DNA from: Catajapyx aquilonaris
Taxonomy: Eukaryota
Direction of reading: 5' to 3'
Assembly (NCBI GenBank): GCA_000934665.2
Contig: KZ538256.1
Span: 1-64,000 of the forward strand
Length of the DNA: 64,000 nt
Part shown: positions 1 to 64,000 of the stretch, piece after piece
Layout: every line of letters begins with the position of its first letter
How positions within the stretch are numbered: position 1 is the first letter of the stretch
The notes under the pieces: model-generated
The model's input: only the letters and a program-made list of their open reading frames with translations
Told to the model about the DNA's origin: nothing
Databases searched by the model: none
Program-made: the position numbers and the translations under genes

Positions 1-3000
1 CCCCCCACCACCACCACCACCACGAAATGCTTATGAAACATGAGTCCAACTTGGACCAAAGTCCGGTCTCTCAAAAGCTGAATAGCGACCAACGGACCTC
101 TGCGATTTTATTCGATAGGCCTGTCCTACCGTATTCGGCTCTCGGCTTTTGGGGAAACTTTGAGGGACATTTATGGTGACGGGGACGATGCGGTACTTGA
201 AGGAACACGCAAGATGCCTCGCATACCTTTCGTGTCGTTGTTGGATTGCTTTGTGCCTCATTTCGCGGCTTGGAAATTAACCCGGGCCAATTCCGGGGAA
301 TAATGGCTTCGCGAACAATGAAATTGCTATCATTTTTCGCGGCAACAATCCGGCGTAATTTGAGCATGAAGGTACAACAAAAAAAAGGAAACGGCATCCC
401 GTTAATTAACAATACGCACTGACCCCGGCAGCAAACGCGTTTAGAAACGTTCCCCAGAAATTCGTCAATAACGCTCCGGAAGTGATCGTTACCTAGTGAA
501 TGAACCCGGGGCATGATACGATGTAATGAAAATCCAGCTTTAGAAATTTGCGGTGGGTTGAGTTCCGCCGAAATATATCTCGCTGTATTTCAATCAAGCA
601 ACTCGCTCCACGGCATACTTATTGTCGGGGGTTTCTAAGTCGTGTTTAATATAATTACTGCAATTTGCTACGTTTCGAAGCGTCGCATGTTGGCGTATAG
701 CGTTCCTCATAATAACAAGTCGAACAAAAGCGCTGTGAACTCTGACAATGCCGCTAATGCCGTTGGCTTAACACCGCGACCTCTCTGCTTATCCTTACCA
801 ACCAGATAAACAAGAGGGGTTGACAAACAGGTTGGATTAAAAAAAAAAAAGGGTGTGAAAGTGTCACATCCAGGCACAAACCGCGCACTAGTTCACTGTA
901 ATGCTCACAGGTGTCGCACTATATACAAAAGGTCCGGATCCTTTCAGAGAGTGTGTGGTCGACAAGGAGGGAGATGGAAGGCCTTCTGACTACTTCGGGC
1001 TGCCGAAACATTCTGGGGTGAGGGGGCGAAAGAGAAGAGGGNGGGGGGCGACTACACAACTCGGCCGCGACGCCGGCGCCATGGCTCCCACGTGATTGCA
1101 GACCGACGAACTTCATTTTCACCTACTTGGGGACCTTGTAGCGCTAAAGGTGGCCCTCGAAATGAGGCCCGGACAGACAAGGGCAGCGTTGCGGACCATT
1201 TGTCACCCGGGGGGTTGTCTGATCCTGATCCCCGGTGCGAACTTGATTGGCTGGAGGTGTCACGGGTTGTCACAGCAGGAGGGTCGCGTTACGGTGGTTC
1301 AGAAAGGATGTAATATACACGAACACAAATAAATAACCAATGTAACATTGTCGCAAAATGTCATCCGTAACTCAATGTGACGTACAACACTGTACGGCTG
1401 AATTCTGCCAAGAATAACTTGGGCGAAATCTGTTGACGTATTCGGCAGACGACGTCAAATCGATGAAATAACAAATATGCCCCGTCCCAGCGACTTCGTC
1501 CCGAATTTTGTGCAATAACTTCAAAACTCACTAACAAGTTGGAAGTGCGCCTTTCCAGTCAGATCAGCCAGACTCGAACTTCAGAAAGTTCATGCACAAA
1601 TGAGTGTCACCCCCAGAGCGCAACAATAGAGAGGACCCAACGTTACGGCTTCTGAATTTCGTCGCTCGCTAATGAACAGCTAGGTAGTATAGTCGCAGTA
1701 ATTGAAGTGCAAACATTTTCCAGCCCCAGTTTTGCATCAAAAATTGACGAGCTGTTTGAGCATGGGTCCCGATTAGCGTGTCAATGTACCCCGGTGCAAC
1801 CTATCTGTTGCACCGCTCGCATCCGTCACAATTGCATAAAATATTGCGCCGCAATGTATTTTTAGCACCCCCCGATAGTAGTTTATCTGGCGGACAGCAG
1901 CACTCTGCCAGCGGCCAGCCAACAAAACACCAACAGAAAAGCCGCATTCCGCCATTAGCCATCGAAACCGCATCGCAAATCCGCGCTTGATCACAGGAAC
2001 TCCCCAAGAAATCGCCCCGAAATTTTCCAAGCAAAATCCTCCAGCTCCGAAAATGAAAACAGCCGCCATTTGTAGGCTAGTTCCAGCAAACAATCCCGCG
2101 CTTGGCTGGAAGCATCCACCGTAAAGCTGGAGATGGCCGCATTTGCATGGGCCGGAGGAGGTGTCCACTTTCCTCGCAGCCAAATAATTCTTCGGATATG
2201 ATCATCAAGGAGCTCTGCTTCTGCTGTGCCACCAGGATTACCCCCCCAACGAAAAGCCCAGCATCATAACCGAACCCCCCTCCAAAAGCTTAGATAAGGA
2301 CCTCTCTAATTTTCCTAACCGAAATTGCAGTGACGTCACACGCAAATTGCGCGGACTCAAGATTTCACGTCGCATTACCTCCTTTCCCAATTTTGAGAAT
2401 GCGGTGAGCCGCATTTTCCTTTTGAAAGATTTTTCCCGAAATGAATCCGACCACATAACTCGAATTGTATACGGCGTAAAAGGAAAAGAGTGGCGCATTT
2501 ATTTCCTTCCAGAAGACAAATTTGTCGCCGGGGTTTTGGGCACCCCCCCCCCCCCCCCCNGGGGGGGGGGGACACACCAAAAAAAAATCCAATGAGACGC
2601 TGGAATTCAGCTCGCATATTTTGCAAAAAGAAAATGGCCGGTAAATCTGCCCTCTCCTTGAATAGCCCCGCTAATTTCTGGCCTCGCCCAATTTCGACCG
2701 GTGTAATGACCCAGATTTGTTGTCCACCCAGGGGTTTCAAATTAACCGAATTGAGTCTCTAGGTGGGCCAAAAGGCGTTTCATGAGACAGCAATTAGCTA
2801 AGTGACGCTTGTAAACTCCTGTTTTAGCAGGGCTTAATACCGCGGGTGATTAAACTTCACCTAATCTGAATTCTTCCTTGGTGTGCCTCATCATTCATGA
2901 CAATGCGCAAAAAAAACACTGGGAATTAAAGTATGGAGGTTGGCCCAGACACTACCCCCAAAAATCTGCCAGATGATGCGCCCTGAATCATCGCTCGAGG

Positions 3001-6000
3001 GCAACATTGTTGCCATTATCATAAATCCCCCGATTTTGACGAATGCGTCTGTGGAAGTTTTTCCCGGCTCCGCGACACTGGGGAACAGGAAGAGTTAAAC
3101 GATTTAAAAGATTTTGAGCAAGAAATAGTCGTAGATTTGAGGAGGGAAAAAAAAAAATCAAACCGCCAGGGGAGAAATTACCCTGGTTTTATCACGCACA
3201 TGCGACACTTGGGTAAATCTTGCCAAGTAGAGATAAGTCCCTGGTAAAAAACTGGAGAGCATACTAATGAACACCCAGCTTAATGACTACGCGCTGCATA
3301 TATTATTAGCAAATATTTGCAGGTGCCATAACATTGACGAGCTCGGTCAAGTGGACTGATGACAGTTGCTAATTATTTTGAACTAATTTAATGAATGTAT
3401 ACGTCAATGACCAATATATGCGTGAAGTGGAGTGACAAATAGTGACACAATTTGCGACAGGCCTATTATAATGCGCACCTGACCCGTACCAATTTCAACC
3501 ATTTTGACACAGCGATAATCTCTTGCGTTGCACAATGTCTACAATACAGGCTTTTCCCAACTGCACGGTCTTCCCAGGTAAATAATGCACAACGTTGCGC
3601 ATTATTAACATCTACCTGTCAACACACGTCGGACCGTAACTCAACTTTCGTGAAGGATGTCGACAAGGACGTGGCATTTTCATATCTGGCTTCCCATCAA
3701 CACCACGGGATGCCTTTCACGCTCCACTTGTAGCTACTAGCCCGTGGATAAAAGTGGGCTCCCAAGTTTTGCAACCAACGAAACAAAATCGATGCAATTC
3801 CCGATGGCCACCAGCCATTTTCCACCCTCCCCCCAGAAGGTCCAACCACTTTTTTATCCTCCACTAGAAAACCCCCCCAAGTTGGCTCTCCAAAAACTGC
3901 AACGTCGCCTCTTTTTAAAAAAACGCCCATAAATTCAGCCAATCCGGTCAATTAATAACCTCACAAATTTACGCCTAACGACAGTTATTGACTGATGCTC
4001 CATTTAGGCCTTCCAGCAAATTCGGTCGACTTGAAATTCATTAACCAGGATTACCTGATACCGTTAGGCTCAAGCCAACACCTAAGCACTTAAAGAGTCG
4101 TTACCCGTTTAGAATCCAGCTATAGCCAAACTGCGTGCCGACAAAATCCGAATCAAATGGAACACACTAATTCATTTACCACTCAGCTCTCATATTCATA
4201 TCTGCGCAAACATTGGCGGGGGACGTGATCATACTCCCCCCCTCCCCCCCCCNCCCAAAAAAAATGGGTACGCACACGTTTATCACAGGGTCCGGATAAC
4301 TTGGTCCGCATTATTCGGTCATAACGGGGGTCCCCGGATTGATGGCCCTTTTCCCTGGCGAACACCAAAAGCGGGACTCGTATTTAAAACGCAACTTGCG
4401 CCATAAAGCAAACCGATGTGTTGGATACTGGCCAATATGATGCTGCCGGACAAGGAATTAGCGTGCCCTGGCTCTCTTGCGCACAAAAGCCATGGGCCAC
4501 GGTGGGAGTTATGGCACCGAATTTTGTTGCCAGTTTGGACAATTTTTGCACTCTGACCTTAGGGCTTGTGTGAATGTTCTGTACAGTTGCCAGCAGCCCA
4601 AGATGGCGCCCCGTGACGTCCCTCTGTCAGCTGAAACCATCCTATAAACCCCGACAATGAACCACTATGTGTTGTCCCCAAGACAGGCTGCAGGACACCG
4701 GTTAAACATTCATCGTGCACGGTCCAACATTCCAACATGGTTCCCCACTTGGCCGGACAACCAAACATTGGACGGATTAACGGGACTGGGGAACTATTGA
4801 TTCCGCGGGCCCCCGGACAATCCATCTGGACGTCGTCTTCTTGGCAATGCCCGTCAAATTAAAGCTTTATTTACGCGAGGCATCTGCCAACGGGCCGTAC
4901 AAACAGATCCTAGAGTTGGGTGGAGGAAAAGGGGGCGTTTATTAAATTGCGGCAATTGCGTTTGATTCATTACCGAAAATTGCGCGACGGATGTGGAGGC
5001 CTGTTGATGTGGAATCGATCGACGTGACGTGCCCTAGGAGCAGAATCGCTATCAACATCTTGGAGCCCACAACAATTCCCTTTTATCGGGAGCACAATTT
5101 TCGTAAGTGTCAGACTTTTCTCTTTTTTTGAATACGTGCTGCGACAGTGCTGAAAAGTTTTTAAGCCCATCAGCATCTTTTTTGTGAGGCCGGCTCTTTT
5201 AAAAATAATAATCTTCCATATTTTGAAAAGCGGATTAACTCCGGTGATTCAAGTATTCAGCGTATATGGAACAAGCCCTGAGCCAAATCATCCAACATGT
5301 CTGTGGTAAGCAATTTAAGCCCGGATAACAGCCGTTTTGCATCAGATAATTGAGTCCCTCTAGGACCAATATCTGTAATTAAAACGTTGGAATTCCCCCC
5401 CCCCCCNNNNNNNNNCCCCAAATGAACCAGAGGCAATTTCAACAACGGGCGCATCCTCCAACGCTTCTTAATTCTTCCCACGAAGAAAAGCACCGTATCA
5501 ACAAAAAAACCGGAGAAAAATCCTCGCCTTCGGAAAAAAGCACGGTAGCTATTCGTTCTTCGTTCCCTCCATCTCTTCTTCCACCTCTTTTGTCTTCCAA
5601 GCCATTTGGTAAGGCAACGAACCGCCAGAAAGCGCAATACGTCATTCTTCCGGCCACTTCCTCGGCATTGCTAGCACTTGTAATTGGCGCCCGCAGCCTA
5701 CTTTTTCCACCTCTGTCCAAGCCCCAATAATCCCGGATATTAAACCGGAGCTCATCCACCCAGCACCCTAGAGGCCATTCCTCTCCTACCACACCCAACC
5801 TTTTGTACACACTCCGGCCACATATAGCACAGGGATCATCCATCACACATTATCTTATTGCTCCCTACGTGCGACTGGTGCGAGGTGGGTACCGCATGCT
5901 CTGGGAGTTGGCGACCATGTTGGACGGCACTACGGTGTCCACTAGTTGGTTCTGTTTAATTACATAAATAATAGAGCACCACGGCTGCACGCTGAGAATT

Positions 6001-8111
6001 CCCAACTTGAATGTTGTGTTGATTGACATACTTGATTCTTCCCAAGTTAATCCGATGTCTCCTCTCAGCATCAGCCGCCACCACATCAAAGTTGAACTTC
6101 TTCCCAAACCACGGCAATTACAAACGGTTGTTACGGATAATGATTCCACCTCAACAAAGTGCGGCACATTACGCCGAGGCCTCAACAGACAAACACTAGC
6201 GCGACTTTGATACACAAACGGCCTCAGTATCCTTTGTGCTCCGTTATTAGAGTTAGCGCAACTTGCTAGATAAGACCTCCAGTTGTTATTACGCATGGCT
6301 AGAGGCTCAGGTATCCGGGAGGAGGGTCATCAATTAGTGTGGATTACAAAGTGTGGAAAACGTCAGTCGTGATAAAAGAGGACGGGAACCGAAAGTGACA
6401 GTGATGTATACGGAGAGGCGAAAAGTAGAATGGATACGTCGCGAAGCAATGACGGTCCAACAAGTTCGCCGTAGAAATTTATTGATCACGACGGTGAGAG
6501 AAAAGGGTTGGTTCCCTGCACCCAATTATGACGGACGTAACTGGACACTGGTATAGCGTGCGGTGTCTTATGGCGACATTCCGCCATCAGTTCAGCACGC
6601 TCCAAGTCAGAAAAATCTAGCCCAGGGACGAATATTGCATTCCAGTCTTCAAGTCCACTCAAAGCAAAATTCCGGAGGGGGGGGGGGGGNGGGGGGGGGG
6701 TCATCCTCAGGGCGTCCGACAGACACAGAAAGACACTCAGACTCTTGAGGGGGCCAGTATCGAATTACTGTAGCACCGGGTGAGAATTAATCGTCCAGCA
6801 GGTCCGCAAGTGGCAGTACTGTACCGGCAATTGCAGATTCTTAGCAAAAAAGCCGCATCTGCAAGTTGCGATAAAGTCTTGTTTTCAGACTGAGTCTGCT
6901 GAAGTTGGCTGGGGCATCTCCAGGTGGCAGGCAAGACAATATGCGCACCGCCTGTCGGACACCCCTTGAACTCCACCACCTTGCACCTTCACCACCATGT
7001 GATGTCCCATATGTGATGACACATGAGCAGCTGCAACCTTTTATGGAATGCAAAATCTGCACCTGATTGGTGCCTTTGAACTGAAAGGTTCAGGTCATTG
7101 GAGCAGCAGCTGGAGCCGTGCTTCAAAATATGCCTCTGTCAAAAACCCCGGAGAAAGAACATAATTCAACAACCGCCTGCTAAATATGCATAAGCAAAGA
7201 TTTATGCCCGGAACTGTCGCAGCCGCCATTAGCTGAGTTTTGTGGTAATGTTGCCATGGGAAAAGCCACCGGATGTGCAACAATAGCATCCAGAAAACTC
7301 TTACACGGAGGTGAACTCGGCGGCTTAAACATTCAGGTGCGGAAACGTCGCCATTACTCAAAGGTATGACTTTCATTTCTCAAAAGCCTGGCCCCAAATT
7401 GCAAATAGTGGCAGGTAAGAAAAGGAGGACGCTGTAATCAATAAGAAGACATGTTGAAAGGGACCTGGGAAAAGAAAAGGAAGAGCGGATTTATTCCTCA
7501 AGATTGAAAGCTCCGCCTATCGATTGCACTCCCCTCCCGCTGTTGACATCATGTCGGAATGCCTCTTGTGCCCCGGAAAAACTCAGTTCCCGGAATCTAA
7601 CAATTTTTAAGGCCAGCTTGGTCCTTTTTGGATCCGGCTTAAAGTGGGAAGACGGCCAAAACTCCTACCACCAACCTATATTCTCCGAGTCCGGCTCGAA
7701 AATTCCTTATTTCGTCAGCCTGTGGATTTGTTGCCGTCGGGCAGTCCATGGGATGCATACTAACTACGGAGCTACCCGGAAAACTTTGCCCATCTTGACC
7801 GGATGGATGGCCAACTGGGGACACTAGGGATGATGCCGATGGGATTCGCGCCATTTTCCTCTTCAGAAATCAATTGCGCTTCCAACGCTATCGTTACTCA
7901 GGGACTACCGCGTTATGGGGCCTTCCAAAAAGTTTCTTTTATGGTCGTAATAATAATGACCAGTGGTTTTCCTAAGCACGATTTGGAGCAAGTTCAATTA
8001 CCCGACACGAGATGGCAGAATTGGGGTACACGCCACCTGTTGTTGTGGTTACACACTTCGTCCAACGACGTCCAATAAATTTTTCATCCAAAACCAAACA
8101 CGTTGGACTAA

Positions 8112-8457
8112 CAAGGGAATGACCAAGGGTGGTCGCCTCCGATTTGGCTGAAATTTGCACGATGGGTCAAACATGTGCCATAAACACAGTGGTGAAAGTC
8201 CTAAATGGCAATATTCATCCGTTTCCGAGATATGAGCGGCAGAAGCATCCGAATTTTGGCGCGTTCAGGGGTCGGACGGAAAAGGGACAAGTGCACCCCT
8301 AAATGCGCGGCGAAAATTCTGATGCATTGTCGCTCATATCTCGGAAACGGCCGAACATTACCATTTAGGACTTTCACCACTGTGTTTATGGCACATGATT
8401 GACCCATCATGCAAATTTCAGCCAAATCGGAGGCGGCCACTCTTGGTCATTCCCTTG
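8112..8457. mobile_element. Foldback MITE, PIF/Harbinger (Tourist)-like, 346 bp
   Basis: Two ~160-bp highly similar inverted arms (CAAGGGAATGACCAAG...CTTGGTCATTCCCTTG) with a ~20-bp spacer. Flanked on both sides by TAA (8109-8111, 8458-8460), the 3-bp TSD typical of PIF/Harbinger. Non-coding. Confidence 0.85.
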
Positions 8458-9193
8458 TAAGTAGTGTTCAGTATCATCATGTTATTACACCCAAGTTACA
8501 GTTACAAACAACATCATATCCTTCCATAATCTTCGCTCCACTTCCCAGACATTTGAGCTCCCAAAAATCAGCATTGTGGCAACAGCCATCTCCGTGCTCG
8601 GAACCTGTCGCCTGTACTAAAGGACAGCTTAAATCCCTGATAACATATAGAGTGTGCCGGATTACAGTACGTTGCCCCTGCAAAGGTGAAGTTCGTATCA
8701 GCCGCCTACAAAGCCCAAGCTGGCACCTGATTTGTGCAGCCTCCTTGTCAGCAACAGGGTTCGGATTATATCTCAGCACCAAGTGCGCTTCCAAACATGC
8801 CGTGGGATTCAGGACCCTCACCTTCTGCCGAAAAAAAAAATGGCAAAAACATTTTTAGATCACGCATCTGGTCCAAAGTTTTTAAAAAAGGGCAAGGTGC
8901 AATTAAGTGCCTAAGATTCTGGGAAAAAATTGAGCCATATTGGAAATGGTTCCAGATGCAGCACACTCTGGCCCTAAAAACTTAAAACACTTAATTTGAC
9001 CGCATATTTATTTTGGAAAAAGTTCGTTTTATTTTAAGGACAACACCGATTGGAAGCTTCTGGCTAGTGCTACACCACTGACCTCTCGCGGATAGATGCA
9101 TTTCACATTGTAGCCTGGAAGATTCCTTCCCACGAATATTAGAGCTGCATATATGCCCCCGCAAATTCAACGGGCAGAAAATACCCCCCCCCC

Positions 9194-9356
9194 NNNNNNN
9201 NNNNNNNNNNNNNNNNNNNNNNNNNNNNNNNNNNNNNNNNNNNNNNNNNNNNNNNNNNNNNNNNNNNNNNNNNNNNNNNNNNNNNNNNNNNNNNNNNNNN
9301 NNNNNNNNNNNNNNNNNNNNNNNNNNNNNNNNNNNNNNNNNNNNNNNNNNNNNNNN
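9194..9356. other. Assembly gap (N run) flanked by poly-C
   Basis: Directly visible. Confidence 0.99.
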
Positions 9357-12300
9357 CCCCCCCCCCCCCTCCAGTCGCCTATGGCCATAACCCGATTAGC
9401 ATGGCACCTTTTGAAGTCAGCTAAGTGCCCAAAGTCCAATTTCCCCTCAGCTATGTCCTGCCATGCGCGACAACTCCGGACTGTCGCCCCAAAAAATTAA
9501 AAGAAATGAACTAGCTAATGGCACGAGGATGGAAAAAGAAGGTCGAAAAATTGTCTCAAAGGATGGTGCATTAGGACTCCCAGATTGAAATTACTTGTCA
9601 GGAAATGGAAACCCAACAAGAAAGAAAAAAATCGCGTAACGTATGCACCCTTTTTTAAAATAAATATTCATGATGTTAATCCGGCCCATTTAGCAATAAC
9701 ATATCGCATATGGGGAGGCACAGCACAGACCTATCAGCTGTTCATGGAAAATTGACACAAATGAACAGATGGAACCAACGGGAGTGTATCAAGCGCCATG
9801 CACGCTACATTGGATCCTGGCTGGCCGCATATTTATATTATTTGCAGTTGTCCTCCAAAATGCAGTTACGTGAATGTGGCCTGTAGCGTGAGGAGTGCGT
9901 TATGCACCTGTTTGGCTCCAATGTTTGGTAACCGTCAGGTGCGGTTTGGTCCCAACAAGCCAGTACCTCATATGTATACATTTCCCATGCCAAGTACCTT
10001 GGTAATAATAATAATGGCTTTGGGCCTATTTGTTTAAGGCCGCATACAAAATGCAATTCTATACACAATCCTGCCATGTAGCAGTGTAAAAACTAGCTTT
10101 TGCATGAATTACTCCTTGTCAGATATGGCGGCCGTGTAGTGTGGGAACTGAAACTATCACACTGGCAATAAAACCACAGCTTATTGAATAGAGCGCATCA
10201 GATCTTTTTTTTTTTTTTTAACTTTCCCACTAATTATATTGGAGGGCCGCCTTCATGAAAAAGCAATTCCATCACCGCCATCGCATCGTATTTCAATCCG
10301 CCTAGACATATCTAGCGCTATCAAATGCTTTATTCCCACATAATAATTCGATTTCTCCTGCGCACCCTCTGCAAAAAAAAAAAAAAAAAAAACCCTGTGA
10401 AATATTACCAAAGCATTGTCATTTTTTCCCCCCGTAGCTGCGCTCCCGCTTCCAATAATGAAAGTTCCCTCATCTAACCCGGAAGAAACGCCTCTAACAA
10501 ATCGGGTCCCCTCGCTGAAGGAATGAATAGCTGCTCTGATAATAATGAGACAAATATCCTGCCAGTCTCGGCTGTTTATTGAATTAATAGCCGGCATCGG
10601 GCAGCAAGTCTGGGAGCATTTGCACTGGACCCGGGCCTCGCTAATGATATTGGAGGGACCCTGGTGTAGAGGAAGCGGAACCCAAACTGGCCGTCAGTCT
10701 TGCTAATGGAAATGCGACATACTACATTTTTCAAGTGCCAACTCCCTGCGGTGAAACACGCTCACAAGTGCACGGTTTCGGAGAAATTGGGTGTTCTTCA
10801 GGTTGTTGGCATAATCAGGTATTGCTTGCGCTTTTTTTTACAGTATAGGTGTACACAATCAACAAGCATCATCAACCAGGTCGGCAACAGTCGGTGTTAG
10901 TTATCCTACAATGGGTGCCATATATTTACGAAACGACGAATAATAGATGACAAGGTAAGTAGTCTTCTTGGCACTTAATTCCACATTAAGATATTATTTA
11001 TAGGGCCATTATCAAGACATAATTTCGACTCTAATGCGCTCGAGCGCAATAAATAAAGCAATTAAAGTCGACAATGATCTAATTACTGGACTACATGCGA
11101 AGGTGAGGAGGAGGAAGTTTACTTGGCCTAGTACGTTTGGCTCCAGGTCCTATAAGATCTATACAGTATAGTTGGGAAGCTGGGGCAAACCTGTCTATAA
11201 CTATATTCAACAAAGGCTGGGAATATCCCACATGTTATTACAATATAGCGATATCGCTCGTACCCGTATATACTCATTACATTATTTGATACCTTGCATA
11301 GAGATACAGGATAGAAGATCACACAGTGCATCAAAAATTTAATAGACAGCATCGCACTGTCTTAAGTGTTCGGTGTGGGTTCCAAACGTCAACATTGCAA
11401 ATAACGTTCAAGCTTCTGCACACAGAAGCACTGTGAATTTTACATATCGTGTTAAAAGGAGATGCCTCTTGGGTGCCACTTCCTAAACATAGTTCGATAC
11501 GGATGCTGGCACAACAGAAGCTTTTTTTTTTTGGTGGGGTAGGAGTAAAAGGCTTCACAAAACGATTTCTCTAGAGAGAAGGGGCGTGGTAATGCCTGCG
11601 GCCTATGTGGCATCATCTCACAGGGAATTTCGTATATATCATCCAACAAAGAAATGGATCGCGCTTCTGTGCAGCCAAAGAATGCGCGGCACCCCGCATT
11701 AAAAATGTACAAGAATTTCAGCAAAAATGCCCAGCTTCTTCTTCTTTCCACCTATTAAAAATTACAAGCTTTTGCACAACTTCTGTGGGGGGGTTCTTTT
11801 GAAGAAATTCTCAACTTTATTTGTGGTAATCCTTCTGCGCTCTCTTAATGAGTCTTAACTTTTCTAGCCACACTCGCGAAAACTAAGCAGGATGCAAATA
11901 ATTATTACTTTGTATACTGCTGCAGGTGTATGAAACAATTAACGCTTTTTCAATCCGCGTGAAATCAAATGGTCTATAAAATGTGACATTTTGAATACTA
12001 TTCCCGATCACTCGACCTATCACAAAGTTACGACCCCTGAAAGTTTTTCTGGGTAATATCCTTCTTTTTATACGTCTAGGTGCTCAGCAGTGTAATGTCG
12101 AAGGCATAAAAGTCTGATCCTTGCTCGCAGGATAATTATGTAAACACGTCAGAGCGCCGCTTCGGAAATAAGGTAATCAAGCAGACGACTTTAGAGATCG
12201 GATTATAGGCTTCCACTTTATCCAGCTCCTCAGCAACTCCTTTCATACTCCAACACCCTTCCTCCTTTTCCTTTTAACCCACTCGCTTACGGGTCATGAT

Positions 12301-13816
12301 TTCTTTTCCTTATATTCCATTAATCCCGGCGTTTTTTTAAGGGTCGGAGGGATAAATTCGGGGGCCTAAGTATCCGATAGATCGAAAAAGAACCGGGTTG
12401 TGCGACGCCATGGCACGTGATGTCATGTCCGACCGTTAAACGGACCTCAGAAAAATCCACTTAGCGGTGGGTGGTCAAGCTATAAGCAGTTTATTCCACC
12501 AGTTTCGGGCTTTACTGCTGGAACTCGAGTTCTTCGGATGCTGCTAATGCCTGAGGTCTGGCTTAAGTCTGACAATGGCTCAAAAACCTAATTAAATTAT
12601 TTTCAAAAAAAAAATGGGGAAAAGATCCGCAAATTCCAAGCTTATTAATAGCTAATGAACCATTGATGGCTCTGTTTATATGGTCCGTTACGGCCATAGA
12701 TGATAATGAATCAGCAGTTCATGTTCACGGGGGTCCGGGTGTCGAACCCAATTAGTCATAATCCAATCGAGAGCTTCACATTTTACAATTATGAAAAAAA
12801 GAAAAAATCCCCGGCATGTACCATATAACCCCCGAAAAAAAATGATAATTATTAACGAACATAACGAGTTGCCTGGTAACTACAGCATCACAGAAACCAT
12901 AATCGCCCGGCTAAACAGGGTTAGCGCCGCAATCAGCTTCGGATCACAAATTAATGCGCAGTGATAGCTAACGGGTGATTAGTTTAATGGCCTGAAAGCT
13001 ATTCTCATCCATGACAACTGCAACCAAGACACTGCTTTATCTGATGAAGCATCGGTTAATCAGGAAGACATTAAGCTATGGTGCAATGTAGGCTAGTGTG
13101 AACAGCCTATGCTTAGGTAATAACTAAAATAGTTTTTCGCACCTTTGCGTCCCTAATCACAAAGCAGCCTCACTTAGAGAACCAATTGTCACCTTTGTGC
13201 CTTTGTTCCGAAATTTTTTCAAACGTGACCTGAACCAGTTCTCTGGCTAATCAGAATGCAAGTATCGCCTGGCAACACTGGCCAAGTGCTGAAAAAAATA
13301 ATTTGTACAGTCAAGGCCTGCTGCGTACGTAATCAGTACCGGAGCATAGAGCAAATAGAAAAGCCCATGGGTTGGTCTGGTGAGCCTGGTGGTTAGTTGG
13401 CCCCATCCATTCTGGCAACCAACTCCCCTGTTCTCTTAACGGGCTTTGGCTAGATCGCAGCATCCAATTCCCCCACCACCACCCCCCTCCTCTTTTTCTA
13501 ACAAACCGATCTAGCCATCCCATAGTTGGATACCAGCCAATGGAAGCTGCGCACAAATAAAATGAAACGACAGGAGGGCAGACTAGAGACTGAAAAAAAT
13601 ATATTGGGGAGGCTAGAGATGGCAGTGGCAACAATGAAAAATGTTCAGTCCTACAACTTCATGCTATCTTGAATATGTTGGAAGTATCGGATGGATTTTG
13701 TGGCTGGGTTCGTCCTACCGAAACGTGCTTTGGTCTTTGTGGCTTGTTTGAGGGCTTATCTCTATGTGCTGATTCCGAGATAAAATGGAATTTTGCACGA
13801 GCGGATGAAATTAATA

Positions 13817-13900
13817 ACTTACCGTGGATGCACCAAAATTTCTGAAACTCCACTCACCTGTAAAGAGAAAGAGAAATTGGTTATGCAAAATGTCACGAAG
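13817..13900 (-). other. Candidate recursive splice site RS-C with 35-nt cryptic RS-exon (13857-13823)
   Basis: Minus strand: gcaTAACcaatttctctttctctttaCAG|GTGAGT (junction 13858/13857) with ~41 nt free of AG upstream. A second consensus donor ACG|GTAAGT lies at 13823/13822. Confidence 0.72.
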
Positions 13901-16680
13901 CTGGCAATCAATGTTATACAAATAGATTTGCATAGTTATCATCAATTATGCGGTTTCGACCGCATAAGGTTATGGCAAATTGCCTTATTTAGGAGTTATG
14001 AAGCACATGAAATTAACAAGCAGTTCGCTAAATCATAACCTGTCCCAATTAGGCCCCCTGGCCAGTATAAGTTTAATTTGGCGTTGTGTTCATGTAATAT
14101 TCAAGCAATGCATAGTGGCGTAGAGAGGGGGGGCATGTGAAACGCAAACCATTATACTCTTGAAATACCGCTTTTTTCCAACCTACAGCCTACAGCTGCT
14201 ATTTGACTGCAAAACATTACCATTATGGTACCTACATTACCATCTTACATGTTGTATATTGCCTGATATGACATTAGGAAATAATCCAGATTTGACGATC
14301 CATTCGTCTTAATTCGACAGTATCATAAATGTTGTCCCGAAGGCCCATACCTATACCAGGCAAAACCCCGCCACGTCTAAAACCCAACCCAGCAAAAACC
14401 GCCAGCAGTGCCCCTCTCGCGGCCACACCCGGAACTTCTGGCCCATCTCCCGGATCAATGATGTAACAGATCTCCCAAGCAGTTCCGCAGCTTCCCACCA
14501 GAGTGCACCACCATCCCGGAAACTGCTTCCGCGATAATGTCACACCCCCGCTCAATCCATCAATCTCCCAACAAACCACGTGAACACCCCCTCCTACATA
14601 CCCCTGAAAATTTGCATACGCCCAAAACTTTCAAGGTCGCCCTCTTTGCACCCCCAATTCAATCAACACCTATCTTATTGAACTTTTTCCCCGCCATTCT
14701 ATAGCTATAGCTTTCTATCCCTGAACTTTACAGTAACGGCGCCTCGTTGCAAAAAAAAAAAAAAAAGAATTACATCCACCCTGCAGTGACCCTGACCTCC
14801 GACCTGCTCCCCTCGCAAATTTGGTACCCCCCACACGAGCAAGGGGCCAGTGCCAAATGTTGAATTGATTTCCGGTTGCCCTTCTGCAATATACGTGATG
14901 CCGAATATTTTTCTCAATACGTGTCTTTCCAAGGGTATACACGTCGCAGTTTTTTTTCAAGACTGCTACATAATATATTAGTTATATTCCTTTGAAAGTT
15001 GTGTGGCCAGAGTGTGATAACGAAAATAGCCCTAATTTATTTAATTTGCATATAGGACCTTATCGGGTGTAAGGATACTCCAGCGTTAAGTGCTACATGA
15101 TAATAATATTTTGATAACGGAAGGGCTCGATACTGGCCATAAATACAGCTTTGTCGGAGGAAAATATTTACGCTAATTAGACTACAGTGCCCGCAAATTG
15201 CGCCTGCCAGTAAGGCTAAAGGGCTGTAAGGGCGTATTATCGATGTAATGAGCATCAATTCACCAGTTTTGACAGGAGATCTCCTCCGCTTTTTTAGGAA
15301 GCATCGTTTTAAATAACAGTCAATTTTAGGAGTGAAAGCGCTCTATTTATTATTTATTAACTATAGTATTGACTGTTTGGTCGTTGCAAAGTAATTAACG
15401 GTAAATCCCTTATGTAAACTCGCAATATTGGCTTCAATATTTCATTATTTACAGGTTCAAGGTTAGCATTGTCAATTCATAATGAGTTATAGCAACAATT
15501 TGATCGTCCATTAATGACATTCCATGATTGAAGTTTGTTCAAGACTTACGATGCGGACAGATTACTCATGTCAGTCTCTGCCCTGGTTTTGCTTTATATC
15601 CTTCCTGCCAAGCCCGGCTTTACTGAAAGGATCAAACTCACCCTTATCTAACTGGCGGGCCTAATCTATCATCATCATCATCAAACTATAATCACCCTCC
15701 ACATATGTACCAACTGGACACCGTATATGCAAATTTCAGCAAAGATCCGGATCGATAATTTCCATTTTACAAAAAAAATTATATATATATTGTGGCGGGT
15801 TCAGACTCTTACACTCCATTTATATCTGGAACGACAATAGCCGTAAACCCCGGGTCATTTGCGATGAAATATGGATGAAAATAGCATGGCGGATTATTCA
15901 ACAGCAACAAGGAAGAAAACGAGCCCAGTTCAGCAGCTGAAGAGAGGTCGGCTTCTTAAGAAACTTGTCTGAATTCATCCCGCCCTCCATTCCTTTCTCT
16001 CTTGTCTCGTTTTCTTTCCCAGAAAACGAATTGATGCCATAATTTACCCAGGGTTTTTGTTTAATAATTACTGAGCGTTTAAGTGCGGAAAGTGAAGACA
16101 AACGCGTCTCATTTTGCAGGCGAAAATTGGACTGGAGTAGTGATATTAATGGTTTTTGGGCTAATCCGGAGACGGATTGGGTTCAAAATGACTGGAGAAC
16201 TACACGGAAGCAGACTTGTACGGATCGTATGTTCATTACAAAATAACATACACGCTCTCACTGTGACGTCCTAATATGTGCAATTTTAAATTACAATGCG
16301 GCACACTCCTCGTAATTGTATTTGTTTCTGGGGTTAGCATAGTAAAGACAATTGTGACTAAACCCTAGGCGTTTCGTAATATTATTTATTTGTCATGCAA
16401 TGGTTGTGCAAATGTATATCACTGTGCAATGTGCATCCTCCCATGAGAGCACATGCCACGGCTACTAAAATACATAAATACATAAATAATAAATGTATAT
16501 AATGGCTCTCGGCATACTGTAACTGCAGGATTAACTGCGTACGTAATGCATCTTTTATAAGTAAACGTGGTTCGCTCGCAGTGTCCTGCGTTTAATTCCG
16601 GAAGTGTCCCTTTACATTAAAAATTCGCAAGAGGATCACTATCCTAGTGTAATGCACTTTTTGGTCTTGAATAGCACTGC

Positions 16681-16822
16681 ACTATGTAGCTCAAATTCTT
16701 TTGGCCACTTTATCCTGGTATTGAAGCAACTATTCGCACAGGCCCCACGGTGAGGAAGTGTGTGTGTGAAGGGTTGCTTCAAAACCAGGATAAAGTGGTC
16801 AAAAGAATGTGAGCCCCATAGT
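16681..16822. mobile_element. Small palindromic element (MITE-like hairpin), ~142 bp
   Basis: ~60-bp imperfect inverted arms (ACTATGTAGCTCAAATTCTTTTGGCCACTTTATCCTGG... / ...CCAGGATAAAGTGGTCAAAAGAATGTGAGCCCCATAGT). TSD not clear. Confidence 0.7.
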
Positions 16823-18874
16823 ACGTTACATAGCGGTAAGATTATTAATTGCGAAACACAACAATGTCTAAAGTGCTATTTCATGAAACAGCCACATTGT
16901 TATTAATTGCTGTCGAGGTAACAATACATGATCCAAATGTCTCTGCACTGAGTTGCCAGAAAGTGACATCGACAACCTAAATAAAAACACCAAAAGACTT
17001 CCAACCACATTTGATTTACCCCGTCTCCAAACCAGATCGACACACCACGACCAAACTCTTGTCCACGTCACTATCATCCCTAGGGTCGGATTACTTCAGT
17101 CTGTCCCACGGAACCCACCCTGATCAAATCTGCAGGCAGAACATGACAGACTCTCTTTGGGTACAAAATAGGTACGACACATTAAGGGAACCCCCACACT
17201 TGTGAGTCTCCGTCTCGCCAGATGGTAGCCGCATCGGGTCAGGCTCGCTGGATCGATCCCGTCCTTGGGAAGATCCCCAGCAGCCGGTCGTCTGGTCCCG
17301 CCCTAAAAACCTGTTCCCTACTGTCCCATTTCCGAGCAGGGCGCAGGCAGTGATACTAGCAAAAAAAAGACACCCTTGCTAACTCTTGCCCGGTCTGGGT
17401 AATAAGACGTCAAGTGTTTGGCAACGTTCCTGCGCCTCACAACAAAACCGGCCAAAAACCCAGTCCAGGCCCCCAAAAAATAGGTTGCAAATATGGAGGA
17501 AAAAAAAGTGAGCAAATTCCTACAAAACTCGAGGCACCCATAGCGGACGTGTAAAAACCGACAGGATTGACGCTATTTCGTTCAATATTCCCGGAAACAA
17601 TGTCACTTAGGTCAGTTTCCGAGCGCCCTTTTGTTCACAGGCCACCTTTGTTCAGCCCGATAAATCAAACTTTTTTGATACGATATATATAGACCAGGCG
17701 AGGAGGCACACCTATATTCGATACTCGTATTTTACCATTTTGGAGCCATTTCCTACTCCGGAGCGCCCCAGAAATTTCGTGGGAGAGGTCCTTTTGCCAA
17801 CCATTAATTAGCGCATTGGAACGCGTACATTCCGGTGCCAAATTCTAAGGTTTATGTCTTCTGACATTTTCAATTTCCCTCGATTCTACCACTAGCAGTT
17901 GGCCCCACTACAATGGCTAAGACACGCTTAGCTCTAATGGCATAAGCCGCAACAATGTACTGCATACACTGACTAATTGTGTTGTCTGTAGATCGCTGGG
18001 CGATGGCTAGCTCGGGAGGACCGCAAATGCCACACTGCACCAACTAGCCCTTAATCGCATTCCTTTTAAACCCAGCCTGACGGAACTGCCGCTGAACGTC
18101 GCTGTGATGACAATGGTGGCGGCGCTGCTGTTGCAACCCACGAAGTTGCAGATGGATTATGATGGATCGAAGATCGGAAAATGCTATTACAAAAGTATCG
18201 CCTAGTTTGAGGGAAGTTTTAATATTAAAATGGCGCCTGTAATGGCGCAGTTTGGAGCCAGCAGGTTTTATGTCCAGAGGAGAATATGCGAGCAAAAATT
18301 ATGCTGAATATTAAATAACAAAAGAATTAAAAATAATGACCCCTACAGTACAAACTCACAAAGGAATTTAATGATTTCTAGCTAATATACAGCTGTTGCC
18401 CATACGCGTGGGGTTTTTTCCCCCCTTTGTTGGCAAACATGATAAATGCCTTCCATATTGAATCAATACGGTTGGCAGGAATAAAACGTCATCAGTCGAT
18501 GAAATATTATAAAAAATATGGCGGCGGTTTTCAAACAGAGTGAGGCCAGGCGGATACTGCAATGCCAACTGCAAAACAAAACCACAACATGCATGGGAAA
18601 CAACATGGCCAATATATTTCATCATCATGTCTCAGCTCATGCGGACTGTTTGCACTGCAGGTATGAAACAGGAAAAAAAACCCCACAATTTACCCACCAC
18701 GCATACTTTGTAAGGCTATCTGAAAAAAGTGCATGAAAAATAATAATCCACAAACTCCACAGGCCTCCACGCCTCCGCAAATCGAATATCACAACAAACA
18801 AGGTGGTTTCACAAAATGTGATTACCACTGTTATTGCAATTTACCTTCGACATTTACACCAATGGCTTTATTAA

Positions 18875-18875
<1 letters not shown>

Positions 18876-18936
<61 letters not shown>
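18876..18936. repeat. (ATT)n microsatellite, ~20 units
   Basis: Directly visible. Confidence 0.97.
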
Positions 18937-20681
18937 GCCCTATTATCTGATTGATACGTGTTAGAGTGTGTCTAGTTTATAAATTAAAAAGTTCACATTT
19001 GGGCAAAATGGAACAACACTGAAGGTATACATTAATGTGTCCTACATATATGCTAATTTTCGCGTTGCCAGTAAGTTAACAGTTATGTCATCAGTCCAAA
19101 CGCCAATGCATTCATATTATTCAGAAGTTACCCAACCACAAAACTATGGATAATATGCAGAAGAATTATGGCCCAAAACATGTCGAGAAATATACAGGCT
19201 ATATGTTTTTCAGAGGTGTCACCTATATGAAGCATTCTAGCCCATTCTGTCAATATAGCCATAAAAGCTACTGATTTTATTAGTAACCTATACATGCTAC
19301 TCCAAATGCTCTTTCATCATGTCATGGTTGGATGTTGGCAAAACTGCTAATGACAATTACGCAAAAATAATTGATACTGTTTAACTATGTTCGTTAAAAA
19401 GTCAACTAAATACTACAGTATGCACAACTAACCATGAACATTAATTCTCGATATACCGTCGGTTAGCAATTGGACTATGGGCGTACAACTCAAAACTATT
19501 TGCTGGCTTTAAAGCGAAATTTTATTGCGTTAAACAAGCGCTATAAAAAACTAGCTGAATAATACAGCATACAAACTGTTGTATCCACCACAATTGGAAT
19601 CGCGCGCAATTGAAAAAAAAATTAATACACAATGCAGTAGTTCAAAGCCGAATTTTTAAATTTTGGAAAAAATAACAAAGGCCTAGCACTACCCGATCCT
19701 CAGCTTTTCTGTAATCCGCCCTGCAGGCACACATGGCAATGCAATCAACCAACTCGGGATAAGTATTCCCGGGAAAACAAAGCTATTTTCACAAAAAAAA
19801 CCCACTCCACCCTGCCTTTCCCCCCACCTAGAGCACTGGTGAGTTTGCTCTATTGAGCCCGACATAAAAGGATCAATGGCCCACCAACCAGCCCCCAAAT
19901 TCCACACTGTGCAAGTTATTATTGATATGCATATGCACTGAATGTTCTGCAATCTAGGGGTCAGTGTATGAATAGCCTGTTTTCGCACCATTATTGCATA
20001 CCACAACATGACTACTCCACCTTTACTCACAAACTAGTCGTTATATTGACCCACACTGAAGTAACCCAGTGCCCCAGAGAAATTATTCCTCGTACAGCAA
20101 TGAGACAGAAAAATGTGGCATTTAAACGAGGCAGGTTTTTAAAACAGAGAGGCAAAATTAAAGGGGACATTTAATATCATTTGTTTGTCGAGGTGGACGA
20201 GGCTTACAGTTGACATTATACAGTGACGAGCAAATAAATTCGCATCATAATGTAGGTTGAATCATCCTCAGAGAACATATTCAAATAGTGTAAAATCGGT
20301 GTTAGTTAGCTAGGGCCACATGTATACCCGTGCGAAAATTCATTCCATACCGTGGAGCATTTTACATACTGTGGAAGCACTGGCCATACTGTAAAATTAT
20401 TACGCTGTAATCGTACTGGCGGCAGGCATAGTTTGCTAAATTTAATTAGCCCTTGCTGCTATCAATAACACATCTCTAAATGCACCCAGTCATATTTACC
20501 CTGCATATTTACGTATCAGAAATATGTCCATGAATGGACGCAAACCTGACATAATTAATCCGGCAACGGTTAGTCACTCCAATCATCCAAAACCATGAGC
20601 ATACTACCTGACCATATGCGTAGATTTATTTGAAAATAACACTCGGCGAACTATTTCATTGTTTTAAAATATGATCTTCAA

Positions 20682-20982
20682 CCGAAGCAGCAGTAGGTGA
20701 GGGGATATGGTATCCGGCTGCTACTCGGGAGGTCCGGGGATCAAATCCCGGGACCGGCAACTCTGACCGCGGTTTTCTGTGGTTTCCCACGGTCCCTCCA
20801 GGAAAATTCCGGAGTTGTTTCCGTAATTAACAGGCCACAGCCGCTTCCTTCCATCCCTATCCCTTCCCAAAAAGCGAAGCAAAAAAGTAAAAAGCAAAGA
20901 GTTCCTGACAAAAAATTGGGATGAACTCCCCCCCCTAAGAGAGCCAATGGCTCTATCACGGGGTAAATTATAAAAATAAAAT
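20682..20982 (+). mobile_element. tRNA-derived SINE (family 1), full length
   Basis: Degenerate tRNA-like head (B-box-like GGATCAAATCC), body GGTTTTCTGTGGTTTCCCACGGTCCCTCCAG...CCGCTTCCTTCC, and an A-rich tail. Perfect 15-bp TSD AAATATGATCTTCAA at 20667-20681 and 20983-20997. Confidence 0.88.
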
Positions 20983-22605
20983 AAATATGATCTTCAAGCG
21001 TGGTAAAAAAATAAGGGAAATGTATAATTTTTGTAATCCCTTTTGTGCTTGTTCCCAAATTCCTGAAAATGTCATAAGTACCTTACAGGCTGACAACAAT
21101 ATTAATAAAAATAAGCATGTGCATCAAAGTAGAATGACTGCTGTTCAATACAGCTACGTTAATTTGCTGTTTCACCGATTAAATAACAATTCAGTGTGAA
21201 TTTTATAGCAACTAATACGTCATGTGCAAATACTGTAACTGACATGTATAGAAACACCTTTCAATATCGATATAGCCTAATCATACGAACCGTCACTCAT
21301 AGCACACAAAAAGTGTCAAGTTTACAGAGAAATAGTCTCCATCTGTGACTGCCAATCAACTGAAATTTAATATGGCCGAATTGAGCACATATTTAAAACC
21401 ACGTGGTCCATTCACAGTAATCTTTAAATCTTCACGTATCCACCATTTTCAATCCTTAAAAATCCATTAGAAGTTAAAACTTTTAAAAACAAAAAAAAAA
21501 CCAAAAAAAAGGAAGCAGCTATACCAACGCTATTAAGCACGGTGGCATGTACTATCACGGTCAAAAAGATTGTCGGACTGTTATGGAATGGCAATTTTCG
21601 TCTGATGTGACGTTTTTCTCGCAGGAAACGACTCGCCCGTCAGTACCATTACAGCTTTTTCGAGAGAGAGAGAAAAAATTTGGGCAAACATGAAAAAAGT
21701 TTTTTCACAGATGCCCTTTTTGCTCCACAGCTATTCCACCACCGAATTTCAACAGGCGGCTTCCGCTTAGGAACACAACAGAACCTTGATTGCGCAGGTG
21801 AAAACCCAGGAAAGGTTCCATTAGTGCACATGGAAGCGGCAATCTAGCGCTAACTGATAAGATGGTCTTGTCTACAAACGAGACCGGAAAAGGCCAAACT
21901 TCATTAATCATCTTGTTTCGGATGTCTCAAGCCTTACGACGAAATGACAAAGGATTCCAATTACAATAAAAATGAACAAACACCAACGCTAAAGCCCAAG
22001 TGCAAAAGGAAGGGGTTTTAGCCGCATCAAGACGAGCGAATTGAATTGCGTATTTTTTTTTTGCACTCCCTCACCACCCCAAAGTTGCGACCTAGTTACA
22101 CAGAACAAGGATCAGAATATATCAGCCAAGCTATACCTTCGTTAAGAATTTACTTTTTGCATACAAACTGCACTGCGCCAAAAGGATTGCCGCGGTCAAC
22201 AATGGCAAAACTTGAATTGTGGGTGCATAATAAACAAACTCTACATTTTGCATCATCGCACTGTACCTTTGCAGGCAATACCTGAGCAGGGACCTAACTT
22301 TTCTGCAAAAAAACTTAACGCCCGCAACACATCACGCCGTTTCCAAAATTAGGCGAATAACTCAAACCGCGGCATATTTACGACGCTCAAAACGAAATAA
22401 ATCATCAAAATCCACTTCGGTCCTAGAACCTACCCGTTATTTATACCCGACCTACTAATAAATTACCCCCTCATAATCTTCAGTCAGCAAGAGTTCAGAC
22501 TCATACATTACACTTGCCACAAGTCTGAATAATCGCACCTGCAATGACACTGTTTTTTTTATTATTAAAAAAAGCCCCACAGGCATTGTACAGTACTGTC
22601 CGTCA

Positions 22606-22887
22606 ACCGGCGCCGGTGGACTAGCGGTTAGCGCGCTCGCCTCTGGTCCCAAGGTTGTGGGTTCGAACCCGGCCGAGGTCGGTGACTTTTCTCCGGGTGG
22701 TATAGAAAAGTGAAAGTGCGCCGTCCTTCGGAGGGGAAGTAAAGGCGTCGGTCCCGTGTGCTTGTGACATTAGACGAGTGCACGTTAAAGATCCCCAGAG
22801 TGGCAAAATTTCCAGGAGGAGGACCACCCCCTGGCGTCGGTGTTGGGCCTTAGAGGCAGAAATGGGCCGACGTTAAGCCCCACTGAT
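22606..22887 (+). mobile_element. tRNA-derived SINE (family 2) with Deu/Nin-like central domain
   Basis: A box TGGACTAGCGG and B box GGTTCGAACCC. Central GCCGTCCTTCGGAGGGGAAGTAAAGGCGTCGGTCCC...GTTAAAGATCCC (22720-22796) resembles the Deu/Nin SINE domain as recalled, not searched. Perfect 15-bp TSD CAGTACTGTCCGTCA at 22591-22605 and 22888-22902. Confidence 0.9.
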
Positions 22888-25800
22888 CAGTACTGTCCGT
22901 CATGACAACTCTTACACCGTACCTGACCACAAAGCGGTATTACAGCCACGAGGCTTAGGGTGTCACTGACCCTAATTATTACTGTCACCATGCAAAATGG
23001 TCAAGAGCTGAATTCAATTGAAAAGCCCCAGTTGCTCGAAGTGAACTGTCGATTTTCCTTCCACTGGGTTGCCATAGGAGACTAATTCCGGCTCTGGCAA
23101 ATGTTTAGTTAATGTGAACGAAGATTAGCGGGAAATCGGGTGGGAAGCGATTAAATTGTTATGTCCACTCTCGATATATAAAGCGGAAGGTTCGTGGGTG
23201 TGGGCCGAACAGGCTTTTGTTTGAAAAAAAATAAAGTTTTCAGCAAATTCTCCCAACACTCCAACAGTTCGCAAAGTATGCCAAAGATGGCGCTGTCAGC
23301 CGCTATGCTTTTAAACACCCGAGTTGTCCTGATAAAAAAATTCGTTTAGCAAATATTTCTCGCGCCATCCAAACCGCTATCTCTATACAAAAAAATTTCT
23401 ATCTCTATTTCCGACCCCCGACAAGAATCCGCGTCCGGTCCCTAGTGAAATGAATCGCTCTCTCCCTGCGGGTGCCATACGACCCACGACAGAATACACA
23501 AGAGCCTTAATTACAGTCAGACTCAAGCCTAGGACAGTTTAGGATTATTTATCGTCTGGTAGAACCCAGTAATGCAATCCGCAAAACTGCGGGGGAGAGA
23601 ATCCGAGGGGAATATGACCCACTTTTAAAATGTCATCAAGAGTTGGCCTCTCGGAATGGTGACGTCTCTTAAAGCGTGGTGTGACAGCAGAACCAGGGTG
23701 TGCTGAAAGGGGCCAAGACAGCGCGATCTCAGCCTTAGACATGCCAGGTCAGCAAATGATGACTCGTTCAGAAATATGAAATGATATTTTGATGCGGTTC
23801 GGACGCCCCCCAAAAAGCTGAATCGCATTGTCGTCAAAAAAATATTACACGCTCTCTGGCGACATCTTTTACAAATAGCAGGTGGTATCTACTACTCCCT
23901 CGCGGGCTATTTCTAACCCAGAGTTTTTTGACTGTCAAAAAAAGGTCGGAATGTGCTTAATACGTTACACTAACAGCGCATATGTTGTCCAACCGGGGGC
24001 TTTTCCAGCAGAACTCGAAACTTGGCCATTAGCTAATTGATAACAGCTGGAGGCTGTGTATCCTGAATCCGTAATTTCAAACGGCACACAGATTCGTCAT
24101 CCCGTGAATCCCGGATTAATACCCCGTTTTTTTTTTTTTTTTTTTTTAGGAGCCTGGAGATAAGCAAAGTACGGCGAGGACTTTGCTGGCACAACAATTT
24201 CTTCCCAGCAGATCGATGCTGAATTTTCCATTGCTGACAGAGAGGGGGGGCTGACCAAGAATCGGTTGTATTTCTCCCTGAGGCTAGCAACATTCAGCGG
24301 ATCCATTTAGTCGTAGAGTCCGAATATTATCGAGCGATTCCTGCCTCATCTCGCTTTTGAGTCCCATCGCGTGTTCGCTGCTAAAAGCGCTCGCCACCTC
24401 CCACACCCCCCCNCCCCCCCCCCCTTTTCATGGACCATTACCATAATTTTCCGAGCTGATTACATCCAGAGGAGCACTTAGGGTAATATCTCGCAGTGTT
24501 GTCACGGCAATTAAAGCCATCTATTACTTAATCTACACAAGGCCCATCTTTTGTGAGTTGAACCGTTCGCCGATTGTAATGTAAAATCCTGGGTCGAGAT
24601 AAGCATGGAGCCTTTCTTTGATTACAGTTACTGTAGACTTGCAACGGCTGAAAATCAGGGTTCAAAAAGAACTTGCGTAACAACCAACCCTGCATGTAGT
24701 TATCAGCATGGGGGTGTACCTCATACTGTGTGCTCAATTAAAAAGTCTATAATGAACACCAGGACCCTTCCATGCATGGTGGCCGAGGTTTTGTCGTCGG
24801 CAATAATTGGTTGTCATTACATGACCTACATGGGTGTACAAACATTGCCTTGTGTGCAAGTTACTAGTTTTCATTTCACTGGAAGCGTATGGCTCCACTC
24901 TAGAGTTTCTGTTATGCACTGTAAAACCGTTATGAATAGTTACACCTTGATATAATTTTACGACAATCCCATTCAATCGTACCGCCATTTCGACATTTTC
25001 AAAAAATTTCAGCACATTTGAGCTAAATCTCAGACATTTTGTTCCCATCACTCTTTCCAATCCTTCTTTTTAAAAAACATGTCAACCCCATGGATATCAA
25101 TCTGCTCCATGTCTGCGCACCCTAACAACCGGATTTTTTTAAAAAAATGACACCCGCGCAAAATCGGAAATTGAAGATCAGGTGCCAGTACGTAACGGGG
25201 AATTCCCCCGGATCTGATCACTTTTTTCCATTTAAAAAAACCCTCCGGAGTTGACAGATCCTATTGATTCGTTGTGGAGGTCTGAGGGGTTGAAAAAAGA
25301 GCTCGTAAGGTGCCAACCAAATTGCATATATCGCCCGGGAGGATCTTCTTTCCCTTTACCCCTTTTGGCTCAAGAAACTCCATCCATTTTGGCGCGCTAA
25401 AAGTGATGGCAGCGCCAGGCCTGAAAAGATGGATATGCAGAAGTAAATGGGGTTGGAGGAGGAGGAGGAGGGGATTCCTCTTTTCTTCCTATAAGGTTCC
25501 TTCTCTAAGTCCCACGACTATTCCCTATTCGCCTAGTGCAGCAGACTCTCTCGGGCTGCAACTTTCCAACCATCTCTCGGAAATTGAGAATGCGGATGCA
25601 AGCGGTGCTGGAGTTGGCAGAAACAAAAGAGGAGCCGAATTTTGCTGGGGACCGATCGACTTCGGAATTCATCCTCCAACTTTGCTCGTTGTGCTTCTCT
25701 CCACCCCCGCATCGTTGTTTTTTTTTTGTTGAAAATAAAATAAAAAAATGAGTTCCAAATAGCATTTTCGTGTCGGCTCATTGTTGAGGAAGCTCGGGGG

Positions 25801-26827
25801 TGGGGGCAAAAATATGGGTGGGGGGGCTTTGGGCGATAATGAAAAATATTACTGACTTCAATGGAAATACACAAGAGGAGCCTATCGATTAGTCGCACAT
25901 AAATTTTATAGAGGGGGGATGGGTGGCTCAGAAATTTTCATTACTGGTAATAGCCCTTGTGCAGGGGGGCAGGCGTAACGTAATTGCAGGGCACTTTATA
26001 GTTCCGGGAATAGTGTGGCGTTTTTAGTCTGATCCTTGCTACAGTGTTTGTTAGGAGTGAAATTTTGGCTACGTACAGGCTACAACAATAACATCGTTAT
26101 TCAGGAGCGTTCAGGAGATACTAACCATTTTTTAAACGAGGCACTGCATGTAAAAATTACAAAAGAGCGGCTGACCACATTTGGAAACTCTCTCACGCTC
26201 TCTAAATTATTTTGAGAGGTCTTGCACTCCTCCAATTGAAGTGGTTTCAGGTGACAAGCATTTCCACACACTCAAAGTTGATGACACATTTTAATCAAAC
26301 TGACAGGGGGGGGGGGGGGGNGGACTGCTTTAAAGGCGGTTTACAAGTATAGATGACAGAAATTTTCATTCAATTGCGTACAAATTAAGCACCATTCTAA
26401 CAACGAAAGAAAAACTTCCCACTATAAAAAGTTCATTAATTATTTTCAAATTTATTTCTAACTTCAATAATTAATAAACTTTCAATTGCAGCGTACAGCC
26501 CCCCTGGGTCAATTTTGTACCGAGTACAATATTTGTTCCCGGCAAGTTCCAAACTTTCCTCGTGCAAAAAAATAAATAAACTCCTCAAACTTCCAATCTC
26601 CTGCTCTCATGCAATACCAACTATCACTTCTCCCAAGTTACTTCATGATTCACTCTCGTTACATGCATGCGCTCCCCCCGTCAATCAATCCCAGCAGACG
26701 GGATGCCATGCCATCACACTACCCAACTATTGTTTGCTTGTCCATGTTGTCGATGACATGCTTTTACTATCCGGCACAACCTAATATAGCACTGCCTGAA
26801 ATTGCCACGCAAACTATCACCATCGCC

Positions 26828-26889
<62 letters not shown>

Positions 26890-26913
26890 CAACAACAATA
26901 GCAATAATAATAA
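26828..26913. repeat. (AAT)n microsatellite, ~19 pure units followed by a degenerate AAC/AAT tail
   Basis: Directly visible. Confidence 0.97.
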
Positions 26914-29348
26914 TTATGGCATCTAGATCTCTGCAATAATAACAGTGCGATGGGTGCGACTACATACTGCATAATTAGTTCAAGGTCGAATCTAATTGAA
27001 ACTGTCCACACAACAATGGCGTCGTTTCCTCCTGTTAGCCTGAATGAAGCTCGGGTCTATAACGTTATGCAAAACAGGGTTTCACACTACGCATCAGCAT
27101 AATTGTTGTCAATGAACAAAAAGCCGACCGTGAACGCAGCATTAGTTCATTTAAATGTCACCACGCTAATGTTAACCCTTATCACGTGCATGAGCGGTGT
27201 CAGCAGCACTAGTATATGTCCTATTGCATTACTGCCATATACATCCCGGGTTTTCCGGACGAAAACTGCGAATCCCTTGTTCCAGATTTGGTTTCCCGGA
27301 GAACTGTATGCCCTTGAAAGTAATCGCTCACCCTAGACGGGAGAGGGCTAACAGCTAATTCATGCGCATATCTTGTACTGTGCTCACCATATTTCGACGG
27401 AGCTAAAGGCGCTCTCTCACGCGGAATTACTATGGAAATGGTAGCCAAACGAGCAGCTTATCCTGGACTGTTAGCTAACCTGCAGGACTCCTTTTGTTCT
27501 CAAGCAGGCATACACAGGAGCAAAAAGGGGGGACAGGGAGGAGACTGTGCAATTATTATGCAAAGTACATGAGGGCTTCATTCACTGATAGGATGTATAG
27601 ACGTAGAGCCTACTGTACATGGGATCCATTCATCAGTCGGATGTACAGTACTTTCCTGCAATTCCAACCAGTACAGACGTACAGTGGATTGCTGAGTAAA
27701 GATAGCAACTGGCTGAGTGCAGCCTTTGGCCCAACACTTCGAAACGCTATTTAAATTCAGAGTGGGCCAGCACTACTTTTGTAAATTTTTAAAGGGCCAA
27801 AAAGTTTGATTGCCGGAAAGAACCACTTTGGAGAAAAAAAATTGGGTTCTCCTGCGCAAACGGTCGAACTTGTCCAGAAACTCTGTCCATATACTCGAGT
27901 TCGCCTGACTTCGCCTGTTTACCTTACTAACAACCTAAAAACTCGGAAATGAACCTGTCACTGTCGGTCAAGCCTGATTTTTTGGAGAATATGTTCAAAA
28001 TCCCAATCATTACAACAACAGGATGACCTGCAGTTCTGACCCACTATATGATACTATCCTATAGTAAGTTGAAAAGCAGGTCAAAAGTTATGGATTACAT
28101 CCTACGAGCTTCTGCTCTTTAGAACTTGGTTGCCTGGGGAATACAAGCCACAATATATTTTTTTCTTCACCTCACCTCTCTTTTTGTGCAGTGCACGGTA
28201 TACTTTCTCCTGCAGGTTTATTACACTCAGATGGAGTCAAACTTTGAAGGATGGCGTTTCTACAGCAAGGACTATTCGATCCGTCATGCTGTCCTCATGA
28301 CACAGTTTCCCACAACGCATGCGTTGTATACACACCCGACTTTAAAAAAAAAAAAAAACCCTCCTGACTTACAACCCATAAAATTAGCAACCATAACGTA
28401 ACTGTCAGGAAAAGAAAAAGCAAAAGTTTTCTCTCCCAGATAAAACCGGAGTTGATATCTCTCCCTGTACTTGAAGACCGCTTGAAATTTATCGCCCCGA
28501 GTTCGTCTGGCCATACGGGACTTGTTTCGCTGCAGGGTCTAACGACCATCGCGATATATAGCCGCGACAATGATGCTATCACCTCCGGACGAGTCACAAG
28601 GGGTGTGCCGCAGATGCCCAACCTTTTTTCGGAGGACCGAAGCAACGTCAAATGACACAGGCCCAGCTAATTGGAAGGCCTCCACAATTCAAGCGGACTT
28701 GACAGTACTGAGCCTTTTTTGGCCTTTGTAACGCCCCAGCTACATACCGCCATCAATTCGCTTTGACTCACCAACCGATTTTTTTTTCGCCAATCGGTAG
28801 CCTCGGTCTGCCTGCCTACAAGTGCTCAAAACTGCGATTTAAATTCCGCGACCACTGGGCTGGCGCGATATTTCTTCACGCGAGTATTTGTTCCGCCGCC
28901 ATGATTTATGACCTTTCCACGTCGTTTTGTGAAAGCTCCTCGGGCCTTCCGGGGGTTTTTCCCTGACAGATTGATATCGCTGGAGGTGCCCCGAACAGTA
29001 TTGTGGCAACAATCGAGTGTCCCAGGAGCGTTATAAATTCACCCGCACAATATAGACACGATATTGCCGCACTGATGATTGTGCGTGGACTAAAAAGTCC
29101 CTCGGGGCACTGGTGTCGACCTTATGGAATACAGGCCTCATTTGTAGTCAACCCGTTATTTTTCACGGTCTGGCACACAGGGCCAGGGTTCATTCTCCAC
29201 GCCCTCAACATATTCTGGTGGGATCAGGCACGTGGTAGACGAATCTACCACCGGCATAGCGCTTGGGGGGTCATGGGAGAAAACCGACCCCATTGGGAGA
29301 ATCGGCGCTCCATTAGGGGGGTGGAATACCACCATTGGATGGGTCCAA

Positions 29349-29493
29349 GGATAGGGAAGGAAGGAAGCGGCCCGCGTAATTATACTGGGGGGACCGTGGA
29401 AAACCCCAGAAAACCATGCCGGCCCCGGGAATCGAACCCTGGACCACCCGATTACCAGTCGGACTCCTTAACCACCACACCAACCTGCTTCGG
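29349..29493 (-). mobile_element. tRNA-derived SINE related to family 1 (3' end uncertain, may extend to ~29075)
   Basis: Minus strand starts CCGAAGCAG like the 20682 copy. A box TGGTGTGGTGG and B box GGTTCGATTCC. Shares GGTTTTCTG..GGTTT.CCACGGTCCC.CCAG and CCGCTTCCTTCC.TCCCTATCC with that copy. No TSD found. Confidence 0.8.
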
Positions 29494-32394
29494 TGAAAAC
29501 CATGATAATACACGACCCACAAATGGCCATAAAATAATGTCGTGTAGTTCTATTTTGATTAGAGCTCCCCCTCAAAAGCTGGCTGACATTATGTCACGTC
29601 ACACCTGCCCATACCCGTGAACGTGTCAATCTTTGGACCCTTTTAAATTAGTACGTCAACATTCCAGAGTGTCGACACGGTGACCAGCACCTGCCCAAAT
29701 ATAGCGACCGTCAGCACTTTGTTGACCTGATGACCTGACTTGCAAAAATCCCAATCCCAGTGCGTATATACCCAAGCCGTATNCCCCCCCCAAAAAAAAA
29801 TGAACATCGGATTAACAGTAAAACCGGCCATAAACCCCCCGCCTTCTCAGGTAATGGATTTCATCATGTAAGTGTGACGCATTAATGGACGCCCCCAGGA
29901 AATGTCTTTTTTTCCCCCCCTCCGTCGCACCCCGCGACACCAATTCCGTTCCAGAATCAAATCTCACCCCTAGTGTCCTCAAGAATAATAGGTCCCAATG
30001 TCTGTCCAAATAGCCATCGCTTCACATCCATCCATTTTCTCCTGAGGGATACAAAAATCGATGATAAATCTGATATCCTTTCTTCTTCCTATATAGGACG
30101 TCCCCCCTATTATTTGTCCCAGAATTAGAACTAGATGCTTCTAGTTGCCCTCCCCTGAAACCCGAACCCTGAGGAGAAAAAAAAAAAACATCTTCTCTCT
30201 CCATCCGACTCCTCCATCCATAAATACTGCATTTGCTTTGTGCAGCCGAGCTTTACAAAGGGAGAGAAGGGGTTTCATCTGGAGATTTGTGGAAGAGGAG
30301 AGGCTGAGGGGGGTTCCAAAGTAGGTGATGTGAAGAGAATTTCTCACAGGAGAGACTCTGCCTCCTTCATGATGAGGTGAAGAGGGGTGCGGCAGTAAGC
30401 TTTCACAAGCACCAAGTCGGCCTAATTTATGGCCATTCCCCGCAACTACATGCTATCCAAATCCCAAATCCCATCAAGCAAACTTCAGGCTGCTTCTGTG
30501 CACGTAGAGTAGGCCTTGTGACCTCCGAGCATACTGACAACTTGATTTAGCAAGGGAGAGGTCGTTATTGTTGCCGGGGGCGGCCCCCGACAACTATGGT
30601 AAGTAGATCAATTCAAGGGGCGTATGCAACAATAATCGGGGACCGGAAGTAAAACGGTGGGCGTGGTAGCGCCATCTGTCATGCCACTACAATCGACAAT
30701 GGAAATGAAACATTTTTTTTTAAAGATTTTTTTTAAAAAAACACACACCTAACTATTCCAGAAACAAGTGAGATGTCATCTGACAACAATGGAAAGTGCT
30801 AGTTCTTAGTGGGTTAATGGTTGTCAATTGATGTCAAATCAATACTGCAAAATAAACAAAATGTTGGGTGGCGCAAAATTTGGCAGCCAGAGACTTCCCA
30901 GGCTATTATATCAAATAGGATTCATTGACACATGTCACAGGTTTGACGCAGTGCATAATTCGTGGACGCGACGTATATAATTGGCAAAATAATACTCTGC
31001 TGCTACGGGCAGTGTTATTAATAGGCTGCAATAATTGAAGGGACGGTACCGGCGTAACAAGGCGATTAATTGAAAATATTTAATTTTGAAGAAACGTATT
31101 CGATGACCTGTACGGTGCAGATGTCCGCAGGCACACGACTAAATAATATTTAAAAAGGGCTGAGTCCATATTCCCGTACGGCTGAATGATGGAAAAGTGT
31201 TCCCATCTGCCAGGAAATCCGAGCAAAGTCATTCGCCCTCTGCATACTGATTACGCCCTGTCCATTCTAAGACATCTCTCCAGTCAAAAGATCATTTATG
31301 CAGTACCTTCCCCCAGAAAACTGAATGCGAATGGAATCAACTTTGGTAGCAATGAAAAATGATGCAAAAACAATGTGATAAATGCGCTTTCATTTAATTC
31401 ACTGCCTGTACCGGACATGCATATACCTTGGGGCAGTAAGCTGAGTTTCGCCTTTTCAGCACGTATAAAAAAAGTACGTCCAGCTGGTATGAACAGCTAC
31501 GTGTTGACGCGAACTGACATTTATAATTTTATATGCAAATATTAATTCTGCACGTTACTGTGCCCAATATCAACATTTGGCAGTATTTTCATTATGCCGA
31601 TTTTGCATTTATTAGCTCTAATTACAGTCACGCCACTCCCACCAATTTTTTTTTTGCTATTTTGAAGCACTTGGTTTAAATTTGAGTTTCAGTGACATCA
31701 AAACCCTCACAGAATTGGGTCGAAAGAGCCCAACACCCCATATCGTAAATACAACTAACCAATTTTTTCCACGCAATAACTCTAGTCTCTCCGTCGCAAC
31801 AAAACCCATCCCACCCATCTCCCATGAGAAACACCCGCCGGCATGAACTACTTCCCCCCAATATCGACTTCAGCAAATTCCGAAAAGATACCCCCCCTCC
31901 CAAACGAAAAGTGTCCTGGGTGGGGTCCATCCGCATTTGCCAGCATCTGTGGGGGTCCAACGTAGTAAAAGGGCGTGGGAGCCCGGATTTACGGAGGCCG
32001 CTTTACGCCCCGCCACGGCCTACAGGGGCAATTTCCTCTCCCTCCGTATAGTCGCATTTCGCCTCCAAATGGCCTCCGCACCTCCGCCCTCAAATGAATA
32101 TTATAAGATGCCACGGATCGTCAAGAAACTGCGACCGAGGTCTTATTGCTTCAGATTGCATTCCATTATTAAAAGCCAATCAGAAAGTTGTGAGAAAATA
32201 TTTTTTTTCTTTTTTCTTTTGCGGGGTAGAAACAATAGGTTGACGTGGATTTATGTACTGGAAGGTTCTCCAGATTGCGAGTGCAACTGGCGCACAGGAT
32301 TATTGTCGGGAGTCATGGCGAGCGAGACTCATAACTCGGAGCTCGAATTGCTGGAGGACGAGCAAAAGTGCTGACAGTGAATGAGTTACATCTG

Positions 32395-32490
32395 TCTTAC
32401 CTGCACTCTAGGGGCAATGAAGTGGTTGGAACCCAAGTGTACTCACCTGCAACAAAAAGAAGGGCATAGTTACAACACGAAAGGCACAAC
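32395..32490 (-). other. Candidate recursive splice site RS-B with 46-nt cryptic RS-exon (32446-32401)
   Basis: Minus strand: tgTAACtatgcccttctttttgttgCAG|GTGAGT (junction 32447/32446) with ~42 nt free of AG upstream. A second consensus donor CAG|GTAAGA lies at 32401/32400. Confidence 0.72.
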
Positions 32491-32543
32491 CTGACATCGC
32501 TATAGTTGTCATCAAAATTATAGCATACTATCACGCAAACAAG

Positions 32544-32650
32544 GATTGTCGCATCCTGGCTTGGATGCAACCCATTGCACAGATGTCCCTTCTGCTTTGC
32601 TCACACCTGTGCAAAGGGTTGCATCCAAGCCAGGATAAACCGCGACAATC
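32544..32650. mobile_element. Small palindromic element related to the 16681-16822 hairpin
   Basis: Near-perfect stem ATCCTGGCTTGGATGCAACCCATTGCACAGATGT / ACACCTGTGCAAAGGGTTGCATCCAAGCCAGGAT, plus an outer stem GATTGTCGC/GCGACAATC beyond a 5-nt bulge. Confidence 0.7.
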
Positions 32651-35600
32651 ATGCAAGTAAATCCGTTAAGTCACCCGAGCACAGTACACAGTACCAAACA
32701 CCCACATAGTACACATTTAAAACCAAACAGTGCTCCACCTGCATTAACTAATGTCAGTTTCACTATCCGCATTTTCAAAATAGTTGACCTAACCCCCCCA
32801 GTAATCAAATTACGGATATGAAATCATAATTCATCTGGCTGCATTACTTTCTGCCTCGCTCATTAATTTTGGAACCGTCCTGTGGCTTGGGAATTACAAT
32901 TGGCGGCATTATTTTCTTTCTACCCCCCTCCCACGTGGTTAAACAGGATTAGTCTATCCATTAGCCCCCTGGTGGGAAAGGGCGAGTCTATTCCGCAGCT
33001 GAGATATCGCCACCCACATCCCCCTTCCTCCCTTCCCATTTCCCACGAATCATTCTTCAAAATGACACTAGGAAGCAAAAACTAGGACAAACTTGCACAA
33101 AATGGTCACTTTTTCTCCTTTCGTCTGTCCGGTCAAAGCAATCTATTAAGACAAATATTTCTTACTGTCGGGAGGTGCGGATAAGGCAGGAAGTGATCTA
33201 TGTACCACGATTAATATCGGGTGGAGTTCAACTTTTTGGAAAGTGCCCTAGATTCCTGCAGCAGACAGCAGGCACTCATAACACATTATGGCCCCTCAAA
33301 ATTGGGGGGTGCCCGCAATGCTCTTTGACTGTTACAAAAATGGGTTGAATCATTCATTTTCTTCTGTTGTAAACATGTCAACAATTAAAAAAAAAATCCT
33401 CTCCATGCCGCAATTGTCAACAAGGTTCCAGCAGGAATATTTTCATGCTGTTGTACCTCCTGTTTTGCACCTTATTTCAGAACCGACTCACGAACATTTC
33501 CAGATGTTAAAAAATAAATACTCCCACTCCGACCATGTCATCCAAGTCATCCCCCCAAATGTTTATCCCAACAGACATCATCCGGAAAACTTTCTGAGAA
33601 CCCCCATGAATTTTTCATGGTACGGCATACTAGTAAGGCCCGCATTTACAGGCAGAATCCTAGGAAACAAAACCGGCCGAGCTTGTAAAATCCGACCTGC
33701 TGAAGAAGCGGCGCGTCACTTTGAGGATGCTTGTCACTTTCAATAAAACCTTAGGGGAGGTGACCGTATTAATTATGGGGGCTCAAAGTTGGACTCCGTG
33801 TCTGGAATAATCCAGGTCTTTGGATCGCTGAAAGTTGCGCCACCGGATTACTAACGAAGGTTTGTTTCGGCAGAGGGGTCTGAAGGTTAAGAAAGTCGAA
33901 GTAGAAACAAGATGCAAATGGCACTGAGTGGAAGGCGTGGAAACAGATCCTCTGAAGCCACCAACCGACCAACCAACCGAGTCCCTTACTCCTGCTCGAC
34001 GGGGCAGAAAAGCTCCCAAGTGCTGAGAAGGCAGCCATCCAAGCACTGACTTTCCTACTTTTGCCCTCCATCCCTCCCATCTACCCACCACCAACTCCCC
34101 CAACGTTCCCTTACATGACATCCGTCTGACGACAAAGGGACTTGCCCCCGATTTCCACCCTCTCTTTGGTGTACATGCTCTGATGGACCTCTGAAGGGTC
34201 ACCATGACTCTAAGATATTTCCAGGAACAGGAAGAAACGTCATTTCCTCTCCCATGGGCCTGAGGCTGCAGGAAAAATGAACTTGACATGACGTGTCATT
34301 CGACGTAACATTTGATGTCAAATCGGCGAGCATGTCCGAAGAATTATTTGGCACGTCTGGTCATCCTGCATGGGGTGTTATGAAGAAAAGTCGTCGTAGG
34401 TCTGTCAATAATATTTCGACATATACACCATACAAATTTTCCACGTCCAACTTATCGACTTCCGATTGATATTGATATTTACTACTGGAATACAGTGTGA
34501 TTCTCACCGTCTGCACAGTTGGAATTAGCCTATTTCCCCCAGATTTTCTGAGACCCCCCAACCTGCAAATCGACCTCATTGGCTCTTTCATGATCCTTGA
34601 CTTCCTCGTTAACCTCCGGGAATCAGCCCCTAAAAACCCCTCGTCTTTTTTTTCCCCCAGTTACATATTTTTCGATGCGAGTAATTGGGCCATGGAGACG
34701 AGCTGATCCCGCATGATGACATTCCTCGCTTTAGCAAACATCGCATGGGAATCTCCACTTGAGTGCGCTTTGCCAGCTCAAGAATGACATCGTCTGCGGT
34801 AAACACCATTCACAATCCGCCCGAAACGAGTTTATTCAAAATTATGACTAATCTTATTTGAATTTCAAGCCCTTGTACTGCAAGTACAGTTAGCACACTT
34901 GCCTAGCAACTGGGTGTACATGCATTTAAAAAAAAAGTCAGTCCGCATTTCGAATTACCCTGTGGAGTATAAATATTTTATGGCTGGGAATAATTCAATG
35001 GCGAATTCGAAAAGCATACCAATGGGCCTCCCAGGCGGAAGCCAATTATAATAGAGCCGCAACAAAATGAAGGCGTGAAAATATAAGGCCTGGGCCCTCC
35101 CAATCTCCTCATTTTCAATTCTCCTTGCCTGCGAGGGAAAAGTCTGGCGAAGAATAAGGCTCGTCGAGAAGAGCTGATGCCAGAAGGTACAGGCATAAGG
35201 GATGGTGGAGGAGCCGCAATTTTCTACCAACATGATTCCAGGGCTTCTGTAGGAAAAAAAAAAAAAAGGTCAGCTTCGCACGAACTCGCGGCCTGATTTG
35301 CATTCTGTACAACTCCTGAAGAGGTACCGATGCCCAACTTTTTTTTCCCGAGGCCTTGTTACTCTTTGGCATGTTGCGCCAACGCCTCGTAAAGAATGCA
35401 TCGTCACGTGATCAGCCCCTAATTTGCTAGACTGCAACCAGCTGGGCATTATAACGACTAGTGTCGACCCAACTTTTTCGGTACGTCTGAAACCCATATA
35501 TGTCACCAATTTCGGCAGCGAGATCCGCCTCATTCACGCAACCTCACGAACCACTTTTATGACCATAAAACACTAGCAACTAATGGACCTCCCGACCTGC

Positions 35601-38600
35601 CCGCCCTTTTGGCCCCCATACTGCAAAGGGGCACATCCGGCGAGGACAAATTGGGCAGGAAACATTTTCGAGGGAACCCCCCCACCAAATCGGCCCCATG
35701 CAGCCCAACCGAAAGAGAATCGTTTATCCGAGTTCATCTCGCAGAGTGGCCTCGGTTCCAGCTCTTAGCATTCATCCTATAGGCCTCTCCGGCATACATA
35801 CTATCGAGTATCATCCTAGGGGGTCAAATCCTCGGGTATGGACTGGGTGGAAGCTTAAAGGAAAAGCAATCCCTTGGTAGCAAATGTTTGCTGTGGGTAA
35901 AGGATCGATAGTGTCGTCAGGTATACGTGGTAAGTGGGCACTAGGCTGGATTGGGAGAACAGGGGGTGGTTTAGAATTCTTGGAGGATCTATACCCGGCT
36001 AATTGCTAGCCTTGAGCCTCCTAGAAGCAGCGACGGACTATTGACCACGGAGCTGGTTCATCAACGGGGTGCTGGCTGAGAATTTGTCTGCCGGTAGTGA
36101 GCCGTGGCAATTGCGAAACACCCCATTTTGGCACTGGGTAATAGTGGAGTCTCTGGGGGGGNGGATGCAGATTTCCGGCTGCGGCATCAAATTGATGCCT
36201 GCTGACTCTCATAGTGGCTCAAAACGGGTGTTAATCACGTAGCATTGTGGTGGGGATTCCGCCTCGTCTATGGAGCAAGATTGCGCAGTGGCCAGTTTAG
36301 TCTTCACAAAAAATACGTACCTACAGCCAATGTGTCGTACCAGAAGTAGGCTGTCATCGTAATGGCCCGCTGGGTGCTACAACACCTGCTCACCCTTACG
36401 ACCAACCAATCATGTCGAGTTCATCATTCCGCGCCATCTGTAGAGATCACATCTGAAGCGCTTAACTGCCCGGTCGTGTTTAGCAAATATGCGTGCCATG
36501 ACTTTCGAATCGGACCAAGCACCAAGGAATTTAACGCCTGCAACTTCCTGACTGACCTTCGCAATAAAACCGGCTCAGTGCCCAAAGCTATCCAAGTCTC
36601 GGACCGAAACGACCGGCGCGACCCACATCTCCACTTATGGCTGAACGTCACATAACAACCCCCCAACGAGCTAATGAAACTGTTGACTAAACCCCCAGTA
36701 CATCGGTATGCGGGGAACGCTCTGATTACAGCCAAATTTCCGTGGGTAAGCAATCTCCTGTGAGGAGACAAATTATCCCCCACCTTTTGCCTGACTATAG
36801 ATGATGCGTCAACATCGATTATTTTGTCCACTGCCGGGGCTCGATTGTAATGAGCGTAATTGGAAAAATGTGTTTCGCTTAGGGTAGTGCCTATTATCCC
36901 ATGCAAATAATGAAACAAGTGGTGCATATGCATTGCGTTTGACGTCCCCACGCAGCTGCAGGAAAGCGCAATTCATCTCAATTTCCCGAACAATGCTGGG
37001 TTTTGGGAATCGTGATAATATCCTCTTCCTTTCCTCAAGCCGTCTGGTCCCATCGCGACGTTTCATCCCTTCACTTGCAGCCTCCAGGATGGATGCAGTT
37101 TGCAATTTATTTCACTTGGGACCAGGCTGACTCAATGGCCAATTATGGATTAATGCTCCTTACATTTGTTGCCTTCCCCAGCTGACACCAATACAGAGAA
37201 ACTCGTGGGGATGATTTCACGGCATAAATACAGTTGGGACCGTCCCGAAATGGAGGGTGATGTAAACTTTCTTAATGGAGCCGCATACCGCCTGCGAAGT
37301 AGCAGGATGTGCCTGGGTTTTGCGTACATCTCCAACAAAAGCCAGTGGGGTGTAATTAAGAGTGTGCTTTTTAATTAGCAGCCTGGTATCTCAGCCTCCT
37401 TCTGGTGGTTGGTGTGGTGAGGGAGAAATCGCAGCCTGCATATTTGAGTTTGCGTTATGGTGGTTGTCAGGACCAAATCTGTGGTGTGACCATTCTCGTG
37501 GGATTCAAACAAGAAGCTGTACCTCCCAAGTCAGTATAAGGACCTACAATGGTTCGTATTTTAACATTAAATTTGTGTGTACAAACTGTAGAAAGTTACG
37601 GGTTGCCATGAATAGTCAGGATAGCTTGACCATGCAGATTGCATGATTTCTCAATGGGCTTATGCTGAACAAGCCCCCCCCAGGTTAGTGGTTAGCCTGC
37701 AAAGGACCACACTTTGATTCCCTATTAACTATTAAAATGTGGATCACTCGGCAAAACTTTACTCACTCCTAGGCACACTCACTTTCGGCAGCCAAGCTCC
37801 TTTCATGAAAGTTGGTGGTTACAAACTATGTCAAAAGCAGGCTCCCAGTTACGTCACACCGCGCCAGTAGCAAAGGAGATCACCTTAAATTAAACGGCCT
37901 CTAGAGTTGATGTAGCACTCTCATAACAAGCTGGCCCACATTTCAGTGTTACGTGATGCGTGTTCCCCTACCCCCCAAAAAATGCACCTTTAATTTCCTA
38001 CCCGCCCTTCCACATACTGCATACGCCCTTTAGGCACCGGGAGGTTGAAAGCAGAACACACACACATGCGCCAATGGAGCTTCCATATTTAACGACCAGA
38101 GGAAAAATAATGAACCGGGCTCCCACTGTTTTGATGCTTAGGGGCCCCGCCTTAGCGGTGGGTCCATCACACATATGGGCAGCTCAAATATCGCACCGCC
38201 TAAAAAAAAAAAAAAACCCTCTGGGATGCGGTTATTACGCCACGTTTTTTCATGGTGTCAACTAATCAAGACACTTTCTCCAAGTATAATGAGAACTATT
38301 GTATATTTATAGACCCGGCCTAATGAGACGGACTTAATAACACCCTGCTGGTAATCATCATGCATCATTTGGTGGCTGGGGATGTATTCTAATACCGGTA
38401 TTGTTAGTCGGTATAGCACCTCGGACCAAAGCAGCTGTATAACATTTCCGCTTTAATCACTACGGCGGCGAAACCNGGGGGGGTATTACGCAGGCAGTTT
38501 AATATATCACGGGGCAGCAGTCCGGTAGCGGTGAGCCCAACCACCTTCCAGGCGCACTTTACGTAAAATGAAATTACCATCCGCCTCCATTTTCGTTACG

Positions 38601-41600
38601 CCGGCCGTTTGGTTCGACGCGACGTCATGGAGACGAGGGGATTTAGGCATTTTTTTTTTAACCCGACGCCTTCAAAGAGGAATCCATACAAAACGAGGGG
38701 CGAAAAATTCTCGTTAATTTAAATCCCTCAAACGGCTCAGGTATCGGCGCCATTGAGTGCACACATGAATCCGGATTTCAAAGTAGCAAGTGAGGAACAC
38801 GCCAGTTACATGCTACACTCTCAATCGTATTACAGTAACTTCAACGTATATCCCAGTAAAGAAACTTACATTTTATTTTTTTACTCGGTAAGTTATACAA
38901 AGGCTGAGCTTCTCTGGGGAATTTAACCTCATAGGCACTTGTCACATTAATAACTTTCTAAAAACTTAATACTACTTATTTTCACTTTGTCTTTGAATAG
39001 GATTCTTCCACACAGACAAATTCGATTTTTGACACACAAATTCTTGAAGGAAAAAAAAAATCACTGCCCGAGAGTAATGTAGGAAAGGGTGACTGCGACA
39101 GCTAGGTGCAAGTGCGCATAGCTATACCCAACATTTATGCAAATTTTTGGTTTTCAAGTAGCCAGATCCTGCGACTCTCAACACCTGGCCATGACGCAAA
39201 GGGGTCATTATGATATTCATTTTTGGTGCCCCATTTATGCGCTTCCCCCCTCCCCCTCCGGAATGAGCCGTCGCACAGGGCCCAAGTCACCCAAAATTCC
39301 TGTGTTTTGCACTTTGCCCCCCCCCCCCCCCCCCCCCCCCNCCCGGCCCTGTAACTGGCGCTTGGTGAGAACCGACGCCAGGTTTTCCCACGGACCGCCG
39401 CCTCTTCTAAACTGGATGCGGTTGCAAGTCCTCGACCATGACCCAGATGATAATTGTCTCTCAGTTTGGCAGGAGTTGTGATAAACATGAGCCTTCAAAG
39501 GCCTCTTTGTGCAAGGAGTGGGGGTGTTGGTGCCGGGTTCGTGTAAACACTCGAGATGGGCACAAGGTATAGAAGAGGAGCTCCTTATCTGTTTCGCATT
39601 ACACTCGGAGCCATAGGCCTGGAAATCGATGAGACCCGCAAGTCCAGGCTGCTGCATTGCACGTGACATTATCTGCGCTGCGATTTTCCAGGGAGCCCAA
39701 ATGGAGCCGAGTGCCCAATTCACCTTAACGAGAGAAAACCTTGCCAGATGCAATTCCGACCCTCTCTCTAGACTCCGGGGTCTCTCGCCCCCCTCCAGAC
39801 GCGTTCAAGAGGTTGGAATTCGAATAACGAGAGGTGTTTGTCTGTCTCAATGCAGGGTGTCGCCAAGTTATTTGCTGATTTCTTATCAAAACTTGCTTAT
39901 GAAGCAAGCGCAACCAAATTGAACGGAGCTGACTTCATGCAGCCATATTCACAAAAGAATCGCTTGAAAAAAAAAAAAAACAGAAGCTATTCAGTATCCA
40001 CGTCAGTGCCTTCCTTCATAAGATTGAATACACAATGATGAAGCCCGATCTTTAAAAAAAGTAATTTAATAAGCCCAAACAGGCACCGCCAATAATGTCA
40101 CCTTTCCTTTTTAAAAAAAGAAAAACAACGTAACTAACAAGATAACCTGAGACTGCACAAAAACCAGTATACCAACCTCGTCAACGACAAATTGGGGACG
40201 AACAGGTCCACACCGGCAGCAACCTGCCCTATCCACACTGTTAATCAGACTCCTGCAGGTCAACAGTACCTGTAAGGTACACATAACCTCTTCTGCCTAC
40301 ACCTTCACCTGTACTAGTTTTCTTTTGTTCTGCAAGCCCTGCATCCCCCACTCTATATATCCTAGGCCGCTCCCAAAATGGCGCCGAAAGAGATTACCTG
40401 CTCCCTTTACTTTCCGACAAGTTGGATTCACTCCAAGGATGCACTCTATATGTTTGTGGAGGGGAGGATTTTCTAGCCTTTCCCGCTCCGGCTATTAGGA
40501 GGCTTTCCGGTGACGGATCAGGCAAAGACTGCCCATTTGTTACCCTCTTCCACCGCTCCGAATTGGCAATCATCAATATTGGGGAACATGGCTTTAGCTA
40601 CGTTCTAACCCAGATGGAGAAGAACTGCGCAGAAACCTGTATACCTTTTCATTAGAGCTAAGTCAACAACAAGATAGAACTTCTGAAATACGTTGTTTAT
40701 TTAGGTTTTTAAAAAAGCTACTGCTAATGATCAAATTCAACCAAGGGCGACACAAACACTTTAATTCCGCAAATTTTGCACAATTCAGTAAACATCATTG
40801 GCAGGGTACTGGAAGGTAACGGATCAGCAAATGCCATACATCCAAAGTCTATGGATCGGAAACCCCTGCTTTCCGACTCATCTCTCTTAATATATGCACG
40901 GCACAGTTAATCAAAAGCGAATCGCCCCCCTTTAATTGCCCGAACCAACATCAGCAAAACCGGACTTCCACAAAAAAAAAAAGAGTCGGTTTTTCCGATA
41001 TTCAATTTTGAAACCTCCGCCGGGAAAGTTTCCGGACTTCATCATCCACTCAGTTAAAACTTGGTACTGGTTAACCTCTAATGGTCCGGTCAGGTCCTGT
41101 ATTTGCTGTATTTTTATTTCGAGCCCATTTTTTTTTTTTTTGTGGGTACATATGCCATAAGTCAAGATACCCCGATCAATACTGTATTCACCAACTTGCG
41201 GCCAAATTTTCTGAGGAATCCTAATGACACCTGGTGGGAGGTTCACACCGGCCACAAAAACTTAAACTGTACAAACATTAGCGTTAAAACACACAAAAAA
41301 AAAAGGATGAGAAAGTTCCACGTTGTCTTTTCTCACAGAAAAAAAGCGATTCTATAGAATGCGGCGAATTGAAATGTTTGTTCCAGCTCGTGTGTAATTA
41401 ATCTCACCAATTTCCTTCCAAGTTCCTCCCAAATTTTCTCCCGCTTCCAATAAGATTAGTTCAAGCCGAGAAATCGGTCCACGTCACTCTTTTTCGGCCG
41501 CCACCAAATTCGACTGCCATTCTCCAGCGTTTAAAAAAAAACGCCGGACAAACCCAGGTTTAAACCAAAATTCCATACACTGCATGTAGATCCCCAGGTT

Positions 41601-42729
41601 AACTTCAAAAATCGTGCTGAACATAATTATACGACATTTATTCCACCGAGCCAAAAAAAAATTGCGCAAATTTGCCAGCAGCAGACTGGTCCACCGCTAC
41701 GAGAAATTACCAATTCCATATTCATGAGTTCAGCTCATGGAAACCGCCAGAAAGAGTACACTGCTCTTAATGTTCGCAAAACCTCACCTGAAAACGAGCT
41801 CATTGGCAAATTTGCCAAAAAAAAAAAACTCGACCTAACTGCCTGGAAAATTCGAGGTTCAATATTCTCCGCTGAAAATCAGAGACGCCGTAACGTCATC
41901 CGCATCTTTGCCATAAAACCGGTTCTTGTATGTTACTGGTCCTATAACCTTGCTTCTGGGTCATTAGTGCGAGCCAACTTGATGCAACCCGGATTTTGGA
42001 CCGACTTGAAAATCCGGGCCGAGCTGCCTTTTGTTTGCTGCGGAAAAAGTTAGGTGGTCCGTGCCAAATATGGCGTTATTTCTGCAAAATTTTGCTGGGT
42101 GGGTCAAACTTTTGCAAACTTATTTCTTTTTGGCATGATGGCGAAAGTGGTCAGTTCTGACACACCCTTTTCATTATACGCCGGAACTTTATTTTGACAT
42201 GTACATCCTACAGAAATTTCAAGACAGAATTACATACACCCACAGCACAGCCCAAAAAATCACCGACTCCTAGTCTATCTATTGGTCGATAAAAGCATGC
42301 CGATGTACCCCCTATGACGTGCGCTTTGTCGACTATACGTACACCAGAAGCGTTACCGGACGCCCACGTTCGCTACGGGGAAGCTTTCCATTCAATTACA
42401 GCAAGTGACAAGTCCCACATCCCCCCTCGACCCCCATTGTTGGGCGACGGTGCAGCTCGGATTGCGTCGCTTTTCTTTATGACAGCTGCATTTTTGGAAG
42501 CTCCGAACGGAACAAAAATAATCTTCGACCACAGACAAAGCACTGCGGCGACTACAAAAAAAACTAGAAGTTATGGAGCAGCAGGGTGCCGCAGTCAGAA
42601 AGACGTTATCACAGCAATACATGTGGTAGTAGAATTTTTATGGTTAGAATCATTGCCGCACCTCCAGAAATTTACAGCATCTATTTCATACACTTTTTTT
42701 TGTTATGCGTGTGTGGGGGTGTTTTTTTT

Positions 42730-42799
42730 GTGGGGGGTAATGTCACGGGACAACCCATTTTTTGGTGGGGGGTAATGTCACGGGACAACCCATTTTTTT
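42730..42799. repeat. 35-bp tandem duplication (2 near-identical copies)
   Basis: GTGGGGGGTAATGTCACGGGACAACCCATTTTTT occurs at 42730 and 42765, followed by degenerate GGACA.CC...TTTTT partial units. Confidence 0.9.
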
Positions 42800-45700
42800 G
42801 GGACACCCACTCATTTTTGGACATCCCAATTTTTTTTCTCCATAAGTCCCAAGGTACCCAGATGAATCCAGGCTTTCACCTACACCCAGTGCAGATCCTG
42901 TATGCGTCTTAAATCCCAAACCCATGTCATCCGAAGCGATTCGCATCCTTCTCCTTGTCAAGCCCGAGCTCACCAGCGGTACGCGCTACTTACATAGATT
43001 GAAACAGTTTGCCAAAGACATCCCTGAGCTCCCTTATCATTCCGCCCTGGAGCCCGACACCAGTCACTAGAGTGTTCCAGAGGTGGTTAATGGAAGCTTC
43101 CGACTGCCAAACAGCTTGGGAAAGAAGAACTTTGAAGAGAGTCGAGGAAAAGAAAAAAAAGGGTGTCGGCAGAGGTGGATTTTGTTGGAGGAGCGTCTGC
43201 TAAATATTTATGCTGGACTCCTCTGTGACTATTTCCTTCGTGGATTTTCTCCACTGAGCACGTGCCTGAAAATGTCTGAAATATACAATGTGACGTGGGC
43301 GATACTGTTCGGAAGAGGCCAAACTGTTTGTCGCTTAGGGGACATTCAGTAGGATGAAGGGCAAAAGTGCATCAAAATTCTAACATGACCTAGAGCGCAA
43401 TGTGCACTAAAATGTTGAGTGTAAATCGTGTGGTGGGTGGAGATTTGGACTGTTTTTTATCTAAATTGCTGCGGGCTCGGAGCTCCAGCTCGAATATTTT
43501 TTTTCTCTCTCTCGCTCGAGTCACGTACATTCGGTTCTCTGGTCAAAAAAAAAAAGTTCCACACACTTGCGATTCACAAATATATAATTTTTTCCTGTAA
43601 AAAAAAACAGTGTTGGCAAAGTGCGGCAAAAGGACTATAGTGGTGGCACTACAGTTGTAGGATATCAGTTTCAAATTTTGACGACCTTGTAAAAGTATCG
43701 TATTAGGTTACCTAAGTAAACTGAGACACGAATATGGGCCACTTGCTTCTCTACCCCAGTCAAAAATGGACCAAAACGCATTAAAAATTTACCAACCTTA
43801 ATGTAAACGCTGCACACCCCCATCCACGAAAAGTGGCACTTGATAACACAAATTTCTAGTTGCAATCAATCAGTGGAGTGTTCCAGCATACTAAAAACGT
43901 GGTAATTAGACAGCGAAACACAATTGGCATAATTGGTAGCATGGACGCGTCAAAAATATTAAAAACTGGCAATGCTGAATTATGCCAACTGTTACAATTA
44001 CAAACATGCTGCTAAGACTGTCAGTTAGTTAATGTGAACGCACAATAATCGCCAGTACAAACAATAGATTTTTATAGAATACTGTCAACGAGCGAGCACC
44101 GCAAAATGACCAGGGCGATAAAACAACCTCCATTTCCCTGAAAGTGTGGATATAATGTCATGTGGAAATGACACCATAGTTATCTGCAATGCCCCACGCG
44201 AATTCCTGCATACACTGCAAAAGTTAATCCCCAGAGTTTCATTGGCTTGATTCATTTTCTTTGAAGCCAACCGTGGTTCCGAGCATCACAAAGTAAATCA
44301 ACTATTCCATTAAGTTTCATCTGGATCGAACCCCGTGTTCGTGAGCCCCTAAAACCGGATAGTTTGATTCCGGTCACCCCAGTATAGAAAAGGGGGGAAA
44401 CCTAGGAGATGAGACACCCTTCCCCACAAAAACCTGACGTGATGCCAAAAAACCATGGGTCGGAGGAGCCAAGCTGGAGCCTCCGAGTCGTAAATACAAA
44501 TCCGACGTCTAAAAAGCTTCCACTTTGCAGCCGGAAAATAAATGGCTTCATTTTCTTTTCCCTTCACCCATGATATTCGAACAAGAACTGGACGACATCG
44601 GCAGGAAAAGTTACAGAAAATCGTGATTTAGGATAACCCCCACGACTTTCGAAGAAGAAAAAAGATCTCAGGTTGATCAAGACCCAGAATGACCGTCAAC
44701 ACCGGAGACTGAACTCTTCGTTATCGGTTAGCTGACCCGAATCACTCCTCCTTGGAAACTTAATTACCACTCTTGCAACCTCTAACGTCATTACCTTTGG
44801 CGACATTATTTTTTTCTCAACGACTTCCACGTCTGAAGTCTCCTCCACTAGTCACAGAGATAGGCGCTACCCATCCTCTGAAAAGCGTGTCTCCCAAACC
44901 GAGACGAAAAACTTGCCAGAGTCCCCGAGGCGTCCATCCATCAGACTCCCGAGATGTTGCCGCGACCAGTCACATTTTCTCCTAGCTATAGCCAAAATGT
45001 GTCGTGGTCCCCTAGACGAAGAGGCTGAGTCAGATGTGGCCATTGGACCTCCTAGATAGGACGGAACATCCCCCACACACAAAAAAAACGAAAAGTTCTT
45101 TTGCTGCGCACATTCCCTAGAAATAGCAATGTCGAGCGCATAGAATTCATGGCGCACCTCTGATATCCGGAGCTTTTATCGCCGCATGTTGTGGATTTGT
45201 TCGATGTCACGTTACGTGCCTGGTAATAGTATGGTAGTTGGGTGGCATATATTCCAATGCGTTGACGCCCTTCAGGACAGAGGCAGTGTGGATGGCAGGT
45301 TTTCGATCCAGGGTTAATATTACAAGTGGGTCGTGCCACCGTTACGGACGTGACGGCTGGGCGTGACTGGACGTTTAATTTGAGTCCGCAGAATTTATTT
45401 GAGAGCAGCGTCAATATGCAGGAGAGCTGGAGGGCAAAAATAATGGCAACACTGTTCTGGCAGAATGAATATGGCGCATGTTTACGTAAATGTAGCGTCA
45501 AATCCGTCAATTTTTGGCGTGACGGATTTTTAAAAAAATGTACGTATAAGTCGGGGATTGAGTATATTCTCTCCCACACAAGCAGCATTAACCTACTTTA
45601 AATATTAAAAGCATGCTACAACGATCCGTTGAATTACCTTATTAATAAGTAATGCTGCCAAAAACTTAATATCTACATCAAATCCGGTCCCTAATCCTGC

Positions 45701-48700
45701 AAATTTCAGCAACCTCTCCATAAAATAAACGAATTTACCTCCCAACTCCCGAATACAGTATATAGCAAGATCCTAAGTAGCCTTGGAGCGCTTGCTTGGC
45801 AGCCAGCCTCCATTTCGCTCGCTGATATTACACACCCTACTTCTTTTTTTTCTTTTCTTTTCTTCCTTACTTTTTTTTATTATGAACACAGCAGCAGGCA
45901 TGTTTTCTAGCCCGCGTCCTTAGAAAAGACGCTGAAACCATTTTCAACTCGCATTCACCAACGACAGCCCCTGCTTTCTTTCGCAACCCGATATTGGTGC
46001 CGCTGTCTCTTTACCAGAATAGCTTCTGTCATTCTTTTCCCGAATGAAATATAAGAACCTCTAAGCAATGATTCACTTCTTTTATCCCCGCTGCCGCCGG
46101 TAGCAATATGTTGCCACAAATCCTCCATTTTTTTTTTTTTTTTTTTGGAGGCCTCCAAAGACCGAGTTGGGGCTGAACGAATTAGACTTGCAAAATCCCA
46201 GCTATATGGTGCATAACCGCCGCCTTTTCTTCCAATTAGCAACATTTACGATACCGAGTGCCACACAAATTCCTGTAATCTGATTGGATCAGGGACAAAA
46301 CTAGGGGGTGGAAAGACTTGCCTTTCCTGGAGCTGGTTAATTTTCCTACTGTACATTCCCATCGAGTGCCAACTGCAGCCAGACTTAGTAGCCCGCAGCA
46401 CCCTGCTTAAGCCCTCTCCTCACAGAATCCCTCAACTTCTCTCCGGCAGATATTGAGTCGAACCAACACTCGCTCTGGAGCCTGGGATTTTCCTACCCAC
46501 TGCCATGTTCTCGAGGTTTTTCTTCCCCTGAAGGGACACACACCCACACAGACAAAAAAAAAAGAGGGTGAAGGTGGTCCCCTCTATATCCCCCAGAGGC
46601 TGAACTGAGTGGACAAGGGCCAGATGGAAGCAACCAGCCCAAAGGCAATGGACGACGTGCTTCCCATTCCTCTTTCAAGAGCCTATTTCGGATCATATAT
46701 GTCCAGGGTTCTATTCTTCGAGGCTGACGAATAGCAAGCAATCAGCGGCTCAAGTGTGGAGTTCGATAATTTGGCGCGGGATGGCGCAGTGCGCGTACTG
46801 TGACGTCACAAAACCACGGCAGACGGCTCATTTAACGCCTGACGTGTCACGCGCGAATTTCGTCCTTCCCGAACACGTCCGATAAACACTTTAAACGACA
46901 GTATGTTGACTCAATCATCGATGGACACCGCGCTATACGATAAATCAATTTTTTCGGCTCTATATTGCATCAGGCCCGTCGTCTCAAAGTTGATCCAAGT
47001 CAATTGGGACCCCGGATCTTATCGAAAAGGACATAAAATGTACTGGACACGTGCAAACAGCATAACTCGATTTCATTGTTCATTGCACTCACTATGTTTA
47101 CTTTTCCATCTCTTTCATGTCACGCATCGCTCAACCTAAATTATAGCCGTGCTCAAGTATCAGCGAATTCGTCGAATAAGCTGCTGCCATTCATTTCACT
47201 CCCAGATAAGCACCACAAGTTGCCTTTTCGGCGCTCCCTGACGGTACACATCCTATTCCGGAAAATATAGGCGATTCTCCTACTGCCTACCCATTATTAT
47301 TCCCGCCTCAGGAGGCTTTGTAACTTGCCGGTAAAAGCCTTTTGCACTATTCCCCCCGGAAGGCGCCGCCATTTTAGACGGAGACGCCCTCTAAGTCTCA
47401 AATTTTACAGTTTTACTGCACAACTCTCTTTTCGGAAAAAAATCGGGCCAAACTGCTATTTAACCGCACTGCGCTTTTTTTTCGACTTCAAAAAAATGGT
47501 TACGTGCCCCCCCCCCCCCCCNTTTTTTCTTCTTCTTCAGAGGGGCACCCTATTCTCAACAGCATTCCTATGAAAGAGCACTCCACTTAGAAAGCTTTGC
47601 CACCTTAATGGCCAATAAAGGACCGGGTTGACAGTTGAGCCCCGTTCCGAGGTTTGATATGTGCCGATTCCGAGAATTCCCATTCCGAGAGACTTTTCTA
47701 GGCCCTCGCTTTTTTTTTCTTGAAGAACCTGACTCTTTTCTATCTAGTAGGATTTAACTGCGGCGAAGGTCTCCAGATGTGCAGCTTTTTTGACATATCA
47801 GTTAGAATGGGATTGAGCAAGTGTCGCTTCGTTAAGAAAAAGGGAGCCCTTCAACAATGGCGTCTGCCCAATTTTCAACCTGACCCTGGTCATATGGCGG
47901 CGCCAGTGTTTTAATGGCTTCCTACATTGGCAATGCCGCTCTCCAAACTTTAATTACGGGGGATGGTTCAAGTCCCAAACGGGGAAAGGAAGTGCGCGAA
48001 ACTCGACCCGACTTGTCCTAATTAAAAGAGCAACATTACACTCCCTCGAAGAATCTTGGGACGATTTAGGCCTCGCAGCATGTGGCAAAGTATTACTAAA
48101 ACTTCCACCCCTCTGCTGCAATGCCTGCATCGCCGGATCCGCGTAATTAGCCTCAATTAGGCGCCATTTTCAAAGGGAATTTTCCAGCTAATTCATATCT
48201 ACCTGAGCGATTTTTTTCCCCCCGCCACTATGTCCACAAATATTAAAAAACTGCCCATTACGTCAACATGTAGCTGCCCCGAAATGGCATTATCTTGTAC
48301 GTTGCGTTCACAGGCCACGTGGGACTCCCTACATGTGTAAGCATAACTTGTTCACTCTTTCGTTTTTTTGCAAATATTCGCAGACCCGGAAATGAGGCGA
48401 CCTTGCCAACGGATGATCAATATGCTTCCGCCTCTGGCCATCAGGAGGGTTCGACACATGTATGGAGCACCCATGAAATCAGTGGGTGCGACCTACTTTG
48501 CAATTTTTCGCACTTTTTTTTCTGGCCGACCAGGAATCGAACTCAAATCCCTAGAGAAAAACATCTGGTACACCACTTCCTGGCTGGTACACCCAGCCCC
48601 CTCCGGATGGAAAATAATGTATCACCCAGCGCCAAAAGGTTCTTTCTCTTTCCCTAGGGTGATTAATTTAATAACCCCCCCCCCCCCCCTCCCGTACCGC

Positions 48701-50251
48701 CCCCCACCTAGGGCATAGCAATCTCAACGGTAGCCAGCATCGATTTTTCACCGTACAACAATGCAGATCTGGTCCACCCCCGCATCCGCTCACAGGATAT
48801 CCTGCACCCCAACAAGAAAATCGTCGCCCTATATTCGCAAAAAAATATATATATTCCTGGTATCGTATACCCCCGTACCCTCCTGAAAATTTCCATGAAG
48901 AGATGCAAGGATGGGAGCTGTGATAATCCTCGAGCCTAATGAGACAGACAGGAATTTATAATTAAGCCTGCAGAAGAGCTCAATTATTACTGAATAAATG
49001 CGTGTGCCCCGTTCCAAGGAATCGATTAGGGGGGATACCGGAGAGCCCTCTTTAGAACACGCCGTTTCATTTCCCCATGCAAAATGCCCCCCTTCGTAAA
49101 TGGTGCAGGGATTTTACATTTGCAGAATCAGAAGTTAGGATGAGGATACTTCCCACGTTCATTTCACGCATTGTACTACCGCAGTGTTGAAAACTTGGTA
49201 CGCGTTACACATACATAGTGTGAGCTGCTGATATTAGAATGGATACATTAACATAATAATAAACAGTGTTACAGTACCCATCGCCAGGGGAACCATATGC
49301 GAAACAACAGATTTGTCCAGAATTGGCCTCCGCAAAAAAAAAAAGTGGGTGGAACTATCAGTGCCTAAAGGAGAAAACGTAAGAGATTGACGCTAAGGCA
49401 CTCTTCGGGGAACGATTGAATATCGACTTGCCAATAAACGAACCAGGACGGCTCGCAGCCGTCGGATGGTGCCTGGGGGAAGGCGGGGGAGAGTTTTAGG
49501 GAGGAGGGCGGGAGTGGGAGCCAATCTGCCCGTCCATGTCCAAAATCCCAGCCAGAATAATCGAATTCCGTAATGCAATGATGTCCATAATCAAGCCTCC
49601 GCCCGACGCTCGGTTTCAACAACCAGCTCAACTTCCCCCAAACTAGGGAGGAGGAGGAGGAGGCAAACCCAGGCTATCCTTTCCTTCCGGTGGGACTAAT
49701 TATTCCGCACAAAGTCCGCCAGACTTCATCTTTGGTAGCAAGAAGTGTGGCCAGAGCCAAGAGGGATTCCCAACAACAAACGCGGAAGACATCATCTCTC
49801 AGCCTCGGGGTTGACACTTGGAATGGGACAGTTTCGCGGTGGTGCGACTCAGAAAAAGGTACAAATCCCACAGCGACCCCCAGTCTGCTGGATCAATGTT
49901 TCAAACAGGCCTGTAACGCCTTGAGTGCTGAAACAATAGGTGCTTGAAAAACCGTCACGTGGAGTAATTAGAAGTCTGTCAATATTGGCGAAACCAATTG
50001 CGTTGAATAGTTTAAGGCAAAAGACTGGGAGCTACAAATTTTTCATGCAGACAGCTCTAGAACAGGAGAGAAAACATGCGTTGCAAAATTCAGGCCCTCT
50101 CAGGACCCTTTCCCGGCAAAAAGGGGGTCATATTTCACGACCACTTAAACGCAAACGTTAGTCAGTTTGGCCGCGAGTCGAAAATTCCAAGCACCTTCTG
50201 CTGCAGCAGGATCCGCTCGATACACGTGGCAACCCCCACGTGAGTTCTTAC

Positions 50252-50851
50252 CTGTCCAGAGTACTGCAGGCCCCCGTTGGCAAAGTGGAACCGGTAAGGC
50301 GAGTGGACTGGACATGCATTTCGGTAGGGGCTGTCCATAACCGGCGTTGGGGGATCAGCCGGCACCCACAGTGGTTGCCTGGGTTGCGGGTGGTGAGGGT
50401 GGTGCGGATGAGGGTGCGGATGATGGTGCGGATGCGGGTGCGGGTACTGGTAGTGGTGCGGGGGCGGAGGGAGAGGGAAGGGAGGTGGGAGGGCGTAGGG
50501 GGAGGAGGCAGGTACGGAGGGGGGTATGGAGGACCGTCGCAGGTGCCGTACGTCAGGGTGGATCCGGCTGCTGCTCCTGGCGGGGCACCCATCCACGTCC
50601 CACTCCAGGGTGGGGCCGGGGCAGGGACAGGGTCCCGGGCAGGGGCAAGGGCAAGGGTGCGGGCAGGGGCACGGCCGTGGGGGGAATGGAATGAAGGCGG
50701 GCGCCTCCGTGTACCCCCCAGAAATGTGGGCCCTCAGTGTGGTGGTGCGGTACGCTGCGGCTCGCGAGCAGCAAACTGGCCGCCGTCGGCACCGCCCGCG
50801 ATGCCCCAAGACACGTCCCTCGACTTGGCCCCACCAGCCAGCCACACCGAA
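50252..50851 (-). CDS. Putative coding exon of an unidentified large gene; Pro/Cys-repeat and Pro/His-repeat low-complexity region ending ...MDSPYRNACPVHSPYRFHFANGGLQYSGQ
   Basis: This is the most GC/CpG-rich block I could see in the window. The frame is open for 200 codons. The (PH)n and (PC)n repeats vary mainly at synonymous third positions (CAC/CAT, CCG/CCT/CCC, TGC/TGT). The 3' end is a consensus donor CAG|GTAAGA in phase 0 at 50252/50251. The 5' boundary is uncertain: candidate acceptor cgctcgctctgtctAG| at 50852 (giving a 600-nt phase 0-0 exon), or a transcription start. The only in-frame ATG is at 50338. Confidence 0.62.
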
Positions 50852-50885
50852 CTAGACAGAGCGAGCGCCGGCTCCTCATCACCCG

Positions 50886-50899
50886 GTTGCCATGACGAC
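50886..50899. promoter_or_regulatory. X-box-like (RFX) motif just upstream of the exon
   Basis: GTTGCC-AT-GACGAC fits GYTRYY-N1-3-RRHRAC. It lies ~35 bp upstream (minus-strand sense) of TCTAGTT, which resembles an arthropod initiator. Motif match only. Confidence 0.3.
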
Positions 50900-53800
50900 T
50901 GCCACACTCTCTGCCCGCTCTGCAACCCTCCCACCAACGAGGGGCCTCCTTCACGCACGCCCTCGCGCGCAGACGCCCCCTGCTGCTGCCCCCCACCATA
51001 GATAGATCCCCTTTAGTCCACCTTGGGCCACCGCAATGCCTAATGGGGCCTAAGTCCAATGTTCGCCCGATAGCCAAATGAAGGCCGGCCAAGCTTACTC
51101 AATACGTGGGGATACACAGCCACTTGGCCCTTTATCCGACGGGTGTTAGCCACTTTGCAGGAACCCGGGATCTCTTACGGACTACCGGAAACTGGGTATT
51201 GGCATATGAGCATGTATCGGATCTCGATAGCTACACTCAACGTAAATTGCATTTGCTGTTCAAGTTGGCTCGCGGGNNCCCCCCCCCCTCCATATATGAA
51301 CCACAAACAAATGATGCACTGTGAAAATCATAGTGCTCGACAAACAGGAATGTTCCGTATCCCAAGGCGGGACATGAATTACAGTGCCCACTTCCCAAAT
51401 TGAAACGTCGCTCAGGAGACTTAAATAATAAATACTCCAAAGATGCTCAGTTTGCGCGGCCCTCAAAGTTGGTTTGGCAACATAATTGGACGGGACGGCT
51501 CCTGGCGACTTGGCTCAAAGGGACTGCCCAACTTGTTACACTCGCAAGTTAACACATGTGATGGCATGAGCGATGGCGCGACTAATTGGCCAAACGGGTC
51601 TAAGCCTATAGGAGCACGCCAGGTTAAGTCCACTTCGCAAAACCCGCTCTGTGCAATCCCTATACCCGAAGGGCGTTGTTCTGCGTATTGCACAAAGCAT
51701 CAAAGCCCGGTCATACGCGGAGGAATCCCCCCCCCCNTAATGTGTTTACTATATTTTTCAGCGCCCATCTCCCGGACTCGCAAGGCTGCACTGAATTTGC
51801 ATGCGGCTGGGTCAGACAGCATCGACCTTCTGGTAAATTGGCTGCCCTTATGCACAATGCAATCAAACCGTCCCGACTCTATTAAAAAATGAAGTATTGC
51901 CTGCTCGAGCTGATATTTGTCTGGGGAGTTACATGCCGGGGTGAATCTACATTTACTGTACCCAACTTTAGATTGTTTACTGCAAACTAATCACACCCGT
52001 CGCATACAGATCCCAAATTACCCCGCCCTTGTCACATTAAAAAAAAAACACACACACACCTTTTAACCTGCCTGAATCTCATTAGAAAATTTACTCCTAG
52101 CAACCTATCTTCACATTCCGGGATATTCCTTCCTTGCAACATCTCCTGGAAAGTCTCTGAATAATTTCCCAGCCCCTTTAGCTATACGTTGCCAGCAGCA
52201 AGGCCTGAGTGACGAGACCTGGTTTTCCTAAGGGACGATACGGTCGCAGGTCAAATAAGAGCATTAATTGCTGGCGGCATAGTGCGAGGAACCTCCGGGG
52301 AGCAATTGCCATGGCTGTTACTCGTATCCCAGGCCGCCTTTCCGTCTCCGTGATGAACCCTTGCCAAGGTATAGGTACATCTACTAAGGATAAATGGGTG
52401 ATAATTTCATGGGTCCTACCACGGTCCAGTATAGTCCCAATCAAGTACAACTACTGATGTACACAAAAAAGGTCCAACAAGTGTGCCATTATTATTCAGT
52501 TGTATCGGTATACCTTCAGGCTTTGAGTCAGAAGCTTCCTTTATGCAGATCATATTTCGTTACTGAAATCACATAACGTCTGCGTCACAAAGGCAGATGG
52601 GTTTAATGAAAAACAGGCACTGTATCGCGCCTTTTATGTTCTGAACTTTTATTGCATTTCTGTAGCTTCCGTTCGTATACATAAATGCGGCATTAAAAAG
52701 CAGGTACGGGTCGGACGTTTTCCGAATATAAGTGGAAAAATCAACTGTATGCTACGGGTATAAATTGGACACCAAAATTCAACGCGATGTCCAGGCAAAT
52801 TGCAGCTCCGTATAGAGACCGCAATGGCCACGGCCGATAACAAATCTCCATTTTCCTGAGCCAAAGCACCAACATTTAGCTTCCTGATTAAATTTATATA
52901 GGCCACAACTACGGGTGGGGGCTGACCCAAAACAAAAAAAAGGCGTGAAAAGGCAGTGTGTAGCCATATTGTGGACATTGTAAAGGAAAAATAGCGCCAG
53001 TGCGGCCTTCCCACGGTTTAATGTGTTCAAATATGTTATACTCAAACGGTCTTATAAGGTCTGAAAACTTCCCATCTTATCGCCGTGCCCTTATCAGCTA
53101 CCACCAGTGGGGAGATGGGTTGCCGCTCCGGCGCTGGTGTTGTTGCCAGCACGGGGACGTCTCCATAAGGCTAGGCTAGAAGTGTCAGGACACTCCAACC
53201 CATTTTGCGACGAACAGAGAAAAACTCCCCGTCTTTTTCAATCTCCTACACTTCCTCTGATTAGCTCCCTACTTTCATGTACTGTGTCCATTTCATGCGC
53301 CAGGTAGCACACAGCGAATTCCCTCTTGAAAATCCCTCCACGGTCTGTCACTCTCCAGGTACAAATGGGATTACATCTGATTGAATACTTCCTTCAAGTT
53401 ATGGTAGATTAATTTCTCGCGTTCAACGTAGCCCCCTCCAGTGCAAGGCTTTGCCAATCCTAAGTCGGACGCGAAGCAATCTAATCCGATCTGCAAGTTG
53501 TTGCGAGGAACGTCTTTTAATCCTATTGACTTCCATCCGGAGAAACCTTCTCAAATATTGTTTTCAACTTGCAGCTTTAACATATCACTGCAGATCCCAC
53601 AAAATATTGTTAGAGTAGGATTAAATAGTTACCGCACTTAACTTGTGACGTTCTTTCGAGCAGACCAAGACTTGAACCCTAATGAGTCCTTTTCAAAAAC
53701 TAGCTACTAATCGCAAATGCTATTAGCTGCAAATTGAGATTCTTTTTTCACCAACTCCCACACGCATGTACTACATGAAATGACTATTGGAATTTCTACC

Positions 53801-56800
53801 ATTAGCAGATCCGCCAATTCAAAACGCCGCCATTGTAACGACCTACCGCCGATATACGCCTAGCACGTAACCCCAATAAATTACCTAAGTTGTGCGGGCG
53901 CATAAGGATTACAAATTTAATTACTAATTACGTGTAGGGGTGGGATAAAAAAAACACAGGGTGGCATAAAAATAGTCGTGACCGGGTTTAATTCGAATGT
54001 TAAGACACAGGGAACGTCCCATGCACTTTTTTAAAACGACACCATCTGCATAGTTTATACTGTGTGAACCGATGTGACAAATTTACAAATTTATCTTTTG
54101 GCCCGGGCACAATGCATGCATCAGTCCGGGGGATGAACTCGTTTCTCCCCCTACCATCACTTAACAGGCTAATAATCACTGTATCGAAATCAGAGGGGGG
54201 GGATGCGCCTGCATTGTTCCTCCAATCGCACCATTTTGCTAAATTGCCCCGGATAATGAATGAGTCAGGGAACGGCACACATGCAAACATATACCCACAC
54301 GCGCTGGCGGAACAAATAATAGAGACGCGCCACGTGTGTGTGCCGTCGGGAATAGTCGCGTCCCATGTGATCAGCATGTGTGTCCAAAAGCTGACCGTGT
54401 CACGCAACGTCACGCCGAATTTAAAATTCGGCTATAATTGAATTTTAATATTTCAATTAGGATAAGCGTGACGTATATGTCACGGTCCATCACAGTGTCA
54501 AGTGACGTCATTTGTGGTTACCCCCGGATTCTACCCCGTGCGGTAAACTCTGCAGCGGCATCATGTGGCCATTATTCCGGTTGGATCTCTTTACCCGGGG
54601 AGGGATGAGGGTGTCGCGGGGGAGACAAGCGGTCCGAAAACACATGCATAAATGCAAATAACTGCTACCAAATCGGATTTGGGCACGAATCGATCGGGAA
54701 CGTGTGTCCATCACGAGTAACACGTCCCACATCATGTTCGTAGCGGGAGGTTTCGAGTGAGACATGAATCACTCCGCCATAATTGGGCCGACATTGCAAT
54801 TTTCAACACCCGCTCTTCCAAGCACTGACTATTGTTTCATACATATCTATTACTTTAGGGACTTTCGCCTCCCGATCACCCCGACCTGACGATCGATATA
54901 ACCCTTCACGTATTGAAGATATACAGGGTGTTCCAAACGTATACTATATACACCGACTCATAAAGGGCATGAAAATCAGCCATTTTGAATCCAGCTTATG
55001 GCCAATATTTTTAGAGCAACTTTTTTTAAAAAATGCTTGTCACGTAACATAACAAGTAACTTTGCGAACAAACTACTAAATTCCAATAGACTGATCAACT
55101 TTCTCAACCAGTGGCGTGGTCGTGTTTCCCAAGTTGAATCCGGTCTAATTGGAGGGAGCGGAATTAGAGAAAAGAAAGAAAAAATTCCCTGCAAAGCAGC
55201 TAAGGGCCTCGGGCTTAATCTTCCCAATCTCTAAAAAAAAAACAGATCCCAATGAAATGTGCTCCTATAAAGCCGTTATATTGGCAACAAGAGTAATCTT
55301 GGCATACTATTGGCTGCTTAAAACTCTCGTCACTCATCACACAGTGATATGAGTCGTGGGGGGGGGGNGGGGGGGAGAGCCAATTTCACCTGCCTTAAGA
55401 TATAGACTTTGGCGTGTGTGCATTATTAAAAGTCTCCAAGTTTCAGATCAGATTAGCATGCCATGAAAAGCCTTGACATAAAGCCAGGTATCATCTACTG
55501 GAGCTCCATACCAATATTATATGCACATAGTTCAGTAATCTTCAGGCATCTTGCACAATATTGCGCAATGTGCTCCAGATTCAAAATATGATGATGCACT
55601 GCCACATCCAGAACAAGAATTTTTAATTGGATTTTAGTAACAAACTTCTCAAGTTCGGGCCCAATTTTTTTTTGCTCGGACACAAATACCTTATTCAAGT
55701 TTCCTTAGAAGTAAACCTACTTTTCGATACACTTTCACAAAAAAAAGAAAAAAAAGAAAGTTGTTAAGCACCTTCCGGCCATAATCTGTGCATGACAGAA
55801 CTTCGTAAAAAATATATTCCATTCGGCTGCCAGAAAATGTTCTCTCCGGGGACAAAAAAAAGGGGCAGTTCCGTATAATTTCCTCCACAAATACAAAAGG
55901 ACCAATCCGTCTTTCTGCCTCCATTCCTTCTAGACAAACAAGAACATGTGCGGCAACAAAAAAAAGCGATTTGCATTTCTAAGATGTTTGCCCAACCATC
56001 TAAAGGTTGGAGAAACCTTGGCCATCCACCGTTTCATATGTTGGCACCACTGCTCCAGAATTGCCCGAATATCCTGCAGATTTGATCCAAGGGAAAACTC
56101 GTCTCCCTAGCTTATTACTCGATAGGGATTAAGTTCCTGTGTAGCTGCTATACGTAACGTGCCTTTCATTTTTTAACGCCTTTTCTTACATGCAATCTGC
56201 CTTCGCTAAGTGTGGAATTATGCAACAAGCTCCTTGGGAACATCACACATGTCCATGAGACTGCGGAGAAGGACGCGGCCCTAACCTTGAACCAATAAAC
56301 TACACGCGCGGGACTCGGCCCACATGAATACTTTTCGAAGTCATGATTTATGCAAGCCCTACATTGCATACAGCGTAAAACTATTTTGCAACTTGCTAAT
56401 TAGGTCAAGCTCGTATGTATTTTAAAGTGGCACCACTCTGGGACCCCCTACACTGTACATAATTCTACAACCTGAAATTCAGCAAACATGTGGTTTCCTC
56501 CCCCCCCCCTCTCACAGGTTCAGATGTAATAAGTCGTCAGCAGTAAATTTGCTGACTGGAAACACCTACTAATCAATTTGCACCGTAGGGCTTCCAGTTG
56601 ATGGATAGACAGCTCCCTATTAACATGTAGACATTTTTGATTAATCTCGTGCCGACCACCGAGCCGAGTAAATAATCAAACAGATCATACCAATACACAA
56701 GGCGATAGCAAAACTCCAATTAAATTCATGCCGCCCAACACGGGGGGCGAGAATGAATGATGTACCATATTGGGGGGGTACATCCAGCCTATAATGTATG

Positions 56801-59800
56801 TCCCATGTCGCAATCAGGTCAAACCTTAAAAATTCGTCGCACGAACTTTACAATATTCGCTTTCCGTACTATTCGGTGGGGTTGTTGCAACGTTGCGGTA
56901 TGAATCTTTTCTGACATGAGCATAAGCCGAGTATTATGGGCTCGCCCAAATCCTGGGTGGCGATGCCTCCCAGTAGATCCAGAAGACTTGAGAAATCCCC
57001 AACGGAGGAGACAAATGGTCCATCAACTTGGCAACATCATCCTGCGCCTTCCGGGAAAAGCTACGTTGCCGCATTCTGCCATAACCTTCGGCTCCAAAAC
57101 CCGCGTCTGCATACCCTCAAGTAATCAAATTTACCTACTCTATATACTGAAATAAAAAATGTGAAACCTAACAACTATGCCCTCTTTTTTTCCCTTCCAT
57201 AAACACAAAAGGGGCTACCTTAATTGATAGAGGCGTAGATTAAACAAAGAGCCCTAGTTTCGTTCCCCACTGAGGAATGAACCATGTGAATAATACATAG
57301 TATGTGAAGTTGCCTAACTACTATAATTTAATCAACACCGCGGTGTAGGTGAGCAACTTTAAACCTTTGTGCTCATTCACTTGGGCATTAATGAACTCAG
57401 CACGTCGAGTTCAAAATTGGCAGCTCGATGGATCAATCCGGATCCCACCCAATTGGCACAAATTTAGGATGAATTTTCGAAACGCACTATTTACCCTACT
57501 AAACTTCATGAAACTTGTAACAACATCGCTTTTTTTATTGATATTGCAAATTTGCCAACTTTGGCTACTACCTAAAAAAAAAAAAACATGTTACAGTGAT
57601 TGTTTCGGACCTGGAATGAAAGCCTGACCTTGCTCTATTGTCACCAATCGACTCTTCAACTCCTTTTGTGAACCTCCTTCCATTCCTGGGTGGGCTTATT
57701 CTAATTAATTCGGCAGCCTGGATGCGCCGCAATTGGCTGCCTGACTGAATGGCATAAGCGGTCTGGGCAATCATAAAAGCTCGGAGCGATATTGCTGACC
57801 ACTTAGCCGCAGCCAAGTTCAGGATTTTACGGCCGGTTTATGCCACGCCAAAAACCTTGGGAATTGAGGGGCTCGTCATCAGATTGAGGTTGAGCCAATA
57901 AGGAGCCGAAATAAGAATCAGGTCTGATAAAGACATTGCTCATGAACATGACTTTAATGGTGAGCAAAATTTACATCTACTGATAAAAAGTTATGCTCTG
58001 AAGACATATTAATCACAGTATGCGACAAAACGACCGATTGTATCACATTTTGGTGCGACGGCTCCTTTACCAAACTGAACCAGGAATACTGCCAAAAATG
58101 TCGCTCTTGAATAAACAAAGCGCGAATTAGCCAAAAATTGCTTAAATCGAGCCCAGATTTGATTGGATCCGGTTCGTCAACCATGAGCAATCCAATTGCT
58201 TTCAATACCAAATCGACAAATCTTGTTTGGAGTGTCAGACCTTCCCGCAATAAATCCCCACGAGTCTCTTCACCTACAATAGCCTATAATTTGATTAGCT
58301 CCAAGCAGCTACCGACATGGATCAAGTTGTCACCTAGACCCCAAATCCTAATTTCGAAAATTCCTTTTTCCCTACCTTCCAATATCCCCCCAGCACCCTC
58401 ACCACCCGGGACATATTAGATCGCAAGCACCCCCCACCTTATTAATTTGGGAAACCCACCCACCAAACCCCCTGAGGCTATTCGTAGGGGGGTCTCTATA
58501 GATTCTCCTACTGGATTTTCCAACCCTGGCAACTTTCCAGGGTCCTTTCCTCCCCAAGATTTCTCTGCTGCCAGCAAGATTGAGGATTGGCGAAACACGG
58601 CCCATTTCAACCAGAGCCGGATTTCCATTACTATTTAGCTGCAAATGGGTTTTACTTCGCTAGGACCTTTTAAAAAAACCGGCTTTCTACAGACTTGTCT
58701 TGATGTTGTCCCGCACTGTATCGCCACTGGATATAAAAAAAAGGAAGTTCGAAGATCCATCAAGGTTGCGACATCCACGTTGGTTAGTACCTTGTGTTAT
58801 GCATGCGTCTGGCGTTTTGGAGCACCCTTTCGATGCTCTCAACCTAGCCTTTCAAGTAGGCATATAAGGCGGCTTAAATGGCCCGCTCTTGTATGCGCTG
58901 GATAAACAACGGAACGTAGTATGAGCACAATGCCTTGGAGGGAAAAAGATGACGGCTTGACCGTTAGAAACCTCCTACGTGCAATACGTGCCCTGAAGCT
59001 GCTCAAACTTCTCTTTTCTGAGCACTCCAGTCTGGAACCACCCGCCCACCCCTAGGCCGTGACTATCTCGCCGAATGACGTTTAGACAAACTGCCCTTGT
59101 TACGACTTAACTGTGCGTAAGAGCTGCCAAAATTTTCGAAGAAGCTGTTCGGTATACGAGCTATACTCGAAAAGTCACGTGTACTTCCAACATGTCAAAT
59201 TCAGATACCGTACTGTATGCAAATTTACAACACTCAAACTATATGTAATATTTGACGCAATATTTGATTATAAATTCACGCTCCAACTGTAACACTTGGA
59301 GAAATCTTCGCTTTGTCGCTTCCAAGTCTAAGCACAGTTTATTTCCTTTGAGTCCCCAAACTTCTGTTCGCACACTCCGGTACAGTATACCCATCAGTAC
59401 ACACCTAGCTCCGTTCCGCACACCGACTCGACCAAATTAAATTCGGGCAAATTCTCTTATTTTCCTCCCAGTGTCGACTTTGTTTTGGAAGCCTTTCGAG
59501 GGCAGTCCCCGTCGGTTTTGCGAAGGCGCACCGGCACATTGAAGATCGATGGCCCGAGACCCCTACGTGGTCCGCCTCCTAAAACCCCTCCGGAGACCCC
59601 GGGGCCGGACATCCATTTCCTCCAGCCACACCCAGGCTGCCACTCGCACTGCATTCATTCCTCACACCCACTGCTCATGGCCAAGCGTCAACTCGACCCC
59701 GCTGTCTTATTCACGGAGCACGACTTCATTTCTTCCGGAGTTACACTTGTACTACTGCATCTATCTTGGTAGCTGTCAACGGCCAGGCTAACAAGACTCG

Positions 59801-59918
59801 ACTCATTGCTCGCATTTTCAGGCCCTCTTATGGAACTGGCAGCCTAATTAGGTCGAACTTATGGGGCATGAAGTTGAAACTACTCGAGGTCATCTTAGGA
59901 TCCTAAAAATGACCCCTT

Positions 59919-60077
59919 CTGCCGTCCCAAGGAGAAACTGTAAAACTAGTAAGGGTGAAACTCGCATGCATGTCCTGCACTAATCCCCCATGACTCAGAC
60001 GGTATTAGTGCAGGGCATGCAAGCGACCTTCACCCTTACTAGTTTTGCAGTTTGGGTGTTTCTTCTTGGGACGGTAG
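59919..60077. mobile_element. Palindromic MITE-like element, ~159 bp
   Basis: Inverted arms CTGCCGTCCCAAGGAGAAAC-TGTAAAACTAGTAAGGGTGAA...TGCACTAAT / ATTAGTGCA...TTCACCCTTACTAGTTTTGCAG...TTCTTGGGACGGTAG with a ~19-nt loop. No clear TSD. Confidence 0.7.
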
Positions 60078-63000
60078 TGCAGCCTCCATGTCCACCATCT
60101 GGCCATCACAATTCAATTCAACTGCATCCAACGTCGACTCGAATCACTCCCTACAAGAAAGAGGTTGGTTTTGAAACTGCCATCTCAGACACCGGCCACA
60201 AGCAGTTAAGAGCTGGATGAGGTTCCCGAAAGAGCCCGGTCCTACTACCCACCCAGAGCATTAGCTTCCCACAATGCCCACCTCATTTTACACCCGAATA
60301 ATGTGTGTTTTACGACTGGACGGGGGCCCTTCCGACCCGGTTTTTTCTAGCAGTATACCTTCTCCGCAGTCCACGAATTCCTGGCAAGCCCCCGTTTTTT
60401 TTTTCTTCGCGCACATGATAATATTTTTTTTTGCCACAAGCCACAACTTCATTAAATATGCCAGACGGAGTCTGCAACATGCAGGTCGATTTCAATATCT
60501 CTTGCAGCTAGCTACCCGTCCACGAGAGGGTGATATTATTTCCTGGTACGACACTGCGCGCAATAAATCCGGCATTGTTTTTCAATGAAGGCTATGAATT
60601 TGCCGTCATATGCAGTAGCCTACGGTATTTCAAGATGATTTTTTTTTTGGTCACAATTCGAGACCATGCGTCCATTAATGAGGCGGCGAGTTATGATTTT
60701 ATGACCGTTTATGGTCTATTTGCCCGCATAAATGGCAACCCCTGTTATTTACGACACGTGAAATAATAGTCGACATAAAAGTTTATATCGTTAAAATAGC
60801 CGCGAATAACCGCCTAAGAAAATTCCAAACTTTTACCTGATATTTTTCCCCCTTCAGAACCCTGGGAAAAAAACAACTTTTGGCATGAATTTCAAAGTGT
60901 GCTCCAAGATGCACGGCAGTTTCAAACTTTTATTTGAGCTGAAAACACCGGAGAGACTCCAAAAAAATTTCTATGGTCCAGGGGTAGAAAATCTTCGTCC
61001 GGGTCATACATTCGCACTTAACACCCCTCTGATCCAGTTCCAGCAGCGGTAAATCATAGACCCCCCCAACCCTTGCAATTAACGGCCCTAGAACTGGGGG
61101 GTACTCTTTCCAGTCGGTGCAACCGGTGCGGACCAGTTACCGATTCCGAATGGAACATTAACTCCACTGTGAACTGTTATATCAATCAGGGGCCCAACCA
61201 AGAGTACCGGGTAGCTCGCAATTAACTCCATGTTCGGACACGTATAAGAGAAAACTAACATCCCCCCCTTTTCCTTTTCATCGTCGGTAATTCCGGTCCT
61301 TCGCACGTTTGACCAACCATTTACCAATGCTCTGAAGTTGCTTGCTCGTATGGAATGTCACGGAGCGCCCCAATAATGGCACATCCTGTACCGATAATAA
61401 TTCGGTGCGTACCAGACGTCATACCCGTTGAATTCTGGACGCCAAAGCGACTGATGCAGTTAATTTCCTCTTGCATACGCTCCATCGTCCTTTTGGGACA
61501 CAGCAGGAAGAATGTGTCATCTTACGTATCGCAAGCAGTCAACAGATAGCATCCCTCGCCTTCTTTTTCATTGCCCGTATTTTTTCCTCGAGCTCAAGAC
61601 AGCGTGCAACCCTTTTTTCTTCCCCGGCACTGGTCCAACTACCATTCACGCTAGAACTGCTCGAAACTTACGCCCCGCAGTCACGTGAACTCGGTACCCC
61701 TTAGCTTCGGCTGTAACATGATTTACTGGGTGAGGCGATCCGCAAAAGGCCGCTCCCTTTTCTGGCTACGGGAGAAATCACCAAGAGATACTGTACGCCA
61801 CCATTTTTTTTTCTCGTCTTTCAGAGTCTTCCAACTCAGATATCAAAGTTGCACCGGACGAAAAGTGAACCGACGTACGGAATGTAAATGCCGCACAAGA
61901 AGGGCTCCGGCAGCTGCAGTGTATGGTAATATCACACGAGTGGGCAGATGTTAGAGAATAATTAATGCGATTTCGCAGTAGACGTAACGGCCATGTTCCT
62001 AGAAAAGAGGGGGTTAGTTGGACTATTATCCGGGTCTGGGAAAACGACCCAATGGAACGTTCTGAGGAAATGGACGGTCCAGTGTCACTTTTCGCCACCG
62101 GGGCGCTATCAGGCTTCCAGTGGAGGTTATTGCAAAAGGCGGTTATTCCGGCAGACTGGCCAAAGGGGCAAAAAAAAATCCGACAAGTGTTTTCACTTTA
62201 AATCCAGAAAGAGCTGCAATATTAGACTTTTTGCTCATTTGTAATGTACACGGTGGAATTACCCGGTGCCACGCGTCTGATTTGCATAACAAAACAGTCA
62301 GTCGACAGTTTTCTGATATTATGAAACACACGGTATACATTTGTTAAAAAACCGTAACTCCCAACACCATCCTGTCGACGTGGTCTACTTTGGAGGTGTC
62401 CACTAAATTCGCTAATGGTTTGAACCTATTCTTGTCCAGCCTGAAACCCTGTCAGACACCGCATTGTAGCCGGCCATGCACAATAGCCCTCCATTTTTCG
62501 GCGTGTCGCTGGTCCTGAAAATAGGGAAGCAGCATCGGACCTGATCCCGGATGCACAATTATTCATTCCGGAGCACTATTGAAGAGTCACCCCCCTAAAA
62601 AAAACTTTGAATTGTTTGGCCATCATCAGTCGGGGCTTTTCCACATCCCCCCAAGCCTCCTATCGAAAACGGTCCTTCGGCTCCAAAAAAATTCGGGAGC
62701 TCCATCGTCCGGGTCATTCAGAACGGACGTTCTTCACTCAACAGGTAAGCTCTGGGGAATTCGCGTTTGCAAAAGAGGAGGATCTCTTGAGGTCATCGGG
62801 CGAGGTCGGTCCGCTGCCAGTTTCGCCGTAATGAAAATTTATCGCCCTAAAACCCACTCGAGAAAACAAAAACCGAATTTTACTGCAGCAGCCGTCGTGT
62901 CATTTCCTCGGAGAAATAAAATACCGGGGGTTCCTGTGCCGTACCGGAGGGAGGGTGTACAGTAGTGATTTTGATTGCAAAATACCGGTGTGCATGCGGA

Positions 63001-63893
63001 ATGATCCGAGACATAATTAGTTTGCTTATCCGGTTTCGTTGATGTCAGGATCGCTTTGCCTGTCTCATGTTCCGAATGATCCGGGGCAAGCTATTCGGAT
63101 CCTTACTGTTTGACGACTGCCCGAATTATATTGCGAAGGATGGGTTGAAGCCCAATGGCTTCTGACAGTTTGCTGAAGTTCGGCACCAATTTTCGGAGCA
63201 GTGGAAAGTCGCTTTTAATCATCAAAATCTGTTGAGATAACCAGAACCTCAAATGGAATATTACGATAGAAATATCGCGCTCCATTTTTTAAAAAACCGC
63301 GAACTTCATGCGTTTTAAATTAGGTTTGAATCATCCTGTGTACACGGACCAAAAAAAGGTGACTTCCAAAAAAATTGATTCCTGGAGCAATATCCAACTT
63401 ATTACGTTACACATTTCAGAAGCCAATTGCAAGCCAGGTTCCCCGAGGCTAGGTACAAGTACTGGACTATTTTCTGACAAGTGCTGGGCTTACCTCTCGG
63501 GCGCTTAATGAAAGCTGCAGAGAATGGCAGCTTCCGATATTTATCTGCCCTACTTCTCCGGGCGATACCATACTCTCTACGGTACTGCCCATTCCACTGC
63601 CTTCTCTGCTCTCCGCACATTACACAACGTAGGTATTTTTTTTTTCTTTCTTTTCTGGCGAGACTAATGCAACATTCAGCAAGGGATGCAGACAGGGCCA
63701 ACCCAGCTCCATGAAATTTTCATTGTTTCCTTCTGAATGAGAAAACTCAGTTGCTGCACCGAAGCGATTACAATGGGAATGGTGTGTATTTTTCTTACAC
63801 GCGGTGCGTCCAAATGGCTCCGGAGTTCAGAGTAAACTTTTAACGTCCCGGTACCGGATTATTACGGCACATTTCAGCCGGTTCCAAATTAGA

Positions 63894-63925
63894 ACATACC
63901 TGGAAAAAAGACAAAAAAAAGTCAG
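63894..63925 (-). other. Candidate recursive splice site (ratchet point) RS-A
   Basis: The minus strand has branch-point motif CTGAC (63925-63921), a T-rich pyrimidine tract ending ...gtcttttttcCAG, then immediately the donor hexamer GTATGT. Junction at 63900/63899. Confidence 0.6.
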
Positions 63926-64000
63926 CGCCTGGTATTGCGGCCGACCGTGCGACAAGAAAGGCTCATAGGTTAGCGGACTTCCAGGATGAACCTTATGTAC

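Follow-up and report, generated by a model that had tools for sequence, protein, structure and literature searches.

Introduction

Ratchet points, the zero-nucleotide-exon recursive splice sites of Drosophila, are known from Ubx, kuz and luna and from some 200 to several hundred other cases. In flies, RNA evidence and conservation in relatives are the two criteria that divide used sites from look-alikes. RS-exons of vertebrates were reportedly described by Sibley et al. in 2015. Fly ratchet points carry TT at positions -5/-6 in 196 of 197 cases, as against 43.76% of all introns, their branch A lies between -36 and -21, and the segments that they delimit have a mean length of 17,953 +/- 9,039 bp (Duff preprint). 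Passages of one further study (PMC8605326) describe an out-of-frame cryptic RS-exon with a downstream donor at Drosophila ratchet points, and passages of Pai 2018 (PMC6110457) report that strong 5' splice sites are enriched after recursive sites and that 63% of fly introns longer than 40 kb have a high-confidence recursive site. The part of its S1 table used here includes sites with both GTGAGT and GTATGT donors.

Beyond flies, mammalian and other vertebrate RS-exons are treated by Blazquez et al. 2018 (PMC6224609). According to passages of Shepard, McCreary and Fedorov 2009 (PMC2773006), fused acceptor-donor sites are in excess on the sense over the antisense strand of introns longer than 50 kb, with sense/antisense ratios of 8.2 in sea urchin, 21.7 in fly, >>10 in mosquito, 4.0 in bee and 8.0 in beetle, while long vertebrate introns have no such enrichment (ratio about 1). 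Publication of this enrichment for sea urchin, mosquito, bee and beetle makes the idea less novel than an earlier reading of the present locus (the sequence-only reading) had implied. In the passages of the literature searched, RNA-level evidence of recursive splicing comes from Drosophila and vertebrates, and other invertebrates are represented only by the statistical enrichment of 2009.

The closest described locus is Drosophila CASK (FBgn0013759; PMC10559581). In the portion of the Pai 2018 S1 table that covers it, a 24,955-bp intron contains a high-confidence AG|GT recursive site, with junction reads of 32, 73, 65 and 3, and a second, low-confidence recursive site.

Here we describe three candidate recursive splice sites in a window of 64,000 nucleotides, the whole stretch of DNA that was analysed. 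They lie on the same strand as an exon of CASK and probably act as ratchet points of the Drosophila type, through which a CASK intron of more than 50 kb would be removed stepwise. The mechanism is a known one, and the view that the three sites provide an additional example of it, in an arthropod CASK gene, is well supported by the features set out below.

Results and Discussion

Three acceptor-donor fusions on the minus strand

In three places on the minus strand, here called RS-A, RS-B and RS-C, an acceptor is fused to a donor at AG|GT, the first intron G lying at 63899, 32446 and 13857, respectively:

63900..63925, minus strand: RS-A acceptor half, pyrimidine tract and CAG (AG at 63901-63900; acceptor score 10.4)
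63899-63894, minus strand: RS-A donor GTATGT
32447..32475, minus strand: RS-B acceptor half, pyrimidine tract and GCAG (AG at 32448-32447; acceptor score 8.0)
32446-32441, minus strand: RS-B donor GTGAGT
13858..13886, minus strand: RS-C acceptor half, pyrimidine tract and ACAG (AG at 13859-13858; acceptor score 9.6)
13857-13852, minus strand: RS-C donor GTGAGT

The minus strand reads ...CTTTTTTCCAG|GTATGT at RS-A, ...TTTTTGTTGCAG|GTGAGT at RS-B and ...CTCTTTACAG|GTGAGT at RS-C. Each site has a prominent pyrimidine tract with TT at -5/-6. The branch-like motif is CTGAC at RS-A, with its A at -23, and TAAC at RS-B and RS-C, with the A at -24. The sequence-only reading had proposed these same fusions to GTATGT, GTGAGT and GTGAGT on the minus strand, and they are present exactly where it placed them; it had also claimed a branch motif at all three, which is right for RS-A, the only site with a strict YTNAY match in the usual place, but amounts to TAAC only at the other two. 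A repeat origin of the sites was rejected, since alignment among them extends over the splice core only. Direct repeats of at least 40 nt were not found within the window. Conservation was sought by two exact-word scans of metagenome contigs, for the RS-B and RS-C cores, which gave 0 loci.

All AGGT tetranucleotides of the window, 231 on the minus and 169 on the plus strand, were scored with a simple acceptor and donor weight matrix, whose frequencies were set by hand and not trained on this species. The combined scores of the three sites, taken as a set, are 18.1, 17.4 and 16.5. On the minus strand the runner-up, a donor lying 46 nt past RS-B, reaches 9.4, and no plus-strand AGGT scores above 9.0, so that the earlier statement that no plus-strand site is of equal quality is borne out. 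In dinucleotide-preserving shuffles, scored on both strands, no site of at least 16 occurred in any of 300 (highest score 15.94) and sites of at least 14 averaged 0.023 per shuffle, although shuffling loses natural pyrimidine tracts and the plus strand is the only control made of real sequence. Scoring AG|GT sites on both strands and in shuffles, as had been suggested with the sequence-only reading, therefore leaves the three sites standing out.

Two simpler counts agree with the scores. Among acceptor-like AGs scoring at least 7, 3 of 12 on the minus strand are directly followed by a donor of at least 7, compared with 0 of 11 on the plus strand; at the minus-strand donor density of 43 per 64,000 positions, about 0.008 such coincidences would be expected. 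A consensus rule of YAG|GTRWGT with at least 10 pyrimidines in the 12 upstream positions picks out exactly RS-A, RS-B and RS-C on the minus strand and nothing on the plus strand. Strong 3' and 5' splice sites are fused on the sense strand only, three times on minus and never on plus, as is characteristic of ratchet points.

A probable alternative first exon of CASK

Between RS-A and RS-B lies a coding exon that ends at 50252:

50252..50398, minus strand: conserved 3' part of the N-terminal coding exon of the CASK short isoform (last codon CAG, 50254-50252)
50246..50251, minus strand: exon donor GTAAGA (first intron base 50251)

The exon ends in ...GGACAG, its last base at 50252, followed by GTAAGA. 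Its reading frame stays open as far as 50851 and contains a single ATG, at 50338-50336; the conserved frame upstream of 50338 has no ATG, and the conserved N-terminal start of Hymenoptera was not found. A phmmer search gave 8 proteins that match the last ~45 residues at 50-72% identity, Blattella and Frankliniella records among them; a ninth match (P0002, query residues 29-59) was dropped as low-complexity. In the homologous read-through ORF predictions (P0003-P0005, P0007-P0010 and P0016), V, encoded by GTN, directly follows the same Q. A first search of the last 49 residues against longer proteins gave no match. A profile search led to the Harpegnathos protein 'CASK isoform X12', of 761 aa with PDZ, SH3 and GuK as its only domains, in which the end of the motif coincides exactly with the start of the part common to CASK isoforms.

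Isoforms were compared using 12 of 146 stored proteins, chosen by name, length and Pfam pattern. All seven short-type (hymenopteran) CASK isoforms match 50353-50252, with the boundary at the same residue, while none of the five long-type isoforms matches anything in the window. The N-terminal peptide ends CPVHSPYRF...Q, as it does in the short, alpha-type isoform, where the common part ahead of the PDZ domain follows immediately. Judged by these matches the exon is real, its last ~45 codons being kept in insects, and these codons correspond to the isoform-specific N-terminus of hymenopteran short CASK isoforms; the homologues thus uphold the earlier view that it is a genuine exon on the strand of the three sites. 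No acceptor-like AG scoring at least 2 occurs between 50300 and 51600, which together with the match to the short-isoform N-terminus makes it most likely that the exon ending at 50252 is an alternative first exon of CASK. The short isoform of Drosophila with PDZ, SH3 and GUK domains only, CASK-alpha, starts from an internal promoter.

For the same two reasons, the exon no longer fits as a link in one chain with the three sites, the role in which it had first been cast. Should it be a first exon of this kind, RS-A would be used only by transcripts whose start lies upstream of the window, and the 13.0 kb from RS-A to the exon would not be a splicing segment. Of the segments first proposed, those of 17.8, 18.6 and >13.8 kb hold arithmetically, and that of 13.0 kb would fall away.

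A CASK intron of more than 50 kb

No other CASK exon was detectable in the window, from which it follows that the intron after the exon is longer than 50 kb. Like fly ratchet points, whose introns range from 11 to 133 kb, RS-B and RS-C would therefore belong to a very long intron in a protein-coding gene; the intron ends outside the window, where the exon feeding RS-A and the exon closing the intron are also placed. The segments measure 17,805 nt from the exon end to RS-B (50251 to 32447), 18,589 nt from RS-B to RS-C (32446 to 13858) and at least 13,857 nt from RS-C to the window start (13857 to 1). Two random cuts of 50,252 nt would leave every piece at least 13,857 nt long with P = 0.03. This is a rough guide to the even spacing claimed in the sequence-only reading, given that the real intron end is outside the window and the spacing is judged on two complete segments.

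The base composition of the minus strand is skewed along the window, G exceeding C in 56 of 64 one-kb bins and T exceeding A in 48 of 64, and both skews are present in all four flanking segments. Skew of this kind is linked with transcription. It fits minus-strand transcription through the whole window, and on this basis we infer that transcription of the long isoform crosses it. The window as a whole would be best explained as part of an arthropod's CASK gene, the arthropod probably being an insect, with transcription running along the minus strand.

Proposed stepwise removal and the candidate cryptic RS-exons

In the proposed pathway, the CAG at the exon end would first be joined to the RS-B acceptor, 17.8 kb away, which would rebuild the donor CAG|GTGAGT. 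This donor would then be joined to RS-C, 18.6 kb further on, to give CAG|GTGAGT again, and the donor rebuilt at RS-C would finally be spliced to the following real exon, or to another such site, beyond the window start. The regeneration of CAG|GTGAGT on joining the exon end to RS-B or RS-C had been foreseen in the sequence-only reading and agrees with the sequences. RS-A, 13 kb upstream of the exon, would play the same role in transcripts of the long isoform (CASK-beta-like), which would begin upstream of the window, leave out the internal first exon and go on from RS-A to RS-B and RS-C. Use of the three sites by the spliceosome, and the order of their use, are what this arrangement would predict.

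Each site is followed by a second donor, and the two together bound a short candidate exon:

63799..63899, minus strand: candidate RS-A cryptic RS-exon, 101 nt, ending before donor CGT|GTAAGA (G at 63798)
32401..32446, minus strand: candidate RS-B cryptic RS-exon, 46 nt, ending before donor CAG|GTAAGA (G at 32400)
13823..13857, minus strand: candidate RS-C cryptic RS-exon, 35 nt, ending before donor ACG|GTAAGT (G at 13822)

These second donors, 101, 46 and 35 nt downstream, all score at least 7.9. With donors of at least 7 occurring only 0.067 times per 100 nt, the chance of finding all three is about 3e-4. All three sites therefore have the short, out-of-frame cryptic RS-exon with a downstream donor that is described for ratchet points: none of the lengths is divisible by 3, and the RS-B exon has an in-frame TAG when read in the phase of the upstream exon. 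RS-B and RS-C would probably be recognised first by exon definition, as cryptic exons of 46 or 35 nt bounded by the second donor. The regenerated donor would then outcompete the second one, with the consequence that no sequence of the site would be left in the mRNA. Counting the exon-side CAG, RS-B and RS-C regenerate 9 of 9 positions of CAG|GTRAGT, where the donors of their cryptic exons match 8 and 7 of the 9, the full match depending on that CAG being counted.

The same donors allow a second explanation, in which each site is the acceptor of a real short exon, of 101, 46 or 35 nt, that is sometimes found in mRNA, either as a regulated 'poison' exon that breaks the frame or as an RS-exon expressed in the vertebrate manner, with the AG|GT donor acting as a switch. 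Over the six intron positions only, the strong downstream donor outscores the site's own donor at RS-C (GTAAGT 9.5, own 8.5) and at RS-A (GTAAGA 7.9, own 7.0), so that the cryptic exon may be included in some mRNAs, and expressed RS-exons are described in passages on flies (Ubx microexons; PMC8605326) and on mammals (PMC6224609). Set against this, the frame-shifting lengths and the stop at RS-B mean that inclusion would destroy the CASK reading frame, and an exon start of GTGAGT or GTATGT in three of three cases is not expected by chance. We regard this explanation as unlikely, though it is the strongest of the alternatives. It makes use of the same splice sites and largely overlaps with removal through ratchet points.

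Comparison with described recursive sites

The three sites share with fly ratchet points the fused motif (Y)nNCAG|GTRAGT in the sense orientation of a very long intron, several sites to an intron, TT at -5/-6, a branch-like A at -23/-24 (inside the fly range), and an out-of-frame cryptic RS-exon with its own donor tens of nucleotides downstream; the segments of 17.8 and 18.6 kb are close to the fly mean. They differ in that the host is not a drosophilid and the sites are candidates, and in that a probable internal first exon stands downstream of RS-A, so that the chain would serve two promoters. The passages of the literature on fly ratchet points contain no description of a two-promoter chain.

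The fly CASK site offers the same gene and an AG|GT recursive site in a long, though not necessarily orthologous, intron. As far as the S1 table entries for this intron go, it is 25 kb long with segments of ~11.7, 2.0 and 11.2 kb, in contrast to >50 kb and ~18 kb here, and the pyrimidine tract of its motif, …CCGTCAG|GTAAGC, is weaker than those of RS-A, RS-B and RS-C. The 2009 enrichment study made the same kind of inference as that drawn from the 3 sense and 0 antisense sites of this window, but as genome-wide statistics without individual loci, whereas here one locus is given with its cryptic-exon architecture and gene identity. In vertebrate RS-exons, too, the RS-exon is defined first and spliced to the preceding exon, recreating a recursive 5' splice site, and cryptic-exon inclusion would break the frame; the long pyrimidine tract with TT at -5/-6 sets the present sites apart as fly-type.

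Of the original interpretation as ratchet points, the core remains the best explanation of the sequence; that the locus uses recursive splicing is kept as an inference, and the place of the exon within the chain has been given up. The core has gained support from TT at -5/-6, the donors of the cryptic exons and their being out of frame, a CASK intron of more than 50 kb and the site in fly CASK.

A third explanation is that the motifs are unused or rarely used, being decoys or pseudo splice sites, remnants of exons lost earlier, or stochastic sites that lack a selected function. Work on lungfish argues that long introns are manageable without fixed recursive sites, and in the first fly survey only 6% of introns above the minimum size were called recursive (Duff preprint). 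The presence of three sites on the sense strand and their absence from the antisense strand and from 300 shuffles, the additional fly-specific features at three of three sites and a spacing close to the fly mean all speak against this, and the spliceosome is unlikely to ignore sites this strong in a transcribed intron. We judge this explanation to be quite improbable, and somewhat more so than that of expressed short exons.

That the sites are ordinary exon borders of some other minus-strand transcript overlapping the CASK intron (a nested gene or a long non-coding RNA) is very improbable, for although the window does not identify the transcript carrying RS-A and long-isoform transcription is deduced only from skew, no Pfam family scored above cut-off in 230 ORFs of at least 75 aa (110 minus, 120 plus; ORFs with at least 5 X dropped), Rfam gave 0 matches in the window at the gathering threshold, and an ordinary border would leave a donor placed directly on an acceptor, three times over, unexplained. 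A Rot1 match was ignored as sub-threshold (16.2 bits, cut-off 23.2).

Implications for CASK and for annotation

If the sites act as ratchet points, a tentative and rather doubtful extension would be that the stepwise mode of removing the long CASK intron is ancient and has been maintained, being shared with Drosophila. Ratchet points would have been added during growth of the intron, 25 kb long in the fly, to the >64 kb of exon-free sequence here, keeping the pieces near 18 kb, with selection acting on segment length and not on particular sites. The downstream points would be common to two promoters, and RS-A, upstream of the internal promoter, would be an extra point for the long isoform only.

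The locus provides three clean, individually testable candidate sites with the full fly-type architecture in a conserved neuronal scaffold gene. Their confirmation would mean that the fly mechanism, its exon-definition step included, works well outside Diptera, and would give a case of one set of ratchet points serving two promoters. For annotation, sites of this kind leave no trace in mRNA and escape standard pipelines, and the 46-nt and 35-nt pieces could be mis-called as exons.

Sequencing-run contigs around RS-B and the exon

Over 32350-52349, contigs from two DNA runs and one small run contained no splicing-relevant joints. Three joints were seen, all inside DNA contigs, with short sides of 20-21 nt at repeats. 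The small run covers two intronic pieces, 45257-45563 and 45746-45981, and no exon sequence. RS-B is preceded, ~80-200 nt upstream, by a high-copy hairpin element, and contig break points at 32526 and 32586 place RS-B outside it.

Candidate recursive splice sites and their likeness to Drosophila ratchet points

Direct reading confirmed the three minus-strand sites at which, according to the sequence-only reading, a complete 3' splice site is fused to a donor, as well as its statement that joining the exon end to RS-B or RS-C would rebuild CAG/GTGAGT.

Candidate recursive splice sites (RS), the donors that follow them, and the exon end (a slash marks the splice junction; second donors are given relative to the AG/GT site)
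63899 (intron G), minus strand: RS-A, long T-rich tract and CCAG, then GTATGT; second donor CGT/GTAAGA at +101 nt
32446 (intron G), minus strand: RS-B, CTTCTTTTTGTTGCAG, then GTGAGT; second donor CAG/GTAAGA at +46 nt
13857 (intron G), minus strand: RS-C, TTTCTCTTTCTCTTTACAG, then GTGAGT; second donor ACG/GTAAGT at +35 nt
50252 (last base), minus strand: exon 3' end, ...GGACAG, then GTAAGA

As far as sequence can be tested, the three candidates agree with Drosophila-type ratchet points, the zero-nucleotide exons used for stepwise intron removal. All three carry TT at -5/-6, as do 196 of 197 fly ratchet points versus 43.76% of all introns, and branch-like adenines at -23 or -24, inside the -36 to -21 interval that holds most fly branch points; the two complete segments, of 17,805 and 18,589 nt, compare with a fly mean of 17,953 +/- 9,039 bp (Duff et al., bioRxiv preprint). 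The proposed branch motifs stand as adenines in all three, with a strict YTNAY match at RS-A only. The three sites did not arise as copies of a single repeat: direct repeats of 40 nt or longer are absent from the window, and their 200-nt regions, when aligned, agree at the splice core only.

The second donors delimit short cryptic exons of 101, 46 and 35 nt, on a strand where donors scoring at least 7 have a density of just 0.067 per 100 nt. No length is a multiple of three, and the RS-B piece, read in the upstream exon's phase, contains a TAG. According to Joseph et al. [quoted passage not shown] 2018 (PMC6110457) likewise describe strong 5' splice sites as enriched after fly recursive sites. 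Strong downstream donors and out-of-frame cryptic exons are independent points of agreement between these candidates and the fly architecture. Regulated or poison cassette exons at the same sites are an alternative reading that we consider unlikely. Recursive splicing is the best interpretation of the confirmed sites, and at least RS-B and RS-C are fairly likely to be used as recursive splice sites of the CASK pre-mRNA.

Statistical significance of the sites

Every AGGT in the window (231 on the minus strand, 169 on the plus strand) was given a log-odds score over the pyrimidine tract (-20 to -5), position -3 and the donor bases +3 to +6, with assumed, untrained frequencies. Among all of these the three sites stand out at 18.1, 17.4 and 16.5; the minus-strand runner-up, at 9.4, is RS-B's second donor at +46 nt. 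The plus-strand maximum is 9.0, in keeping with the earlier impression that no site of equal quality exists there, and a site of 16 or more turned up on neither strand in any of 300 dinucleotide-preserving shuffles. At a threshold of 7, there are 12 acceptor-like AGs and 43 donors on the minus strand; three of the 12 have a donor directly attached (~0.008 expected), as against none of 11 on the plus strand. A plain consensus rule picked out RS-A, RS-B and RS-C on the minus strand and nothing on the plus strand. That the sites are unused look-alikes is improbable. In flies the decisive criteria are use and conservation; here, two scans of metagenome contigs with the RS-B and RS-C cores gave no match.

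Three weaker minus-strand AG/GT sites, at 57571 (T13AG/GTAGTA, score 8.0), 41787 (TTTTCAG/GTGAGG, 6.6) and 8821 (AAG/GTGAGG, 8.2), could serve as recursive sites of a minor or stochastic kind; in strength they do not exceed the best sites of the plus strand. Very strong minus-strand acceptor-like sites at 10368, 35246, 30168 and 7464 (10.8-12.2), most of them on long T runs, have neither an attached donor nor a matching CASK exon behind them.

An exon of the short CASK form

Among 230 ORFs of at least 75 aa on both strands, no Pfam family exceeded the cut-off; Rfam gave no match in the window, and a word-based protein search with the exon's end found none. phmmer, run in full against 1.84 billion representatives, gave nine hits; eight of these match the last ~45 residues at 50-72% identity, two of the eight being named records (cockroach, thrips). 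Among the homologues examined, the read-through ORF predictions (P0003-P0005, P0007-P0010, P0016) have valine directly after the same glutamine, as expected from a GT donor at the same place. A motif profile search led to an ant 'peripheral plasma membrane protein CASK isoform X12' (761 aa; PDZ, SH3 and guanylate-kinase domains only), in which the motif stops precisely at the start of the region shared by all CASK isoforms. When 12 of the 146 proteins from the last homologue search were compared with the window, all seven hymenopteran short-type isoforms matched 50353-50252 and none of five long-type isoforms (with kinase and L27 domains) matched anywhere; the ant short protein on its own gave the same outcome. 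By these results the exon, already judged credible, is real and is the isoform-specific N-terminal coding exon of short CASK. It is alone in 64 kb, and the intron downstream is >50 kb.

The conserved frame extends without a stop up to 50851 but has its sole in-frame ATG at 50338, so that either translation starts at this codon or a frame error lies further upstream in the draft sequence; the N-terminal start common to hymenopteran short isoforms was not found in the window. The exon's G+C content is 69%, and on the sense strand C outnumbers G, the reverse of the surrounding intron. Its upstream part consists of imperfect 6-nt repeats (50400-50468 and 50612-50671) that, in the conserved frame, encode runs of His-Pro and Cys/Gly-Pro. 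Ns occur at 16 places in the window (e.g. 5407-5415, 9194-9356, 51277-51278), as one 163-N gap and many single or double Ns; those examined (51277-51278, and X beside Pro or Gly runs in ORF translations) lie within or adjoin G or C homopolymer runs, which suggests that run lengths are uncertain in the draft assembly.

Transcript structure

Between 50300 and 51600 there is no acceptor-like AG scoring at least 2, so the exon fits a first exon, which it probably is; its place in the proposed chain needs correcting to this extent. Drosophila CASK-alpha, the short form, is described as having an internal promoter and lacking the 5' exons of CASK-beta (PMC10559581, PMC3608901). With a first exon here, RS-A, 13 kb upstream, would serve only transcripts starting further upstream, i.e. 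the long isoform. The 13.0 kb piece from RS-A to the exon, counted earlier as a segment, is therefore probably no splicing unit. Short-isoform transcripts would be spliced in steps of 17.8, 18.6 and >13.8 kb, as proposed, and long-isoform transcripts would make an RS-A to RS-B step of 31.5 kb.

An excess of G over C and T over A marks the transcribed strand. On the minus strand, 56 of the 64 one-kb bins show G>C and 48 show T>A, with identical sign upstream and downstream of the exon, which supports long-isoform transcription across the window. That the sites belong to another transcript is very improbable.

Precedent

The fly CASK gene (FBgn0013759; PMC10559581) offers a precedent in the same gene, though not necessarily in the orthologous intron: Table S1 of Pai et al. 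2018 (PMC6110457) lists a 24,955-bp intron with two recursive sites, one of high confidence (junction reads 32, 73, 65, 3) and one of low confidence. The same study gives high-confidence sites for 63% of fly introns >40 kb. The general idea is an older one: in introns >50 kb, Shepard et al. 2009 (PMC2773006) report such sites to be in excess on the sense strand in sea urchin, mosquito, bee and beetle, but not in vertebrates. Our literature search found no RNA-level demonstration of recursive splicing in an arthropod outside Drosophila, and a single paper that mentions both recursive splicing and CASK; the locus is a clean, testable case outside flies. In human cells, a 2026 preprint describes recursive splicing as commoner in first introns whose upstream donor has CG-rich flanks; the G+C-rich, probably first exon here bears a mere resemblance.

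Repeats and other intronic features

On the minus strand, a short hairpin-forming element (32545-32655) precedes RS-B by ~80-200 nt. The summed word depth of DNA contigs is 255-388 in bin 32350-33016 versus ~20-30 in adjoining bins, break points of several contigs lie at 32526 and 32586, and the element is probably a high-copy MITE-like repeat; RS-B is outside it. Inverted repeats at 8107-8462 (135-nt arms, 93% complementarity), 16681-16822 (60 nt, 87%) and 59935-60053 (53 nt, 89%) look like small foldback or MITE-type elements in the intron.

Within 32350-52349, the only long pieces from a small second sequencing run with the same species label are 45257-45563 and 45746-45981, both intronic and of low depth; one differs at two bases and by a 1-nt deletion, variants that it shares with a DNA contig of the other study. 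The run also gave two 18-19-nt fragments of one contig (43496-43513 and 49475-49493). Finally, the microsatellites (TTA)23 (18868-18936) and (AAT)29 (26828-26914) lie in opposite orientation 7.9 kb apart, both within the RS-B to RS-C segment, and as RNA could pair over ~60-85 nt.
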